NCBI GenBank assembly: GCA_020348925.1
Contig: CP070758.1
Location: 4,045,688 to 4,109,687, forward strand
Source of the DNA: Gemmatimonadota bacterium
GTDB lineage: Bacteria > JBHIER01 > G020348925
Direction of reading: 5' to 3'
DNA length: 64,000 nt
Part shown: positions 1 to 64,000 of the stretch, one piece after another
How positions within the stretch are numbered: the stretch's first letter is position 1
Layout of the letters: each line of letters opens with the position of its first letter
Made by a program: the position numbers and the translations under genes
Notes under the pieces: model-generated
What the model saw: only the letters and a program-made list of their open reading frames with translations
The model's database searches: none
Told to the model about the DNA's origin: nothing

Positions 1-221
1 GCATCGCGCGCATTTTCCCCGGGAAGGATACCGATGGTTGTGCCACCAGCTTTTTTCGCCCCTCTCGCTGCAGCCTCCATGACTCCTCCCAGGCCGCCAC
101 AGAGTAAAAGTCCGCCTCTGCGTCCAATGTGGTGCCCCACCTCCTCGGCCATGCGCCCGATAGTTTCATCACAGACCCCGGCTCCAATCACACCAATTCT
201 ATAAACCCTCGGGGTGCTCAT
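1..221 (-). CDS. TIGR00725 / LOG-like nucleotide-binding protein, 3' end truncated by window
   Basis: Manual translation from ATG 221: MSTPRVYRIGVIGAG...LLCGGLGGVMEAAARGAKKAGGTTIGILPG; contains the GGxGGVMEAA motif. Confidence 0.85.
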   Translation of the reverse strand, partial: MSTPRVYRIGVIGAGVCDETIGRMAEEVGHHIGRRGGLLLCGGLGGVMEAAARGAKKAGGTTIGILPGENARD

Positions 222-291
222 GGAAAATCTCTCATCTCTCTCAAACGCGGAATGTCTTCAGTAGGTCTCACGACGACTGACCGCCTTCGGT

Positions 292-567
292 TCAGTGAAT
301 AGACTCACCTGTCCATCTCTCTCGACCCACCCAATACGGGCAGGCAGGGCAGGACTCACTTTCCGGATAATCGATACCCACCTCATGGGGACAGCTGATA
401 TTGTCATTGCTCAGTACCACGGATTTGACCACATGGCTCTCAAGACAGTCTACGATGTCTGTCTTGATTGTTGCACCGTGGCGAATGTGCTTTGCTGGTA
501 TGAGACAAAGAATAGCAAAAGGGAAAATATGAATGGCACCTTCATTTTTATGAGCATCATCAATCAT
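292..567 (-). pseudogene. Probable remnant of a small Cys-cluster protein
   Basis: C-terminal SCPHEVGIDYPESESCPACPYWVGRERWTG resembles a conserved hypothetical family (CPHEEGIDY...CPxCPFW); the N-terminus looks degraded and the flank is AT-rich. Confidence 0.45.
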
Positions 568-1021
568 CCAAATATTAGATATGATTCACTGAAAATCGAT
601 GAACAGATGTATTCTGTTTCGAATAATTTGAAATTCCTGTAAAAAGGTATCGTTGTAACAATGCCCACTCTATTGATCGCCCACATAATTTTTTCATTTT
701 AAAGGTGAAACATACCTTGCATTTTAATTTTTCAGAGTGTTGTTTGCTTTCACAAAAAATGACTTTTGCTGCCCGTTAAAATTGAAATCTCAATGAAAAA
801 AACCACTCCCTTTCATCACCTTGAACTCATAGAGTGTGTTATCGATATTGTCAAGAATAGTGTAATGTGAAGTATCTGTCAAGGGGAAATTACTGGTGAC
901 GACTCTTAGCGGTTTTATAGCCACAAAGCGTATCCCTTTGATGACAGGGCTCTGCACAACGCCACAATGTGCAAAAAATGGGAAATCAATCTCTCTGTCC
1001 CTGATTTCCCTGAAAGTGTGT

Positions 1022-1099
1022 TGGTCGGGGCGGGCGGATTTGAACCGCCGACCTCATGCTCCCGAAGCATGCGCGCTAACCGGACTGCGCTACGCCCCG
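1022..1099 (-). tRNA. tRNA-Pro(CGG)
   Basis: Reverse complement CGGGGCGTAGCGCAG...CATGC-TTCGGGA-GCATG...GGTTCAAATCC...CGACCA; CCA encoded. Confidence 0.96.
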
Positions 1100-1202
1100 A
1101 CGAAATAATATTCGAATTTGTACAAATATACTATAATTGCACTGCTTGAGCAAGGTTAAGTTGCCCCATGCCGCTCTTTCTTTGAGTGACATTCAAAACC
1201 AT

Positions 1203-1712
1203 TCAGCCAGTAATACCGAACACTGAAATGATACCCAATGAAGCCAGTGTGACAACACAACCGGCAATACAAATACCCGCAACGACGGCCGGCAAAGCAT
1301 ACCAGAACCGCACGCCGAAAATGAAGGCGGCTACGGTTCCGGTCCACGCCCCTGTTATTGGGAGCGGAATGGCCACAAAGAGGATGAGACCGATGGCTTC
1401 ATAGCGCTCCACAATTTTCCCCCGCCTCCGGGTCCTGGTAAAGAGCCACTCAAAAAATTTGTCGAAAACTGGATACCTCCGGAGCCGGTTCGAGGCGGGT
1501 TCCAAGAAAAGAAGAAGCGGAATAACCGGAATGAAATTCCCAAAGACTGCAAGGCTGTAAGCTTCAGACCAGGTCATCCCCCCTCCGAAAGGCGGAGGCG
1601 CCAGGGCCCACGGAATCGCTCCCCGCAATTCGGACACAGGCAACATAGCTATACATATCGTGACCAACTCTTTGGGTACTCCGGATAAAAAGTGCGCAAT
1701 CTGGTCAACCAT
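1203..1712 (-). CDS. Small multi-drug export family membrane protein (COG2426-like)
   Basis: MLPVSELRGAIP and FVAIPLPITGAWTG motifs; ATG 1712 overlaps the pcm stop. Confidence 0.85.
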   Translation of the reverse strand: MVDQIAHFLSGVPKELVTICIAMLPVSELRGAIPWALAPPPFGGGMTWSEAYSLAVFGNFIPVIPLLLFLEPASNRLRRYPVFDKFFEWLFTRTRRRGKIVERYEAIGLILFVAIPLPITGAWTGTVAAFIFGVRFWYALPAVVAGICIAGCVVTLASLGIISVFGITG

Positions 1713-2349
1713 TCTCCCACCCCTGCTCGCCGATAAGAGGCACAAAGGTGCATCCACAGACCTCTTTGCGTTCGATCTTCTTCCCCTTTTTCTTGACGAC
1801 AAGTAAGGTTTGCACATACGTATTTCCTATGGGAAGCACAATACGACCGCCATCGACCAACTGCTCGACCAAAGCGCTGGGTACATCCGGAGCGCCGGCC
1901 GTAACAACAATCCGATCGAAAGGGGCGAACTCCTTCCAGCCTAAGGTTCCGTCACCGGTTTTGATGATAACGTTACCGTATCCCAGTCCATCGAGCACCT
2001 TGCGGGCCCGGGACGAGAGCTCGGGCACACGCTCAACAGAAAAGACTCGCCTCACCAGTTCCGCCAATATTGCAGCCTGATATCCTGAACCTGTCCCTAT
2101 TTCAAGAACCTTATTGGTTTTCTCCAATTGTAGTTGCTGTGTCATCAGGGCCACCATGTAGGGCTGGGATATGGTCTGGCTCTGACCGATGGGGAGCGGG
2201 TGATCTCCGTAGGCACGACCCCACAGCTCTTTCGGAACAAATTCATGGCGTGGCACGGTGCGCATGGCCTCCAAAACCTTTTCATTCGTAATCTTTCTCG
2301 CAACCAATTGGTTCTGGACCATGCGCTCACGGGCAATGGCATAATCCAA
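1705..2349 (-). CDS. pcm: Protein-L-isoaspartate O-methyltransferase
   Basis: VPRHEF, TISQPYMVA, VLEIGTGSGYQAA, GDGTLGW, APFDRI motifs; adjacent to surE. Confidence 0.96.
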   Translation of the reverse strand: MDYAIARERMVQNQLVARKITNEKVLEAMRTVPRHEFVPKELWGRAYGDHPLPIGQSQTISQPYMVALMTQQLQLEKTNKVLEIGTGSGYQAAILAELVRRVFSVERVPELSSRARKVLDGLGYGNVIIKTGDGTLGWKEFAPFDRIVVTAGAPDVPSALVEQLVDGGRIVLPIGNTYVQTLLVVKKKGKKIERKEVCGCTFVPLIGEQGWENG

Positions 2350-2431
2350 GAAGGTCCTCCTGTAAGTCTCTCTGTGAAATTTTCAAAATCAATCTCCTCA
2401 CATTTCCGTCACGCGAGATGACAGCATTTCG

Positions 2432-3190
2432 TCAGAATTCCCACTTTCTCAAATGTTCCATGGCTTCGTAATTGGTCAGATCAAGACGGAGAGGCGTGAT
2501 TGAGATCATATTTCGGTCAATGACGCTCACATCGGAATCCTCACTCCCCTCCCAATCGGGGGCGTTCCCACCAATGCGAAAATACGATTGCCCATCAGAT
2601 CCCCTCTCGCGTTCGATGACATCCCGGTAGATGCGTTTTCCGAGACGAGTAATCCGCACCCCATCAATTTCGTCCCAGGAACAGTTGGGAACATTGACAT
2701 TCAAGAGTGTCTCCTCCGGCATCCCCTCTTTCAGGATTCTTGAAACCAGTTGCCCTGAAAATCGAGCAGCGTCATCGAAAATATTGTGTCGATCGAAGGT
2801 CGGATTTCCTTTTTTGGGTACGGAGATAGCCACAGAGGGAATGCCCAGTAAGGTTCCCTCGATGGCAGCCGCAACAGTTCCTGAGTATGTCACATCATCG
2901 GCAAGGTTGGCTCCATGATTAATGCCCGATACAACGAGATCCGGTTTCCGAGGCAAGAGACTGTATACGGCAAACATGACGCAATCCGTGGGTGTCCCCT
3001 CGACGCTGAATACGTTACCGCCCAGATCACGATATCTGAGGGAACGATTGAGGGTCATGGAATGGCTCGTGGCACTCTGTTCCTGTGCCGGAGCGACAAC
3101 AACCGTCTCCCATTTTTTCGAAAGGCCGGAATGCAGTGTCCGAAGACCTTTCGCCTCAATTCCATCATCATTTGTTATGAGAATCAGCAT
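2432..3190 (-). CDS. surE: 5'/3'-nucleotidase SurE
   Basis: LITNDDG, GTPTDCV, SGINHGAN, YSGTVAAA motifs. Confidence 0.97.
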   Translation of the reverse strand: MLILITNDDGIEAKGLRTLHSGLSKKWETVVVAPAQEQSATSHSMTLNRSLRYRDLGGNVFSVEGTPTDCVMFAVYSLLPRKPDLVVSGINHGANLADDVTYSGTVAAAIEGTLLGIPSVAISVPKKGNPTFDRHNIFDDAARFSGQLVSRILKEGMPEETLLNVNVPNCSWDEIDGVRITRLGKRIYRDVIERERGSDGQSYFRIGGNAPDWEGSEDSDVSVIDRNMISITPLRLDLTNYEAMEHLRKWEF

Positions 3191-3375
3191 GGCAGCATTT
3201 CATGAGGTGTTCAACGACCGCAGTCAACTCCGATGATGTTCCCCAAAGACATTTGAAAAGATTTCGGTGAGTGATAACTGAAAAAGGAGCAGATAAAAAT
3301 CTGCTCCCAAGAGCAATATCATCGAAAGAAGGCACGATGCGATCCCAACCTGTATCGGGTACGATCACCGCTTCC

Positions 3376-3452
3376 TGGTCGGGGCGACTGGATTTGAACC
3401 AGCGACCACCAGCCCCCCATGCTGGTGCGCTACCGGACTGCGCTACGCCCCG
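3376..3452 (-). tRNA. tRNA-Pro(GGG)
   Basis: Anticodon arm CCAGC-ATGGGGG-GCTGG, T-loop GGTTCAAATCC, CCA end; follows a MerR gene as in many bacteria. Confidence 0.96.
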
Positions 3453-3504
3453 AACAGGCTCAATATACCAAAAAACGGGAGAGCGTGCAAGGGGAAAATA
3501 GCCT

Positions 3505-3885
3505 CTATCGCTCAGGAACGGCAGGTTGCCTCCGGTTCACCACCACCAGCAGCTCCTTCAATTCCTGACGGATGTGAAATAAGAGATCTCTGATCTGGAG
3601 TTCCTCGAATGATAGTTCCAGTTGATCTGCAAGTTCCTCGTGAGGTTTTTTCAATTTCTCTCGGGCACCCTCGATAGTATACTTTTCGGTATACAGAAGG
3701 CGCTTGATCAGGAAAATGAGTTTAATATCTTTAATCCGATAGGTCCTGTTCCCGGCTCGGTTTTTCCTCGGACGTAAAGATGGAAATTCCGTCTCCCAAT
3801 AACGGAGTACGTGTTGTTTCAGACCAGTGAGCCTGCTCACTTCACTGATGGAGTAATACAATTTTGTCGTCGAAGGATCTGTCAA
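3505..3885 (-). CDS. MerR-family transcriptional regulator
   Basis: KLYYSISEVS...HVLRYWETEFP.L.P.KNRAGNR.Y...YTIEGA. Confidence 0.92.
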   Translation of the reverse strand: MTDPSTTKLYYSISEVSRLTGLKQHVLRYWETEFPSLRPRKNRAGNRTYRIKDIKLIFLIKRLLYTEKYTIEGAREKLKKPHEELADQLELSFEELQIRDLLFHIRQELKELLVVVNRRQPAVPER

Positions 3886-3901
3886 AGACGATTCTCCTTT
3901 A

Positions 3902-4945
3902 TTACCACATTTCAGCTTTTGCCGCCCGCATCATTAAATCATTTACGGCACGGGCGGGCTCTTTGTCCTCAAAAAGTACGGCATGGACTTCATTCGTAAT
4001 AGGCATCTCCACTCGATACTGCTGGGCCAACTGGTACGCGGCTTTCGTGGTCAAGACTCCTTCAGCAACCATCACCATGTTCTCAAGAACCTGCGATAAC
4101 GTTTTCCCCTTACCTATCTCCTCGCCCACATAGCGATTGCGGCTGTAACGGCTCAAACACGTTGTTATCAGATCCCCAGTCCCGGAAAGTCCGGCAAATG
4201 TGGACGGCTCGGCACCCAGGGCAACTCCCAAACGAGTGATCTCGGCCAAACCGCGTGTTAAAAGAGCCCCCTTCGTATTGTCACCAAACCCCAAACCATC
4301 CGATATCCCGGCAGCAATGGCAATAATATTTTTGAGAGCCCCACCCAACTCAACACCTATTAAATCATGATTCGTATAGACTCGAAAGTGGGGGGACATA
4401 AAAACCTTTTGGACCGTTTCAGCCACATCTTGTCTGAGAGAGGCCGCCACAACAGAGGTCGGAATCTGTCGACTCACCTCCTCTGCATGGCTCGGACCGG
4501 AAAGAACGGCAATACGGCTCTGAAGGCCATCGGGAAGCTCCTCTTCAAGAATTTCGGACATCCTTTTGAATGTTCCGTTCTCGATCCCCTTCACAGCGCT
4601 GATGACATAAAGTTCACGAGTCATGAGTAGAGCGACCTTTTGCGCAACCTCCCTGAGAACATGGGATGGCACGACGAAGACCAGCATCATCGACTGGTCC
4701 ACCAACAGCTCCTCCAGTTGCGAAGAGACTTCAATAGATTCGGCCAACAGAATTTCAGGCAAAAGTTCCAGACTCCGGCGCTCCTGTTGTAACTTCTCTG
4801 CCACGTCTTCACGATACTCCCAAAGGGACACACCATAGCCACAACGATGCATATGACAGGCCAACGTTATCCCCCAACTTCCCGCGCCAAGAATAACTAT
4901 TCTCTGGAAATCGTTCCCCTCTGACACTATTCTACAACTCCCCAA
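3902..4945 (-). CDS. gpsA: NAD(P)H-dependent glycerol-3-phosphate dehydrogenase
   Basis: GAGSWG, LSGPSHA, GALKNIIAIAAG, GDNTKGAL, GDLITTC, SRN motifs; start codon uncertain. Confidence 0.96.
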   Translation of the reverse strand: MGSCRIVSEGNDFQRIVILGAGSWGITLACHMHRCGYGVSLWEYREDVAEKLQQERRSLELLPEILLAESIEVSSQLEELLVDQSMMLVFVVPSHVLREVAQKVALLMTRELYVISAVKGIENGTFKRMSEILEEELPDGLQSRIAVLSGPSHAEEVSRQIPTSVVAASLRQDVAETVQKVFMSPHFRVYTNHDLIGVELGGALKNIIAIAAGISDGLGFGDNTKGALLTRGLAEITRLGVALGAEPSTFAGLSGTGDLITTCLSRYSRNRYVGEEIGKGKTLSQVLENMVMVAEGVLTTKAAYQLAQQYRVEMPITNEVHAVLFEDKEPARAVNDLMMRAAKAEMW

Positions 4946-4946
4946 T

Positions 4947-4976
4947 AAAAAACCTCCTTTTCTACAAAGGAGGTTT
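4947..4976 (-). terminator. Intrinsic terminator downstream of tRNA-Ala
   Basis: Minus strand AAACCTCCTTT-loop-AAAGGAGGTTT followed by a U-run. Confidence 0.7.
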
Positions 4977-5029
4977 CATCTCTTACGGTCTTCCGGAACA
5001 AAATGGTTCCTTCCCTCAGTGCAAGCATT

Positions 5030-5106
5030 TGGTGGAGCTGACGGGGATCGAACCCGTGACCTCTTGTCTGCCAGACAAGCGCTCATCCCAGCTGAGCTAC
5101 AGCCCC
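5030..5106 (-). tRNA. tRNA-Ala(GGC)
   Basis: GGGGCTGTAGCTCAGCTGG...CTTGT-CTGGCAG-ACAAG...GGTTCGATCCC...TCCACCA. Confidence 0.96.
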
Positions 5107-5388
5107 ACCTTCATTTTCAATTCAATGGGCTCATCGCTATACAACCCTTACATCTTAGAGTGTAATATGTTAAAACCTTTTTGTCAAGGGAAAAGTTAAG
5201 TTTTTCATGTTTTTTATTCAGCAGAATGACACATTTTGCGAGAGGCATAAACGGCTGAGGGATGACCGGTATATCCCTATGCCTCAAAGATTTTGAGCTT
5301 GCAACCCCATAGAACTTCTCATATATTGAGGTGCGAAACAGAGAGGGAGGCTGGGAACACGTTGATGAAGCAGGAAAGGGAAACTCCT

Positions 5389-6372
5389 GTGAAAAGTATG
5401 ATCTGTATCCTTACGATTACTCTCTTGGTTTTATGGGGATGTATACCTGATGCTGAACGTGACAATCCTTTTGATCCGAAATCTGACGGATATCGCGATG
5501 AGGGTGTGTTGACAGGAACGATTACAAGAAGAGCACAGCCTTCAGAAGGTATTGAAGGGGTGCTCGTGACGCTCGATCCTCCTCAGGGGAGTGAGACAAC
5601 CGATAGAGATGGTTTTTTCACTATGGACAACATACCCTCAGGAAACTATGTTGTGACTGCTTTTAAAACGGGTTATTCTCAGGACTCAGCCAGCGTTCAA
5701 ATAATCGCCGGGCAACGAGATACCGTCCATCTTGCCCTCAATGGCGTGCCCCACTTTTCAAAAACCCGCGTTACGTCCGAGCACAACAAATCCTTTACTG
5801 GCGACGACGTCTATTTTTTTCACTTCGATGCCCAAGTGGAGGACGCTGATGGACTCTCCGACATCGATTCGGTTGCCGTCACCGTTGACGATCTCGAATT
5901 TTACAAACATCTCATTCGTGAGTCAAATACCAATCGGTTTTCGGTCACAATTTTTCCGGAGGAGATATCTGAGACATCTCTTGAAGCATTGGTGGGAAAA
6001 GAAACCATTTTTATCGTTACCGATAGAAACAGTTTCAAGACCGAATCCGATCCCCAGTATCTTGTCCGGATCATCCATCAATCACCCTCAACGGTCTCCC
6101 CTGCTGACAGAGATCAGGTTGATCCCCAACCCCTTCTTGTCTGGAATCAATTCTCCGCCCCTTTTGCATACACGTACTCGGTTGAGATCAGCGCCTTCCC
6201 TTCCGTGTGGTCCTGGTCTCGGGAAGGCATCTTGCCCTCGGACACAAGCATAACTGTGAACGACACCCTGGACAGTCGGTGGTCATACTTCTGGCTCGTG
6301 TCGATCGTTGATGAATACGGCAATTTCAGCCAGTCTCCACGTGTCGAGTTTTTTGTCACTGGGAGACGCTAA
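5389..6372 (+). CDS. Lipoprotein with carboxypeptidase-regulatory-like (Ig) domains
   Basis: Hydrophobic leader with LWGC lipobox, then CxPDAERDNPFDP; Ig-like TTDRDGFF..NIPSGNYVVTA.KTGY; start GTG 5389 or ATG 5398. Confidence 0.75.
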   Translation: MKSMICILTITLLVLWGCIPDAERDNPFDPKSDGYRDEGVLTGTITRRAQPSEGIEGVLVTLDPPQGSETTDRDGFFTMDNIPSGNYVVTAFKTGYSQDSASVQIIAGQRDTVHLALNGVPHFSKTRVTSEHNKSFTGDDVYFFHFDAQVEDADGLSDIDSVAVTVDDLEFYKHLIRESNTNRFSVTIFPEEISETSLEALVGKETIFIVTDRNSFKTESDPQYLVRIIHQSPSTVSPADRDQVDPQPLLVWNQFSAPFAYTYSVEISAFPSVWSWSREGILPSDTSITVNDTLDSRWSYFWLVSIVDEYGNFSQSPRVEFFVTGRR

Positions 6373-7848
6373 ATGGAGTATCCCCTACCCATGGAGAAAA
6401 ACCACCTCGACGCACTATTAGCCATCAGCCAAGAGATCAACTCGATCCAAAAAATTGATCCCTTATTGACCACCGTCATGGACAGGGCGATGCAGGCCTT
6501 ACAGGCTGAACGAGGATTTCTTATTTTGCGTGACAGTGATTCGGGTGACATGGCTGTAAAAATTGCTCGGAACATTTCAGATGAATCGATCAAAGACACA
6601 ACTGAGATTTCAACCAGTGTTGTCCAATCCATTCTCAAGAACGGACAACCTGTTCTCACCCACGATGCCCAGGAGGATCCGAGATTTAAAGGCTCTGAAA
6701 GCGTCGTCTTTCATGGAATTCTGTCAGTGGCGTGCGTCCCCCTGCGCATCAAAGAACAACTCATAGGGTGTATCTATGTCGACAGCCGAAGTCAACGCCG
6801 TATGTTCACGCAGGAAAGTCTCGCGTTTCTCACCGCCTTTGCCAACCAGGCAGCCATTGCAATAGAGAATGCTCAATTGTATGAGAAACTGCGAGCTGAA
6901 AACATCAGACTCAAAAAAGAGGTTCGGGAAAAATTTCGATTTGAGGGCATTATCGGCCAAAGCAGCAAGATGCGCCAAATCTTGGACATCGTCGAAAGAA
7001 TTTCAGACTCCGATGTCTCCGTGCTGATTCAGGGTGAAAGCGGTACGGGCAAGGAACTCATAGCCCGGGCTATACATTATAACGGCAGTCGAAAAGAAGG
7101 TCCCTTCGTTGCCCAATATTGTGGCGCCCTCACTGAGACGCTTCTTGAAAGCGAACTCTTCGGGCATAAGAAGGGTTCCTTCACAGGAGCGGCAGAGGAC
7201 AAAAAAGGGCTTTTCGAGGCGGCCGACAATGGAACATTTTTCCTCGATGAAATCGGTGATATCAGCCCGAACATTCAGACGAAACTGCTCCGCGTACTCC
7301 AAGAGGGCGAAATCAAGCGCGTCGGAGAAACACAAACCCGTCGTGTTGATGTGCGCATCATCTCCGCCTCCAACAAAGATCTTGCACATGAGGTGAAAAA
7401 AGGGCTTTTTCGTGAGGATCTCTATTATCGTTTGAACGTGATATCCATCCACATGCCCCCCTTGCGCGAACGCAAAGAGGACATCCCACTTTTAACCCAG
7501 CACTTTTTTGAAAAATATTGTCACACGAGCGGAAAACCCATCGAAAGGATTGCTTCGAAAACCATGGATACACTTTTAACGTATCACTGGCCGGGGAATG
7601 TGAGAGAGCTCGAGAACACCATCGAGCGTGCCATTGTTCTGGCCAGAGGCAGCACTATTCGAAGCGAAGATCTGCATATTCCTAAGTCCATCGACTATAC
7701 GAATGAAGCGCAGACGCTCAGAGACGTGGAACGAAATTTCGTTTTAAAAGTGCTGGACGAATGTGACGGGAATAAAACGAAAGCCGCCAAAAGACTCGGT
7801 GTTTCACTTCGATGGCTCCATTACAGATTGCGAGAGTGGGAACAATGA
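6373..7848 (+). CDS. GAF-domain sigma54-dependent transcriptional activator (bEBP, Fis HTH)
   Basis: N-terminal GAF; GESGTGKE, ESELFGH, GSFTGA, FLDEIG, FREDLYYRLNV, WPGNVRELEN; C-terminal GNKTKAAKRLGVS. Confidence 0.95.
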   Translation: MEYPLPMEKNHLDALLAISQEINSIQKIDPLLTTVMDRAMQALQAERGFLILRDSDSGDMAVKIARNISDESIKDTTEISTSVVQSILKNGQPVLTHDAQEDPRFKGSESVVFHGILSVACVPLRIKEQLIGCIYVDSRSQRRMFTQESLAFLTAFANQAAIAIENAQLYEKLRAENIRLKKEVREKFRFEGIIGQSSKMRQILDIVERISDSDVSVLIQGESGTGKELIARAIHYNGSRKEGPFVAQYCGALTETLLESELFGHKKGSFTGAAEDKKGLFEAADNGTFFLDEIGDISPNIQTKLLRVLQEGEIKRVGETQTRRVDVRIISASNKDLAHEVKKGLFREDLYYRLNVISIHMPPLRERKEDIPLLTQHFFEKYCHTSGKPIERIASKTMDTLLTYHWPGNVRELENTIERAIVLARGSTIRSEDLHIPKSIDYTNEAQTLRDVERNFVLKVLDECDGNKTKAAKRLGVSLRWLHYRLREWEQ

Positions 7849-9545
7849 TGGATCGCATCGACCAATTTGAACTTATTGCGGAGCTCTCTCGAAGCAGCAC
7901 AACCACCGTTTTCAAGGCGTATCAGAGCACTCTTGAACGGTTTGTCCTGTTAAAGCAGCTCCATCCGCATCTGACACGGGAAGAAGATATCGTTCGACGA
8001 TTCGAACGGGAAGCAAAAGCAGCGGCCCGCATCAAACACGAACATATCGTAGATGTGTACGACTATGGGAAGTGGCAAGATGTGTATTACATTGCCATGG
8101 AGTTCGTCGATGGTATCACCTTGAAAACCATCATAGATCGCGATGGACCTCTGCCACCTGAAATCGCCGCGACTATTTTACGAGGCACGCTGAAAGGCTT
8201 GGCTCATGCCCATTCGAAAGGGGTGTTCCACCGCGACATGAAACCGGCAAACATCCTTGTCTCAACACAGGGCGTGGTCAAGATAACCGATTTCGGTCTG
8301 GCCCTGATCACTGATTACCCTTCGATTACGGCCCAGGACGGAGTCGTCGGAACACCGGCCTATATGTCTCCCGAGCAAGCCAGCGGTGATGAGATAGACG
8401 GTCGGTCGGACATTTTTTCCTTGGGACTGACCTTCTTCGAAATGCTGGCAGGACGACGGGCATACGAGGGAGACTCCTTCTCCGCCTGCATCACACAACT
8501 GTTAACGGAAGACCCTCCAAAAATCAGAGACATCCGAAAAGACGTACCCCTCGACGTGGCAGACGTTTTGGAAAAAATGGTCACAAAATCGGTTTCGAAA
8601 CGGTATCAAACGTGCGATGAAATATTGGAGGACATACATCGTTGTTCGAGTTTGCCAGAACAACTCGTCGGTAAGGAAGATCTGGCAGCCTATATCTCTT
8701 CTCCGCACAAAGGTCAGATCGTCGTAACGTCTCCCGCATCAAAACGGAGGCTGTCTAAAACGCGCCTTGCCGTAATCGGAATCGTTTGTATCTCCTTAGT
8801 CGCCCTTATCGCTGGCGGATTGATCCTGTTTCCAAAGGGCTCCGAAGACAGAACAGAAGAGCCTTTCACCTTTCACACCCCCGAAATTGAGGAACCGTCT
8901 CAAAACGAAGAACCGGACACAACGACTCCGACGCTCCCACAGGTTCAGACAATCACACAAGAAATGCCGCAAACCGGTCAAGAAAAGCCACCCGAGCAGT
9001 CTGCGACGGAAACCACTCCTGCTGGGATGGATACGGTGGAGATAGCCCCGAATGGGTTGAGAGAACATCAATTCGAAGAGCCCCCCCTCCAAGAGCAACC
9101 GCTGGAAACCGGATATGGTACGTTGGAGATCAATTGCCTCCCGTGGGCCGACGTGTACATCGACGATCGCTATATCGACACGACACCACTTCAAAATGAT
9201 ATCTCTCTGGAAATCGGGTCCCATAAAGTTGCCTTGGTCAATCCCGATTTCCCTCCCTATTTTGAAAATGTCGAAATCGAATCCAACCAACGGACACGAA
9301 TCGATGTCTCATTACTCACGAAGGTGGGCTTTCTCGATGTCAACGTCCATCCCTGGGCAACCGTAATCCTGGATGAAGATTCCATTGATACAACGCCCTT
9401 GGCAAAACCGATCATGTTGCGCGCCGGCACTCATACCCTTCGATTGGCAAATCCGCGCTTTGGAGTGTTCGAGGAGAAAATAGGGATCGTCGCAAGTGAA
9501 ACCCTGAGGGTGAACCGGAATTTAACGGAACTTTTCATCGAATAG
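7845..9545 (+). CDS. Membrane Ser/Thr protein kinase with C-terminal PEGA-like repeats
   Basis: RFEREA, HRDMKPAN, DFG, GTPAYMSPEQ, DIFSLG; one TM helix, Pro/Thr/Glu linker, two PWAxV.....TTPL repeats; ATGA overlap with the bEBP stop. Confidence 0.92.
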   Translation: MMDRIDQFELIAELSRSSTTTVFKAYQSTLERFVLLKQLHPHLTREEDIVRRFEREAKAAARIKHEHIVDVYDYGKWQDVYYIAMEFVDGITLKTIIDRDGPLPPEIAATILRGTLKGLAHAHSKGVFHRDMKPANILVSTQGVVKITDFGLALITDYPSITAQDGVVGTPAYMSPEQASGDEIDGRSDIFSLGLTFFEMLAGRRAYEGDSFSACITQLLTEDPPKIRDIRKDVPLDVADVLEKMVTKSVSKRYQTCDEILEDIHRCSSLPEQLVGKEDLAAYISSPHKGQIVVTSPASKRRLSKTRLAVIGIVCISLVALIAGGLILFPKGSEDRTEEPFTFHTPEIEEPSQNEEPDTTTPTLPQVQTITQEMPQTGQEKPPEQSATETTPAGMDTVEIAPNGLREHQFEEPPLQEQPLETGYGTLEINCLPWADVYIDDRYIDTTPLQNDISLEIGSHKVALVNPDFPPYFENVEIESNQRTRIDVSLLTKVGFLDVNVHPWATVILDEDSIDTTPLAKPIMLRAGTHTLRLANPRFGVFEEKIGIVASETLRVNRNLTELFIE

Positions 9546-9678
9546 TCAAAATTAGATACAGTGAAATACCCTGCTGTCCATCATTTCTGAAGATTTTCAA
9601 AACCATCACGGAAATTCAATTTGTGAAGAGGTACGATTAAGTTTTCATAAAACTACAACACCAGTATCTATCACTGCG

Positions 9679-10515
9679 ATGCACTTCTTTTCAAGGCAAT
9701 TCAACAATCGAGTTCTTATTCTCCCAATCTTTCTGATGATTGTGATCTGGTGTCCCGTCCATTGCCAGGAGGAGACGCGGGAAAGCATAGACAAGATCAT
9801 AGAAGCATATACACAATTTCAGTTCACTGACGTGATAACGTTAGCCCATCAAGCCCTCACAACCGATCCGCCACCATCGGAAGAAATCCGTGTTCAGATA
9901 TATACGTACCTTGGTTTTGCCTATACCGCTCTGGGAGAAAACGACAAGGCCAAAGAGAATTTCGAGGAAGCCCTCACTTTGGACCCTTCCCTCACCCTTG
10001 ATCCAATCTATGTTTCCCCAAAGATCATTGCCATTTTCAGCGAGGCGAAGGCGGCTGTTGAAACGAGCCAAGAAAAAATCGAAAGAGAGCCCGTGCAGCC
10101 TTTTCCAATCAGCATCACAAAAGATAAGCGATCCGGAGGGGCCTGGAGATCGCTCCTTGTCCCAGGATGGGGACAACTGTATAAAGGACAAAAACAGAAG
10201 GCCTTGGCAATTTTTACTGTGCACACGATCAACCTCGGCGCAACGCTCTATTTGCACTTGAAAATGGAAGACGCGCACGACGAATATCGGCGTGCGAGAG
10301 ATCCCGTCACTATCGAAGCGACGTACGATCGATACAACTCGTATCACAAAAAAAGAAATTACCTCCTAATTTTCACTGCGCTTGTTTGGATATCCTCTCA
10401 CATCGACGCCGCCGTCAGTCAACCGAAATCAGATGTGAGTGACGGAAAGAGTACTTCGTTCATTCCCGAAATAACCCCCACTTCATTCAATCTCACATGT
10501 TCCATTCGTTTTTAA
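9679..10515 (+). CDS. Exported TPR protein with DUF5683-like C-terminal region
   Basis: Signal peptide; TPR YLGFAY..LGE..KA...FEEAL.LDP; AWRSLLVPGWGQLYKG motif; C-terminal Phe. Confidence 0.75.
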   Translation: MHFFSRQFNNRVLILPIFLMIVIWCPVHCQEETRESIDKIIEAYTQFQFTDVITLAHQALTTDPPPSEEIRVQIYTYLGFAYTALGENDKAKENFEEALTLDPSLTLDPIYVSPKIIAIFSEAKAAVETSQEKIEREPVQPFPISITKDKRSGGAWRSLLVPGWGQLYKGQKQKALAIFTVHTINLGATLYLHLKMEDAHDEYRRARDPVTIEATYDRYNSYHKKRNYLLIFTALVWISSHIDAAVSQPKSDVSDGKSTSFIPEITPTSFNLTCSIRF

Positions 10516-10688
10516 AGAGTGACAGGATCTCCAGTTCACGCATTTTTTGCAGTTTTCCCGTGAAAATGTTGCACAGTATCGTTTTTACCAGCATCTCTGT
10601 CTCATTTCTGACTGTGTGTATATCAATACAAATACTTGTTAATTATTTAATTATATTTTTTTTCATTATTTTTGCCAGCACATTGGCG

Positions 10689-10705
10689 TAGGCACACAAA
10701 TTGCG
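10689..10705 (+). promoter_or_regulatory. Sigma54 (-24/-12) promoter
   Basis: TAGGCACACAAATTGCG has GG-N10-GC and is close to TGGCACG-N4-TTGC; about 45 nt before ATG 10750 and downstream of a bEBP operon. Confidence 0.75.
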
Positions 10706-10749
10706 TATCATTTTTTAGGGTTTAAGTATCTGAGATAAAGGAATTTACT

Positions 10750-13700
10750 ATGACAACACTGCCTTTCACACAATCACCTGCGACTGCGGCTCTCAGACGA
10801 TGTTTCGTACAATCATCTCTGATTCCGTTTCTCATGTGTCTCATCGTACTCTTCGGCGTAAGGAGAGCAACCGCGTCAACTGGTGAGTGGACTCTCCAAC
10901 GGTCCGTACCATACGATATCGATGTGATTCGTGATGTCTCTTTCACCCACGACGGGCGCACCGGCTGGATTGTCGGATACAGTCAATATGGCCGTGACCA
11001 TTTCGGTTCGACTATTTTAAAAACGACTGATGGAGGCACGACATGGTCGGAACGAGAGGTCGGTTTACCGAACATCAACGAAGCAATTCACTTCGTCGAT
11101 GAATCCCACGGTTGGATCGTTGGGAGCAGGGGGGGAATTGCAGTGAGTACTGACGGGGGTGCCCTTTGGACTGCTCAATCCAGCGGTACCGATGCACGCC
11201 TGAAAGATATTTATTGTATCAACGACACCCTTGGCTGGGCTGTTGGGGAGTACACGATTTTATATACTTCGAACGGTGGCCAATTATGGCAAGGAGCCGG
11301 AATCAGTTACGGACCACGATTCAATGCCGTGACGTTCCAAACAGAAAAAAACGGTTGGGTCGTAGGAAATGGTGGTATAATACTCCACACTGCGGATGGG
11401 GGAAGTACCTGGACGTCCGTCTCCAGCCCGACAGCTGAAGATCTTTCTGATATCGCTTTTGTCAACCAGACAAAAGGATGGGCGGTTGGAAAAAACGGGG
11501 TCATCCTTGTGACAGAAGATGGTGGTGCCACATGGGTGAACCAGCAAAGCGGCACAAATCGGTCGCTCCAAGCTCTTTCGTTTTCAGACGTCCAAACAGG
11601 CTGGGTCGCAGGATCCGGCGGTACGACCCTTCACACGACTGACGGTGGCAAGACATGGACCAAAATTTCCGTTCCTGCCAACGCAAACCTCTATGCCGTG
11701 CATTTCTCTGAAGAACACCGCGGCTGGGTTTTCGGGGCGGGTGGTGTTTTCCTTCATACTGAGGATAACGGGATAACCTGGAACCCTATCATGAACGGAC
11801 CCAATGCCAATTTAACGGGCGTCTCTTTCGTCGACTCGAAAAACGGTTGGGCCTGCGGCTGGAACGGTACCATTCTTCACACGGAAGATGGTGGCAGAAA
11901 TTGGAGAACCCAGCGCTGCGGTCTGGATGCACTTCTCATGGGGATTGATTTTGTTCATATCGGTAAAGGGTGGATCATCTCGTATGAAGGGGGAATGCTC
12001 AAAACTGAGAACGGAGGAGAACAATGGTCCTCAATCCAAGCACCGGCTGGCACATTTCGAAATCTCGATTATGTCGATGAAGACAATATCTGGGTCGTAG
12101 GTGAACATAACAATCTCGGAACCATCTTCCACGGACTATCTGATGGTGCGGAATGGTATATTGAAGCTCAAGTCCCTATAGGGGGACCGTTGTTCGATAT
12201 CCAATTTGCCGACAGAAACAGAGGATGGGCTGTGGGAACCGGTGGAGCCATATTACACACTTCGAACGCGGGTGAAACGTGGACGCAACAGATCTCCGGA
12301 ATTGACGAGGACCTGAACCAAATTCAAGCTGTCAACCACGCTGTTGCATGGGCCTCGGGAAACTTCGACAATCTCCTCGTCACTGAAAATGGTGGCGAGG
12401 ACTGGAACATCGTTCAACTCGATCCGGACTACACTTACGGGTCGATCACTTTCCAAAACCTTCAACAGGGATGGGTCGTGGGAAGATCAAAGACCGACGG
12501 TTCGGTCGTCATTTTTTCGACGAGGGATGGAGGAAATTCGTGGGAAAGCACCCCCATGGCAGTGAAAGAAGGATTTCAGGCCACCAATTTTGTAAGTCTA
12601 TACGAGGGATGGTCCGTGGGAGAGAAAGGAACGGTTTGGTATTACGCGGATAAAACTGGTTTTATATTTCACTCTCTGTCCGGATATGTGTCCTATTGTG
12701 AAAATTTGAAACCGATTCCGAATGTCACATTGAACCTTTCAGGTTACACGACAGATACTGGAAATACGGATGAGGACGGTACGTTTCGGTTCGACGGTCT
12801 ACGTCAAGGTCGAACTTTCTGTCTCGAAGCCCACATGGTCGGTGCCTCCAAACAGGTCATCACCTCTTATGACGCGTCCCTGGTACTGAGCAGCCTGGTT
12901 GGACAATATACTCTCAGTCCATGCGATTCAATAGCTGCGGATGTCACAGGAAACAATCAGGTCTCGGCCTTAGATGTATCCGCCATCTTGCGATATGTCG
13001 TCGGTTTGGAAACCGAGGAATTAACCGGAAATTGGAATTTTTTCCCTCAGCAATTCTGCTATACCGACCTCCCCTCCGACCAGTCGGATTTACTCTTCGA
13101 AGGGATCATCTATGGTGATGTCAGTCAAAACTGGCCAGGCATTCGCGATACGAATGTGCCGGACATTACTGTCAGCCTTCCTCATACCGGAGCAGCAGCA
13201 GGAACCGATTTTGTCATTCTCACTTTTGCATCCTCCATTTCGGACTCCATTGACATCTTCTCATATCAAGCGCAGATAGATTACGATCCTTCACTTCTGC
13301 AAATCGTTGCACTTTCCGACACCGGACTTGTCCCTGATGGCTGGGGTCAGATGGTGTATCGTATCGACAACAATAACGGACATCTTTTTACTGCCAAAGC
13401 AGCAAGTTTCCCTCTTCAATGGAACGGAAGTCCATCTGCGCCATTGATGAGAATCCATATGCGTGTCAATTCGCACGCCTCATCCGGAGCTACCAGTCCC
13501 TTAACATTGGCATCGATGATTTTTAATGAAGGCTATCCCTGGGCAGAAACCCAGGACGGGTTTTTTCAAGTATTGAAGCACACAATTTCGGGGACAGTCA
13601 CTTACTGTTCGACAGCGATTGAAATCCCCAGCGTTGAACTCTCCTTATCCGGGGACGATACCTTGAACGCAACAACAGGTGAAAGTGGCTGGTATGGATT

Positions 13701-15762
13701 TCACGGTCTGAACCAAGGTGGAAACTACACCGTTTCGTCCCTCGTAAAGAACGATGTGTCGAAGGATATCATCTCCTCTTTCGATGCATCCCTTATTCTT
13801 CGCCACCTGACTGGTACATACAAACTTGGAGCATGCGGAACCAGCGCAGCCGATGTCAATGGAAATTCAATGATCGACCCCGGGGATGCCCTTCTCATCT
13901 CCCGATACACAGTCGGAGAACCAAATCAAGGCCATACGGGATCATGGGCCTTCTCTCCCGCAGGGACAAATTACGAAGCGTTACCATCCGATCTGAGAGA
14001 TCAGAACTATTCGGCTTTCGTCTTTGGCGACGTCAGTTTGAACTATCCGGAGAACAATGAACCTCCAGAAACTCCCTGGGTTCACATCTGTCTGCCCCAA
14101 GATAGCATCGATCCTGGTGCCACCATAGGATTCCCTATTCTGATCGATTCTTTCTCTGAGGAAAACCTCGAACTCATGGATATATACTCGTGTGATATCA
14201 AACTAAGTTACGATCCCTCTGTTCTCACAGCCTTTCTCGTTTCCACCGACGGATTGGACAAGGATCATTGGGAAATTGTCTCCTCAAAGATTGATGACGA
14301 AACCGGTCTCGTAAAAATCAGCATGGCGAGCGCTTCACCTCTGAGCTGCAGTAAAACCACAAAAATCCCACTCGTTCGAATCGAATTCTACGTCAACGAG
14401 GAAACTCCCCCCGGAACGAACAGTCCTATTCGCATCTCAAGCGTTCTGTTCAACGAAGGAATCCTCAACACACGAAAAAATGACGGACTCCTGCATATCC
14501 AGGGAAAATCAATCTCCGGAGTTGTCCGTTATTATGATACGCAACAGGCCGTGAACGGTGTCGTGCTGCAAATTTACAGTTTCACGACCGAAAGAACAAC
14601 GACGAACATCCAAGGCGAATATCTATTCCCAGATCTTCCCACAGGAGGACGATACTGCATCTTCCCCATACGCGGAGAACAGTTACCTCCGAGCCAACAA
14701 ATCATCAGCTCGTACGATGCTGCCCTCATTTCGCGCCATGTCATTCACCTTTTGCCTTTCAGCTCCGGTGATTCCATTGCTGCCGACGTGAGCGGAGATG
14801 GAACCATCAGCGCCTATGATGCCTCTCTCATTCTTCAATACGTCGTGTGTAACAACTGCAATGGATCCTCAGCTTTTTCTCGACGCATAGGGACATGGCA
14901 CTTCGAACCACCGCATCGGTGCTTCGAAAATCTTAGGCATAATGAAACTTCCGATTACAATGCAGTCGTGTATGGCGACGTGAGCCAGAACTGGCCTGGT
15001 TTTGCCCTGGCAAAACCTGCAGCCGATGATGGAATTCAGATCGATCAGGCCAAAGTGATCCCTCAATTCAACAAAACCTTCACGCTTCCTTTACGAGTCA
15101 ATAATCCGAAAGGGATTCTTTCGGCCGATATCACGCTCTCCTATAACTCAGAAGAGCTGAGTGCCAGACGCGCATCAACCACAGCGTTGACGAGTGACTG
15201 GGAAATTGCATATCACATTTACAAGAATGGCTCAATAAAAATCGCCATGGCAGGGTATCAAGAGCTTCAAAATTCCGGTCCGATTGTTGAGATCGAGTTT
15301 GAAGCCCGCTCAAACTTCGATTCGCCGTGCCCGTTGGAAATCTCAATCCTTTTCAATGAGGGGCGGATCCCTTCACCTCAGAATATTCGAGGATTTATCA
15401 AGCCCATAGTACACGCACCCTTAGTGTACGAACTCCGTCAGAACCATCCCAATCCTTTCAACTCCTCAACCGAGATTCAATATACCGTTCCAGGGATCCG
15501 GAACACCGTCGCCGATGAGATCCCTTTTATTACCTTGACAATATATAACCTCCTGGGACAAGAAGTGATGACGTTAGTCAAGGAACACCAGGAGCCAGGT
15601 CCACAGAGTGTCACTTGGGATGGTACAGATAACAACGGCTTTCCGGCAGCCAGCGGCATCTATTTTTATAAATTAAGGATAGACGGCCGTGACACCCCCG
15701 ATGGAAATGTCCCGGTTGGGGAAGCCTGGATAGAAACGAAACGAATGGTGCTCCTGAAGTAG
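10750..15762 (+). CDS. Large secreted protein: YCF48/BNR propellers + 3x(Ig, dockerin-like, cohesin-like) + T9SS-type CTD
   Basis: About 14 GW.VG..G.IL.T.DGG.TW repeats; three I.S[YF]DA.L....G......AADV.G......D dockerin-like units; three cohesin-like units (Y[DN]..L...FNEG); CTD QNHPNPFN...IYNLLGQ...WDG...SGIYFY. Confidence 0.85.
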   Translation: MTTLPFTQSPATAALRRCFVQSSLIPFLMCLIVLFGVRRATASTGEWTLQRSVPYDIDVIRDVSFTHDGRTGWIVGYSQYGRDHFGSTILKTTDGGTTWSEREVGLPNINEAIHFVDESHGWIVGSRGGIAVSTDGGALWTAQSSGTDARLKDIYCINDTLGWAVGEYTILYTSNGGQLWQGAGISYGPRFNAVTFQTEKNGWVVGNGGIILHTADGGSTWTSVSSPTAEDLSDIAFVNQTKGWAVGKNGVILVTEDGGATWVNQQSGTNRSLQALSFSDVQTGWVAGSGGTTLHTTDGGKTWTKISVPANANLYAVHFSEEHRGWVFGAGGVFLHTEDNGITWNPIMNGPNANLTGVSFVDSKNGWACGWNGTILHTEDGGRNWRTQRCGLDALLMGIDFVHIGKGWIISYEGGMLKTENGGEQWSSIQAPAGTFRNLDYVDEDNIWVVGEHNNLGTIFHGLSDGAEWYIEAQVPIGGPLFDIQFADRNRGWAVGTGGAILHTSNAGETWTQQISGIDEDLNQIQAVNHAVAWASGNFDNLLVTENGGEDWNIVQLDPDYTYGSITFQNLQQGWVVGRSKTDGSVVIFSTRDGGNSWESTPMAVKEGFQATNFVSLYEGWSVGEKGTVWYYADKTGFIFHSLSGYVSYCENLKPIPNVTLNLSGYTTDTGNTDEDGTFRFDGLRQGRTFCLEAHMVGASKQVITSYDASLVLSSLVGQYTLSPCDSIAADVTGNNQVSALDVSAILRYVVGLETEELTGNWNFFPQQFCYTDLPSDQSDLLFEGIIYGDVSQNWPGIRDTNVPDITVSLPHTGAAAGTDFVILTFASSISDSIDIFSYQAQIDYDPSLLQIVALSDTGLVPDGWGQMVYRIDNNNGHLFTAKAASFPLQWNGSPSAPLMRIHMRVNSHASSGATSPLTLASMIFNEGYPWAETQDGFFQVLKHTISGTVTYCSTAIEIPSVELSLSGDDTLNATTGESGWYGFHGLNQGGNYTVSSLVKNDVSKDIISSFDASLILRHLTGTYKLGACGTSAADVNGNSMIDPGDALLISRYTVGEPNQGHTGSWAFSPAGTNYEALPSDLRDQNYSAFVFGDVSLNYPENNEPPETPWVHICLPQDSIDPGATIGFPILIDSFSEENLELMDIYSCDIKLSYDPSVLTAFLVSTDGLDKDHWEIVSSKIDDETGLVKISMASASPLSCSKTTKIPLVRIEFYVNEETPPGTNSPIRISSVLFNEGILNTRKNDGLLHIQGKSISGVVRYYDTQQAVNGVVLQIYSFTTERTTTNIQGEYLFPDLPTGGRYCIFPIRGEQLPPSQQIISSYDAALISRHVIHLLPFSSGDSIAADVSGDGTISAYDASLILQYVVCNNCNGSSAFSRRIGTWHFEPPHRCFENLRHNETSDYNAVVYGDVSQNWPGFALAKPAADDGIQIDQAKVIPQFNKTFTLPLRVNNPKGILSADITLSYNSEELSARRASTTALTSDWEIAYHIYKNGSIKIAMAGYQELQNSGPIVEIEFEARSNFDSPCPLEISILFNEGRIPSPQNIRGFIKPIVHAPLVYELRQNHPNPFNSSTEIQYTVPGIRNTVADEIPFITLTIYNLLGQEVMTLVKEHQEPGPQSVTWDGTDNNGFPAASGIYFYKLRIDGRDTPDGNVPVGEAWIETKRMVLLK

Positions 15763-15953
15763 GAACAAGAATTCATGGTTTCGGAGAAAGTGGATATCGC
15801 TGAGCGGGTCCTAAGAAGAGATGACAGTCTTGTCACATGAAAGAATGCTACCCTCCTTCATGTCCCTCTTTCATAAAATGCCTGCCAGCGATATCCTAAT
15901 GAAATCAATCGAAAAATTTTGAACACACGACAGATAGGAAGTGAGGAGGTCAC

Positions 15954-17111
15954 ATGACCACAGGATCTTTTTCATTTTTTCGACTTTTTCTTATTGTTGT
16001 AATTGCATTCTCATCAACACAAGCCTCTGCCAAATCCAACAAAGCGACGACTTCTGACACGATAAATGTAAGCATTCCTGACATTGCGGCATTACCTGGA
16101 GAGACTATTCGTGTTCCCATTGTTACGTCCTTCGTCGAAATAGAGGACTCCATAACCTCCTTGGAAGGTTCCATTACGTGCGATACAACCATTTTTACGC
16201 TCCTTGATCTCGAAAGAGAACAGACATTGACGGAAACGTGGACACTATTGGATCCCATGTTCAACGTCATTGGAAACTCAGCCCTCATCGCCTTCCCAGG
16301 CCTCTACCCCATCCAAGGAAGCGGTGCTTTGCTCCTTCTTGTCTTCCAGGTATCGGATGATGCCGATATTGGCCAGACAACGCTTCTCGAGTTCAACCGC
16401 TTCACCCTGAACGAGGGCCGCCCCGTCTCCATAACGCAGAATGCGCTGTTCACGGTTGGTGAAAGTCCGCTCATCGAGCTGTCGAACAGGGAGCACAACT
16501 TCGGTACAGTGGATATAGGGGATGCCAACGAATGGCCATTTTTAATCACAAATCATGGTTCGGCAGACTTACATATTCTTGACATTCACTCCGACTTCAC
16601 GCAATTCACCCTAAATCAAAATGTTCTTCCCATAATCCTTCAAACCGGAGAAAGCCAGGAATTTCGGACAGCGTTTCAACCGACGACAGAAGACACCCTT
16701 GAGAATCGTTTCCGAGTAACCTCTAATGATCCCCAGGAACCCATTGCAATCATAAGCCTCACAGGAGCCGGACGTGACACCGGAACGCCGGTACAGGAAC
16801 ATCTGGAGTTGAATCAACTTCCTGAAAGGTATGAGTTATTCCAAAATTACCCGAATCCCTTTAATCCATCCACTGTGATTCGATATCATATCCCCAATGT
16901 CGATTATCCTGTTCACACCTCTCTGAAGGTTTTCAATTGTTTGGGACAAAAGCTGAGAACACTTGTCGATGGAATTCAAGAACCCGGATACTACGCCGTC
17001 ACCTGGGATGCTCACGATGGACACAGCAACGCAATTCCGAGCGGCGTCTATTTCTACACACTCGAGGTCGGCGATTTTCTCGCCACGAAAAGGATGGTCT
17101 ATGTCAGATAA
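15954..17111 (+). CDS. Secreted cohesin + ASH/choice-of-anchor-D + CTD protein
   Basis: Signal peptide; cohesin-like VSIPD...PGE.I.VPI...GSG.LL.L.FQV...LNEG; HNFGTV..G...N.G.ADL...SNDP; CTD QNYPNPFNPST. Confidence 0.75.
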   Translation: MTTGSFSFFRLFLIVVIAFSSTQASAKSNKATTSDTINVSIPDIAALPGETIRVPIVTSFVEIEDSITSLEGSITCDTTIFTLLDLEREQTLTETWTLLDPMFNVIGNSALIAFPGLYPIQGSGALLLLVFQVSDDADIGQTTLLEFNRFTLNEGRPVSITQNALFTVGESPLIELSNREHNFGTVDIGDANEWPFLITNHGSADLHILDIHSDFTQFTLNQNVLPIILQTGESQEFRTAFQPTTEDTLENRFRVTSNDPQEPIAIISLTGAGRDTGTPVQEHLELNQLPERYELFQNYPNPFNPSTVIRYHIPNVDYPVHTSLKVFNCLGQKLRTLVDGIQEPGYYAVTWDAHDGHSNAIPSGVYFYTLEVGDFLATKRMVYVR

Positions 17112-17337
17112 GTAAAGGAGAAGATTTTTTCAGTTTTTTTCAGACCTTTCGTCTCAATGCTCTCACGAAGTCACTGAGAGTCGGTTTGTATTCGAGTCCG
17201 TTTGGTGGTGAGGGAAACATGACAGGCAAGGGGCTCACACCATCGAATCTGCACCAGACTGCCAGTAACTTCCCTCGGTACGCTTCCCGGGCGCGTTTTG
17301 CATAGCAGACACTTTTGCCCACAAGGGGGTGCGGGGC

Positions 17338-19554
17338 ATGAGGACCGTTTTCATTGTTTCGTCGATTATCTTTGTACTGCTGTTTTGCAACACGAGCCAC
17401 GCTTCAGAGGATCACATCGCCATCCTAAGACCGGGGGCCTTTCAGAATGATGTGTTTCCTCTTCCCCACTCTGAAAAAATCCAAGAATCAAAATCCAAAA
17501 TCCAAAAAGAAGTGAGCTTCTCAAACGGAACCCTCGACACGTTGACCTGGAAAAACGATGCGGGAATTAATCCTGTAATTTTTGGTTTTCTCAATCCCGG
17601 AGATTCAATGTTAGTCTGGCTCAAACCGGAAATGGCCTGCAGCCTCATCGCCATTCGTTTCAAGCCAATCAATTTTGAAGGGACAGTCATTCTTGACATA
17701 TGGGATGCATCCCATTACGATCCTTTAATATATTCGTATGATAGCACCGATGCCCGTGGCTGGTTCGGCACATACGAACCCATTTCCGACCCATCCGGAT
17801 GGATACCCGGGAACATCATAGGCCATTCCCCTCTGGGATGGAGTGCCTCAGATCCCGAGCACCATCACTGGGGCCCATGCTCCTCCAATGTGACCGAAGA
17901 GGATGCCGATACGTGGGTCGAAATTCCTGCACGCTCCGGTCTCCAGGGAGTCGTCGATCTGGGTTCTAAACCCTTCTTTATCGGGGCCGCTTTTTACATA
18001 AGCCAGGGATATGGATTTTACGCCCAATACGATTGGACTACTCCTTACAACCTCTTTAAGTTCTATTCTGCCTGCTGCGGTCCCGACAACGAACACAGCG
18101 GCTGGTTTCTCCGGTCGTACTTCATCTGGTTCGAAGCTATTGTCAAATATTATAAGAACACACCTCCTACTTTCAGTAATCTGAAGATTCAAAACGACAC
18201 GTATGCCCCAGGCCCTTTTCCCATAAGCGTGACTATTCAAGACAAAGATTCAGAGAACGAGACAAGAGCCGGTGTAGCCTTCGCTCAACTCGTTTACAAA
18301 ATTCACGCAGTCACCCGCAGAGTATTCATGGAAGAATCCCCAGAAGTCGGACTTTTCACCGGACGTCTTCCGGAACTGAGTCCTGGCGATACTGTAACCT
18401 ATTGGATCGAGGCAACCGATTTTGCCGGTGCTTCCTCTCAATCCAACAGGATCACCTTTGCCAGACTCGAACCCCGGTATCCTGAAGCCGATATTCTCGT
18501 CATCTGGGACTATGCGGACGATCCGGATTTGGATACCTTCTTTGTCGATCTTTTTTCCAATTTAGATGTTCGATACGATCATGAGCTTTGGAATATTCCA
18601 AAACATCGTGGAATTGATGTCAGTGTGATCGACTGGGGTTGGAACACGATCTATATCTCAGGAATGGGGTGCAGACATACGCTGCCCGGGCGAGAGTATG
18701 CCGAAAATCCTTTCATCGACTGGCTCGAAGCAGGAACAGCTGATCGACCTCACAACCTTCTCTATGTCGATCAGGACTATTACTGTTCTCACAGAAAAGA
18801 GTACGATTGCGATTGGGATGAAGAACACACCGAGGGAGAGACCATGTACAACTACTTCGGTGTCGCCCATGCCATCAGCGACAATCATGGAACGGACGAT
18901 GCCGGGTACGACAGTGTGGCCATCGGCCGAGGCGACTTCGCAGGCATTCGTGTCAACTTCCTGCCCGATGCCTGGGACCCAACCCATCCTGAATACAATC
19001 TCTGGCCCGATTGGCTGGTTGAATTGACGGAAGATGCGGAACAAATATTCGAATTCAAGGATTCCGGATTTGGAGCCGGAGTCCGCTTGGACAGAGGATA
19101 CTACAAAACCGCCTACCTCCCCTGGCAGGACTTCTTCGCCGTCGATTCCCTTGAGAACGGAGATTTGATACCGAGGCCGGGACTGATAGCAACAATTGAA
19201 AAAATCCTTGAATGGTTCGGAACAAAGACTGTTGTGCAACACACTGAATCCGAATTATCACTTCCAAATCAATGCCATCTCTTTCAAAACTATCCGAATC
19301 CGTTTAATATTACTACAGATATAAGATATCAGTTAGTAGAAAGTAGATGCCCCTCCCCCATCTCTCTTAAAATTTATAACATTTTAGGCCAAGAGGTGAG
19401 GACATTGTTCATTGCACATCAGGAGCCGGGAATGTACACAGCCCGGTGGGATGGGAAGGACGATCTGGGCAGAGACGTGGCAAGTGGCGTCTACTTCTAT
19501 CAATTCAGAGTACATGATTCTATCGACTCGAAACACATGGTGCTCTTGAAATAG
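17338..19554 (+). CDS. Paralogue 1 (long form): unrecognised W/G-rich domain + Ig + alpha/beta domain + CTD
   Basis: Signal peptide; DTLTW...GDS.LVW..P..ACSLIAIRF...GWF.RS...W.EA.V.YY shared with six neighbours; CTD. Confidence 0.85.
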   Translation: MRTVFIVSSIIFVLLFCNTSHASEDHIAILRPGAFQNDVFPLPHSEKIQESKSKIQKEVSFSNGTLDTLTWKNDAGINPVIFGFLNPGDSMLVWLKPEMACSLIAIRFKPINFEGTVILDIWDASHYDPLIYSYDSTDARGWFGTYEPISDPSGWIPGNIIGHSPLGWSASDPEHHHWGPCSSNVTEEDADTWVEIPARSGLQGVVDLGSKPFFIGAAFYISQGYGFYAQYDWTTPYNLFKFYSACCGPDNEHSGWFLRSYFIWFEAIVKYYKNTPPTFSNLKIQNDTYAPGPFPISVTIQDKDSENETRAGVAFAQLVYKIHAVTRRVFMEESPEVGLFTGRLPELSPGDTVTYWIEATDFAGASSQSNRITFARLEPRYPEADILVIWDYADDPDLDTFFVDLFSNLDVRYDHELWNIPKHRGIDVSVIDWGWNTIYISGMGCRHTLPGREYAENPFIDWLEAGTADRPHNLLYVDQDYYCSHRKEYDCDWDEEHTEGETMYNYFGVAHAISDNHGTDDAGYDSVAIGRGDFAGIRVNFLPDAWDPTHPEYNLWPDWLVELTEDAEQIFEFKDSGFGAGVRLDRGYYKTAYLPWQDFFAVDSLENGDLIPRPGLIATIEKILEWFGTKTVVQHTESELSLPNQCHLFQNYPNPFNITTDIRYQLVESRCPSPISLKIYNILGQEVRTLFIAHQEPGMYTARWDGKDDLGRDVASGVYFYQFRVHDSIDSKHMVLLK

Positions 19555-19566
19555 GATTCACGAGGG

Positions 19567-20691
19567 ATGAAAAGAAAAAATAAGATACTCATCATTGTTC
19601 TTTTCATAGTCATGGTGTCGCTCTTCAATACAGTGCTTTTTTTAAGTCAGATATCATCGGTCCAACCGAATCAATCGGGCTCTGAGGTCATTCCACTGAA
19701 GAACAACTTCATCAAAAAGATTAATATCCATAGTAGTATTGATACATTAACCTGGCGGAAAGAAGGTGCCTCGGAGATCGTGAATTTTCCGTTTTGTGAT
19801 CCCGGTGATTCTTTGTTAGTCTGGCTTCAACCGGTTGCGGCCTGCAGTCTCATTTCAATTCGTTTCAAACCGGTCAACTTTGTGGGGACTGTTATTCTTG
19901 ATATATGGGATGCGAGCCATTACGAACCTCTCATATATTCAACGGACAGCACTGATATGAAAGGACGGTGGGGCACGTTCGAGCCCATCACCTGCGGCTC
20001 GTGTTGGTACCCCGATCTGTCAGATCACTCCCCCCTGGGCTGGAGTGAAACAGATCCTGATCGACATTTCTGGGGTCCGTGTTCCTGTCACGTGACACGA
20101 TCAGATTCGAATTCATGGGTCGATATTCCCGCAACTTCAGCACCACAGGGGAATATAGATATAGGTGAAGATCCTTTCTATATCGGCGGTTGTTTTTTTA
20201 CAACAAGCGGATGTGGCTTTCATACCCAGGAAGACTATCCACGAAACGGGCCGTACAGCTTTTTCAAATTCTACTCAAGTCCCGGAGGCCCTGCTCCTAA
20301 CGATGGATGGTTCCTTCGCTCATATTTTCCCTGGTTTGAAGTCATCGTAAAATACTACGAATCGCCAACCTCCATTCAGAATGATTCTGTTGAGCCTTTA
20401 CCATCACATTTTCGGCTCTTTCAGAATTATCCCAATCCGTTTAATGTAACAACAGACATCAGATATCAGATTGCAGATTATGGATCCCCCTACACCGCCT
20501 CCTTGAAGATCTATAACATTCTTGGACAGACGATAAAAACAATGGTCGACGAGGTGCAGGAAGAAGGCACATATTGTATTCAGTGGGATGCTAAAGACGA
20601 AGATGAAAATGATGTTGGCAGTGGAGTCTATTTCTATCGATTGATGGCAGGGGATTTTGTTGAAACAAGGCGCATGCTTATGCTAAAGTGA
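19567..20691 (+). CDS. Paralogue 2 (short form): W/G-rich domain + CTD
   Basis: Same family domain joined directly to a QNYPNPFN CTD; extra Cys residues. Confidence 0.85.
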   Translation: MKRKNKILIIVLFIVMVSLFNTVLFLSQISSVQPNQSGSEVIPLKNNFIKKINIHSSIDTLTWRKEGASEIVNFPFCDPGDSLLVWLQPVAACSLISIRFKPVNFVGTVILDIWDASHYEPLIYSTDSTDMKGRWGTFEPITCGSCWYPDLSDHSPLGWSETDPDRHFWGPCSCHVTRSDSNSWVDIPATSAPQGNIDIGEDPFYIGGCFFTTSGCGFHTQEDYPRNGPYSFFKFYSSPGGPAPNDGWFLRSYFPWFEVIVKYYESPTSIQNDSVEPLPSHFRLFQNYPNPFNVTTDIRYQIADYGSPYTASLKIYNILGQTIKTMVDEVQEEGTYCIQWDAKDEDENDVGSGVYFYRLMAGDFVETRRMLMLK

Positions 20692-20886
20692 AGACGGCTC
20701 GACAGAGTCTCGCTCTCCCAAACTTACATTCAAGGCCGGGAGGACGAGTGTCCTCACGAGCCCGAATTGAAAACAAGCTTGAGATAAGAATAGTATTGAA
20801 AATGGTAAAAAGGATTCGAACATATGCCAAAAATACCTTTAGGAGGGTAGCCGCTCACCTTTATCACCCAAAAGGAGGTGGTGACG

Positions 20887-23157
20887 ATGAAAAAGGTGGC
20901 GGTTTTGGCAGTGGTCGTGTTGACCTTGTGTATCGGCCATACGGTACCGATACTGGCAGGTCAGAGGACGACCTTGAAACCCGGAGGCTCTTCATCGGAC
21001 GTGAGGCTCATCAAAAAGCCTTTCAAGATGAAGAGTGTGGCTGCCGACCGGTCCAATCTTGTATTGACCCAGCCTACCGGTATCATTGATACGCTCCGCG
21101 CTTACACTGGTATCGGTGGCATCAACTTCGGGTTCGATAATATGGACTCGATGCTCATCTGGTTCCAACCAACGGCGGCTTGCAGCCTTTTGGCCATCCG
21201 ATTTTATGTCCTCGATTGGGAGGGGAACATGCTTCTCGACATCTGGGATGGGAGTCGATACGACGGGCACATCACGACCCAGGACAGCACAGACGCCAAC
21301 GGCTGGATCGGGACTAACGTTCCGGTCATCAGTCCAGGACCGGTGATGGGCCCCAGGTACACTCCCCTCGGCTGGAACGCCACGGACCCGGAGCATCACT
21401 ACTGGGGGCCTTTCCCCTTCACGGTGACGCAGAGCCACGCCGATTCGTGGGTCGAACTGCCGGCCTCCTATGGTATTCAGGGCGAGGTCGACCTGGGACG
21501 TGAACCCTTCTATGTGAGCGCCGTCTTCTACAAGAAAGACGGCTGGGGCTTTCTGTGCGACGACCCAGACTATCTCCCCTACAGTTTCTTTAAGTTTTAC
21601 GCCCAGTGCTGCGGACCGGATGAGACTCACGACGGCTGGTTCATCCGAAGTTTCAGCCCCTGGATTGAGACGATCGTGTGCTACTACGAAAACACGCCCC
21701 CGGATATCTCAGGCACAACCGTACAAAACGACACGTACGGTCCTGGCCCGTTCCCAATTCAAACCGAAATTACGGACCAGGACGCGGAGAATCCGGCCAG
21801 CGCAGGCGTGGCCAGTGCGTATCTGGTATACACTCTCAACACCGTAACCGACAGCACGGCCATGGACGGTCCCTTTGAGGGTGGTACATTTACAGGAACA
21901 ATCCCTGCCCTTGACCTGTGGGATACGGTTACCTACCACATCAGCGCATGTGATCCCCCAGGACTCTGCTCCCGCTCCCAGACGCACACATTCTCACGGA
22001 TCGAGCCTGATCACAAAACAGCCGATCTCCTCCTCATCAACGACGGCATGCAGGTGGACAGCCTCTATACATATTTACTGGACAATCTTGTCTTAGACGA
22101 GGAAGGTAATCTGTATGAATACGAGTACTGGGACGTCGCTGCCCATAACGGCATCGATGCCTCGATCCTTGATCGGGGCTGGGGAACCATCATTGTGGCA
22201 GGCTGGGGTTGTCGCAACACTATGCCCGGTGGAGAGTATTCGCCTCAGGATCTTCTCATCTCCTTTCTCGAAGTGCAAACGTTCTCCTCACCTGACACGC
22301 ACAACATTCTCTATATCGATCAGGATTACTTCTGCGTCCACGAAGAGGAGTACGGCTGTGCCTGGGATCAAGAGATGAGCCCGGGTGAGTTCATGTACGA
22401 CTATTTCGGCGTAGCTTTCGCCATCAGTGACAACCACGGCGCAGATGATGGAGATTACGACAGTGTGGCTGTTGGCATTGAAGGCGATCCTATTACGGCG
22501 GAATTCGTTGATGCGCCCATTAACTTCCGCCCGGATGCTTTGACCGACACCCCGGAGCGCTGGAACTGGCCTGATTGGATCGAAAGCGAAGCACAGGGAG
22601 CGGCTCGCCTCTTTACATATCAAGATAACCGATTTGGGGCTGGTACTCGATACAACGGCGGTCATTTCAAAACTGTCTATATCCCCTGGCAGCTTGATTT
22701 CGCCGTTGACACGCTTGAATCCGGAGACATTGTCCCCCGTGCCGGTGTTGCCCGACTGATTCAAAACGTCCTCTGGTGGTTTGGAACGAAGAATCACACA
22801 CTCGGAACGAATCCATCCGGAGATTCCCACACAATACCCGGGAAATTTGTACTATACCAGAACTCCCCGAATCCGTTCAATTCGACTACAGAGATCAGAT
22901 ATCGGATACCGGATAGTAGATACCATGTCCACACCACCTTGAAGATCTGCAACATCTTGGGACAGGAACTGAAGACGCTCGTCAACGAACCACAAGATCC
23001 AGGATCATACATGGTTTCCTGGGATGGCCGGGCTGACAGTGGTGAAGAGGTGAGCAGCGGTATTTACTTCTGCAGGCTTGAGGTAACTGATGCGGTGAGG
23101 GTGAGACAGAGCCACAACAGTTCTGTCATAACCAGGAGGATGATTCTATTGAGGTAG
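20887..23157 (+). CDS. Paralogue 3 (long form)
   Basis: AGGAGG RBS, MKKVAV signal peptide, family domain, YENTPP-Ig, NILYIDQDYFC domain, CTD. Confidence 0.85.
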   Translation: MKKVAVLAVVVLTLCIGHTVPILAGQRTTLKPGGSSSDVRLIKKPFKMKSVAADRSNLVLTQPTGIIDTLRAYTGIGGINFGFDNMDSMLIWFQPTAACSLLAIRFYVLDWEGNMLLDIWDGSRYDGHITTQDSTDANGWIGTNVPVISPGPVMGPRYTPLGWNATDPEHHYWGPFPFTVTQSHADSWVELPASYGIQGEVDLGREPFYVSAVFYKKDGWGFLCDDPDYLPYSFFKFYAQCCGPDETHDGWFIRSFSPWIETIVCYYENTPPDISGTTVQNDTYGPGPFPIQTEITDQDAENPASAGVASAYLVYTLNTVTDSTAMDGPFEGGTFTGTIPALDLWDTVTYHISACDPPGLCSRSQTHTFSRIEPDHKTADLLLINDGMQVDSLYTYLLDNLVLDEEGNLYEYEYWDVAAHNGIDASILDRGWGTIIVAGWGCRNTMPGGEYSPQDLLISFLEVQTFSSPDTHNILYIDQDYFCVHEEEYGCAWDQEMSPGEFMYDYFGVAFAISDNHGADDGDYDSVAVGIEGDPITAEFVDAPINFRPDALTDTPERWNWPDWIESEAQGAARLFTYQDNRFGAGTRYNGGHFKTVYIPWQLDFAVDTLESGDIVPRAGVARLIQNVLWWFGTKNHTLGTNPSGDSHTIPGKFVLYQNSPNPFNSTTEIRYRIPDSRYHVHTTLKICNILGQELKTLVNEPQDPGSYMVSWDGRADSGEEVSSGIYFCRLEVTDAVRVRQSHNSSVITRRMILLR

Positions 23158-23165
23158 GTATAGAG

Positions 23166-23195
23166 GAGGGGGCAATCCTGCCGGGTTGCCCCCTC
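23166..23195. repeat. GC-rich hairpin, copy 1 (terminator or REP-like)
   Basis: GAGGGGGCAA-TCCTGCCGGG-TTGCCCCCTC; near-identical copy at 24301-24340. Confidence 0.75.
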
Positions 23196-23223
23196 GACAC
23201 CTTTACAATTACGGAGATTAACT

Positions 23224-24300
23224 ATGAAAACGGACAAAGGTCTGAAGCTAATACCAATTGTGGTTTTTCTCTGTACCCTTTCTTCGACTGCGGCTGGTCA
23301 GATTGAGGTGCTTCGACCCGACGCTATTCTCAACCAAGGCGACTATGACACCCTCACCTGGCGCAAACTCTCCGAACCCACGGTGAACTTTGGTCTTGAT
23401 CGTGGGGATTCCTTGGCTGTTTGGTTCAGGCCCCAAGCCGCCTGCAGTCTGATAGCTATTCGATTCTATTCATATGATTATCAAGGTTCATCACTGACTG
23501 ATGTCTGGGACGGCTCACGCTACGACGGCCACATTACGACCACTGATAGTACAGACAGTAACGGCTGGATCGGCAACTTCCAGAATGGCCGATGGGTCCC
23601 TGGACACATCCTCGGCCATTCTCCCGTTGGATGGAGTGATACAGATCTTGAACACCACCTCTGGGGACCTCTTCCGTACACGATTACAGGGGAACATACC
23701 GGACTGTGGATTGAGATTCCCACAGCCTGGGCAATTCAAGGCGAAGTGGATTTGGGCATTAAACCCTTTTTTCTTTCCATTACGTTTTACAGAACAGAGG
23801 GCTGGGGGATAGCCGCAGAGAATGAGGGTACTACTCCGTATCATACATTCAAGTATCAGGCATCGGGAAGCGGTCCTGATGGTCAGCATACAGGATGGTT
23901 TCTTCACAGCGCCTCCGTGTGGATTGAAGCAGTGGTGAAATACTATCATACAACCAATGTTGAAGGGGATGACAATGAAAAACCTCCAAGTGCGTTCATT
24001 CTTTATCAGAATTATCCAAATCCGTTCAATGCGACGACAGATATAAGATATGAGATATCAGATATGAGATCCCCCCACCACACAACTCTCAGAATCTACA
24101 ACATTCTCGGACAGGAGGTGACGACACTCGTCAATGAGCCTCAAAGAACAAGCTCTTACATCGTAACCTGGGATGGACGCGACGACAGTGGAGAGGAAGT
24201 AAGCAGCGGTATCTATTTCTACAGACTTGAGACAAACAATACGACCGAAAAGAACCACACCAGTTCATTCATAACCGGGAGGATGATTTTATTGAGGTAG
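23224..24300 (+). CDS. Paralogue 4 (short form)
   Basis: Signal peptide ending AAG/Q, family domain, CTD. Confidence 0.85.
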   Translation: MKTDKGLKLIPIVVFLCTLSSTAAGQIEVLRPDAILNQGDYDTLTWRKLSEPTVNFGLDRGDSLAVWFRPQAACSLIAIRFYSYDYQGSSLTDVWDGSRYDGHITTTDSTDSNGWIGNFQNGRWVPGHILGHSPVGWSDTDLEHHLWGPLPYTITGEHTGLWIEIPTAWAIQGEVDLGIKPFFLSITFYRTEGWGIAAENEGTTPYHTFKYQASGSGPDGQHTGWFLHSASVWIEAVVKYYHTTNVEGDDNEKPPSAFILYQNYPNPFNATTDIRYEISDMRSPHHTTLRIYNILGQEVTTLVNEPQRTSSYIVTWDGRDDSGEEVSSGIYFYRLETNNTTEKNHTSSFITGRMILLR

Positions 24301-24340
24301 GTATAGAGGGGGGGCAATCCTGCCGGGTTGCCCCCTCTAC
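24301..24340. repeat. GC-rich hairpin, copy 2
   Basis: GTATAGAGGGGGGGCAATCCTGCCGGGTTGCCCCCTCTAC. Confidence 0.75.
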
Positions 24341-24362
24341 AGTTTTAAAACTTGGGAAAGTT

Positions 24363-25820
24363 ATGATGAAAACGCACATAGGATTTAAGCTTACATGTTT
24401 CGTAGTCTTTTTTTATTCACTCACTTCAACTGCGGTTGGTCAGGTTAAAGTCCTTCACCCAGGTGGCACTCAGAGAAGCAGTGGCTGCGAGACACTATCA
24501 TGGCGGACATTACCCGAACCGACCGTCAATTTCTGGGAGGGACATGGCCGTATTGAAGATACTGTGGCAGTTTGGTTTCAGCCCCTGGCGCCATGTTCAC
24601 TGCTCGCCATCAGGTTCTATTCTTACGATTATGAGGGCACATTTCTGTTGAACGTTTGGGATGGTTCACGCTACGACGGCCATATCACGACGACCGACAG
24701 TACAGATAGTAAGGGCTGGATCGGTGATTTTGAGGGTGGTAAGTGGATTCCAGGCCGAGTTATGAAGCGCTCCCCTATCGGCTGGAATAAGGACGATTCT
24801 GCCCGTCATTATTGGGGTTTATTTCCATTTACTGTAACCGGACTCCACACCGGACAATGGATTGAAGTCCCCACTGCCTATGGACTGCAGGGTGAAGTCG
24901 ACCTGGGTAATAAACCCTTTTTCATCTCAATCACGCTGTACCAAACCTGGGGCGGTGGTCTGGCAGGAGAAAATGAGGGCACGACGCCGTACCATACCTT
25001 CAACTTTTTCAGTTATACCACGTGGGGAACCGGTCCTGATGGTGAACATTTCGGATGGTTCATTCACAGCACCTCAGTCTGGATTGAGGCGGTGGTAAAA
25101 TATTACGAGCCTATCCCCGGTCCCTATATAAGCAGTTCAATTGATTACAGCATTGACGATGATGAAATCGGAGAGAGTCAAGGAAACGGGAATGGATTCA
25201 TTGAATATGATGAAATCATCGAATTGTCTCTCAGTCTATCAAATATCGGTAATACTTTGGCCTCAAATGTTACCGGAATTCTCAAGACTCTGAATGAATG
25301 CGCTGCCATCACCGACAGTTTTGCTTCCTTTGGTGACATAGCTGCAGGAGAAACAATCAAGAGCATCGACAACTATGTTTTCTCTGTCTCGAATCTGTGC
25401 TCACCTGGGCCGCCTATCATCAATTTTTCTGTGGAAGTGAATCAAAACGGTCGAGAAGCGCAACACCTTTTCTTCAGCTTGGATATCACATTTATAGATT
25501 CTTTCGAAGAGAATGGGGATTCAAACCCACCAAGTTCATTCCGTCTTTTCCAAAACTACCCAAATCCATTCAATGAAACGACAGATATAAGATATGAGAT
25601 ACCAGATATGAGATCACCTACCCCAACGACCCTTACAATCTATAATATTCTGGGCCAGAAGGTAAAAACTCTGGTCGATGTGTCGCAAGAGGCAGGATCA
25701 TACACAGTCACCTGGGATGGGCGGGATGAGTCCGGCGTGGAGGTTACCAGTGGTGTCTATTTCTGCACAATCGAAGCTGGCAATTTCACGGCAACCAAGA
25801 AGATGCTGCTCCTGAAGTAA
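24363..25820 (+). CDS. Paralogue 5: W/G-rich domain + GNGNG-type Ig domain + CTD
   Basis: Family domain, then IDDD...GNGNGFIE..E...L.N.G...A.NV...FGDIAAG, a module I associate with T9SS cargo; CTD. Confidence 0.85.
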   Translation: MMKTHIGFKLTCFVVFFYSLTSTAVGQVKVLHPGGTQRSSGCETLSWRTLPEPTVNFWEGHGRIEDTVAVWFQPLAPCSLLAIRFYSYDYEGTFLLNVWDGSRYDGHITTTDSTDSKGWIGDFEGGKWIPGRVMKRSPIGWNKDDSARHYWGLFPFTVTGLHTGQWIEVPTAYGLQGEVDLGNKPFFISITLYQTWGGGLAGENEGTTPYHTFNFFSYTTWGTGPDGEHFGWFIHSTSVWIEAVVKYYEPIPGPYISSSIDYSIDDDEIGESQGNGNGFIEYDEIIELSLSLSNIGNTLASNVTGILKTLNECAAITDSFASFGDIAAGETIKSIDNYVFSVSNLCSPGPPIINFSVEVNQNGREAQHLFFSLDITFIDSFEENGDSNPPSSFRLFQNYPNPFNETTDIRYEIPDMRSPTPTTLTIYNILGQKVKTLVDVSQEAGSYTVTWDGRDESGVEVTSGVYFCTIEAGNFTATKKMLLLK

Positions 25821-25846
25821 CATCGTTCAAGAAGGGAATACTGAAT

Positions 25847-27070
25847 ATGCTTGACCATGACAGCACAAACAAGAATCTGAAAATGTATCGAAATTACTTC
25901 ATCATCGGCATAACACTCATTTCACTGGTTCCCATACTTTTCCGCGGCGCAGCGGGCCAGGTTACTCTTATTGGACGATACGATACCCCAGGATGGGCCT
26001 ATAAAGTTGCTGTAAGGGGAAACTACGCATACGTGGCTGATTGGAGTTCCGTGCAGATCATCGATATCTCCGACCCGACCTCGCCTTCCCTGGTAGGAAA
26101 CTATGATGCTCCAAGAGTGTATGCCTACGATGTAGCAGTCTCCGATTCCTATGCGTATGTGGCGAGTGGTTATTCTGGTCTTCTCATTCTTGATATTTCG
26201 AATCCATGCTCCCCGACCCTTGTTGGAAGCGTTGGTACTTCTGATGAGGCTGTTGGTGTGGCAGTACTCGGAGACTATGCCTATGTGGCTTCCAGATTTT
26301 CCGGCCTTCACATCATCGATATATCAAACCCGGCTTCACCTTTCAGAACAGGAAGTTATAGATGTTATATCTCCGCTGTTGCTGTGACCGGCAACTATGC
26401 TTTTTTAGGTGATCGCCCCCATGGACTTACGATCTTGGATATCTCCGACCCAACCTCACCTTCTCTGGTGGTCAGAGGCTTCGGTTCCTGCGGCCACATC
26501 GAGCGTGTAGTCGTCATAGGCGATTATGCGTATGTGGTCGATTTTGGATGCCATCTTCAAATTGTAGATATTTCCAACCTAACCTCCCCATTTTTAGTCG
26601 GTTACCACTCCAACCAACTTGGCGGTGCCTGGGACGTGGCTGTCAAGGATGAATATGCATACGTAGCCTATGGGTACGATACAGGCGGTATTTTGCGAAT
26701 TGTGAACATATCTCATCCGGCTTCACCCACCCTCGTCTGGGAATACGATACCCCTGATTGGGCGTGCGGTGTATGTGTGGATGAAAATTACATTTACTTG
26801 GTCGACAAGCATCTCGGACTAAATATTCTGGAGTTCATATGTGAAGATAACGTAAAGGGAAACGTCAATAACGATTGCGTCGTGGATGCTGCAGACCTCA
26901 TTCGGACAGTGAACATTATTCTGAAGACCGGTCCAGATCCAACGTCGCATGAATTGTGGGCTGCCGATGGCAATGGTCTTCCAGGTAAGTGCGATGGCGA
27001 TGAGGTGATTAATGTGTTAGATATTGTAAAAATTGTAAGATTGATTTTGAATTTGGAGAAATGTCCATAA
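25847..27070 (+). CDS. LVIVD-repeat protein with C-terminal dockerin-like domain, no CTD
   Basis: About 7 V.V.G.YAYVA...GL.I.DISNP.SP.LVG repeats; GNVNNDCVVDAADL and DGDEVINVLDIV EF-hand-like loops; alternative start 25883. Confidence 0.85.
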   Translation: MLDHDSTNKNLKMYRNYFIIGITLISLVPILFRGAAGQVTLIGRYDTPGWAYKVAVRGNYAYVADWSSVQIIDISDPTSPSLVGNYDAPRVYAYDVAVSDSYAYVASGYSGLLILDISNPCSPTLVGSVGTSDEAVGVAVLGDYAYVASRFSGLHIIDISNPASPFRTGSYRCYISAVAVTGNYAFLGDRPHGLTILDISDPTSPSLVVRGFGSCGHIERVVVIGDYAYVVDFGCHLQIVDISNLTSPFLVGYHSNQLGGAWDVAVKDEYAYVAYGYDTGGILRIVNISHPASPTLVWEYDTPDWACGVCVDENYIYLVDKHLGLNILEFICEDNVKGNVNNDCVVDAADLIRTVNIILKTGPDPTSHELWAADGNGLPGKCDGDEVINVLDIVKIVRLILNLEKCP

Positions 27071-27102
27071 TTAACTCCATCCGTATCGAAGGAGGATTAG
27101 CT

Positions 27103-29289
27103 ATGAAGTACCTCGCATGTATTATTAGCCTTCTGGTGTTTTTGAGTACCTTGATAGTCCTATCACATGCACAGCATTCGGAATGGATTATTTACAATGA
27201 GAAAATGGCCGGGATTCCTAATGATGACATTCTATGCCTGCACACCGATAACTTAGGAATCACATGGGTTGGAACCTCAGGGGGCCTGGCTATCTTTAAT
27301 GGCAGAACCTGGTCTGTGTATAATTCGTATAACTCCGAACTCCCTGAGGATCATGTCACCTCTCTGGCCACCGATCGCTACGGGAATCCATGGATTGGGA
27401 CGATGGGAGGAGGACTGGCAATCCTCCGAGGAGTCAGTTGGACGGTTTACAACACATCCAACTCTGGGTTATCCAGTAACGACGTGGAGTCTCTCACCAT
27501 AAGTGAATCGGGTATAGCGTGGATTGGAACATATGGAAAAGGACTGGTCAGATACGACGGTCTGACGTGGACCGTCTATAACAGTTACAATTCCGGACTG
27601 CCGAGCGATTGGATCACGTGCCTGACTATTGATTGTTCTGAGAACCTGTGGATTGGAACCTCAAGCGGCCTGGCTCGATTTGATGGCACAACATGGACCC
27701 TCTATAACACATCCAATTCAGGCCTACCGGCAAACTATATCGAATCGCTGACCTTCGACAGCTCTGGGAATGCATGGATCGGTACGTGGGGAAAGGGCCT
27801 GGCTCTGTTCAACGGAACTTCCTGGAACGTATACAACACGGCGAATTCGGGAATACAGCATAACACAATCTATTGTGTGGCAAAGGACGACTCTGGTGCT
27901 ATTTGGATGGGAACGTGGGGAGGCGGACTGGTCAAATTTGACGACGATACATGGACGAACTACAACACGAAAAACTCGGGGCTGCCCAATGATTTTGTTC
28001 TTACTCTCGCTGTGGACAAAGCCGGAAACATATGGTCAGGAACCTGGGGAAGAGGATTGGTGGAATTCGATGGATCGAACTGGTGGCTCTATAGCACGAG
28101 TACACGACTCCCCAGCGACAACATTTGGGCCCTTGCTCCTACTCCATCGGGAGAGATCTGGATAGGGACAAGAGCCGGATTGGCCAGATTTTATGGAAAG
28201 AATTGGACGGCATACAACGAGGCAAATTCCGGACTTCCCGATGATTTCATCTACTCACTTGCCAGCGATGATTCGTGCGCCGTGTGGATTGGCACACAAG
28301 ATGGTGGATTAGCCAAGTTTGATGGCATGAATTGGAACGTTTACAACAGAGGGAACTCGGAATTGCCTCACAACAACGTCAAAGCCCTTGCCATCGACGG
28401 ATCAGGCGACATTTGGATTGGGACTTGGGGAGGAGGACTGGCCAAATTCGATGGACAGAGCTGGGACGTTTACACCCGTGGGTCCTTCAGTCTTCCAACC
28501 AATTACATCCGCGCCGTAGCCACAGACGAGTCCGGACAGGTTTGGGTTGGGACGAGCTACGGATTAGCTCTCTTTAACGGATCCTATTGGACAACATATT
28601 TCACATCAAATTCACCACTACCATCGGACGAGGTGCTTTCTTTAGTTACGGACCGTTCGGGAGATATATGGATTGGCACATCCGAGGGCGTAGCTACATA
28701 TGATGGCAAAACATGGAGGGTTTACAAAGAAGCCAATTCGAGTACAGCACTCATCAATGTTTACTCCCTTGCGGTCGACAGCACCGGGAATATTTGGATC
28801 GGTACCCAAGGTGGTGTGGCGAAATTTAACGGAACTGATTGGGTGGTTTTCAAAAAGAGCAACTCCGAGTTGCCCAATAACTATGTCTACGCTCTTGCTA
28901 TCGGCGACTCCGGTAAGGTATTCATCGGAACCCCGGGCGGACTGGCGATGTATCGTGAAGGCGGGGTACTTTCCGTGGAGGGATTTAATACAGCTCAGCC
29001 TGCCCAATGTGGTCTCTCTCAAAACTATCCCAATCCCTTCAATATACAGACAGATATTAGATATCAGATATTTGATGGCGGATTCCCCCTACACACTACC
29101 CTTAAAATTTATAACATCCTCGGCCAGGAGGTACGAACATTAGTGGATGAAACGCAGATGCCTGGACAGTACAATGTTTTCTGGGACGGTTTGGATAACA
29201 ATGGTATCCAGATGTCCAGCGGACCCTATTTCTATCGATTACGATCACATTCTTTTTCAGAAACGAAGGGAATGATTTTACTAAAATGA
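27103..29289 (+). CDS. Two-component-regulator-propeller (PorZ-like) repeat protein with CTD
   Basis: About 14 repeats of NSGLP.N.I..LA.D.SG.IWIGT..GLA.FDG..W..YN; CTD; GGAGG RBS. Confidence 0.88.
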   Translation: MKYLACIISLLVFLSTLIVLSHAQHSEWIIYNEKMAGIPNDDILCLHTDNLGITWVGTSGGLAIFNGRTWSVYNSYNSELPEDHVTSLATDRYGNPWIGTMGGGLAILRGVSWTVYNTSNSGLSSNDVESLTISESGIAWIGTYGKGLVRYDGLTWTVYNSYNSGLPSDWITCLTIDCSENLWIGTSSGLARFDGTTWTLYNTSNSGLPANYIESLTFDSSGNAWIGTWGKGLALFNGTSWNVYNTANSGIQHNTIYCVAKDDSGAIWMGTWGGGLVKFDDDTWTNYNTKNSGLPNDFVLTLAVDKAGNIWSGTWGRGLVEFDGSNWWLYSTSTRLPSDNIWALAPTPSGEIWIGTRAGLARFYGKNWTAYNEANSGLPDDFIYSLASDDSCAVWIGTQDGGLAKFDGMNWNVYNRGNSELPHNNVKALAIDGSGDIWIGTWGGGLAKFDGQSWDVYTRGSFSLPTNYIRAVATDESGQVWVGTSYGLALFNGSYWTTYFTSNSPLPSDEVLSLVTDRSGDIWIGTSEGVATYDGKTWRVYKEANSSTALINVYSLAVDSTGNIWIGTQGGVAKFNGTDWVVFKKSNSELPNNYVYALAIGDSGKVFIGTPGGLAMYREGGVLSVEGFNTAQPAQCGLSQNYPNPFNIQTDIRYQIFDGGFPLHTTLKIYNILGQEVRTLVDETQMPGQYNVFWDGLDNNGIQMSSGPYFYRLRSHSFSETKGMILLK

Positions 29290-29372
29290 GTTCTGTTCAC
29301 GTTGGATAATATCGACCGTATTATTCAATAAATTATGATACCAAAAAATACATCGTATCACAGGAGGAAAAG

Positions 29373-31625
29373 ATGAGAACAAATGGTGCACTCATAGTAT
29401 TTTGCTTATTTCTCTATGGTTTAACTTCAACGACGTTACTGTCACATCACGATATTCTGGGGCCGGGGAGAACACCTCATGATCTCGATGCCAAAAGGAT
29501 CAGTGGAAAGGGAAGGAAGGGGTTGGCCGCAGCATATTCCTCGGGAGCTGGATCAGCTGGAGTCTGGGGATCTCCGGACATGAGAGACACAGTCACCTGG
29601 CGTTCAATTGAGGAGCCGGACGTCAATTTCGGTTTTCACAATCCAGGTGATTCCCTCTTGGTCTGGTTAAAGCCCGCTGCAGCCTGCAGTCTCATCGCCA
29701 TTCGATTCTACGTGATGAATTGGGAGGGAGGTACACTTTTTGACGTGTGGGATGCTAGCAGATATGATCCTAAGGTTTCGTCTCACGACAGCGTCGATGC
29801 AAACGGTTGGATCGGAACGTTCGAGCCGATCACAAATCCAGCAGGTTGGATCTCTGGGCTGTGGGATAACTCACCCTTAGGCTGGAGTGCCAAAGACCCT
29901 GAACACCATTACTGGGGACCGTTTCCTTTCACCATAACCAGGGCTCATACGCAGGCGTGGACCGAGATTCCCACCGCCTATGGGCTCCAGGGGGAAGTGG
30001 ATCTGGGCAGAGACCCTTTTTACGTCAGCACCGTTTTTTATCAAAAAGCAGGGTGGGGATTTGGCACCGAATATCCCTGGAGAACGCCCTACACCTTTTT
30101 CAAATTCTATACAGCCGGCACTGGCCCAGACGGAATACATGACGGCTGGTTTATCCGCTCGTACTTCATGTGGTTTGAAGCGATTGTTACATATTATGAG
30201 AATACTCCTCCCACGTTCCGTGATCTGAAGATCCAGAACTATACCTACGGTCCAGGTCCTTTCCCTATTACGGTCACCATTACTGACAGAGACGCAGAAG
30301 ATGAGACCAGAGCCGGTGTTGCCACTGCCGAGCTTGTCTATGATATCAACGGAATCATTGACAGAACAACCATGGAAGGACCTGCGGTAGGAGGTCTCTT
30401 CAATGCACATATACCTGAACTGGCCACACAGGATGTCGTCACCTATTGGGTTGAAGCCACTGATTTCCACAACGCCTCGTCCCAATCGAGAACCGTCACC
30501 TTTGCCAGACTCGAGCCGGAACATCCGGCTACGGATCTCCTCATCGTTTGGGATGATGTACGGTATGAGAAATTGGATACATTCTTCGTCGATTTGTTTG
30601 CCAGTTTAGAACCCCGGTTGCAGTTTGAAGTATGGAACGTCCAGAAGCGAAACGGTATCGATGCCAGTGTGATCAATTGGGGTTGGAATACTATCTACAT
30701 CTCTGGCTGGGAATGCAGACACACACTCCCAGGTCGAGATTATTCCGGGAATCTCTTTGCCGAATGGCTCGAAGCTGGCACCAAAGAGGAGCCACGCAAT
30801 CTCCTCTACATAGACCAGGATTACTTTTGTGCTCACGAAGAATACGGTTGCGACTGGGATGAGACCAAAGAAGAATTGGCACCTGGTGATTTCATGTACG
30901 ATTATTTTGGGGTCATTGGAGCCGTCAGCGACAATCACGGATCCGACGAAGAAGATTACGATAGTGTGGCCATCGGTCTAGGAGATTTTGAAGATATTCG
31001 AATCAATTTTAAGCAGGACCTCTGGGACCCGGCTTGGTCGGAGAGGAACATATATCCCGATTGGATCGTGGACGTGACAGACGACGCAGAATATATATTC
31101 AAATATGCGGACCCTCCCGGCGGTTCGGGCTTTGGAGCTGGTGTACGCCTTGATCGAGAAAAGTACAGAACCGTCTATATCCCTTGGCAGGACTACTTCA
31201 CCGTGGATTCTTTGGAGAACGGTGATCTGGTGCCGAGGCCGGATCTTGTGGACATGTATGCCAGGATTCTGGAATGGTTTTGGCACTGGCCAACACCCGA
31301 AACTCTCAGTTGTGATGACGAATTTATGGGCACTGTAAAAGGTTTTCAGTTGGTCCAAAACTACCCCAATCCATTTAATTCGACGACAGATATTAGATAT
31401 CAGATAATAGATACAGGATTGCCAATCCCAACGACCCTAAAGATTTTCAACATCCTTGGTCAAGAAGTGCGGACGCTGGTAGATGAGGAGCAAACATCAG
31501 GGCAGTATACCGTGACGTGGGACAGGCGGGACATTAATGGGCTCAATGTATCCAGTGGCCTCTATCTCTATCGTTTGACATCCGGACATTTCGCAGATAC
31601 GAAGAGGATGATCCTTTTAAAATGA
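29373..31625 (+). CDS. Paralogue 6 (long form)
   Basis: Family domain, Ig, NLLYIDQDYFC domain, CTD. Confidence 0.85.
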   Translation: MRTNGALIVFCLFLYGLTSTTLLSHHDILGPGRTPHDLDAKRISGKGRKGLAAAYSSGAGSAGVWGSPDMRDTVTWRSIEEPDVNFGFHNPGDSLLVWLKPAAACSLIAIRFYVMNWEGGTLFDVWDASRYDPKVSSHDSVDANGWIGTFEPITNPAGWISGLWDNSPLGWSAKDPEHHYWGPFPFTITRAHTQAWTEIPTAYGLQGEVDLGRDPFYVSTVFYQKAGWGFGTEYPWRTPYTFFKFYTAGTGPDGIHDGWFIRSYFMWFEAIVTYYENTPPTFRDLKIQNYTYGPGPFPITVTITDRDAEDETRAGVATAELVYDINGIIDRTTMEGPAVGGLFNAHIPELATQDVVTYWVEATDFHNASSQSRTVTFARLEPEHPATDLLIVWDDVRYEKLDTFFVDLFASLEPRLQFEVWNVQKRNGIDASVINWGWNTIYISGWECRHTLPGRDYSGNLFAEWLEAGTKEEPRNLLYIDQDYFCAHEEYGCDWDETKEELAPGDFMYDYFGVIGAVSDNHGSDEEDYDSVAIGLGDFEDIRINFKQDLWDPAWSERNIYPDWIVDVTDDAEYIFKYADPPGGSGFGAGVRLDREKYRTVYIPWQDYFTVDSLENGDLVPRPDLVDMYARILEWFWHWPTPETLSCDDEFMGTVKGFQLVQNYPNPFNSTTDIRYQIIDTGLPIPTTLKIFNILGQEVRTLVDEEQTSGQYTVTWDRRDINGLNVSSGLYLYRLTSGHFADTKRMILLK

Positions 31626-31663
31626 CTATATGTAGGAAGATTGATTTTCAAAGGAAGGATGCG

Positions 31664-33901
31664 ATGAGAAAAGCGGTCATAGTCGTCTTGATATGTTTGG
31701 TGTCATACGTGCTAACTACCGTTGCTTTCGCCCCGGAGTATGACATTCTGAGGCCGGGTGGGACACACAAAGACCCCGATGTGAAATCAATCGGGTCGGT
31801 CAAACAAAAAATAATGGCTACAGAGGGAATTTTTCGAAATGACCCTGATAGACCTGTTGGATCGCACGGCATTGTCGACACCATAACCTGGCGCTCAAAG
31901 AGACAACCCGATATCAACTTCGGTTTTCTCGATCCCGGTGATTCCCTGCTGGTCTGGTTCGAACCGCAGGCAGCCTGCAGTTTGGTTGCTGTTCGATTCT
32001 ATATCGTAAATTATCATGGAAAAATACTCATCGATGTATATGATGGGAGCAAGTACAATCCGAAGATCTACTCGCTGGACAGCGTTGATGCCAACGGATG
32101 GATCGGAACATTTGATCCGATTACAGATCCTGGAAACTGGGTTCCAGGACTCTGGGACCACTCCCCCCTGGGATGGAATCCCTTGGATTCGGAACACTAC
32201 TTTGGGCGTTTTTTCACATTCAATAATATTGGACCTTACGATAATTCATGGGTTGAGCTTCCCGTGAGCTCAGTGTACATAGGAAACGTGGACTTGGGTC
32301 GTAAACCATTTTTCATCACTTCCCCTTTCTACCATGTCTCAGGATGGGGATTCGGTGCCGAATATCCCTGGACGACCCCCTACAACTTCTTCAAGTTCTA
32401 TTCGGCCGGCACCGGCCCGGATGGAGTCCATGACGGCTGGTTCATCCGCTCTTATTTCATATGGTTTGAAGCCGTGGTCAATTATTACGAAAATACACCT
32501 CCCAGCATCAAGAGTATGAAGGTTCAGAACGATACATACGATCCGGGTCCCTTTTCAATCACTGCAACTATTACTGACAACGATGCTGAGGACGCGACGA
32601 GGGCCGGCGTGGCTTCAGCAATGCTTGTGTACGATATCAACGGTACGGTGGATAAATTCAGCATGGAAGGTTCTCCGGAAGGAGGCCTCTTCAGGGCGGA
32701 GATCCCTGAACTGGCAACAGGAGATGTTGTCACCTATTGGATCGAAGCGACCGATCTGGTCGGCGATGCGGCCCAGTCCAGTAAGGTCACTTTTACCAGA
32801 ACAGAGCCCGAACATCCCGAGGCGGATGTACTCATTATCTGGGACGATTGGAAGCGTCCTGATCTGGACACTTTCTGCGTTGACCTTTTCGATTTCATAA
32901 AAAATGAAAACGGGGAGATGTATGAGTTTGAAGTGTGGAATAACCGGAAACATCAGGGTATTGATGCGAGTGTCATCAATTGGGGGTGGAGAACCATCAT
33001 CGTTTCCGGATGGAATTGTAAACATACATTGCCTGGGCGGGATTATGCTGGTAACCCTTTCGTTGAATGGCTCGAAGCGGGTACAATTAATAATCCACAC
33101 AACCTGCTTTACATCGACCAGGACTACTTCTGCGCCCATCCGGAGTATGGCTGCGATTGGCAAGGAGCGTTGGCCCAAGGTGATTTTTTACACGACTACT
33201 TCGGGGTGATCGGGGCGGTGAGTGATAACTGCGGGTCAGACCGAGCCGGCTACGACAGCGTGGCCATCGGTGAAGGCGACTTTGCAGGCATCCAGATAAA
33301 CTTTCTTCCAAACGCATGGGATCCAACGTATCCTAAGTTAAATTTGTGGCCAGATAGACTCGTCGAGCTGACAGAGGATGCCGAGCAGATTTTTCACTAC
33401 AAAGATCACCCGGAATACGGAGCCGGGGTTCGTCTGGACAGAGGTCATTCGAAGACGGTCTATCTCCCCTGGCAGGACTTCTTCATCGTGGATTCGTTGG
33501 AGAACGGCGACCTGGTGCCAAGGCCGGATCTTGTGGAGATGTACGAGAGAATTCTTAAGTGGTTTGGAACATCAGTTTCCACGAGCACGGAAACAGAACT
33601 AAGTACCATGCCGATGCATTTTAACTTGAGTCAAAACTATCCCAATCCCTTCAATGCGACGACAGAAATCAGATATCAGATACCAGATAGTAGATCACCC
33701 ATCCATACTACCCTCCATATCTATGATATTTTGGGACGGAGAGTGAACGTTTTGATGGACGATGTGATGGAATCAGGACAGTACATTGTCTCTTGGGACG
33801 GAAAAAATGGGTTTGGAAAGGACGTAGCAAGTGGCATATATTTCTATCAACTTAAAGCTGGTAAATTTATCGCGACAAAACGAATGATTCTCCTCGAATA
33901 A
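31664..33901 (+). CDS. Paralogue 7 (long form)
   Basis: MRKAV signal peptide, family domain, Ig, NLLYIDQDYFC domain, CTD. Confidence 0.85.
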   Translation: MRKAVIVVLICLVSYVLTTVAFAPEYDILRPGGTHKDPDVKSIGSVKQKIMATEGIFRNDPDRPVGSHGIVDTITWRSKRQPDINFGFLDPGDSLLVWFEPQAACSLVAVRFYIVNYHGKILIDVYDGSKYNPKIYSLDSVDANGWIGTFDPITDPGNWVPGLWDHSPLGWNPLDSEHYFGRFFTFNNIGPYDNSWVELPVSSVYIGNVDLGRKPFFITSPFYHVSGWGFGAEYPWTTPYNFFKFYSAGTGPDGVHDGWFIRSYFIWFEAVVNYYENTPPSIKSMKVQNDTYDPGPFSITATITDNDAEDATRAGVASAMLVYDINGTVDKFSMEGSPEGGLFRAEIPELATGDVVTYWIEATDLVGDAAQSSKVTFTRTEPEHPEADVLIIWDDWKRPDLDTFCVDLFDFIKNENGEMYEFEVWNNRKHQGIDASVINWGWRTIIVSGWNCKHTLPGRDYAGNPFVEWLEAGTINNPHNLLYIDQDYFCAHPEYGCDWQGALAQGDFLHDYFGVIGAVSDNCGSDRAGYDSVAIGEGDFAGIQINFLPNAWDPTYPKLNLWPDRLVELTEDAEQIFHYKDHPEYGAGVRLDRGHSKTVYLPWQDFFIVDSLENGDLVPRPDLVEMYERILKWFGTSVSTSTETELSTMPMHFNLSQNYPNPFNATTEIRYQIPDSRSPIHTTLHIYDILGRRVNVLMDDVMESGQYIVSWDGKNGFGKDVASGIYFYQLKAGKFIATKRMILLE

Positions 33902-33994
33902 CAATTTGAGTGAACGAAATGTAAAAAATCTATGATTTCAAGGAAAGAATATTGTGGACAAGCCTAAAAAAAAGATTCAAAAGCAAACCAAAGG

Positions 33995-34710
33995 ATGGCT
34001 CTTGTATCTGTTAGCCCCACTACCCTGCCTCCCTGTTGTGATTTGTGCAACTGTTTCCAGTTTAGGGTTCTCAATGTCCGTGAAGGGACCTGTCTCTCAG
34101 TACCCGGATATCCGTCTTTCTGCGGATGGCTTACTATTTTCAGCAATGATCCAGACGAAGCGGACTCTTTGGAATGGGGCGTTGTATGGATTAATCACGC
34201 ATCTGATCAAACATTGACAATATATAACGACGGAGAGGGTATTTTACAAGTGAAAAAATATCTTCGAGTAATCACGAATTTACTGCTTCAGCTGAATCTC
34301 TCATTGTGGAGGGATCAGACTCGACAGATGTAATCATTAATTTTGTACCAGGATTTTTCTCAGATACCCCCCCTTTCCCATCAGATAGCGGATGGCTTAC
34401 TATTTTCAGCAATGATCCAGACGAAGAGGTGTTGCATGTGCATCTGCATGGTAGCAGATTTTATTGGGGTTTAAGAGGCGACGTCAACGGTGATGGTAAC
34501 ATAAACATACTGGATGCCTTGGTAGTAATCAATCATATCCTTGGCACTAACTTTATCACGGATAGTGCTGCTCAATGAAGGGCGGACTGTAATGCCGATG
34601 GGTCCATCGACGTTCTGGATGTTCTGGGTATCGTCAATGAGATTTTGGGCATTAGCCAGTGCGTGTGGCCAACGTGTAAGATAGGCTCGAGATCACTTTC
34701 AGGCAATTGA
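33995..34710 (+). pseudogene. Disrupted ASH + dockerin gene
   Basis: ASH-like QTLTIYNDGEGILQV; frameshift in the A-run near 34255; GDVNGDGNINILD, in-frame TGA 34576-34578, then RADCNADGSIDVLDV. Confidence 0.75.
34122..34426 (+). repeat. Exact 39-bp direct repeat (34122-34160 and 34388-34426)
   Basis: GCGGATGGCTTACTATTTTCAGCAATGATCCAGACGAAG occurs twice. Confidence 0.9.
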
Positions 34711-34791
34711 ATCCAGATAAGATGTATTAAATTAAATAGATAGAAAACATACAATCAAGAAGCATAAAGAGTGAAATTCTTCACTTTTTCG

Positions 34792-34820
34792 TTGACACGT
34801 TCACCCTTTTTGATTATAAT
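34792..34820 (+). promoter_or_regulatory. Sigma70 promoter of tRNA-Leu
   Basis: TTGACA-N17-TATAAT, exact consensus. Confidence 0.85.
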
Positions 34821-34832
34821 TGAATATAACCT

Positions 34833-34916
34833 GCCGGAGTGGTGAAATTGGTAGACGCAGGGGACTCAAAATCCCCCGGGGTTCGCTCCATGTCGGTTCG
34901 AGTCCGACCTCCGGCA
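34833..34916 (+). tRNA. tRNA-Leu(CAA), CCA not encoded
   Basis: GCCGGAG...GGGGA-CTCAAAA-TCCCC, long variable arm, GGTTCGAGTCC, CTCCGGCA. Confidence 0.95.
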
Positions 34917-34999
34917 TTTTTTCATCCTCCGAGACAGCTCCCCCACCCCCCAAATATTCATGAAACACACGGAAGCCGAAACTGTATTTCAGAGTCGTT

Positions 35000-35557
35000 C
35001 TACCGGATCAGTTTCGAAACCTCTTGAAACTCCTGGGTGCCCGCCCTCTCAAGCAGCTCGAAGAGGGCGGCTTCAAGTGTGGAAACAACAATCCCTGCTG
35101 ACTGCATTCGCTGGAGAGCGGTTTCGAGATCGATTTCCTTGCGGGACGAAACACAATCCCTCAACACATGTACCTGGAATCCTTGAGCACGTAAATCCAG
35201 TGCCGTCTGTTGAACGCAGACGTGGGCTTCAATGCCGACAATGATGATCTGTTCAATATCACCTGCCCGAAATTGATCCACGAGTCCCTCAATGCCGCAG
35301 CAACTGAAGGTCAGCTTTGCCAGTGGACTCACTCCTGCCAGCGCTTCTCGAATGGCCGGTACCGTGGGCCCCAGTCCCTGGGGATATTGTTCGGTAATAA
35401 AAACGGGCACGTCCATCATGTGACATGCCCGAATGAGCTTCAGTGTATTTTCAATCACGGTGTGGCGATGGAGCATCACCGCAGAGATTTTCTCCTGGAT
35501 ATCAATAAAGAGAAGCCCTGCCCGCTTCCGATTCAATATTTCAGGGTGGCGCTCCAC
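35000..35557 (-). CDS. Isochorismatase-family hydrolase
   Basis: IDIQEK, TEQYPQGLGPTV, K.TFSCC, GIEAHVCVQQTALD. Confidence 0.92.
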   Translation of the reverse strand: MERHPEILNRKRAGLLFIDIQEKISAVMLHRHTVIENTLKLIRACHMMDVPVFITEQYPQGLGPTVPAIREALAGVSPLAKLTFSCCGIEGLVDQFRAGDIEQIIIVGIEAHVCVQQTALDLRAQGFQVHVLRDCVSSRKEIDLETALQRMQSAGIVVSTLEAALFELLERAGTQEFQEVSKLIR

Positions 35558-35616
35558 TCGTCATTCCTGCAAAACCAGGCGCGTTCATCGCATACAGTTT
35601 CAGGTTGAAAGAAAGA

Positions 35617-36105
35617 TTATGAGCCCTGTCTTTCCTGACCCGTTTGGAGAGAGTTATGAACATGGACAATGAGCCATTTCTTGCCCCGCTTTTCCAGTAC
35701 AATTGTGGTCCGATAATCCATTTCGACCGTCTGAGTCCCGATCGTCCCGCGGACGTGATTGAGCGAGGAGACCCAGGCAGCTTTGCCACCTTTTGATATC
35801 TTGGTCACTTGATCCGCCGGGTGCGTCTGCAGCCCTTCTACAGAATCCATCTGTCTCTGAAACATTCCCTGAACAGCCTCCCATCCCACAAGGCGTTCCT
35901 CCACTCCTATTCCGAAAACGACAAGATCAACGTCCTGGGCAAAAAGCGCTGAGAGAGCGGTCATGTCCTCCTTCTGCTGGGCAATGTAATAGCGATCGAG
36001 AACGACCTTAATTTCCGAAATATGGGTCAGAGGATCGATAGTATTGGAACAATTCACCACCATTGCTCCAATCAGTAGAGCCACGAAACAAACAGAACGA
36101 ACCAT
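35617..36105 (-). CDS. SnoaL/NTF2-like exported protein, probable lipoprotein
   Basis: Leader ending VVNC; R.T.VLEKRG.KWLIVHVHNS. Confidence 0.8.
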   Translation of the reverse strand: MVRSVCFVALLIGAMVVNCSNTIDPLTHISEIKVVLDRYYIAQQKEDMTALSALFAQDVDLVVFGIGVEERLVGWEAVQGMFQRQMDSVEGLQTHPADQVTKISKGGKAAWVSSLNHVRGTIGTQTVEMDYRTTIVLEKRGKKWLIVHVHNSLQTGQERQGS

Positions 36106-36153
36106 ACGTCATCTCCTTTCTTGGGTTGGATTCCTTTTCATGTTTGAAGGGAT

Positions 36154-37338
36154 CTAACCACACACTTTTTTAAACACACGTAAAAAATTCCCTCCGAGGA
36201 TGCGCTGTATATCTTCCTCCGAATACTCGCGTTCGAGCAATTTCTTTGTTATGGCGGGCACTTTACTGCAATCCTCCAATCCTTTTGGTAAGCTGGTTGT
36301 CCCATCAAAATCAGAACCCAAAGCCACATACTCAGAACCAACAAGCTTGACTATGTAATCAATATGATCGACAGCCCGGTCAAGAGGCGGTCTGATCGAC
36401 TGAAACTCGTTGCCTAATAGAGTATTTTTTTCCTCAACATACCGATCACGGTTCCCCTTGTAGACCTCCCATAACGAATCGATTTCAGTCAGGTACTTTG
36501 TCTCAAGAATATCATACTTGCGGCCAAAGGTGCTGTCTAAAAAACTGGAACAGAAATTAATGCCGATCACACCTCCGTTCCGGGCTATCGCTCGGATCTG
36601 ATTATCCGTGAGATTTCGAAAATGAGGACACAGATTATAAACACAAGAATGGGAAGCAATTATGGGATCCTCGGTAGTCTCGATAATATCCCAGAAGGTG
36701 CTTTCGGCAACATGGGAGACATCGATAATCACCCCGATCTCATTCATTGTTTTGATTATTTTCCTTCCGAAATCGGTTAATCCGCCGTGCTGCGGAGCCG
36801 TATCCGCGGCAGCATCAGCCCAATCGAGACTCTTGTTCCAGGTTATGGTCATATATCGTACGCCGCGATCTCGAAACGTTTTCAGTTTTTCAATACTGTT
36901 CTCTATCGCATGGCCACCTTCAATAGCAAGGACTGCCGCAATCTTTCCCGATGCGATGATCGCTTCGGCCTGAGTCCCGGTCCTGGCCACGGCTATCGAT
37001 TCAGAATTGATTTCGAACTGATCGGACAGGACGTCTATCATTCTATGAATCTTCAAAGCAGAGCTTTCAGGCGGTACATGCTGGGGATGCACCCAGCAAC
37101 AAAAAGCCTGTAAATCAATGCCTCCTTCTTTCATGCGGGGAACGTCTATATGTCCCCCCTGCCCTCTCACCCCGAGGGGAACACCCTGAATGAGTCGCAG
37201 AACTGTGTCGCAGTGAAGATCACAGACGACAGCGCTCTTATGGAGAACTTGGTATTCAAAATTTTCTGAAATCGTTGCGACGCAAAAAAAGAGCTCAAAA
37301 ACAGGGATTAAAAACAGGAGTAAGAGACGCTGTAGCAT
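36154..37338 (-). CDS. Membrane dipeptidase (peptidase M19)
   Basis: DLHCD, IEGG, IDVSH, IASHS, LGSDFDG, ILGGN motifs. Confidence 0.95.
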   Translation of the reverse strand: MLQRLLLLFLIPVFELFFCVATISENFEYQVLHKSAVVCDLHCDTVLRLIQGVPLGVRGQGGHIDVPRMKEGGIDLQAFCCWVHPQHVPPESSALKIHRMIDVLSDQFEINSESIAVARTGTQAEAIIASGKIAAVLAIEGGHAIENSIEKLKTFRDRGVRYMTITWNKSLDWADAAADTAPQHGGLTDFGRKIIKTMNEIGVIIDVSHVAESTFWDIIETTEDPIIASHSCVYNLCPHFRNLTDNQIRAIARNGGVIGINFCSSFLDSTFGRKYDILETKYLTEIDSLWEVYKGNRDRYVEEKNTLLGNEFQSIRPPLDRAVDHIDYIVKLVGSEYVALGSDFDGTTSLPKGLEDCSKVPAITKKLLEREYSEEDIQRILGGNFLRVFKKVCG

Positions 37339-37367
37339 AGTTTTTTCTGTAAGCTTTTGAAAACAAA

Positions 37368-37403
37368 AAGGTTCCTAACCGAAATCCCAGGGTCGGGAAC
37401 CTT
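37368..37403 (-). terminator. Intrinsic terminator
   Basis: AAGGTTCC...GGAACCTT stem followed by TTTGTTTT on the minus strand. Confidence 0.6.
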
Positions 37404-37432
37404 CCATCTTTTCCTCTGAAAACCTCAAACGA

Positions 37433-37621
37433 TCAGATTTCCTCCTCACCTTTTCTGATGAGAGTCAAAGCGCCCCAGGCGATTGCCACCCAGACGATGG
37501 TCCCCAGGTAAAACTTACCGATCAGTGTTGGAACGCCACCGTAGTAGTATGCGATTCCGGCAGGAACAAAAGAGAGAATTAAAAGGATGAGATAACCCAA
37601 AATACGTTTTACGATTCCCAT
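37433..37621 (-). CDS. Small two-TM membrane protein
   Basis: AGGAG RBS, upstream TTGACA-N17-TATACT, two hydrophobic helices. Confidence 0.7.
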   Translation of the reverse strand: MGIVKRILGYLILLILSFVPAGIAYYYGGVPTLIGKFYLGTIVWVAIAWGALTLIRKGEEEI

Positions 37622-38021
37622 ATCTGCATAACTCCTCTACCGCAAAGTTGAACCAACTGTCTCCATATAATCGGCGGTCATCAAATAAGATATTCTAAGA
37701 CGTGCACAGTATACAACAAAAATGTGCCATTGTCAAAGGAAAAATGGACCTTTTTGTAAAATTTTTCTATACTCACTTTTTGTTTGACAACGGAAAGGGA
37801 ACATACTATATTCAATGGGACTTACTGCCACTAAGATGTTATGGTATTCCTGAGATCCATTGAAGTGGGGTTTTGTGGCTCCGACGCTTCACCTCAACTG
37901 GAAGGCACAAGTCTCGCGAAGTCGGGGCGTTGGAATTACAGGCCGTCATACATGAGTTTTTACATGTTAAATCATTAATAAACAAAATTTTGTAAAATTA
38001 ACGTTTTTGAAGAATTGAACG

Positions 38022-38822
38022 ATGTTTTCTTTCAATGACATCACAATAGGCCAATACAGAGACACGCGATCGATTGTTCATCGACTCGATCCTCGAACCA
38101 AATTTTTTATTTTGATTTTTCTCATGATCCCCATCCTGTGCACACAAACGCTCTATTCCCTGACAATAGTATCACTCATATGTATGTTGGCGATTCTTTT
38201 TGCGAAACTTCCGGCAACAATGATACTGAGAAACCTGCGCCCATTTTTGTGGCTTTTCGGAATCACATGTGTCCTTCATCTCTTCCTTACTGCGGGCACA
38301 TCGATACCCCCATTTCCGGTGAAGGGAGTCAATATCACCTTTGAAGGATTGGAAAGAGGTCTTTTCTTTTCGTTCCGGTTGGCCATTTTTATTGTAGCCG
38401 CGGCTCTCTTTTCTCTAACCACTTCTCCAACAGAACTCACTGACAGTGTTGAACATACGTTAAAACCATTACGACGGTTCGGACTGCCTGCCCACGAACT
38501 GGCCATGATTATGAACATAGCCTTACGGTTCATTCCAACAATTATCGAGGAAGCTGACAGACTGCGAAAAGCGCAATTGGCCAGAGGTGCCCATTTCTGC
38601 GGCGGTTTGATTCGACGAATAAAAGCACTTATCCCGCTGACCGTCCCTCTGTTTCTCTCCGCTTTTCGCCGGGCCGATGAATTGGCGATAGCAATGGAAG
38701 CTCGCTGCTACCGAGGGGGGATAGGTCGTACTCATTTTCAAGTCCGTACGTTAAGTATAAAAGATTATCTGACAATCTTTTTTATAGGTATCCTGTGCAG
38801 TAGTGCCTTTGTGATTCATTGA
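38022..38822 (+). CDS. ecfT: ECF transporter transmembrane component
   Basis: GQY...S.VHRLDPRTK, IALRFIP, AQLARG, AMEARCY. Confidence 0.93.
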   Translation: MFSFNDITIGQYRDTRSIVHRLDPRTKFFILIFLMIPILCTQTLYSLTIVSLICMLAILFAKLPATMILRNLRPFLWLFGITCVLHLFLTAGTSIPPFPVKGVNITFEGLERGLFFSFRLAIFIVAAALFSLTTSPTELTDSVEHTLKPLRRFGLPAHELAMIMNIALRFIPTIIEEADRLRKAQLARGAHFCGGLIRRIKALIPLTVPLFLSAFRRADELAIAMEARCYRGGIGRTHFQVRTLSIKDYLTIFFIGILCSSAFVIH

Positions 38823-38857
38823 GGGAAATGAGAAACCTTCAATGAAAATGAGGTCGT

Positions 38858-39586
38858 ATGAGAACAATAAAATTACTCATTGAATATGATGGAACCGATT
38901 TTTTTGGCTGGCAAGTCCAGGCGGAGAAGCGGACAATTCAAGGAGAACTGGAAACTGCCCTGCGGACTTTAGTCAACAGAGACGTCAATCTTATAGGCGC
39001 GGGTCGAACCGATACCGGAGTCCATGCCTTGGGCCAAGTTGCCCATTTTAAGACGGATTCTGAACTCGACGTCCTAACGATGTGCCGTGGGCTGAATAGC
39101 CTCCTTCCAGAAGATATTGTTGTTCATGATGTTCAAGAGGTACCGTCAGATTTTCACGCTCGCTTCGCTGCCAAATCCAGACGATACCAATATCGTATCT
39201 CTCGAGGGAGAAAGGCCCTCGGTCGGCAATTCAGCTGGTATCTCAACTATCAATTAAACGTTTCAACAATGGCACAGGCCGCGGAGCTGCTTCGAGGAAA
39301 ACATGATTTTCGTTCCTTCTGCTCAGCGGATACGGAAACAAGGGATTACACATGCACTCTGTTCAACATCAAATGGGCCTCGGAGAATAATACTCTGACT
39401 CTCGAAGTCGAGGCTGACCGGTTTCTGCAACACATGGTTCGGACCATTGTGGGAACATTGATTGAGATCGGACGGGGTCGGAAGGATCCCTCGGATGTGA
39501 ACACAATTTTGCAGGCACAGGACAGACGGAAGGCCGGGCCGACTGCCCCGGCTCAAGGCCTCTGTCTCATGGAGGTAACATATTGA
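38858..39586 (+). CDS. truA: tRNA pseudouridine(38-40) synthase
   Basis: EYDGT.F.GWQ, GRTDTGVHA, FL.HMVR, TAP..GL. Confidence 0.97.
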   Translation: MRTIKLLIEYDGTDFFGWQVQAEKRTIQGELETALRTLVNRDVNLIGAGRTDTGVHALGQVAHFKTDSELDVLTMCRGLNSLLPEDIVVHDVQEVPSDFHARFAAKSRRYQYRISRGRKALGRQFSWYLNYQLNVSTMAQAAELLRGKHDFRSFCSADTETRDYTCTLFNIKWASENNTLTLEVEADRFLQHMVRTIVGTLIEIGRGRKDPSDVNTILQAQDRRKAGPTAPAQGLCLMEVTY

Positions 39587-39646
39587 AAAAACTCAGAAAA
39601 ATCCAAACTCTCACTCAGAGCGGCCGTCTCCAAAGGAGGAAAATAG

Positions 39647-40300
39647 ATGAAAATCTTCATTGACACAGCAAATGTTTCTGAAATTCGCGAAGCCGTAAGC
39701 TTGGGTATCATCGACGGTGTCACGACAAATCCGACTCTGTTGTCCAAAGAGAAGGGAACGTTTCGTGAAATACTGATCGAGATCTGCTCTCTCGTTGACG
39801 GGCCCATCAGCGCCGAGGTCGTCAGTGAGCAATCCGAGGGAATGGTTGAAGAAGCCAGAGAATTGGCAAAAATCGGAAAGAACATCACAATAAAAGTCCC
39901 CATGAGTACCGAAGGAATGAAGGCCGTCACAATCCTCAGCCAGGAGTCCATATGGACCAATATGACCCTCGTTTTTTCACCGAGCCAGGCCATTCTCGCC
40001 GCCAAAGCAGGGGCACGCTTTATCAGCCCCTTCGTCGGCCGCGTCGACGACATGAGTCACTTCGGCATGGATTCCGTCCGCCAAATAGTGACCATCTATG
40101 AAAATTACGGATTTGATACCGAAATCATCGTGGCCAGTATCAGACATCCGCTTCATGTGGTGGAAGCAGCTCTTGCAGGGGCCCACATCGCAACCGTTCC
40201 CTTCAAGGTAATTCAACAGTTAGTGAAACATCCTTTAACTGATATCGGAATAAAACGTTTTCAGGAAGACTGGGAAAAAGTAACAAAAAAAACCTCGTAA
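39647..40300 (+). CDS. tal: Transaldolase / fructose-6-phosphate aldolase family
   Basis: FIDTAN, GVTTNP, IKVP, SPFVGR (Phe suggests transaldolase type), ASIRHP. Confidence 0.9.
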
Positions 40301-40308
40301 TCGAAACA

Positions 40309-41562
40309 ATGGAACAGAAGTCACATACACGATCATCAAGATTCAGAGTCCTCGTCTTCGGAATCATGGTCGTCCTGGCAATAATTCTCATCGGTCTGAA
40401 TACTGTCGGACGTAAGCACGATACGGCACCGTCAAACCTTCGTTCAACCGGAGTGCCTCAAACCGTTCACCTCGACTCCACTCATGTCAGGAAACCTTAC
40501 CAAAGTGAAACCTTGCAATCGAATCAGGACGAGATTACGACGTCACGTCGGAATGCCATTGTCCGTGCTGTCGAAAAAGTGGAGCCGGCCGTCGTGAGCA
40601 TTACGGTGACCCAGATCATTCGAACAAGGTTGTTTCCGTCCATTTTTGACGATCCTTTTCTGAGACATTTCTTCCCCGAATTCCGCAGGGAATATCAAAG
40701 AAAAGTGTACGGCATTGGATCGGGCTTTATCATCAGTGAGGATGGCTATGTCTTGACCAACGAACATGTGATCAGTAGCGCTCAGGAGATCGTGGTCACC
40801 CTTACAGACGGGACGCAATCAAAGGGGAAAGTCGTCGGCTCTGATTCGCGGCTCGACGTCGCCTTACTCAAGATCGACGAAAGAAACCTCCCATATGTGA
40901 CTCTCGGCTGCTCCGATGATCTCATTATTGGCGAATGGGCCATTGCGATTGGCAATCCCTTCGGATTCGTCTTGGACAAATCGAAACCGACCGTAACGAT
41001 TGGCGTTGTCAGCGCCTTCCACAGGGATTTCGAATCTCATCCCGGAGAGAGAGTCTATAAAGACATGATACAGACCGATGCCGCCATCAATCAGGGGAAC
41101 AGCGGTGGTCCCCTGGTCAACTCAAACGGTGAGGTCATTGGAATCAATACGTTCATCTTCACCGGCGGACAATATTCTGAGGGATCCATCGGGATCGGAT
41201 TTGCCATTCCTATCAACAGAGCAAAAAAGGTTGCCGATGAGCTGCTCCAGTACGGCCGTATCAGAGATTTCTGGACCGGAATCTCCATTCAGAATATCGA
41301 CTGGCTCATCGCTCAGAGCCTCGACTTACAATCAACGAATGGGGCCATCATCTCTCAAATAGAATCCGACAGTCCTGGCGAGCTCGCCGGGCTTCAAATC
41401 GGCGACATTATTCTCAAAGTGAATACAAAAATCGTGCAAGATACCGATGACGTTATCGACGCATTCGCGGAGGGACAGGTTGGGGACATCTATAACTTGA
41501 CTATTCAGCGACGGGGAAAAGAGATGAGCATCCCCCTCAAGTTGGAAGAGGTGACGCCATAA
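40309..41562 (+). CDS. HtrA/DegP-like serine protease with one PDZ domain
   Basis: GSGFII, TNEHV, IQTDAAIN.GNSGGPL. Confidence 0.95.
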   Translation: MEQKSHTRSSRFRVLVFGIMVVLAIILIGLNTVGRKHDTAPSNLRSTGVPQTVHLDSTHVRKPYQSETLQSNQDEITTSRRNAIVRAVEKVEPAVVSITVTQIIRTRLFPSIFDDPFLRHFFPEFRREYQRKVYGIGSGFIISEDGYVLTNEHVISSAQEIVVTLTDGTQSKGKVVGSDSRLDVALLKIDERNLPYVTLGCSDDLIIGEWAIAIGNPFGFVLDKSKPTVTIGVVSAFHRDFESHPGERVYKDMIQTDAAINQGNSGGPLVNSNGEVIGINTFIFTGGQYSEGSIGIGFAIPINRAKKVADELLQYGRIRDFWTGISIQNIDWLIAQSLDLQSTNGAIISQIESDSPGELAGLQIGDIILKVNTKIVQDTDDVIDAFAEGQVGDIYNLTIQRRGKEMSIPLKLEEVTP

Positions 41563-41625
41563 AGACAGCAGGACGACAGTATCATTCTTTCTGCAACGGA
41601 ATTCATTCTTCAAGGAGTAGCAGGA

Positions 41626-42924
41626 GTGATTGAGCGTTACACACTCCCTCGCATGGGAGCTGTTTGGACGGCCGAAAACAGATTTCAAAAGTGGCTCGAC
41701 ATCGAGATTTTGGCCTGTGAGGCCCATGCAGAACTGGGAATCGTACCGAAGGAGATGGCGCAGGCCATACGGCAAAAAGCCACCTTCAAGGTAGAGCGCA
41801 TCAACGAGCTTGAGGAGAAAAAGACAAAACATGATGTGATTGCTTTTTTAACAAATGTTGCCGAAAGTTTAGGGGATGAATCCCGCTACCTCCATCTTGG
41901 CATGACCTCCTACGATGTGGTGGACAACGCTCTTGTGCTTCAAATTCGAGAGGCCTGTGATATTCTCCTTGAGGATCTCGCGGGGTTGAAAGAAGTTCTC
42001 AAGACAAAGGCGTTGGAACATAGGAAAACAGTCATGATGGGCCGTACCCACGGCGTTCATGCCGAACCCATCACCTTTGGTCTCAAAATGGCATTGTGGT
42101 TCGACGAAACAAAACGAAACATCGAAAGGCTCAAGCAGGCCCGGGCGACCATTGCCTATGGCAAGATTTCCGGGGCTGTAGGGACCATGGCCCAAATTGA
42201 TCCCTTTGTTGAAGAGTACGTCTGCCGTAAATTGGGATTGAACCCTGCGCCGGTCTCCTCCCAAATCCTGCAGCGAGATCGTCATGCTCAATACATGACG
42301 ACCCTGGCCATCATCGCCAGTTCTCTGGAGAAGTTCGCCACCGAGATTCGCAATCTCCAGCGCACCGAAATACGTGAAGTCGAAGAACCTTTCGCCAAAG
42401 GTCAGAAAGGATCTTCGGCAATGCCACACAAACGAAATCCCATCCTGTGCGAACGAATTTCGGGTTTGGCCCGGGTCATTCGCAGCAACGCCTTTGTCTC
42501 TTTGGAAAATGTGGCTCTGTGGCACGAGCGCGATCTTACCAACTCGGCAACGGAGCGGGTTGTTATCCCCGATAGTTCCATCCTCCTCAACTATGTTATC
42601 ACGAAATTTACACATGTCATGAAAAATTTAACTGTGTATCCTGAGCGAATGCGACACAATATCGAAGCAACAGGAGGTATTATTTTTTCCCAATCTATCC
42701 TGATCGAGCTGGTGAAGAAAGGTTTGACGAGAGAAGAGGCCTACGCGCTCGTCCAAGAGAATGCCATGACATCTTGGCAGCAGACCTCAAACTTTTTAGA
42801 GCTCCTCCTCGGGGACGAAAAAATTCGATCCTATTTATCCGAAGACGAGATTCGGGCCTGTTTCAATCTCGATCACCATCTTAAAAATATCGATTATCTT
42901 TTCAAACGTACTGGATTAGGATAA
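41626..42924 (+). CDS. purB: Adenylosuccinate lyase
   Basis: GRTHGVHAEP, SSAMPHKRNP, HERDL.NS. Confidence 0.97.
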   Translation: MIERYTLPRMGAVWTAENRFQKWLDIEILACEAHAELGIVPKEMAQAIRQKATFKVERINELEEKKTKHDVIAFLTNVAESLGDESRYLHLGMTSYDVVDNALVLQIREACDILLEDLAGLKEVLKTKALEHRKTVMMGRTHGVHAEPITFGLKMALWFDETKRNIERLKQARATIAYGKISGAVGTMAQIDPFVEEYVCRKLGLNPAPVSSQILQRDRHAQYMTTLAIIASSLEKFATEIRNLQRTEIREVEEPFAKGQKGSSAMPHKRNPILCERISGLARVIRSNAFVSLENVALWHERDLTNSATERVVIPDSSILLNYVITKFTHVMKNLTVYPERMRHNIEATGGIIFSQSILIELVKKGLTREEAYALVQENAMTSWQQTSNFLELLLGDEKIRSYLSEDEIRACFNLDHHLKNIDYLFKRTGLG

Positions 42925-42950
42925 GAAGAATTACCGAAAGGAGGCACTTT

Positions 42951-43649
42951 GTGGACAAAAAGGAGTTAATCTGTGAGGGACAATCGAAGAAAGTCTATGC
43001 CACCTCAGATCCAAGCATGTGCATCCTCGAATTTCTCGATAAGATCCCTGCCGGGAAAAAAAAGAAAACGGTGAAGAAAAGGGCAACGAGCAGCACCCAG
43101 ATCTCTGCACGGCTCTTTCTCTATCTCAAAAGTTTTCGAGTTTTAAACCATTTCTTTAAAACTCTCAATGACAAAGAAATGTTGGTGAAAAAGCTGGACA
43201 TGTTTCCTTTCCGGGTCGTGGTTCGAAACATAGCCACTCCCGATTTTGCGAAAAGATACGGCTTCGAAAAGAACAGTCCCTTGACACCACCGATTTTCGA
43301 ATTTTACCCGAAAGCGTCGGATCTCAAAGAAGTGGCTATGAACGATTCCCATGTTTCCGCTCATGGTTTGGCCACGCAAGAGGAACTCAGACGGATAAAA
43401 GCGATTTCGACCCGTATCAACGCAGTCTTGGTCCCCTTCTTTCTTCGCCGGAAGCTCCGCTTGATCGAGTATTACCTTGAATTTGGGAAAGCCGAGGATA
43501 AGATTGTGCTTGGTGACGAGATCTCTCCCGATACAATCGTCTTATGGGACATCACAGACGATCCTGAGGCGAAAAAAGACATATTCAGTATCTTTTCGAA
43601 AACTCCTGAGAAAGGGTACACTGAAATTTTAAAGAGAGTTACCCAATAG
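42951..43649 (+). CDS. purC: SAICAR synthetase-like protein (divergent PurC)
   Basis: EG..KKVY, LVKKLDM.P..VVVRN, LEFG, GDEISPDT; follows purB; several active-site residues substituted. Confidence 0.7.
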   Translation: MDKKELICEGQSKKVYATSDPSMCILEFLDKIPAGKKKKTVKKRATSSTQISARLFLYLKSFRVLNHFFKTLNDKEMLVKKLDMFPFRVVVRNIATPDFAKRYGFEKNSPLTPPIFEFYPKASDLKEVAMNDSHVSAHGLATQEELRRIKAISTRINAVLVPFFLRRKLRLIEYYLEFGKAEDKIVLGDEISPDTIVLWDITDDPEAKKDIFSIFSKTPEKGYTEILKRVTQ

Positions 43650-43772
43650 AAGCTCACTGGAACTTTGGAAAAAGTCACTCAATGGAATCTCACTGTGATT
43701 TTGGGAACATAGCCTGCGAAAGGTTTACGTGGCCTTGGGAAAAAAGTCACAGAGGAGATGTGAGATCGAGCA

Positions 43773-44414
43773 ATGGCCAATAATCGTTCCGTATTAACAA
43801 TGATCCTCGTTGGTTTGGCGATCCTTTTGTTCGTTCTCACTATGCTTACTCGTCATCTTGTTCTGTTGTGCATTTTTTCACTGTATATTGGTGTTTTACT
43901 CTTCGTTCGATGGTCTCTTCGAGACCCGGAGCGAACCATTCCCCGCGGAAGCGGTCTTATCCTTTCGGCTGCAGACGGACGTGTGTGCTCTCTGGAACGG
44001 GTGAACGAACACCTCTTTCTGGGAGGAAATGGAATTGCCGTGGGGGTCTATCTGTCCCTCCTCGACGTCCATATCAACCGAAACTCCGCGTCAGGGGTTG
44101 TTGCATTTCTTTCGCATAAACCGGGGAAATTCTTACCGGCTTTTCGAAAGAAATCCTCTGAATACAATGAACAACAGATCATCGGTATCGAAAGTGATCG
44201 CGGTCGAATACTCATTAAACAAATTGCTGGTTCTTTTGCCAGACGCATTGTCTGCCGCCTGTGCCTGGGAGATATTGTACAGGCCGGAGAGCGTTTTGGT
44301 ATGATTACTTTCGGTTCAAGAGTAGAACACTTCCTCCCAGTCGACACAGAGATCAAAGTGAAGATCGGTGATAGAGTGAGAGCTGGTGAAAGTATCATCG
44401 GGGTGTTGTCATGA
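43773..44414 (+). CDS. psd: Phosphatidylserine decarboxylase proenzyme
   Basis: RDPER, ADG, DVHINR, QIAG..ARRI, FGSR autocleavage motif. Confidence 0.92.
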   Translation: MANNRSVLTMILVGLAILLFVLTMLTRHLVLLCIFSLYIGVLLFVRWSLRDPERTIPRGSGLILSAADGRVCSLERVNEHLFLGGNGIAVGVYLSLLDVHINRNSASGVVAFLSHKPGKFLPAFRKKSSEYNEQQIIGIESDRGRILIKQIAGSFARRIVCRLCLGDIVQAGERFGMITFGSRVEHFLPVDTEIKVKIGDRVRAGESIIGVLS

Positions 44415-45148
44415 AAAAAACAGGCTGGGCACTCCCGTATTTTTTTACCGTATCCAATCTCTTCTGCGGATTCTTGGCCGTAGCCTATAGTCTCAACGAA
44501 CAATATGTCGCTGCCTCGTGGCTCATTATTGCTGCTGGTTTTCTGGATGGTCTCGACGGAAAGATTGCTCGTTTTACAGGATCTTCAACGCGATTTGGTG
44601 TCGAGTTTGATTCGATGGCCGACCTCATATCTTTCGGGGTCGCCCCGGCTGTCCTTCTCTACAAATATCAGTTTTATCGATTGGAGTTTTTGGGTTGGAT
44701 TCTCATGTTCTTCTATATTGCAGCCGGAGCGTTTCGCCTGGCCAGATTTAATCTCCACTTCAAAGGAGTTCGCGAGGGATATTTTCGAGGGATACCCATC
44801 ACCATGGCGGGCATGACGATTGCCGCACTCATCATTTTTACAAGCAACGGCATTACGATAGTCGGAACTATTGGTACAACAACCGTACTCACGCTTCTTC
44901 TCTCCATCCTCATGATAAGTACCATTCGCTACGAGGGACTGCCCGGATTTGCTCTGACGACCCGCAAGGAAAAAGCCAAGGTTCTTATTCTAACACTCAG
45001 TGCTGTCGTGATCGTGATAAACCCCACCTTCACTTTTTTCCCTCTGATGGTCTGTTACATTCTTTGCGGTATCTTCGAATGGAGCTTCAGTATCGTCAAG
45101 AGAACCGTAAAGCCTTACATCCATAGCACTCGAAATCGAAATCTTTGA
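44411..45148 (+). CDS. pssA: CDP-diacylglycerol--serine O-phosphatidyltransferase
   Basis: DGLDG.IAR...FG.EFDS.AD.ISFGVAP, RLARFN. Confidence 0.93.
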   Translation: MKKTGWALPYFFTVSNLFCGFLAVAYSLNEQYVAASWLIIAAGFLDGLDGKIARFTGSSTRFGVEFDSMADLISFGVAPAVLLYKYQFYRLEFLGWILMFFYIAAGAFRLARFNLHFKGVREGYFRGIPITMAGMTIAALIIFTSNGITIVGTIGTTTVLTLLLSILMISTIRYEGLPGFALTTRKEKAKVLILTLSAVVIVINPTFTFFPLMVCYILCGIFEWSFSIVKRTVKPYIHSTRNRNL

Positions 45149-45157
45149 GGAACAACC

Positions 45158-45445
45158 ATGCACTATAAAAAAAGCAACTTAAGTATTCTTCTCATTTTCA
45201 TCATCGTCGGACTCATCATTGGCAGCGCAGTAGGTGAACTCTTGGCCTTCATCCTCCCTCAGGGGAGTGTCGTCGAGATGTTTTTCACACATCCTATCAT
45301 CCGCCCTGAATTTGGTCCGGCCACACTCAATCTCATTGTGGCCACAATCACTTTCGGATTCTCCCTGAAGGTGAATAGTATTAGTGTATTGGGTGTTATT
45401 TTTTCTGTTGTTTTGTTGAGAAGATATCTTTTCTTTTATAGATGA
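45158..45445 (+). CDS. DUF4321-like membrane protein
   Basis: G.IIGS..GE, P.TLNL....ITFG.SL.VN..S.LG. Confidence 0.8.
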   Translation: MHYKKSNLSILLIFIIVGLIIGSAVGELLAFILPQGSVVEMFFTHPIIRPEFGPATLNLIVATITFGFSLKVNSISVLGVIFSVVLLRRYLFFYR

Positions 45446-45477
45446 AAAAAACTGTTTTGAAAAAGGAGGTGTACACA

Positions 45478-45678
45478 ATGTTTGGTGGTGCCATTGGACC
45501 AGGTGAATTGATTATAGTCTTACTCGTGATTCTCCTTCTCTTTGGCGCGAAACGCCTCCCGGAACTCGCTCGTGGTATGGGTAAGGGGATCCGGGAGTTT
45601 AAAAAAGCGACGAGCGGCATCGAGGAAGAGATGAAGCTGGAGGAGAAGACGGAGGAGAAGGAAAAGAAGGCCGGCTGA
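45478..45678 (+). CDS. tatA: Twin-arginine translocase TatA/E
   Basis: AGGAGG RBS; G..EL.....LLFGAKRLPELARG.GKGIREFK. Confidence 0.95.
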   Translation: MFGGAIGPGELIIVLLVILLLFGAKRLPELARGMGKGIREFKKATSGIEEEMKLEEKTEEKEKKAG

Positions 45679-45707
45679 AGAACTCACCACTGAGAGCATT
45701 CGATAGC

Positions 45708-45750
45708 GCGGGTTGGATATAACATGATTTTGCCATGTTTTCCAACCCGC
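45708..45750. terminator. Hairpin after tatA
   Basis: GCGGGTTGGA..AACATG...CATGTT.TCCAACCCGC. Confidence 0.5.
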
Positions 45751-46202
45751 AAAGTCGGACGGTTCTGTGGATGATCCCGCATCTTCCGCATCACCGCTGA
45801 GAGAAGGATTTTTCCTTTCAACACTCTTTTTTCAACAGGTCATAGAGATTCACAAAAAAGCAGCCAGTCTCCTTTTTGCGATCTCACTCTCCTCTTACTC
45901 AGGGAGTTAAAAAATAAGCGCATGAAGCCATACCTGTTCGGGGATTCTGAAATGGCTCAACATCTCTAATTTTTTTTGCAACAATTTTTCTCGTTTTATT
46001 TCATTCACCGACTGTCAAAAAGCTTATCAGTTTTTAATCCAATTGTAATTGAAGCAATAAGCTGCGTAACGACGCCAACACAAAGCAACCTTTCGTCTGG
46101 TTCCGAACATAGTGCCATACCGGCTCCCGCTATGGCTAATGTCGCAAGCGAATTGATCAAAATATCACCTTGTTTTTTTATTAGCTTGCTTTATTCATGA
46201 AC

Positions 46203-46289
46203 TGTCATTTCGGCCGAAGTGCCGGAATCTCCTCGATTGGTGTAACGGATCCAAAACTCAGGAGATTCCGGTATAAATCCGGAATGACA
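46203..46289. repeat. RPE/dRS3-like nested palindromic element
   Basis: TGTCATTTCGG..GCCGGAATCTCC...GGAGATTCCGG..CCGGAATGACA. Confidence 0.7.
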
Positions 46290-46445
46290 TAGTCTTCATT
46301 TGTGGAAGATATCGTGGTAAAAAGTTCAAATGCAGTGTTTATTTTAACTATATAAATTAAATACGTTACGTCGCTGTTGCATTGATTGTATGAATAATCC
46401 AGGTTAGCAAGATGCACACCGAGTGACATTCCGCGGGATTCTCCA

Positions 46446-46661
46446 TTAACAACCTTGTAATATGGGCAAAATCACCGAACCAAAATTGTTAATGGCTTGA
46501 AGTGAATAGAACCTGTTTCTCCCCTTCACATCAATCACCTCACCCACCCGCTCGCTGATGACAACGATTTTTCCTCCCTCTTCCTGGGCATGAAGTTTAC
46601 GAAAAAAGAGGCAAATAATGCTCATAGATAACACTATCAGAAAGGGTATTCTCGGAAACAT
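46446..46661 (-). pseudogene. Truncated N-terminal paralogue of 49378-50358
   Basis: AQEEGGKIVVISERVGEVIDV matches AQKEEGEIVVISERVGESIDV, then the ORF stops early. Confidence 0.75.
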
Positions 46662-46683
46662 GATACACTTCCTCTGAACCTTT

Positions 46684-47374
46684 TTAAAAGGCAAGCAAAG
46701 ACAAAAATGAAAAGCCATTCTCACTATTGGGCACGATACCTATTTGAATTTTTTCTAACGGTACCTCCTCCCAGTACTGGCCCCACCCAAACAGCTGGGC
46801 AATAGCACCGAGGATCAAGCCGATTTCCCCGAAGAGTCCAGCCCCCAGAAGAATTGCGTCACGCATGGCTAAATCTCCTTCCCGAGTGCTCCCACCTATG
46901 AATCCTCCTATCACCATTCCCGCCACAAAGCCATAGGTTGCATTTCTCCCAGTTGCTCCAATAATAGCACCATTAACAGTGCCGCCAATGGCTGCACAGA
47001 GTTTCGCGAGGGGGTCAACGTCAACGAATGTTCCGACGAGATAACCTCCGGCAGCACCAACCAGAAGACCAATGCCTGCACCCTTCAATCCGTTCTTTGT
47101 ATTTATCCCCTATCCACGACTCCGACTCATATCAAATCTCTCCACCAAAGTGATCGGCACAACAATCGAAGCCGATAAGGAATCAGTTTTTCAACTGAAG
47201 GGTGTCGGCATCTAAGGATACAAAGGACTCAATAATTTCTCCACTCTGAGAGATAGGTGTCGAAATCCGGATCCGGGAGCCTGGGGCAAGTTCCAACTCT
47301 TCTTGAGCATCGAGATCAACAAAGAATGTAAAAAGGAGCATAATAATTGGTAAAATGACAGTTGAAATTCTCAT
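46684..47374 (-). pseudogene. Frameshifted paralogue of 49378-50358 (glycine-zipper membrane protein)
   Basis: PGSRIRIS...DTL.LK, frameshift near 47187, in-frame TAG near 47111, then KNGLKGAGIG...GATGRNATYGF...WEEVPL..IQI. Confidence 0.8.
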
Positions 47375-47432
47375 TTCTTTCTCCTTCCAACACATTATCA
47401 ATAATAAATTCGAAGATGAGTGTTTTCCCTTG

Positions 47433-49280
47433 TCAATTCGAACTGATTAGAAGCGAAATAATTGAAACGTCTGTTAAGCCAATTTGTGTCCAACTCTCCC
47501 CATTGTCAGTAGAGCAAAAGATCCCACCTCCTAAAATGCCAGTACCAGCAAAGATATGCCCGCTTGAATTGATGGTAAGCGAAAGAACATAAGTGCCCGT
47601 TGGGCCATTCGTAAGTTCCGTCCATTCTTCACCGTTGTTCGTTGAACGAAAGATGACGAAACTGCCCACAAAGATATGTCCGCTCGAATTTACGGCAAAA
47701 GAAAAAACAGGATGATCAGATAAGCCAATCTGAGTCCAGTTGTCTCCGTTGTCTGTGGAACGAAAGACACCATCCAACTCGGTACCGACAAAAAGATGTC
47801 CCTCCGAATTAATTGCAATTCGATCGACATCATCATCATAACCGGTCAATTCCCATAAATTACCATCGTCAGTTGAGCGAAAAACACCTGAGCGAGTCCC
47901 AACGAAAATGTAGCCACTTGTATTGAAAACAATAGAACGGGTATCTCTTCCTGTTATACTGGTTTGCTCCCAACTTTCCCCGTTGTCAATGGAGCGAAAG
48001 AGCCCCGCATCATCCAACCCAGCAAATATGTCCCCACTCGAATGAATAGCGATAGTTAAGATATCTTCCATTGTACCGTTCGTGGTGGGCAAACCGTTAA
48101 TCAACTGTGTCCAGTTATCCCCATTGTCTGTAGAACGAAAGATGCCCCAACGAGCAGTTCCGGCAAAGATGTCTCCGATGAAATTGACAGCCAGAGTAAA
48201 AACAGAAACTATTGGTAGACCAATATTATTCTGTGTCCAACTCTCTCCATTGTCAGTGGAGTTAAAGATACCTTTGCCATCGGTCCCTGCAAAGATATCC
48301 CCGTTTGAATTGGAAGCAAAACAGAGTATATCTATATCTGGCAATCCGTCATTGATTTGTGTCCAACTATCTCCATTGTCAGTGGAGCGAAAAACTCCAC
48401 CCTCAGCACCAGCAAAAATGTTATCACGTGAATCAATGCAAAGAGTTCGAACATTATAGGCATTTGACAGGTTGATCTGCGACCAGTAAGCACCGTTATT
48501 CGTGGAGCGATACACACTATTATAAGCCCCGGCAAAAATGTGTCCGTGAGAGTTGATAGCAAGAGACCAGACAGATCTACTCAAAGCGGTTCTCGTCCAA
48601 CTGTCCCCATTATCAGTAGATAGATACACACCGCTGCCCCAAGTTCCGGCAAAGATATCCCCTTCTGAATTGACAGCAAAAGATTCAACACTGTCAAACA
48701 TTGGCAAGGCCGCTACCAAGTGGGTCCAGTTATCTCCATTATCAGTGGAACGATAGATACCATCCCCATCAGTTCCTGCAAAGATGTCCCCATTCGAATT
48801 AATGACCAAGGAGTTAATATTATATCCGGTTGGTTGAGTTCCCCTCCAGCTCTCCCCATTATCAGTAGAGCGAAAGACACCGCCACCATTTGTCCCAGCA
48901 AAGATGTTCCCAGCTGGATTAATGGCAAGTGTAAAGACAAAAGAAGGTGCCATACCGTAATTAATCTGAGTCCAACTATTTCCATTATCTAAGGAACGAT
49001 AAACACCCTTCCCAGATGTTCCGGAAAAGATATGCCCACGCGAATTTATGGTCAGTGTATTGACCACAATATACTCTGGTAAACCATTATTGCATTGTTT
49101 CCAGTTATCACCATTGTCAGTGGATCGTAGGACACCCTCTTCACCAGTACCGGCAAAGATAGTCTCGATCAAACTTCCATTAGAATATGTCGGATTTTTG
49201 TTGCATCCTGAAGTCACAAAGGTGAGAGCAAGCAATACGACTATCAACACCGATTGATACATGGTACGTTTCATTTTCAT
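47433..49280 (-). CDS. BNR/Asp-box repeat beta-propeller lipoprotein
   Basis: Leader ending TSGC; about 14 IFAGT.G.G.FRSTDNG..WTQ repeats; GGAGG RBS. Confidence 0.88.
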   Translation of the reverse strand: MKMKRTMYQSVLIVVLLALTFVTSGCNKNPTYSNGSLIETIFAGTGEEGVLRSTDNGDNWKQCNNGLPEYIVVNTLTINSRGHIFSGTSGKGVYRSLDNGNSWTQINYGMAPSFVFTLAINPAGNIFAGTNGGGVFRSTDNGESWRGTQPTGYNINSLVINSNGDIFAGTDGDGIYRSTDNGDNWTHLVAALPMFDSVESFAVNSEGDIFAGTWGSGVYLSTDNGDSWTRTALSRSVWSLAINSHGHIFAGAYNSVYRSTNNGAYWSQINLSNAYNVRTLCIDSRDNIFAGAEGGVFRSTDNGDSWTQINDGLPDIDILCFASNSNGDIFAGTDGKGIFNSTDNGESWTQNNIGLPIVSVFTLAVNFIGDIFAGTARWGIFRSTDNGDNWTQLINGLPTTNGTMEDILTIAIHSSGDIFAGLDDAGLFRSIDNGESWEQTSITGRDTRSIVFNTSGYIFVGTRSGVFRSTDDGNLWELTGYDDDVDRIAINSEGHLFVGTELDGVFRSTDNGDNWTQIGLSDHPVFSFAVNSSGHIFVGSFVIFRSTNNGEEWTELTNGPTGTYVLSLTINSSGHIFAGTGILGGGIFCSTDNGESWTQIGLTDVSIISLLISSN

Positions 49281-49377
49281 TCCCTCCTTTTCTTGCCGTA
49301 ATGGCATCAGAATATTAGAACAACCACATACCTCTTCATTTGCAAAATTGATTTTTATCTTCAGGTGTCTTGCTGCG

Positions 49378-50358
49378 TTAAAAGGCAAACGACGCCGAAA
49401 GTGAAAAACCTTTCTCACTATTGGGAGCGACACTTATTTGAATTCTGTCCAATGGTACTTCTTCCCACCTCTCACCAGAGCTTGTAGCTCCGACGATGGC
49501 ACCAAAAATCATGCCGATTTGGCCAAAAAATCCTGCTCCCATAAGGGATAGAGACCCTTCAGGTAAATCTGCCTCCACATCCGAGCCCACAGACCCTATT
49601 ATAAATCCTATTAAAGCACCAGCAAGGAAACCATAGGTCGCATTCTTCCCAGTTGCCCCAATAAGGAAACCGTCAAGACCGCCGATGCCTCCCCCAACAA
49701 CCCCATAAATCAACCGTGGGTCGTCGCTCATAGCTGCGACGGTAAAGGTACCGGCACCACCTATAAGAAACCCGATCCCGGCGCCTTTCAGCCCGTTTTT
49801 GCCACGATGAACCCGACCACGACTAATGTAAAAACTCTCCACCAAACCGAGCGGTATTGCCATTCGATCCGGTGAAATATCAGTTTTCAATATGAGAGTG
49901 TCGGATTCCAGCACCACAACAGTTCCCTCAAGCTTTCTCACATATAAATTTGGAGCTGAGATGCGAACACGGGTGCCCGGAACGATGGGTCGTTTTTTCT
50001 TATATAGATATTTCTTTGTTTGTATCTCCTCGAAGTGGTCAATATGTTCTATGTAATTCTCTATTCTCGATTCTACCTCGGGTATTCGCTTGACCTTTTC
50101 TTCACCCGTTGTTTCATCGAGATAGGTTATCTTCAAGATGTAACTCTCGTCAGGTAACCTGAGCAAAACCGCTGATTGGAATCCTTCAAAGGTTGGGAAC
50201 AGACCGTACGTGTTTCTCTCCTCCACATCGATTGACTCGCCCACACGCTCGCTGATGACAACGATCTCGCCTTCCTCTTTCTGAGCACAAACACGCTCAG
50301 AGGACAGAACAACTATGCTGATAAACAGCAATACGTGGAAAAGAAGTCTTTCAAACAT
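49378..50358 (-). CDS. Exported glycine-zipper-type membrane protein
   Basis: AGGAGG RBS, signal peptide, GxxxG-rich helices, C-terminal strand ending SASFAF. Confidence 0.75.
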   Translation of the reverse strand: MFERLLFHVLLFISIVVLSSERVCAQKEEGEIVVISERVGESIDVEERNTYGLFPTFEGFQSAVLLRLPDESYILKITYLDETTGEEKVKRIPEVESRIENYIEHIDHFEEIQTKKYLYKKKRPIVPGTRVRISAPNLYVRKLEGTVVVLESDTLILKTDISPDRMAIPLGLVESFYISRGRVHRGKNGLKGAGIGFLIGGAGTFTVAAMSDDPRLIYGVVGGGIGGLDGFLIGATGKNATYGFLAGALIGFIIGSVGSDVEADLPEGSLSLMGAGFFGQIGMIFGAIVGATSSGERWEEVPLDRIQISVAPNSEKGFSLSASFAF

Positions 50359-50396
50359 ACCATCATACCTCCTTTTAACTTCTCCAAGAGGCAAAA

Positions 50397-50895
50397 TCAA
50401 AATTGCACATTCACCAACGTAATCTTGCACTCCCATGTAACTTCACCTTCTGGTAACGAAATAGGCCTGAATGTAAAAGAAGGGATTCCGGCTCTCAGAG
50501 TTTTATCCTCCTCAATACGGAATAATGACCCTGTCTCGGAAGCCTGCGGACGTCGGAATATGTTGTATCCTATGGTTGCACCAAGAGGAGAAAACATGGA
50601 TCCAAAGAAAGCATGGCTCCACACGTCCCAACTACTATCGTTCCCTTCCTTCGACGTGGCCACGAGTATTCCAATACATGGAGGAACCAAAGCACCAGAA
50701 AACGCTCCTACCAATAATCCATTGTCTTTATATTTCTTACCCGCCAACCACACACCCGCTGTACTGCCAAGAGTGGATCCTACTACAAATCCGATTAAGC
50801 CTTCCGGTGGATCATCATGATCACGATTTTTAAATTCGTCCCCTATCACTGCGCCCAATACACCAAATAAGACGGCACCGACCACACCAACACCA
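50397..50895 (-). CDS. Glycine-rich membrane protein, 5' end lost in assembly gap
   Basis: Open frame into the N-run; GxxxG helices; C-terminal Phe. Confidence 0.65.
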
Positions 50896-50995
50896 NNNNN
50901 NNNNNNNNNNNNNNNNNNNNNNNNNNNNNNNNNNNNNNNNNNNNNNNNNNNNNNNNNNNNNNNNNNNNNNNNNNNNNNNNNNNNNNNNNNNNNNN
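50896..50995. other. Assembly gap (100 N)
   Basis: Run of N. Confidence 1.
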
Positions 50996-51922
50996 CACAT
51001 ATTCGACTCTAAATAAAAATCATAAAACCGTCCAAGTCAAGTAATATATGACAATAAAATATTAATTGAAATTGACGACGAAAATCTTCGGAGAGCAGTT
51101 CTGAGTGTACGTGGGTTGCTGAAAAGGATCTTCACAACAGTTGATGAGGTCGCTTTTGTACAGGATGAGGATCTTCGATTACTCGGATCCCGAACGCCAA
51201 AATTTTTCGGCGTCGTGCCCGGGAAAAGACACAGGGAGCAGTCGGCACCTACCTCTCCCACAATGACAGCGTCGTTTTCCCTAAACCTCCTGATACATAA
51301 CTTCAAGACCAAGGGAAAAGAAACACCGGACCACTCGAAACAAGAGAACTACGGTTTTCCAGAGAAGATGCAGAAAAGAAATACTTATAGGAGAAAGAGT
51401 CGGAACCATTGTCGTCCCAGATGCCAAACTTGTCAACACGACCCAGGAACTATACAACATCCCCAGCACAACAAGGCCCACGCTGTTATCCAGAACATCA
51501 TGAAATCAAACAGATGAAACCCAAATCTCTCTTCCGGCATAGAATTTACCCCCTTTCAGTTCTATATTATTTTCCTTCTATTGAACACTTTCATTTTAAA
51601 CAACACAAGGATTTTTCATCAAAGATTAATATTTCATCCAAGAATCACAGAAATCAGTACGATTTGAGTAAAACCTCCAACATTTTCCAAGTCAAGCCCA
51701 TGATTCTTCCTAAATAGTCTTAAGAAACCATGTGTTGAAGAAGTTTTGGCTTCGATCATCTCCCTAAATAAGTTCTCGAATCCATCGTCCCCAATCCGTT
51801 CCGCCCAGAGATTCAATAAAAAGGGTACTCGACCAATTCTCCATTGCATCAGTATGAAAGGGCTAGTCATAGTCTATGATCACAGCGAGAAGCGGCCCCC
51901 ACTGATGATGATAGAGAGGAAT

Positions 51923-52888
51923 TCACTCCGATTTTTCCGGAGCCCCTAATCTCAGTTCTCTGGCCTTCGCCTCAATATCGGTGGGGTTGACTTGAACGCC
52001 ACTGCCGGTCTCACCGCCGGCGATGTATCGGATGTTTTTTTCATCCATCAGTGGCGGATAGAATTCAACGCGGAAATGATGGTACAAATACGCACCGCCA
52101 TCCGTAGGCTTCTGGCTGAAAATCATCATGTAGGGAAAGGTCATGTCAAAGAGGTTGTCGTATTTCCGGACCACGGCCTTGAGGGTTTTGGCAAAAGAGT
52201 TTGCCTCTTCGGACGTCAGATCCGACAGGGATTGAAGATGGCGTTTGGGATAAAGGTGCACCTCGTACGGATAGGCTGCAAAGAACGGGACAAAGGCGAT
52301 GAAATGGGGATTGTCCACGATGATTCTTCGGCCATTGTCCTTTTCAGAATCAATAATGTCACAGCAGAGACAACGCCCCCTATCCACCCAGTATTTCTCT
52401 TCGTTGGCCAGTTCGCGTTGCGGTCTCGGCGGAACGAATGGATAGGCATAAATCTGTCCGTGAGGATGGGTTATGGTGACCCCAATAACGTCACCCCTAT
52501 TCTCAAAGATGAGCACATAGTTCACAAAGTCCTTCGATCCCAAAGTTTCATAGCGCTCACGCCACAGGTCTATCAGTTTTCTCAGGTGATCGAGATGTAA
52601 ATCCGCCAATGTTGCCTCATGCTCAGGCGAATAGAGAATGACCTCACACGCTCCCCTCAATGTGTCCACCGGAGAGATGGGTGAGCTCTCAACATCCGGT
52701 TCCGGAGGGTTTTCCATGAGAGAGGGAAAATCGTTGGGATAGGCATAAACGTCATACCCGTCCGGGACTTTGCCAGACCCCGGGCAAAAGGGACACCACT
52801 CCTTTGGCCGGTGCGGACGATTCCGCCGATGCGCAGCGACAATAATCCATTGTCCCTGTATCGGATTCCATCTCAATTCGGCCATCAC
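51923..52888 (-). CDS. galT: Galactose-1-phosphate uridylyltransferase
   Basis: ELRWNP, R..RP, CPFCPG, NDFP, FENRG, HPHGQ. Confidence 0.93.
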   Translation of the reverse strand: MMAELRWNPIQGQWIIVAAHRRNRPHRPKEWCPFCPGSGKVPDGYDVYAYPNDFPSLMENPPEPDVESSPISPVDTLRGACEVILYSPEHEATLADLHLDHLRKLIDLWRERYETLGSKDFVNYVLIFENRGDVIGVTITHPHGQIYAYPFVPPRPQRELANEEKYWVDRGRCLCCDIIDSEKDNGRRIIVDNPHFIAFVPFFAAYPYEVHLYPKRHLQSLSDLTSEEANSFAKTLKAVVRKYDNLFDMTFPYMMIFSQKPTDGGAYLYHHFRVEFYPPLMDEKNIRYIAGGETGSGVQVNPTDIEAKARELRLGAPEKSE

Positions 52889-53427
52889 GCACCTCGCGCC
52901 TGTTCCATATAGCGCTGCCGAGCATCCGCGAAGAAATTTCTGGCGAGATCGGTTCGATAATCAGGATAGGTCCATTCGAGCGGTTCAAATCCACTTTTCC
53001 GTAAATACCGCAGCGTGACCTCAGCAAAGATGCCCTGCCCGATATAAATCCGATGGCTGAAATTTTTCGTGCTGGCCAGCACAAGCTTCGAGTCCGTCAC
53101 AAACCCTGGATCAAGATTCGTGCGCCGCTTTCTTTTATCACCCACCAGTACGGTGAACTGTTCTTCAATCCCGTTTGTTTGAATCTTGATCGCAGCCAAC
53201 TCGGATTTATCAAACAGTCTCTCGAAACTAAAAATCTTTTTAACTAATGCACTCCCCATCTCACCCTGATAATAATCGGTAAACGTAAATGGGTAGATAC
53301 TGCTCTCCAGATCGACGGGACCGAAATGTACCTGGAGTGTTCGGTGCACTTCTTCGAACAGCTCCTCAGCAGTGACCGTCACTGCTATGATCAATTTCGC
53401 CTTGGGAGGATGTTTGACTTTTCCCAT
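52885..53427 (-). CDS. DUF4416 family protein
   Basis: F.FTDYY..EMG, NLDPG, LASTKNFSHRIY, WTYPDY. Confidence 0.88.
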   Translation of the reverse strand: MGKVKHPPKAKLIIAVTVTAEELFEEVHRTLQVHFGPVDLESSIYPFTFTDYYQGEMGSALVKKIFSFERLFDKSELAAIKIQTNGIEEQFTVLVGDKRKRRTNLDPGFVTDSKLVLASTKNFSHRIYIGQGIFAEVTLRYLRKSGFEPLEWTYPDYRTDLARNFFADARQRYMEQARGA

Positions 53428-54100
53428 GTACCGATTTTCCCTTGCATACTTTGACGCACAGTCCACAGATGTAGTGTCCGATTTTCCTCTTATCCCGAAA
53501 CGCCTTGAGCTGTTCGAAACACCGATCGAAATTGTAGTCCTCCGGTGTCTCCCCCAAGGCCTGAGAGGGGCAGACAGAAAGACACCTCCGGCATGCGTTG
53601 CAGCCAAATTCTAAAGGTTTTGCGGTCGGCAGAGGCATATCAGTCAAAACGGTCACATAGCGGACCGTTGCGCCGTACTGCGGGTGAACCAGAAGATTGT
53701 TGCGTCCGATCCAACCGTGGCCCGCTAAGACACCCACATGCTTGTGAGACAGATGCGCAATCTGCTGACGCCAGTCAATAATTTGAGACGCTGCGATGGG
53801 TAGCGCCCGGTATCCCTGCTCTTGTATGTACTCTGACAGTCGAAAGGCAACTCTATCCAGCACAATATTGGCTTGACGATAATGCCAGGCATAAAGCAGA
53901 GTCGGTCCGTCCTCAATCTCTGCAAGCACAGCGCCGGATAACCGCACGCCAAGAGATATGCCGCAGTCGAGTTCTTCCTTTATACTTGGCAGGCGGAAGG
54001 TCTGACGGATTTGGCGGACATCTGCAACCCCAAAAAGAGTTGATCCCTCGCGAAGGCAGTGCTCCTTCAGCAACGCATAATTCTGATCATTCAAACCCAT
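53366..54100 (-). CDS. QueG / reductive-dehalogenase-like 2x[4Fe-4S] protein
   Basis: LSHKH...AG.GWIGRNNLLV.P.YG, CxxCxxCxxxCP, CGLCVKVC. Confidence 0.8.
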   Translation of the reverse strand: MGLNDQNYALLKEHCLREGSTLFGVADVRQIRQTFRLPSIKEELDCGISLGVRLSGAVLAEIEDGPTLLYAWHYRQANIVLDRVAFRLSEYIQEQGYRALPIAASQIIDWRQQIAHLSHKHVGVLAGHGWIGRNNLLVHPQYGATVRYVTVLTDMPLPTAKPLEFGCNACRRCLSVCPSQALGETPEDYNFDRCFEQLKAFRDKRKIGHYICGLCVKVCKGKSVHGKSQTSSQGEIDHSSDGHC

Positions 54101-54132
54101 AGAAATACGAAAAAGTTATCCACGAAGAACTG

Positions 54133-55023
54133 TTATGGGGTGTACTCCAGGTCCTTGACATCGTGTTTTTTTCTTCGCCATTTTTTTCGCACCTTTACCC
54201 ACAGGTCGAGAAAGACGTCTTCTTCCAGGAATATCTCGATCTCTCTGCGAGCCTTCCGCCCCAATTCCTTCAAGGCCTTTCCCCCCTCCCCTATCAGTAT
54301 GGCCTTTTGAGAATCTCGTTCCACAAAAATATCGGCTCTGATGTACAATTTTTTTCTTTTTTTAAACTCCGCAATTTTGACGGTTGCCGAGTAAGGAATT
54401 TCATCTTTGAATTTTTTAAAAATTATCTCCCGAATCAATTCGGAGACAAAAAATCGTTCCGTCTGATCGGTCAAGGCCTCTGCAGGATAGAACGGGATCC
54501 CCTCGGGAAGATAGGAAACGGTTACCTGGAGAAGATGCTCAAGCCCTTCCTTTTGGAGAGCCGAGATGGGAATCAACTCTGAGAAGGGATAGATCTCTCG
54601 GTACGCATCTATGAGCGGCAGGATGTGTTCTTTCGGTACGAGGTCGATTTTATTCATAACAAGAAGAACAGGTTTGGACACATTATGTATTTCAGCGATG
54701 ATCTTTGGATCGAGATGATACCCTTTCTCTGCCGCATCAACGAGAAGAAGAACCACGTCGGCTTCATGCATGGTCGCCAGCGCGGTCTTGACCATCATCG
54801 ACTGAAGGATATAGTCCGGGGTAAAGAGACCGGGCGTATCGAAAAAGACGATCTGATAGTTTTGCTCGGTGAGGATGCCCATGATTTTGTGACGGGTCGT
54901 CTGGGGCTTCGGCGAAGTAATGGCCAACTTCTGCTTAATCAGGGCATTGAGCAGCGTGGACTTACCGACATTGGGGCGCCCCGCGATGGCTACATAGCCT
55001 CTTCGAAACTCCGTCTGTTTCAT
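54133..55023 (-). CDS. era: GTPase Era
   Basis: GRPNVGKSTL, PQTTR, DTPG, NKID, KH domain VERDSQK.ILIG. Confidence 0.97.
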   Translation of the reverse strand: MKQTEFRRGYVAIAGRPNVGKSTLLNALIKQKLAITSPKPQTTRHKIMGILTEQNYQIVFFDTPGLFTPDYILQSMMVKTALATMHEADVVLLLVDAAEKGYHLDPKIIAEIHNVSKPVLLVMNKIDLVPKEHILPLIDAYREIYPFSELIPISALQKEGLEHLLQVTVSYLPEGIPFYPAEALTDQTERFFVSELIREIIFKKFKDEIPYSATVKIAEFKKRKKLYIRADIFVERDSQKAILIGEGGKALKELGRKARREIEIFLEEDVFLDLWVKVRKKWRRKKHDVKDLEYTP

Positions 55024-55073
55024 CGCCTCGTCATACTCCGCTCAAAAATTTGAATATCAGGCCGGTGACGTCT

Positions 55074-55106
55074 AAAAAAACCCCAACGTTTCAAAGTGTT
55101 GGGGTT
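55074..55106 (-). terminator. Intrinsic terminator after csp
   Basis: AACCCCAAC...GTTGGGGTT followed by a U-run on the minus strand. Confidence 0.75.
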
Positions 55107-55144
55107 ACGGGATACCCTTGCACGCTCTTTCAAACAGGACAGAG

Positions 55145-55345
55145 TCACTTTTTCAAAACATTCACAGCCTGCGGTCCTTTGTCACCTTCAACGATGTCAA
55201 ACTCCACCCGCTGGCCTTCCTCCAACGTTCTGAATCCTTCTCCCCGGATATCTGAATAATGGACAAAGACATCAGATCCGTCGTCACGTCGAATGAATCC
55301 ATACCCCTTGTTTTCATTGAACCATTTTACGCTGCCTTGTTCCAT
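55145..55345 (-). CDS. Cold-shock protein
   Basis: G.VKWFN..KGYGFI, DVFVHYS, GPQA.NV. Confidence 0.96.
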
Positions 55346-55400
55346 ACGCGAATCTTCATCTCCTGTCATCGAACGTTTCACATCCCATCGAGTGGACGTT

Positions 55401-55976
55401 CTAGACGAACGTTAACATATACTGCATGGCTGCACCGGACAGTATGGGAATGAGAAAATTGTCATCCAGAGGAATGGGAAGGAGTTCTATGAGTGTCGCG
55501 ACAACTGCTCCTATCAGGCCGACGACGAAGTCCAGCGGTGGAACGATCAGAACAATAATGATGCACGTCCCCAGACAGGCCAAACTCCCTTCGATCGTTT
55601 TGCGGAACACCTTGATGCGTCCGAAAGTTTTTCCCACCAGAGCTGCCATGGTGTCACCCACAATTAAAAAACAGAGAGCGGCAACGGCGATGGGTTTCTG
55701 AAAAATGAGCACGCACACCAGGGAGGACATGAGGAGCGTTGTCGAGCCGGTTAATGTGAATCGTTCTTTTCTCCTCAGTATCGAACCGAAAAAGGTATAG
55801 AATATTTTCGAAGTGGGCCTGTGGACCATTCGCAATATTTCAATGGAGAGAAAAAGAATGGTCAGGAAAAACAGAATTTGGACACACGTCCTCTTGGGCA
55901 AGAAATAAATTCCAATCGGAATGCATAATGAAGAGAGATGGACCAGCTTTCGATTGAGTTCGTCAAAAAAATCCAT
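55401..55976 (-). CDS. Polyprenol/phytol kinase-like (CTP-dependent) membrane protein
   Basis: RKLVH, GDT.AALVG..FG, KT.EGS, DDN. Confidence 0.88.
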
Positions 55977-56990
55977 CTAAAATCCTACGGCTGCAGAGAT
56001 CCTGTATGTATTATCCAAATCTCCCTTGGTCAGAAATGCAAAATCGAGAGCGATCTGTTCAATATTCAATCCCATTTGCCCGAACCGGAATCCGGTTCCC
56101 GCAGAAAACCGGCCAATGTCATCGGAGCCCAACCGAACAGCGAGCATATTTCGAAACCAATATTCCGCTCCGAAGCGGACATCGGCGCTCACATCACCCC
56201 AGTGAAACCGTGATGCATATTTACGCCCCTCGAATCTCATATCAATATCCACAGCAGGAGTGAGATACCCACGCAAAAAATCAAGTCCCAACACGTATGC
56301 CCCTCCGATTTTCAACGTGGGCGCAATCCATTCTCTGGTCCCATTTTCTGTATCCCAGTCAATAAGGGTTTTGGTGGCATCCTGGAGATTGACCCCCAAA
56401 CTGAACCGTTCGACGGGTTTGAAGAGAAGCCCTACATCGACTCCCAGACCCCAGGCCGAATACTTGTCCACACTCTTTCGCAGTATTTTCACATTGCCAC
56501 CGTAAGAGAGGACGGCACTTGTGCTCCGGGCGTATGAGAGGAACAGGGCGTATTCCACATCACTAACCCTCCGAAGGATATAGGGGCGGTTGTCATGGGG
56601 ATTGAAGTCCCTGGTCTCGTCAGGCAGGGTCGTGATGGGAATGTCATCCACGCCCAAGCGGATCAAACTGATCCCGAAGGTCCCAAACCGCGCTTCGTCC
56701 TGGTGGGGATGGACATAGCTCAGCCAATCGTATTTCACGATCCCTGCGAACCGTTCTGAATGCATAATGGCAATTTCCCGTTGGGGAACTTGAATCAAGC
56801 CGGCAGGATTCCAGTAGACTGCACTGGCATCGTTGGCCACGGCCGCGAATGCCCCTCCCATTCCCAAGGCTCTTGCCCCAACACCCATACTTAAAAACTC
56901 ACCGGCATACTTCGTAGCAAGACCGGAGCCTGTCTGGAAGAGGTTCATGATGATGAGTGTGAAGAAAAATGTGACTCTTCGTATTCCCAT
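55977..56990 (-). CDS. PorV/PorQ (UPF0164) family outer-membrane beta-barrel
   Basis: KYAGEFL..GVGARALGMGGA..A.A.DASA.YWNPAGL; C-terminal Phe. Confidence 0.85.
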   Translation of the reverse strand: MGIRRVTFFFTLIIMNLFQTGSGLATKYAGEFLSMGVGARALGMGGAFAAVANDASAVYWNPAGLIQVPQREIAIMHSERFAGIVKYDWLSYVHPHQDEARFGTFGISLIRLGVDDIPITTLPDETRDFNPHDNRPYILRRVSDVEYALFLSYARSTSAVLSYGGNVKILRKSVDKYSAWGLGVDVGLLFKPVERFSLGVNLQDATKTLIDWDTENGTREWIAPTLKIGGAYVLGLDFLRGYLTPAVDIDMRFEGRKYASRFHWGDVSADVRFGAEYWFRNMLAVRLGSDDIGRFSAGTGFRFGQMGLNIEQIALDFAFLTKGDLDNTYRISAAVGF

Positions 56991-57157
56991 AATGCAACTT
57001 TAAAACTATATTCTGGACATGTATAGGGCAAATCTACAAGCATATATCAGGTGCACTTTCCCAAAAATACAACGGAGCCTTTCCAAAGTCAATGCCTTTT
57101 TGTGAAAAGAAAAAAGTAGGTTTTTTCAGGAGCGTCCTGTGATGTGTATTCGTCATA

Positions 57158-59353
57158 CTACCGGATGACGGCTATCTTTTTCGTCTCGACAAAATCCTCG
57201 GTTCTGATCGAATAGAGATAAATCCCTGACGCAACCGTCTTTCCGTGCTCATTCTTTCCTTCCCAGTAGCTTTCGCTCTCCTCGAGAATAACCACGTTCT
57301 GGTACGGGCCTGCTTTTAATTCGCCCAGGTTCTTTTCCCATACCAAATCCCCGGCTATGCTGCGTATGCTCAAAATGACTTCAGCATCTTTGTAAAGATT
57401 GAAGGGGAAATAGGTTTTTTTGTGCTCGGAAATTTTAAAGGGGCTCGGAAAATTCTGCATGACGGCACTCGGAATGGTACCGGCACCGCTTAAACCGATC
57501 GTGATCTCCTGTGCAGCCGGATCATCACTCGTGAGTGTGACAGAACCGGTGATGACACCGATTTCATTGGGACGAAACGTCACAACAATTGCAATGCTCC
57601 CCAAGACATCGAGGGTCTGCGGGAGTGACACGTCCTGAATCGTAAATATGCTTTCAGGCATAGCGGACACAGTATAGAGAGTACGAGCGCCTGTCCCTCG
57701 GTTGGAGACGATCATCTCCCAGTCAGCCGTATGGCCCAGGAGCACACTGCCGAAATCGTGCGGGGCGTCGGATACCTCGAGACTTGCACCCAAGTCCGGA
57801 TCATATTCCGCATCATAAGTGTACGTATAATTTTGTCCTGATGTCGATACCACACTGGGAATAAGTGCGATCTCAAGATAATCCTTCCAGTTTCTGGTGG
57901 CATGGACACCTCTGTTGAGGTCGTCAAGTGTCATCTCCCTGGCAAAGTGGGTTTCTGAATTCAGATATTCAATAACCATCACCTTCCAATTCGGATTGGA
58001 GATCCCGGTAAATGAGATCCGCAAGCCGCCGATGGTTTTTCGAGGGGCAAAGCCTATATAGTTGGCGCCCAAGTGGTTCACCAGTCCGGAGCCGGACGCA
58101 GGATAGGACAGGTGTCTCTCCTCAAATTTCAGCAGAGGATAATCAGCACCTTCTTCATAATATAAGTTCGGATTTGAACGGCTTCCCGTGAAATAGTTCC
58201 ATACGGAAAACCCTTGAAATGCCTCCGCCAAGCTGCTACCTCTCTCGGTTAAGGCCGTTTGCATGGCATTCAGGGCATTTGTCGTCACACACCCCTCCCA
58301 GATCTCTCTTATAATATCGACGTGATATTTCTTTGAAAGGAAGATGGCCCAAATGCAACTTGCATATTCGTGTCGTCCATTGAACTCATCGAGGGACGCT
58401 TCCGGATCGTCAAAGAACCATCGCAGGTAGGCGAAATAATCGTTGACGTCGTCATACATCATATCTTCCATCCATACCGATGAAATCTCCATCCAGTATC
58501 GGTCGGATTCCTCAACGGCATCGTAGCCAAAATGGATGGCATGGAAAAATTCGTGGGCCGCGGTGACCTTCAACCCGTCGAGGGAGAGCTTTCCCTGATT
58601 ATAACTCGGATACCAATCATAGTCATTGTCAACGACAATGTAACTCGTGGCACTCCGACCGGTGGTCACATATTCACCCTGCGTGTATCCGAAAACCGTC
58701 TGCCAGCCAAGATCTTCAATGTAAACGTCGTATCGCGAATCGTCCCCGAAGTCCTCTCCCTGGGGATACCAGTCTCCGTCTTGAGGTGGCGCCTGGTAGC
58801 CCAAGGCATCGACCTCTCGTGTCCAGACATAATCAAAAATAGCGCCACAGTCGTTCACATAATCCGGAACAGTATCCCTCGGATTGACATCAATCGAATC
58901 CGGGGCATCATCGGTCGTTCGAACGTACCAAATTCTGAAGTGACCGCTCGGCGTGTCGTAGAATTCAGGATCTGTTGTATACGCGTGCCCCCAAGAAGGG
59001 TCCTGACCAGCTTCTGTGGGCCGCAGCAAATAGGGCAGAAGTTGAGCCTGGGTCTCCGGACTCAGTACGGACCACTGACTTCCTATTTCCATGAAAAGCG
59101 ATGTGGCGCACTTTTCCGGTCCAAGACCTTCAGCCTTAAATCGAGCATCAACATTCTGAGGTCGAAAGATTGAAAAGACTTTCTGAACCAGCGCGGTTTC
59201 ATAGTCAATCGTTCCCTCATCGTACGCTTCATCGATGACCGAAAACCGCGTCTCTCCCCGCAGCTCCGCAGAAACCCACCGGATATTGAAAAAAGAAATG
59301 ATGAAAATGAACACGACACAAATCTGATGAGATGTAATATGCGATTTTTGCAC
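57158..59353 (-). CDS. Secreted zinc metalloprotease (MXAN_6640-like) + ASH + variant CTD
   Basis: KCAT propeptide Cys, AAHEFFHAIHFGY, WME...WMED; AAGGAGG RBS before GTG; C-terminus SGIYLY...KKIAVIR. Confidence 0.82.
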   Translation of the reverse strand: MQKSHITSHQICVVFIFIISFFNIRWVSAELRGETRFSVIDEAYDEGTIDYETALVQKVFSIFRPQNVDARFKAEGLGPEKCATSLFMEIGSQWSVLSPETQAQLLPYLLRPTEAGQDPSWGHAYTTDPEFYDTPSGHFRIWYVRTTDDAPDSIDVNPRDTVPDYVNDCGAIFDYVWTREVDALGYQAPPQDGDWYPQGEDFGDDSRYDVYIEDLGWQTVFGYTQGEYVTTGRSATSYIVVDNDYDWYPSYNQGKLSLDGLKVTAAHEFFHAIHFGYDAVEESDRYWMEISSVWMEDMMYDDVNDYFAYLRWFFDDPEASLDEFNGRHEYASCIWAIFLSKKYHVDIIREIWEGCVTTNALNAMQTALTERGSSLAEAFQGFSVWNYFTGSRSNPNLYYEEGADYPLLKFEERHLSYPASGSGLVNHLGANYIGFAPRKTIGGLRISFTGISNPNWKVMVIEYLNSETHFAREMTLDDLNRGVHATRNWKDYLEIALIPSVVSTSGQNYTYTYDAEYDPDLGASLEVSDAPHDFGSVLLGHTADWEMIVSNRGTGARTLYTVSAMPESIFTIQDVSLPQTLDVLGSIAIVVTFRPNEIGVITGSVTLTSDDPAAQEITIGLSGAGTIPSAVMQNFPSPFKISEHKKTYFPFNLYKDAEVILSIRSIAGDLVWEKNLGELKAGPYQNVVILEESESYWEGKNEHGKTVASGIYLYSIRTEDFVETKKIAVIR

Positions 59354-59681
59354 ATGGACCTCCTTCGTCGACTCAAGCTGCAATATAATACAGTATACAT
59401 GATTCTTTCGTACAAATCAAGCAGTTTTCGAATGCTGTTCTACGCCGTCCTCCGTTTGGCGCCCTTGATTCCCTGTGCATTCTTCTTAACGGAGTGATAA
59501 AGGCCCAAATAGTTCCCACAAAAATACGAATTGCAGCATTCGCCCAGAATGCTTCCGAGGAAAACCCAATCTGTACGGTCGTACGAAAGTCAGCAGAAGA
59601 GCTCTGCATGAGAGGGATATGGCTTCATACCGATCGGGAACATGTTGATGTGTGAAGACAGGCAGAATGGAACATTTTGTA

Positions 59682-60506
59682 TCACATGTTATTCCGAAGA
59701 TTTTCCAGCTCCTTCAGCCACGACATCGGGACCTTGAATCGACCGATAGCCGCCATATTTGTGTGGGGCCCATGAAAATCAGATCCCCCTGTCACAATCA
59801 GTCCGAATTTGCGAGCAACATCGGTATAATGTTTCGTGACAGATGGATTATGATCCGGATGAATAACCTCCAAACCTTGTAGGCCTTGAGCTATAAAACC
59901 GGGTATGAGCTCATCTTTTTTCACTGTTCCGGGATGAGCGTAGACGGATATGCCCCCGGCTGACCGGACCAGGTCGATGGCCTCAGCCAGGGACATCTTA
60001 AATTTAGGCACATATGCAGGATTATTATAGCCGAGGAACCGAACAAAAGCTTCATTGAATGACGTCACGAACTGTTCTTGCAGTAACGCCTCGGCAATAT
60101 GGGGTCTTCCAATAGATCCTTCTCCAGCGATCTTTCGAACGTTTTCAAAGTCAATGGGGATACCCAGCTCGTTCAGTTTTTGAACGATCTTCTCCGCTCT
60201 CTCTTCACGAACTTTTCTGAAAAACTCCAATCTCTTTGCAAATTGACTGTCTGTGTAATCTATGTAATACCCCAGAAGGTGCATATCTATTCCATTCATC
60301 GTGACACTCAACTCAACACCTGGGACAACCTGGCAGTCGAGATTTTTTGCCGAATGGATGGCTGGAACGATACCTTCGATCGCATCATGATCAGTGATAG
60401 CAATGGCCTTCAGATCGGTTTGGAGGGCAAGCTCTACGATCTTCTCAGGTGATACTGTACCATCAGATGCTGTCGTGTGCACATGAAGATCCGCAAATCC
60501 TTCCAT
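59682..60506 (-). CDS. PHP-domain phosphoesterase
   Basis: DLHVHTTASDG, ITDHD, GRPH, AHP, GGSDFHG. Confidence 0.93.
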   Translation of the reverse strand: MEGFADLHVHTTASDGTVSPEKIVELALQTDLKAIAITDHDAIEGIVPAIHSAKNLDCQVVPGVELSVTMNGIDMHLLGYYIDYTDSQFAKRLEFFRKVREERAEKIVQKLNELGIPIDFENVRKIAGEGSIGRPHIAEALLQEQFVTSFNEAFVRFLGYNNPAYVPKFKMSLAEAIDLVRSAGGISVYAHPGTVKKDELIPGFIAQGLQGLEVIHPDHNPSVTKHYTDVARKFGLIVTGGSDFHGPHTNMAAIGRFKVPMSWLKELENLRNNM

Positions 60507-60662
60507 TGTTCTCCTCACCACAACATGTGAATACGAATTCACTCGGCAAAGGGTCAAACAAACACGACATTGTCGTTATGCGAAAAGCCAACACGAAATC
60601 ATAAGTTCCTTTCAAAGATATATCCAAAAGAGATAAAGTCAATCGATTTCTACAATTTAAAA

Positions 60663-60703
60663 TGTCCAAAAATAAGGACAAACATTGTCCTAATTTGAGG
60701 ACA
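60663..60703. promoter_or_regulatory. Tandem palindromic UAS-like sites
   Basis: TGTCC-N8-GGACA at 60663-60680 and 60686-60703. Confidence 0.7.
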
Positions 60704-60781
60704 ATTGGGGTTCAAAGAGTACTGCCCATGGCATGGCACGTGATCGGTTGAAAAGGGGCACAGGCACCTATGGATCATACA

Positions 60782-60794
60782 CAACCTATTGATA
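60782..60794 (-). promoter_or_regulatory. IHF-binding site
   Basis: TATCAATAGGTTG matches WATCAANNNNTTR. Confidence 0.6.
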
Positions 60795-60857
60795 TTCATT
60801 ATAATATTAAATTCCCGATAATACTTGCCAGTCAAAGGATGCGTCTGTTTCCCCTTG

Positions 60858-60873
60858 TGGTATACAATTTGCG
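60858..60873 (+). promoter_or_regulatory. Sigma54 (-24/-12) promoter
   Basis: TGGTATACAATTTGCG, GG-N10-GC. Confidence 0.72.
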
Positions 60874-60925
60874 TTGGAGATGAATTGAGACGAACGATGA
60901 ACGAGCATTCTGAAAATAGGAGATT

Positions 60926-61753
60926 TTGAACATGAAAAAGAGAACGAAAATGATTCTTCTCATCGGATTCGCGAGCCTCCTGGTCGGATGTGAAGAGGAA
61001 CGCCGCTGTTTCCGTCCCGATTACACTCCCCCAGCTGTACCAAGAGGGGTCACGAGCGTGACCGGTAACTGGGAGGTCTATATCTCCTGGTATCCAAACA
61101 ACGATCAGGACCTCGCCGGTTATAATGTGTATGTCGGTTCAGAGCCCGAGGGGTATTACACCCTCATCGCCTCGACACCGTCTGCCAATTTTGTTGACCG
61201 CGATGTCCTCAACGGCGAAACATATTACTACGCCGTAAGCGCCTACGATTACAGTGGCAACGAGAGTGAACTGAGTTTCGATCTTGTCTTTGACACGCCC
61301 AGACCTGAAGGATGGGGCGCACGACTGTGGGACCTTCATATCTTTCCGAACGATGCCGGTTACGACTTCTCCTCTCAGCTGGTGCTGCCGTATACAGACA
61401 GTCGAGCCGATATATTTTTCGAGATCGACAAGGGGATTCCCTTCATGTGGAGGGCTACGGTCAATACTGACATTCAAGATTTCGGCTATACGACCTCAAT
61501 CGACGATGTTGACTACGCTCCCGAATTCGGATGGATCCTCATGGACTGGCTGGAACTTGTCGCTGGGCATACCTACATAGTCTGGACCGAAGATAACCAC
61601 TTTGCGAAGTTTCGTGTCATCCAAGTAGGAAGCAATTTTCTTACGTTCGACTGGGCCTACCAGGTTGATCCGGGTAACCCGGAATTGAAACTCGTTCGAG
61701 AACGCATTCAGAAGCGAAACAGTGAACTGTCCGAAAGTGAAAGCGTGAGGTGA
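60926..61753 (+). CDS. Lipoprotein with FN3-like domain
   Basis: LVGC lipobox; D.TPPA.P.G...W..N...DLAGY.VY...YYYAVSAYD..GNES. Confidence 0.82.
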   Translation: MNMKKRTKMILLIGFASLLVGCEEERRCFRPDYTPPAVPRGVTSVTGNWEVYISWYPNNDQDLAGYNVYVGSEPEGYYTLIASTPSANFVDRDVLNGETYYYAVSAYDYSGNESELSFDLVFDTPRPEGWGARLWDLHIFPNDAGYDFSSQLVLPYTDSRADIFFEIDKGIPFMWRATVNTDIQDFGYTTSIDDVDYAPEFGWILMDWLELVAGHTYIVWTEDNHFAKFRVIQVGSNFLTFDWAYQVDPGNPELKLVRERIQKRNSELSESESVR

Positions 61754-63084
61754 TTTCAATGATCCGCTCGATAGGACGCGTATTTCTCCTGGCAAGTATA
61801 CTCCTCTCCGGAGTTTCCGCTCTTGAATCACAAGAAGGGGTTACTCATATTCACGAGGGAACGTTTGACCGTTTCGACGTTGATGTGTGGGTGGACAGGG
61901 GTGAAGCTGCGGTCTATTATCCCGGAGAACGCCTTCGAGTCTATTTCAGACCGACCCATGATTGCTATGTTGCCGTATTCAGCATCGACACCGAAGGCTC
62001 TGTCAGGGTCCTGTATCCCTATGGCTACGATGATGATCCTTTCGTATATGGGGGCAGGACTCGGCGCATACCGGATTCCTGGGACCATCATGATTTGCTT
62101 GTCAACGGTCCTTCGGGTATCGAATACATCGTTGCGGTCGCGAGTGCGCGGCCCATCACCATACCCCATTGGCGGAGGTATTATGATACCCGCTACGAAC
62201 CGAACCCTGACCTTATCGACCGCATTACAGGTGATCCTTACGAGGGCATGTTCCACCTGACGAATCTTATCGTACCCGTCGGGTCTCGCGAGCAGGAATA
62301 TATCACAAACAGCACTTACTTTTACATCGAGCAACGAGTATGGTACCCTCGCTATATGTGCTATGATTGCCACCGGCCTCGCCCCGTCTCTTTTCATCCG
62401 TATGTGGATGTCTGCCTTGGTTTTGAAATCGTCATCGTTGATTATGACTGGTACGATGACTGGGCATACTGGAGACCACACCACCCGCCAGTCCGCTACC
62501 GTCGGGGTTGCTGGAGGGTCAGACGACGGACCCAGACAGCACAGACGACGTATACGAATGAGCGGTATGCACGCCGGCGAGGATTTAAGAACATTGGATT
62601 TTCCAAAACCGATGTGGCACCTGTCGACAGAGAAAAGGTGCGAAGCGATTTGGAACACACGTCAGATATTGAGCGGCGTCGTGGGACAGGTCGTTCGACA
62701 GTACCTCCGAACCCCACGGATACAATGAAGGAAAATATCATAAAAGAACAGAGTCCCTCGAGAGAACGCTCGAAGTATGATGCGCAATACGAACGCCGCA
62801 CAGAGCCAACGCTCCCTGAACGAAAACAGGAAAAAACGTCTCCGGAAGATGTGAAAAAGAGAACGGGCAAGACGTCCAAACGGCAACAAAGTTTCTGGGA
62901 TAAGATTACTGATTGGAATAAGAAAAGCAAGAGTACACCCAGTGTTTCAAAGCCGAAATCGAAACCGGAAGAAAAGAAATCATCGAAGCCACACAAGGCA
63001 ACGCCTTCGAAAAAAAGGAAACCATCCACGAAAAGCTCACCACCCAAGAAGGGTACGTCGAGCAAAGGGAGAAAAAAGAGATGA
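61750..63084 (+). CDS. DUF4384-domain exported protein with K/S/R-rich tail
   Basis: Y.PGE....F....DCYV....IDT.G....LYP; CYDCH; low-complexity C-terminus. Confidence 0.78.
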   Translation: MISMIRSIGRVFLLASILLSGVSALESQEGVTHIHEGTFDRFDVDVWVDRGEAAVYYPGERLRVYFRPTHDCYVAVFSIDTEGSVRVLYPYGYDDDPFVYGGRTRRIPDSWDHHDLLVNGPSGIEYIVAVASARPITIPHWRRYYDTRYEPNPDLIDRITGDPYEGMFHLTNLIVPVGSREQEYITNSTYFYIEQRVWYPRYMCYDCHRPRPVSFHPYVDVCLGFEIVIVDYDWYDDWAYWRPHHPPVRYRRGCWRVRRRTQTAQTTYTNERYARRRGFKNIGFSKTDVAPVDREKVRSDLEHTSDIERRRGTGRSTVPPNPTDTMKENIIKEQSPSRERSKYDAQYERRTEPTLPERKQEKTSPEDVKKRTGKTSKRQQSFWDKITDWNKKSKSTPSVSKPKSKPEEKKSSKPHKATPSKKRKPSTKSSPPKKGTSSKGRKKR

Positions 63085-63155
63085 GCTTTCGCCCTGTTCA
63101 CAGTATCGCTCTGTTCCTGACGAACACTGCACGGAATCTGAAAAGGAGGTTGACG

Positions 63156-64000
63156 ATGAAGCCCTGTTTCAAGAAACGGATAATAACCCTGGGAGTCATT
63201 CTATCCCTCACCGGAATATGTCTCTCCGGGGACGGCTATGCTCAAGACGAAGTGCTTATCGGTAAGTTCTTCGGATCGGGGGCCCGTGCCATGGGTATGG
63301 GTGGTGCTTTCCTGGCCGTAGCCGATGATTATTCAGCACTCTATTGGAACCCTGCCGGTCTTGCCCAGATCCCCCGCCTCGAAATCTCCGGCTCCCTCTC
63401 TCACGATCGCATGAGGAACAACGCAACGTATTATGGTTTTGGCATGAAGGACTCTCAATCAAAGACTCGCCTGAATGCTCTCGGTCTGGCCTATCCCCTA
63501 CCAACCGTTCGAGGAAGTCTCGTTTTGGGATTGGGTTACAACCGTCTCAGTAGCTTCGACAATCTGTTAACCATAAACTCAAACAGGATGCCCACGCAAT
63601 ATGTCGATGCCCTGGAAACCGAATCGGGTGGATTGAGCGCGTGGTCAATCGGCGGGGCCATCGATGTCTCACCGTCGCTCTCACTGGGAGGAGCCCTTAA
63701 TATTTGGACGGGAGATGACAGGTATACGTGGGATTATCTGGTCTCCGATACCCAAGATCCTTTTCGGGATTATCGGTATCTTGACACCATCGATGGTGAT
63801 TACAGTGGCGTTGGGTTGAAATTCGGAGCTCTTCTCCGCGCCCGAAGATATGCTTCCTTCGGACTGACCGTTACCTCTCCTGTCACCTTTACGGTCAAAG
63901 AATTCTGGACGCAGCAAACCGACACACTGTTTTTCAGGTATTACGATGAGGGGGAGTTTGAATATGAAATCACAACGCCGTACCGCGTCGGTCTGGGTGG
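63156..64000 (+). CDS. OmpP1/FadL-like outer-membrane protein, 3' end truncated by window
   Basis: Manual translation after AGGAGG: MKPCFKKRII...GARAMGMGGAFLAVADDYSALYWNPAGLAQ. Confidence 0.85.
   Translation, partial: MKPCFKKRIITLGVILSLTGICLSGDGYAQDEVLIGKFFGSGARAMGMGGAFLAVADDYSALYWNPAGLAQIPRLEISGSLSHDRMRNNATYYGFGMKDSQSKTRLNALGLAYPLPTVRGSLVLGLGYNRLSSFDNLLTINSNRMPTQYVDALETESGGLSAWSIGGAIDVSPSLSLGGALNIWTGDDRYTWDYLVSDTQDPFRDYRYLDTIDGDYSGVGLKFGALLRARRYASFGLTVTSPVTFTVKEFWTQQTDTLFFRYYDEGEFEYEITTPYRVGLG

Follow-up and report, generated by a model that had tools for sequence, protein, structure and literature searches.

A four-gene sigma54-activator and kinase head before a T9SS-exported, apparently non-catalytic payload: a candidate inducible surface coat in a Gemmatimonadota genome

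Does a row of cohesin, dockerin and propeller genes lying behind a candidate sigma54 control module encode one assembled extracellular machine, or a regulatory head followed by a surface payload that is separable from it? This question is raised by a window of 64,000 nucleotides (the whole stretch of DNA analysed; contig CP070758.1, positions 4,045,688 to 4,109,687) from a Gemmatimonadota bacterium, whose genome is referred to as G000, with G001 denoting a genome of the sister genus. The 15 genes and one pseudogene that the sequence-only reading had placed on one strand were recovered by ORF calls and Pfam: the + strand carries 15 ORFs from about 5368 to 33901, plus a dockerin pseudogene at the cluster end, and no N gap interrupts the assembly from 5389 to 34710. 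We contend, with a probability of roughly 0.55, that the locus consists of two separable layers, head and payload, and forms an inducible adhesive or ligand-capturing surface coat. The cluster was also considered as a genomic island, as it is flanked by tRNA-Ala and tRNA-Leu, but this was rejected because its G+C content does not differ and the head is syntenic in G001.

The head comprises four genes at 5368-10515:

5368..6372, + strand, lipoprotein with CarboxypepD_reg and further Ig-like parts, module gene 1 (Pfam)
6373..7848, + strand, GAF-AAA+-HTH sigma54 activator (bEBP), module gene 2 (Pfam GAF, Sigma54_activat, HTH_8)
7812..9545, + strand, Hanks-type Ser/Thr kinase with Pkinase and two PEGA domains, module gene 3 (Pfam, homologue alignment)
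9679..10515, + strand, TPR-DUF5683 protein with signal peptide, module gene 4 (Pfam)

The start codon of the lipoprotein gene is uncertain (5293, 5368 or 5389), and its Cys and an N-P-x-D-P motif are invariant or near-invariant across 20 module homologues. The activator has a G(S/A)FTGA loop that is intact in 24 of 24 sequences, and a recognition-helix sequence that is unique among the 22 G000 activators listed. In the kinase, one membrane helix and a 90-aa P/E/T/Q-rich linker precede the PEGA domains, the catalytic residues are invariant (Lys in 28/28; Glu, HRD Asp, DFG Asp and APE Glu in 29/29), and the glycine loop is degenerate in a module-specific manner, differing from 16 of the 19 G000 kinases with an HRD motif. 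The TPR-DUF5683 protein has a C-terminal strand terminating in Phe; PEGA-DUF5683 fusion proteins also exist (an Atlas cluster of 147). The Kelch-T9SS gene that usually lies between kinase and TPR genes is missing here, and the 133-bp gap in its place (9546-9678) was searched for a Kelch remnant, of which none was found.

The head would thus be what is left, with four genes, of a five-gene module that occurs in various T9SS-bearing lineages and consists of a lipoprotein, a GAF-sigma54 activator, a membrane Ser/Thr kinase whose PEGA domains are periplasmic, in most cases a Kelch propeller exported by the T9SS, and a TPR-DUF5683 envelope protein; Rhodothermota, Ignavibacteriota and Bacteroidota are the commonest phyla recorded for its Atlas clusters. 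Among 34 informative TPR-DUF5683 loci from other genomes (those with at least 6.5 kb upstream of this gene), activator and kinase were found at 22, counts that overstate independence since several of the 34 are close kin. The lipoprotein is present at 20 of these 22 module loci and the Kelch-tail gene at 14, and a T9SS-tail gene follows 10/20 module loci versus 2/9 others. Activator and kinase stay together even after gene-order rearrangement (L175-L177, L179). The 97 loci scanned contain no gene for the N-domain of the paralogues described below, and the cargo behind the module differs in other genomes. As the head is widespread with different cargo elsewhere, head and payload are therefore separable, and the conserved system, as judged from sequence, is the four-gene head.

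Between head and payload lie the predicted control elements:

10539..10573, + strand, paired TGCA-N5-TGCA-like activator sites, predicted (sister-genus conservation)
10622..10642, + strand, conserved AT-rich block between activator sites and promoter (sister-genus conservation)
10690..10704, + strand, sigma54 -24/-12 promoter, GG-N10-GC, strict match 10691-10704 (motif, sister-genus conservation)

The GG-N10-GC promoter claimed earlier was found at 10691-10704, which is intergenic and the sole strict sigma54 match in the window. The -24/-12 box keeps 13 of 15 bases in the sister genus and the activator block 29 of 39, and four-fold sites are just 34-35% identical between the two (25/73, 124/350, 17/48). 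The two activator sites, 22 bp apart, precede the -24 box by about 130-150 bp, and two such sites occur at only 3 of 209 sigma54-like sites in G000, and the AT-rich block may have an IHF-like role. Together with rpoN, which is present in the genome (TIGR02395, 446.7 bits, cut-off 277), the conservation of promoter and activator sites across genera supports the predicted sigma54 control of the scaffold gene. In the 350 bases that follow the module, 4 of the 11 loci from metagenomes have a strict sigma54 site (0.6 expected), and an activator site was likewise found at 4 of 11 (1.2 expected). Eight GTDB loci outside the motif choice yielded one strict promoter and one activator site (0.5 expected), four of the eight matching only with the pattern relaxed after looking, and non-module loci also carry the activator site above shuffles (7/42, 3.1 expected).

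The wiring within the head can be read in another way. In NifA and FhlA it is a small molecule or partner protein to which the GAF domain responds, and it is possible, if doubtful, that the same holds here and that the kinase does not control the activator, with kinase-PEGA, TPR-DUF5683 and lipoprotein serving envelope assembly or cargo export. Such an account gains from the absence of an FHA domain among the Pfam matches of the activator, from its best NCBIfam match being NifA (TIGR01817, 444.3 bits, under the cut-off of 528.85), and from two loci, L182 and L183, that keep TPR-DUF5683, activator sites and sigma54 box with neither kinase nor activator within about 9.6 kb upstream. It is opposed by the pairing of activator and kinase at 22/34 loci even after rearrangement, by the intact catalytic residues and module-specific glycine loop of the kinase, and by GAF serines S80 and S110, invariant in 23/23 sequences, though these may be structural. 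This account is compatible with the payload part of the two-layer reading.

The payload opens with two cohesin genes and ends in a pseudogene:

10750..15762, + strand, adaptor scaffoldin-like protein of 1670 aa (Pfam, orthologue)
15954..17111, + strand, single-cohesin mini-scaffoldin (anchoring) with ASH-like Ig and T9SS tail (Pfam)
33995..34710, + strand, pseudogene with Ig-like remnants and dockerin (frameshift, TGA at 34576-34578)

Pfam assigns to the scaffold PSII_BNR (YCF48), three cohesin, three dockerin and three CarboxypepD_reg stretches and the tail. Two YCF48-type propellers (10876-12645) are followed by three units, each an Ig domain with an inserted dockerin and then a cohesin (12670-15402), and by the T9SS tail; the three dockerin/cohesin units proposed earlier are thus upheld, with the qualification that the dockerins are permuted and inserted in an Ig domain. 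The model of the first cohesin matches 4uyp (Z 17.8, rmsd 1.9, 134 aligned), which argues that the cohesins are real, and the dockerin Asp residues and Gly-Asp-Val-x-x-Asn loop are invariant over 27 alignment rows. An orthologue of the scaffold, 62% identical, is found in G001 (contig C150). The mini-scaffoldin has a weak cohesin match (E 0.0075, under the Pfam cut-off) and a 49% identical orthologue in G001 (C300), where scaffold-type tail, stem, cohesin gene and paralogue follow one another as they do here. Gene order of at least the first part of the cluster is kept in the sister genus, although other G001 members of the paralogue family occupy different contexts. The terminal pseudogene was rightly called: it has a frameshift upstream of a dockerin (34477-34647) that contains one in-frame TGA, and no recognisable signal peptide. 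We do not favour selenocysteine at this TGA, given the frameshift in the same gene and the Cys, Ser or gap that aligned homologues show at this position.

A non-catalytic scaffoldin with several cohesins, here three, is one hallmark of cellulosomes; the other, dockerin-bearing polysaccharide-degrading enzymes, is absent among the 11 cargo genes in Pfam and NCBIfam searches, which, as stated earlier, found no glycoside hydrolase or peptidase family. Cohesins number about 150 and dockerins about 300 across the whole genome. Cohesins occur on 86 ORFs of G000, Ig-embedded dockerins on 21 (19 of those with cohesins), and canonical dockerins on 276, other or the same ORFs. Two dockerin types can be distinguished: the first is carried by payloads, the second is associated with Ig domains and sits on scaffoldins. 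The scaffold would act as a branching adaptor scaffoldin that joins the genome-wide cohesin-dockerin network via its three Ig-embedded dockerins, and its three cohesins would be open to any of roughly 270 dockerin proteins, the LVIVD propeller at this locus included.

Two propeller genes are interleaved with the paralogues:

25847..27070, + strand, LVIVD propeller with C-terminal dockerin and no tail (Pfam)
27061..29289, + strand, Reg_prop double propeller with T9SS tail, PorZ-like architecture (Pfam, NCBIfam)

The LVIVD propeller, whose dockerin match is under the Pfam cut-off (E 0.0016), is the sole intact dockerin-only protein at the locus and the one exception to the NPFN..WD..G.Y tails, which were found, ten in number as first counted, on 10 of the 11 cargo proteins; all 11 have an N-terminal hydrophobic stretch. 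The double propeller scores 175.6 bits against PorZ NF052228, below the cut-off of 260, and no G000 match exceeds this cut-off. Export through the T9SS is supported by TIGR04183, which exceeds its cut-off in 5 of the 6 tailed window proteins that were scanned, and by the genome, in which rpoN, sprA, porU and porV are all present, as the sequence-only reading had asked to be checked (SprA and PorU above cut-off, eight matches for PorV). Tail density at the locus is not exceptional given 246 tail-bearing ORFs in the genome, and no run among the 437 tagged ORFs is longer than its 11, a length that is reached elsewhere too.

The remaining cargo genes belong to one family:

17329..19554, + strand, paralogue 1: jelly-roll N-domain, Ig, GATase-like domain, T9SS tail
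19567..20691, + strand, paralogue 2: just N-domain and tail
20878..23157, + strand, paralogue 3: full-length
23224..24300, + strand, paralogue 4: just N-domain and tail
24363..25820, + strand, paralogue 5: N-domain, different middle domain, tail
29373..31625, + strand, paralogue 6: full-length, the modelled one
31622..33901, + strand, paralogue 7: full-length

The earlier count of seven was right, with the qualification that four are full-length (741-759 aa) and three short (358-485 aa), N-domain and tail alone being common to both. No Pfam family was found in them besides the tail. Foldseek on the three-domain model gave just low-TM multi-domain matches, and VIA-align resolved the individual domains, so modelled, as jelly-roll (lectin-like), Ig and glutamine-amidotransferase-like without the catalytic cysteine. 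The N-domain model matches the lectin-like domain of Cwp84 (Z 12.9, rmsd 2.8, 144 aligned) at 7% identity, a near-tie with phage baseplate domains, which score within about 1 Z unit of it, and the match is therefore evidence of fold only; the second and third domains score Z 11.4 (Ig) and Z 14-15 (GATase-like).

A profile of the N-domain had no match at E 1 among PDB chains; a first scan of genome contigs returned none and a second only the two G001 loci, and a narrow profile matched in 0 of 39 genomes outside the family. Restriction to two genera was nevertheless rejected because a broader profile gave matches that began no later than position 253 in at least eight more of 400 genomes (with two candidates per genome scored, its 93 positive genomes being mostly tail-only matches). 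At least two of 51 library matches (P0032, P0049) look like repeat-protein false positives. A recent tandem burst was rejected by the tree, in which the window paralogues are split between clades: it takes 5 changes, and 0% of the bootstrap trees need just 1.

It could be supposed that the paralogues are enzymes whose jelly-roll or GATase-like domain is a hydrolase or lyase that escaped recognition, and that the locus is degradative. Both folds include enzymes, and the N-domain has conserved polar residues (D25, D71, E130, K176, R43) besides many conserved Trp and Tyr. Nevertheless, among 53 family sequences no Cys occupies the inferred nucleophile elbow and no His is conserved at 80%, the pair that defines class I glutamine amidotransferases/PfpI; Gln takes the nucleophile position, as inferred from secondary structure, in 43/53. 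The top matches of the GATase-like domain include GH42 and ThuA-like or GIFT-type domains, which we take to be non-catalytic, three paralogues do without this domain altogether, and no Pfam or NCBIfam enzyme family was matched. We regard an enzymatic role as very unlikely; Pfam, paralogue models and residue conservation support a predicted non-catalytic payload.

Equally improbable in our view is a single dedicated cohesin-dockerin assembly on whose scaffold the seven paralogues are interchangeable, as the sequence-only reading proposed. Co-location, the conserved order of the 5' part and a conserved intergenic stem resembling those of stoichiometry-controlled operons speak for it, as do family members elsewhere with dockerins (6/67 rows) or cohesins (G000 1979748; P0019, P0084). 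Yet Pfam and the genome domain scan found a dockerin or cohesin in 0/7 window paralogues, which therefore cannot dock on the scaffold that way, and each has its own T9SS tail (7/7). Moreover, the scaffold is just one of the 21 Ig-embedded-dockerin ORFs among the 86 bearing cohesins, and behind the module elsewhere stands other cargo, with no N-domain gene at the 97 loci. Since most cargo proteins have no dockerin with which to dock on the scaffold, the gene row is probably a co-regulated adhesive coat rather than one assembled machine.

Four intergenic elements stand out:

15792..15896, + strand, conserved intergenic RNA stem, predicted (folding z, two-genus alignment)
17194..17275, + strand, conserved intergenic block, 73% over 82 bases
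23166..23195, + strand, G+C-rich hairpin without T-run, first of two genome copies (z -4.7)
24308..24337, + strand, second hairpin copy

In the first, a 17-bp outer stem encloses a 25-base block identical in both genera (folding z -5.9 and -4.4; one compensatory pair and three one-sided changes, from two sequences only). Rfam gave no match for it and only tRNA-type matches overall. The second block shows no folding excess over shuffles (z +1.5 and +1.3). The two hairpins are strong and could end transcription before the last five genes, and it can be argued that the sigma54 promoter drives only the first one to three cargo genes, the rest being a tandem pile-up with promoters and terminators of their own. 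In line with this, the 437 tagged ORFs often stand in runs of 6-11, ten further N-domain genes of G000 are found outside the cluster and adjoin no module in the stretches examined, the last gene is decayed, and the window copies are scattered in the tree. We consider it unlikely, as the window has no second sigma54 site, sigma70 and terminator scans are near shuffle levels (16 sigma70-like sites vs 16.1 at 4800-20000; 30 vs 21.2, sd 5.1, at 20001-35100), and several gaps measure 12-83 bases or genes overlap. Three pairs of TPR and N-domain homologues on longest contigs of equal size (37,448; 12,669; 17,526) also hint at linkage in relatives.

Returning to the two-layer reading, a surface or envelope cue would reach the PEGA domains through the outer-membrane-associated TPR-DUF5683 protein and the lipoprotein, and the kinase would then switch on the GAF activator, which would bind the paired TGCA-N5-TGCA sites behind the module and fire the sigma54 promoter. 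The payload would be a long transcript of T9SS cargo, its relative transcript levels probably set by intergenic stem-loops, and the paralogues would be separately T9SS-anchored, lectin-like binding proteins, old and diverged. Points against this are that only gene order ties kinase to activator and that the Kelch gene is missing from this copy. A bolder trans-envelope version, which we hold to be improbable, runs from a surface propeller (Kelch in other genomes, its role here possibly taken by the YCF48 propellers of the first target) through outer-membrane DUF5683-TPR and the PEGA domains of a periplasm-spanning Hanks kinase to a phosphorylated FHA-less GAF activator. In this lineage the activator would drive a scaffoldin whose alternating dockerins and cohesins can polymerise into a branched surface lattice, with subunit ratios set by conserved RNA stems. 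It would make the head a so far undescribed sigma54 counterpart of cell-surface signalling. The literature searches made returned neither a membrane Ser/Thr kinase directly controlling an FHA-less sigma54 activator nor a DUF5683 protein signalling across the outer membrane. If true, DUF5683 and kinase-borne PEGA domains gain a function. The module is common enough for Atlas clusters and may therefore be testable in a cultured strain, and the conserved activator site allows regulon prediction genome by genome. On the payload side, a T9SS cargo family that has no name comes with a good model, and the permuted Ig-embedded dockerin may mark a second tier of specificity within the very large cohesin-dockerin network.

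Several known systems invite comparison. Clostridial and ruminococcal adaptor scaffoldins carry X-dockerin modules. The locus shares with them the modelled cohesin fold (Z 17-18; 4uyp, 6kgc, 5nrk) and two dockerin types, payload versus Ig-associated scaffoldin, but its dockerin is inserted in a CnaB/transthyretin-like domain with the second Gly-Asp-Val-x-x-Asn loop moved C-terminal, and export is by T9SS in a diderm. The activator resembles the NifA type in its GAF-AAA+-HTH order, intact GAFTGA-type loop and paired palindromes 130-150 bp upstream. The partner of NifA is NifL, whereas this protein falls below the NifA cut-off, its partners are a membrane Ser/Thr kinase, a lipoprotein and TPR-DUF5683, and its output is surface cargo. 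Jelsbak in 2005 reportedly proposed that FHA-domain enhancer-binding proteins of Myxococcus couple Ser/Thr kinases to sigma54 activators; unlike these, the present activator has no FHA domain, and its kinase has periplasmic PEGA and is co-encoded with envelope proteins. In FecA-FecR-FecI, an outer-envelope cue passes via an inner-membrane transducer to an alternative sigma factor, a logic that the head may share, with a Hanks kinase and a sigma54 activator instead of TonB-dependent receptor, anti-sigma and ECF sigma. The cip-cel operon, for which selective RNA processing and stabilization has been shown (PMC4423207), is likewise scaffoldin-first with intergenic stem-loops, and stable stems of this kind are predicted here; most genes here are not scaffold subunits. 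Finally, Ca. Stygibacter (Cloacimonadota), for which a cellulosome-like, T9SS-tailed scaffoldin has been proposed from genomes only, shares a cohesin scaffoldin with C-terminal sorting domain, dockerin proteins and a T9SS-type lineage. There the dockerins are on hydrolases and the CBMs on the scaffoldin, whereas the present locus has no catalytic domain and differs in a scaffold with three Ig-embedded dockerins, YCF48 propellers and a sigma54 module in front (PMC8542988).

The locus is a sigma54-controlled set of T9SS cargo headed by a widespread kinase-activator module, which supplies an adaptor scaffoldin and an unnamed adhesin-like family. The module has apparently not yet been described in the literature; a search with few subscription journals found nothing relevant on it or its parts. 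The sequence-only reading had proposed one cohesin-dockerin complex under sigma54 control, with the seven paralogues as interchangeable subunits; its observations were confirmed and its interpretation is supported in part, the single assembly being the part that found no support. ORF calls in the source assembly (5.04 Mb, 96% complete, no gap within 5389-34710) return the same gene list, fifteen forward-strand ORFs and a broken sixteenth, with these features among them:

7812-9545, forward strand, kinase gene of the head
10691-10704, sigma54 box
10750-15762, forward strand, scaffold gene
15792-15896, intergenic stem
15954-17111, forward strand, cohesin gene
20692-20755, intergenic element

According to Pfam, the head encodes a lipoprotein, a GAF-AAA+-HTH activator, a kinase with PEGA domains and a TPR-DUF5683 protein, and the payload comprises a 1670-aa YCF48/dockerin/cohesin protein (the scaffold), a cohesin-Ig protein, LVIVD-dockerin and Reg_prop proteins, and the seven paralogues, in which the C-terminal T9SS sorting tail is the sole match. 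The reported tail motif is found in 10 of the 11 cargo proteins. The genome also carries the machinery that had been proposed as a check, with rpoN, SprA and PorU above cut-offs and eight matches to PorV. Genes for tRNA-Ala (5030-5106) and tRNA-Leu (34832-34917) flank the cluster, the latter with a perfect sigma70 promoter at 34792-34820. Just 5' of the window (L013, G000:C1:4027594-4034373), several secreted proteins have the N-terminal start 'ISFQGKL' in common and adjoin dockerin and tail genes.

The scaffold was modelled from cohesin 1 through Ig-dockerin 2 to cohesin 2 (pLDDT 90.3; alignment of 27 rows), and the model matches cellulosomal cohesins (Z 17.8, rmsd 1.9, 134 residues). Its Ig-like middle domain, which resembles CnaB/transthyretin-like folds (Z ~10), carries three dockerin helices as an insertion, followed C-terminally by one Gly-Asp-Val-x-x-Asn loop that is invariant in the 27 rows. 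We read this element as a putative permuted dockerin, the structural match being to the surrounding domain. The scaffold propellers (six sequences) match only Ycf48-like structures. Three Ig-dockerin/cohesin units occur in no other ORF of the source genome, and the likeliest reading of the protein is a branching adaptor scaffoldin. For Cloacimonadota, scaffoldins with T9SS tails have been proposed together with dockerin-bearing enzymes (PMC8542988).

The proposed docking of the paralogues on this scaffold is removed, since none of the seven carries a cohesin or dockerin by Pfam or by profiles built from the genome. All have a 210-aa N-domain in common, and in four of them an Ig and an alpha/beta domain are present as well. 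In the model (pLDDT 90.7; alignment of 67 rows) the N-domain folds as a jelly-roll whose closest match is the lectin-like domain of Cwp84 (Z 12.9, 7% identity), with phage baseplate domains near-tied, and the Ig domain resembles its counterpart in PPAD, a T9SS cargo protein (Z 11.4). The alpha/beta domain folds like a class I glutamine amidotransferase (Z 14-15), and its inferred nucleophile position holds Gln in 43 of 53 rows and Cys in none. Six of the 67 aligned members bear a dockerin; tail and dockerin are therefore alternative anchors in this family. N-domain genes number 17 in the source genome, 10 of them outside the window, and 13 matches were found in G001, the single same-family relative among the genomes compared, which belongs to another genus. 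Records labelled Calditrichota and FCB group contain further relatives, and a sample of 400 genomes gave divergent ones, judged partly by eye, in 8 more. The window paralogues are not monophyletic in the tree, and for several the closer partner is in another record (87% and 76% identity); they are thus variants of long standing that have been maintained. Another tandem array, with four N-domain genes, lies at L008:7973-15696 (G000:C1:1975972-1983695), its last gene fused to Ig-dockerin and cohesin units, and a member in the relative (L034, G001:C543) has tandemly repeated Ig and alpha/beta domains.

The payload is less surprising because cohesins, dockerins, tails and long runs of such genes abound genome-wide. 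Pfam gives 81 cohesin matches in the source genome (73 over cut-off); for dockerins, 150 of 527 candidates were scored and 148 matched. Profiles built from the genome itself find tails on 246 ORFs, 277 canonical dockerins spread over 276 ORFs and 154 cohesin-like domains over 86. Ig-embedded dockerins number 25, on 21 ORFs, and 19 of these ORFs bear cohesins too. The window run of 11 tagged genes is joint longest among the 437 tagged ORFs. The order cohesin, Ig-embedded dockerin, reduced cohesin and T9SS tail recurs among these 21 ORFs (G000:C1) and marks scaffoldin-like proteins of the source lineage.

The conserved system is the head. We scanned 97 loci (80 metagenome loci, 15 GTDB regions and two contigs of the relative), 87 of them with the TPR-DUF5683 label, and counted the module in the 34 of these 87 with at least 6.5 kb upstream, leaving aside 53 shorter ones; several among the 34 are closely related to one another. 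Activator and kinase are present at 22 of the 34, accompanied by the lipoprotein at 20 and by a T9SS-tailed Kelch propeller at 14. The Kelch gene is absent from the window and its orthologue in the relative and present in the relative's second module copy (L052, G001:C216); the source genome has just the Kelch-less copy. Neighbouring cargo differs by locus (DUF5666-tail, VIT/vWA-tail, DUF3160-tail and TPR/PIG-L genes by Pfam), with a tail-bearing gene downstream at 10 of 20 module loci vs 2 of 9 others. None of the 97 loci yielded an N-domain gene. At L062, L065 and L087 a ~925-aa repeated-DUF5666 protein with a T9SS tail adjoins the module, in two of the three behind a sigma54 box.

The predicted sigma54 promoter holds up: its box is the sole strict match in the window, and the whole genome has 39. 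In the relative (G001:C150), where activator, kinase, TPR gene and scaffold keep the same order, the promoter gap retains three blocks: paired palindromes (29/39 bases), an AT-rich stretch and the sigma54 box itself (13/15). These blocks are under selection, given that four-fold sites of the flanking genes are only 34-35% identical. Two such palindromes lie upstream of 3 of 209 relaxed sigma54 sites in the source genome, and the window activator alone, among 22 activators listed there, has the module's recognition-helix sequence. Downstream of the module, the strict box occurs at 4 of 11 metagenome loci (0.6 expected) and the activator site likewise at 4 of 11 (1.2 expected), all loci that helped shape the motif. 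At eight GTDB loci the strict box and the activator site were each found once (0.5 expected), the box reaching 4 of 8 only with the pattern relaxed afterwards. The promoter-signature count excluded three loci whose TPR gene lies within the module. At L182 (G017:C1) and L183 (G186:C1), activator palindromes and a strict box directly 3' of the TPR-DUF5683 gene precede several hundred bases with short repeated words and no long ORF, which may encode a small RNA or short peptide under sigma54 control.

The module kinase keeps all catalytic residues and has a degenerate glycine loop; in the window kinase and the L051-L185 module kinases, Ser/Thr-rich or other residues replace this loop while the catalytic residues remain invariant. 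With its single membrane helix, Pro/Glu/Thr/Gln-rich linker of 90 aa and two PEGA domains, the kinase would be long enough to span the periplasm. The TPR-DUF5683 protein carries a signal peptide, and an aromatic residue closes its C-terminal strand. Fusions of DUF5683 to PEGA and to CsgG/LpoB are on record, and a DUF5683 protein appears, location given as unknown, in a Porphyromonas vesicle proteome table (PMC13744359). Together these features suggest that an outer-envelope signal would be relayed via PEGA to the kinase, which would then pass it to the GAF activator; the window activator has no FHA domain. The source genome has 25 ORFs matching the window kinase, and other Ser/Thr kinase genes form tandem clusters (G000:C1:658459-665985, 1119032-1134045 and 4843445-4853123).

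As to how far the operon extends, short gaps favour co-transcription of the last five genes and two strong hairpins do not, as judged from sequence. The intergenic element has a similar copy at G000:C1:482743 (81% over 58 bases) and weaker ones elsewhere, and is possibly a small dispersed repeat. Three homologue pairs on contigs of exactly equal size hint at TPR/N-domain linkage in other relatives. In the relative, C150 stops within the scaffold gene, and another contig, G001:C300, carries a gene end with a 35-residue tail spacing, found in the scaffold alone among 216 tails of the source genome, followed by the stem, the cohesin-gene orthologue (49%) and a paralogue. The stem is kept and stable in both genera (z -5.9 and -4.4), with one compensatory pair from two sequences only. 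Within it, a 25-base block (15847-15871) is identical in both, and its pyrimidine run, complementary to a ribosome-binding site, might base-pair near the start of the cohesin gene. The stem recalls the stem-loops of the cip-cel operon, which are reported to set subunit ratios there (PMC4423207).
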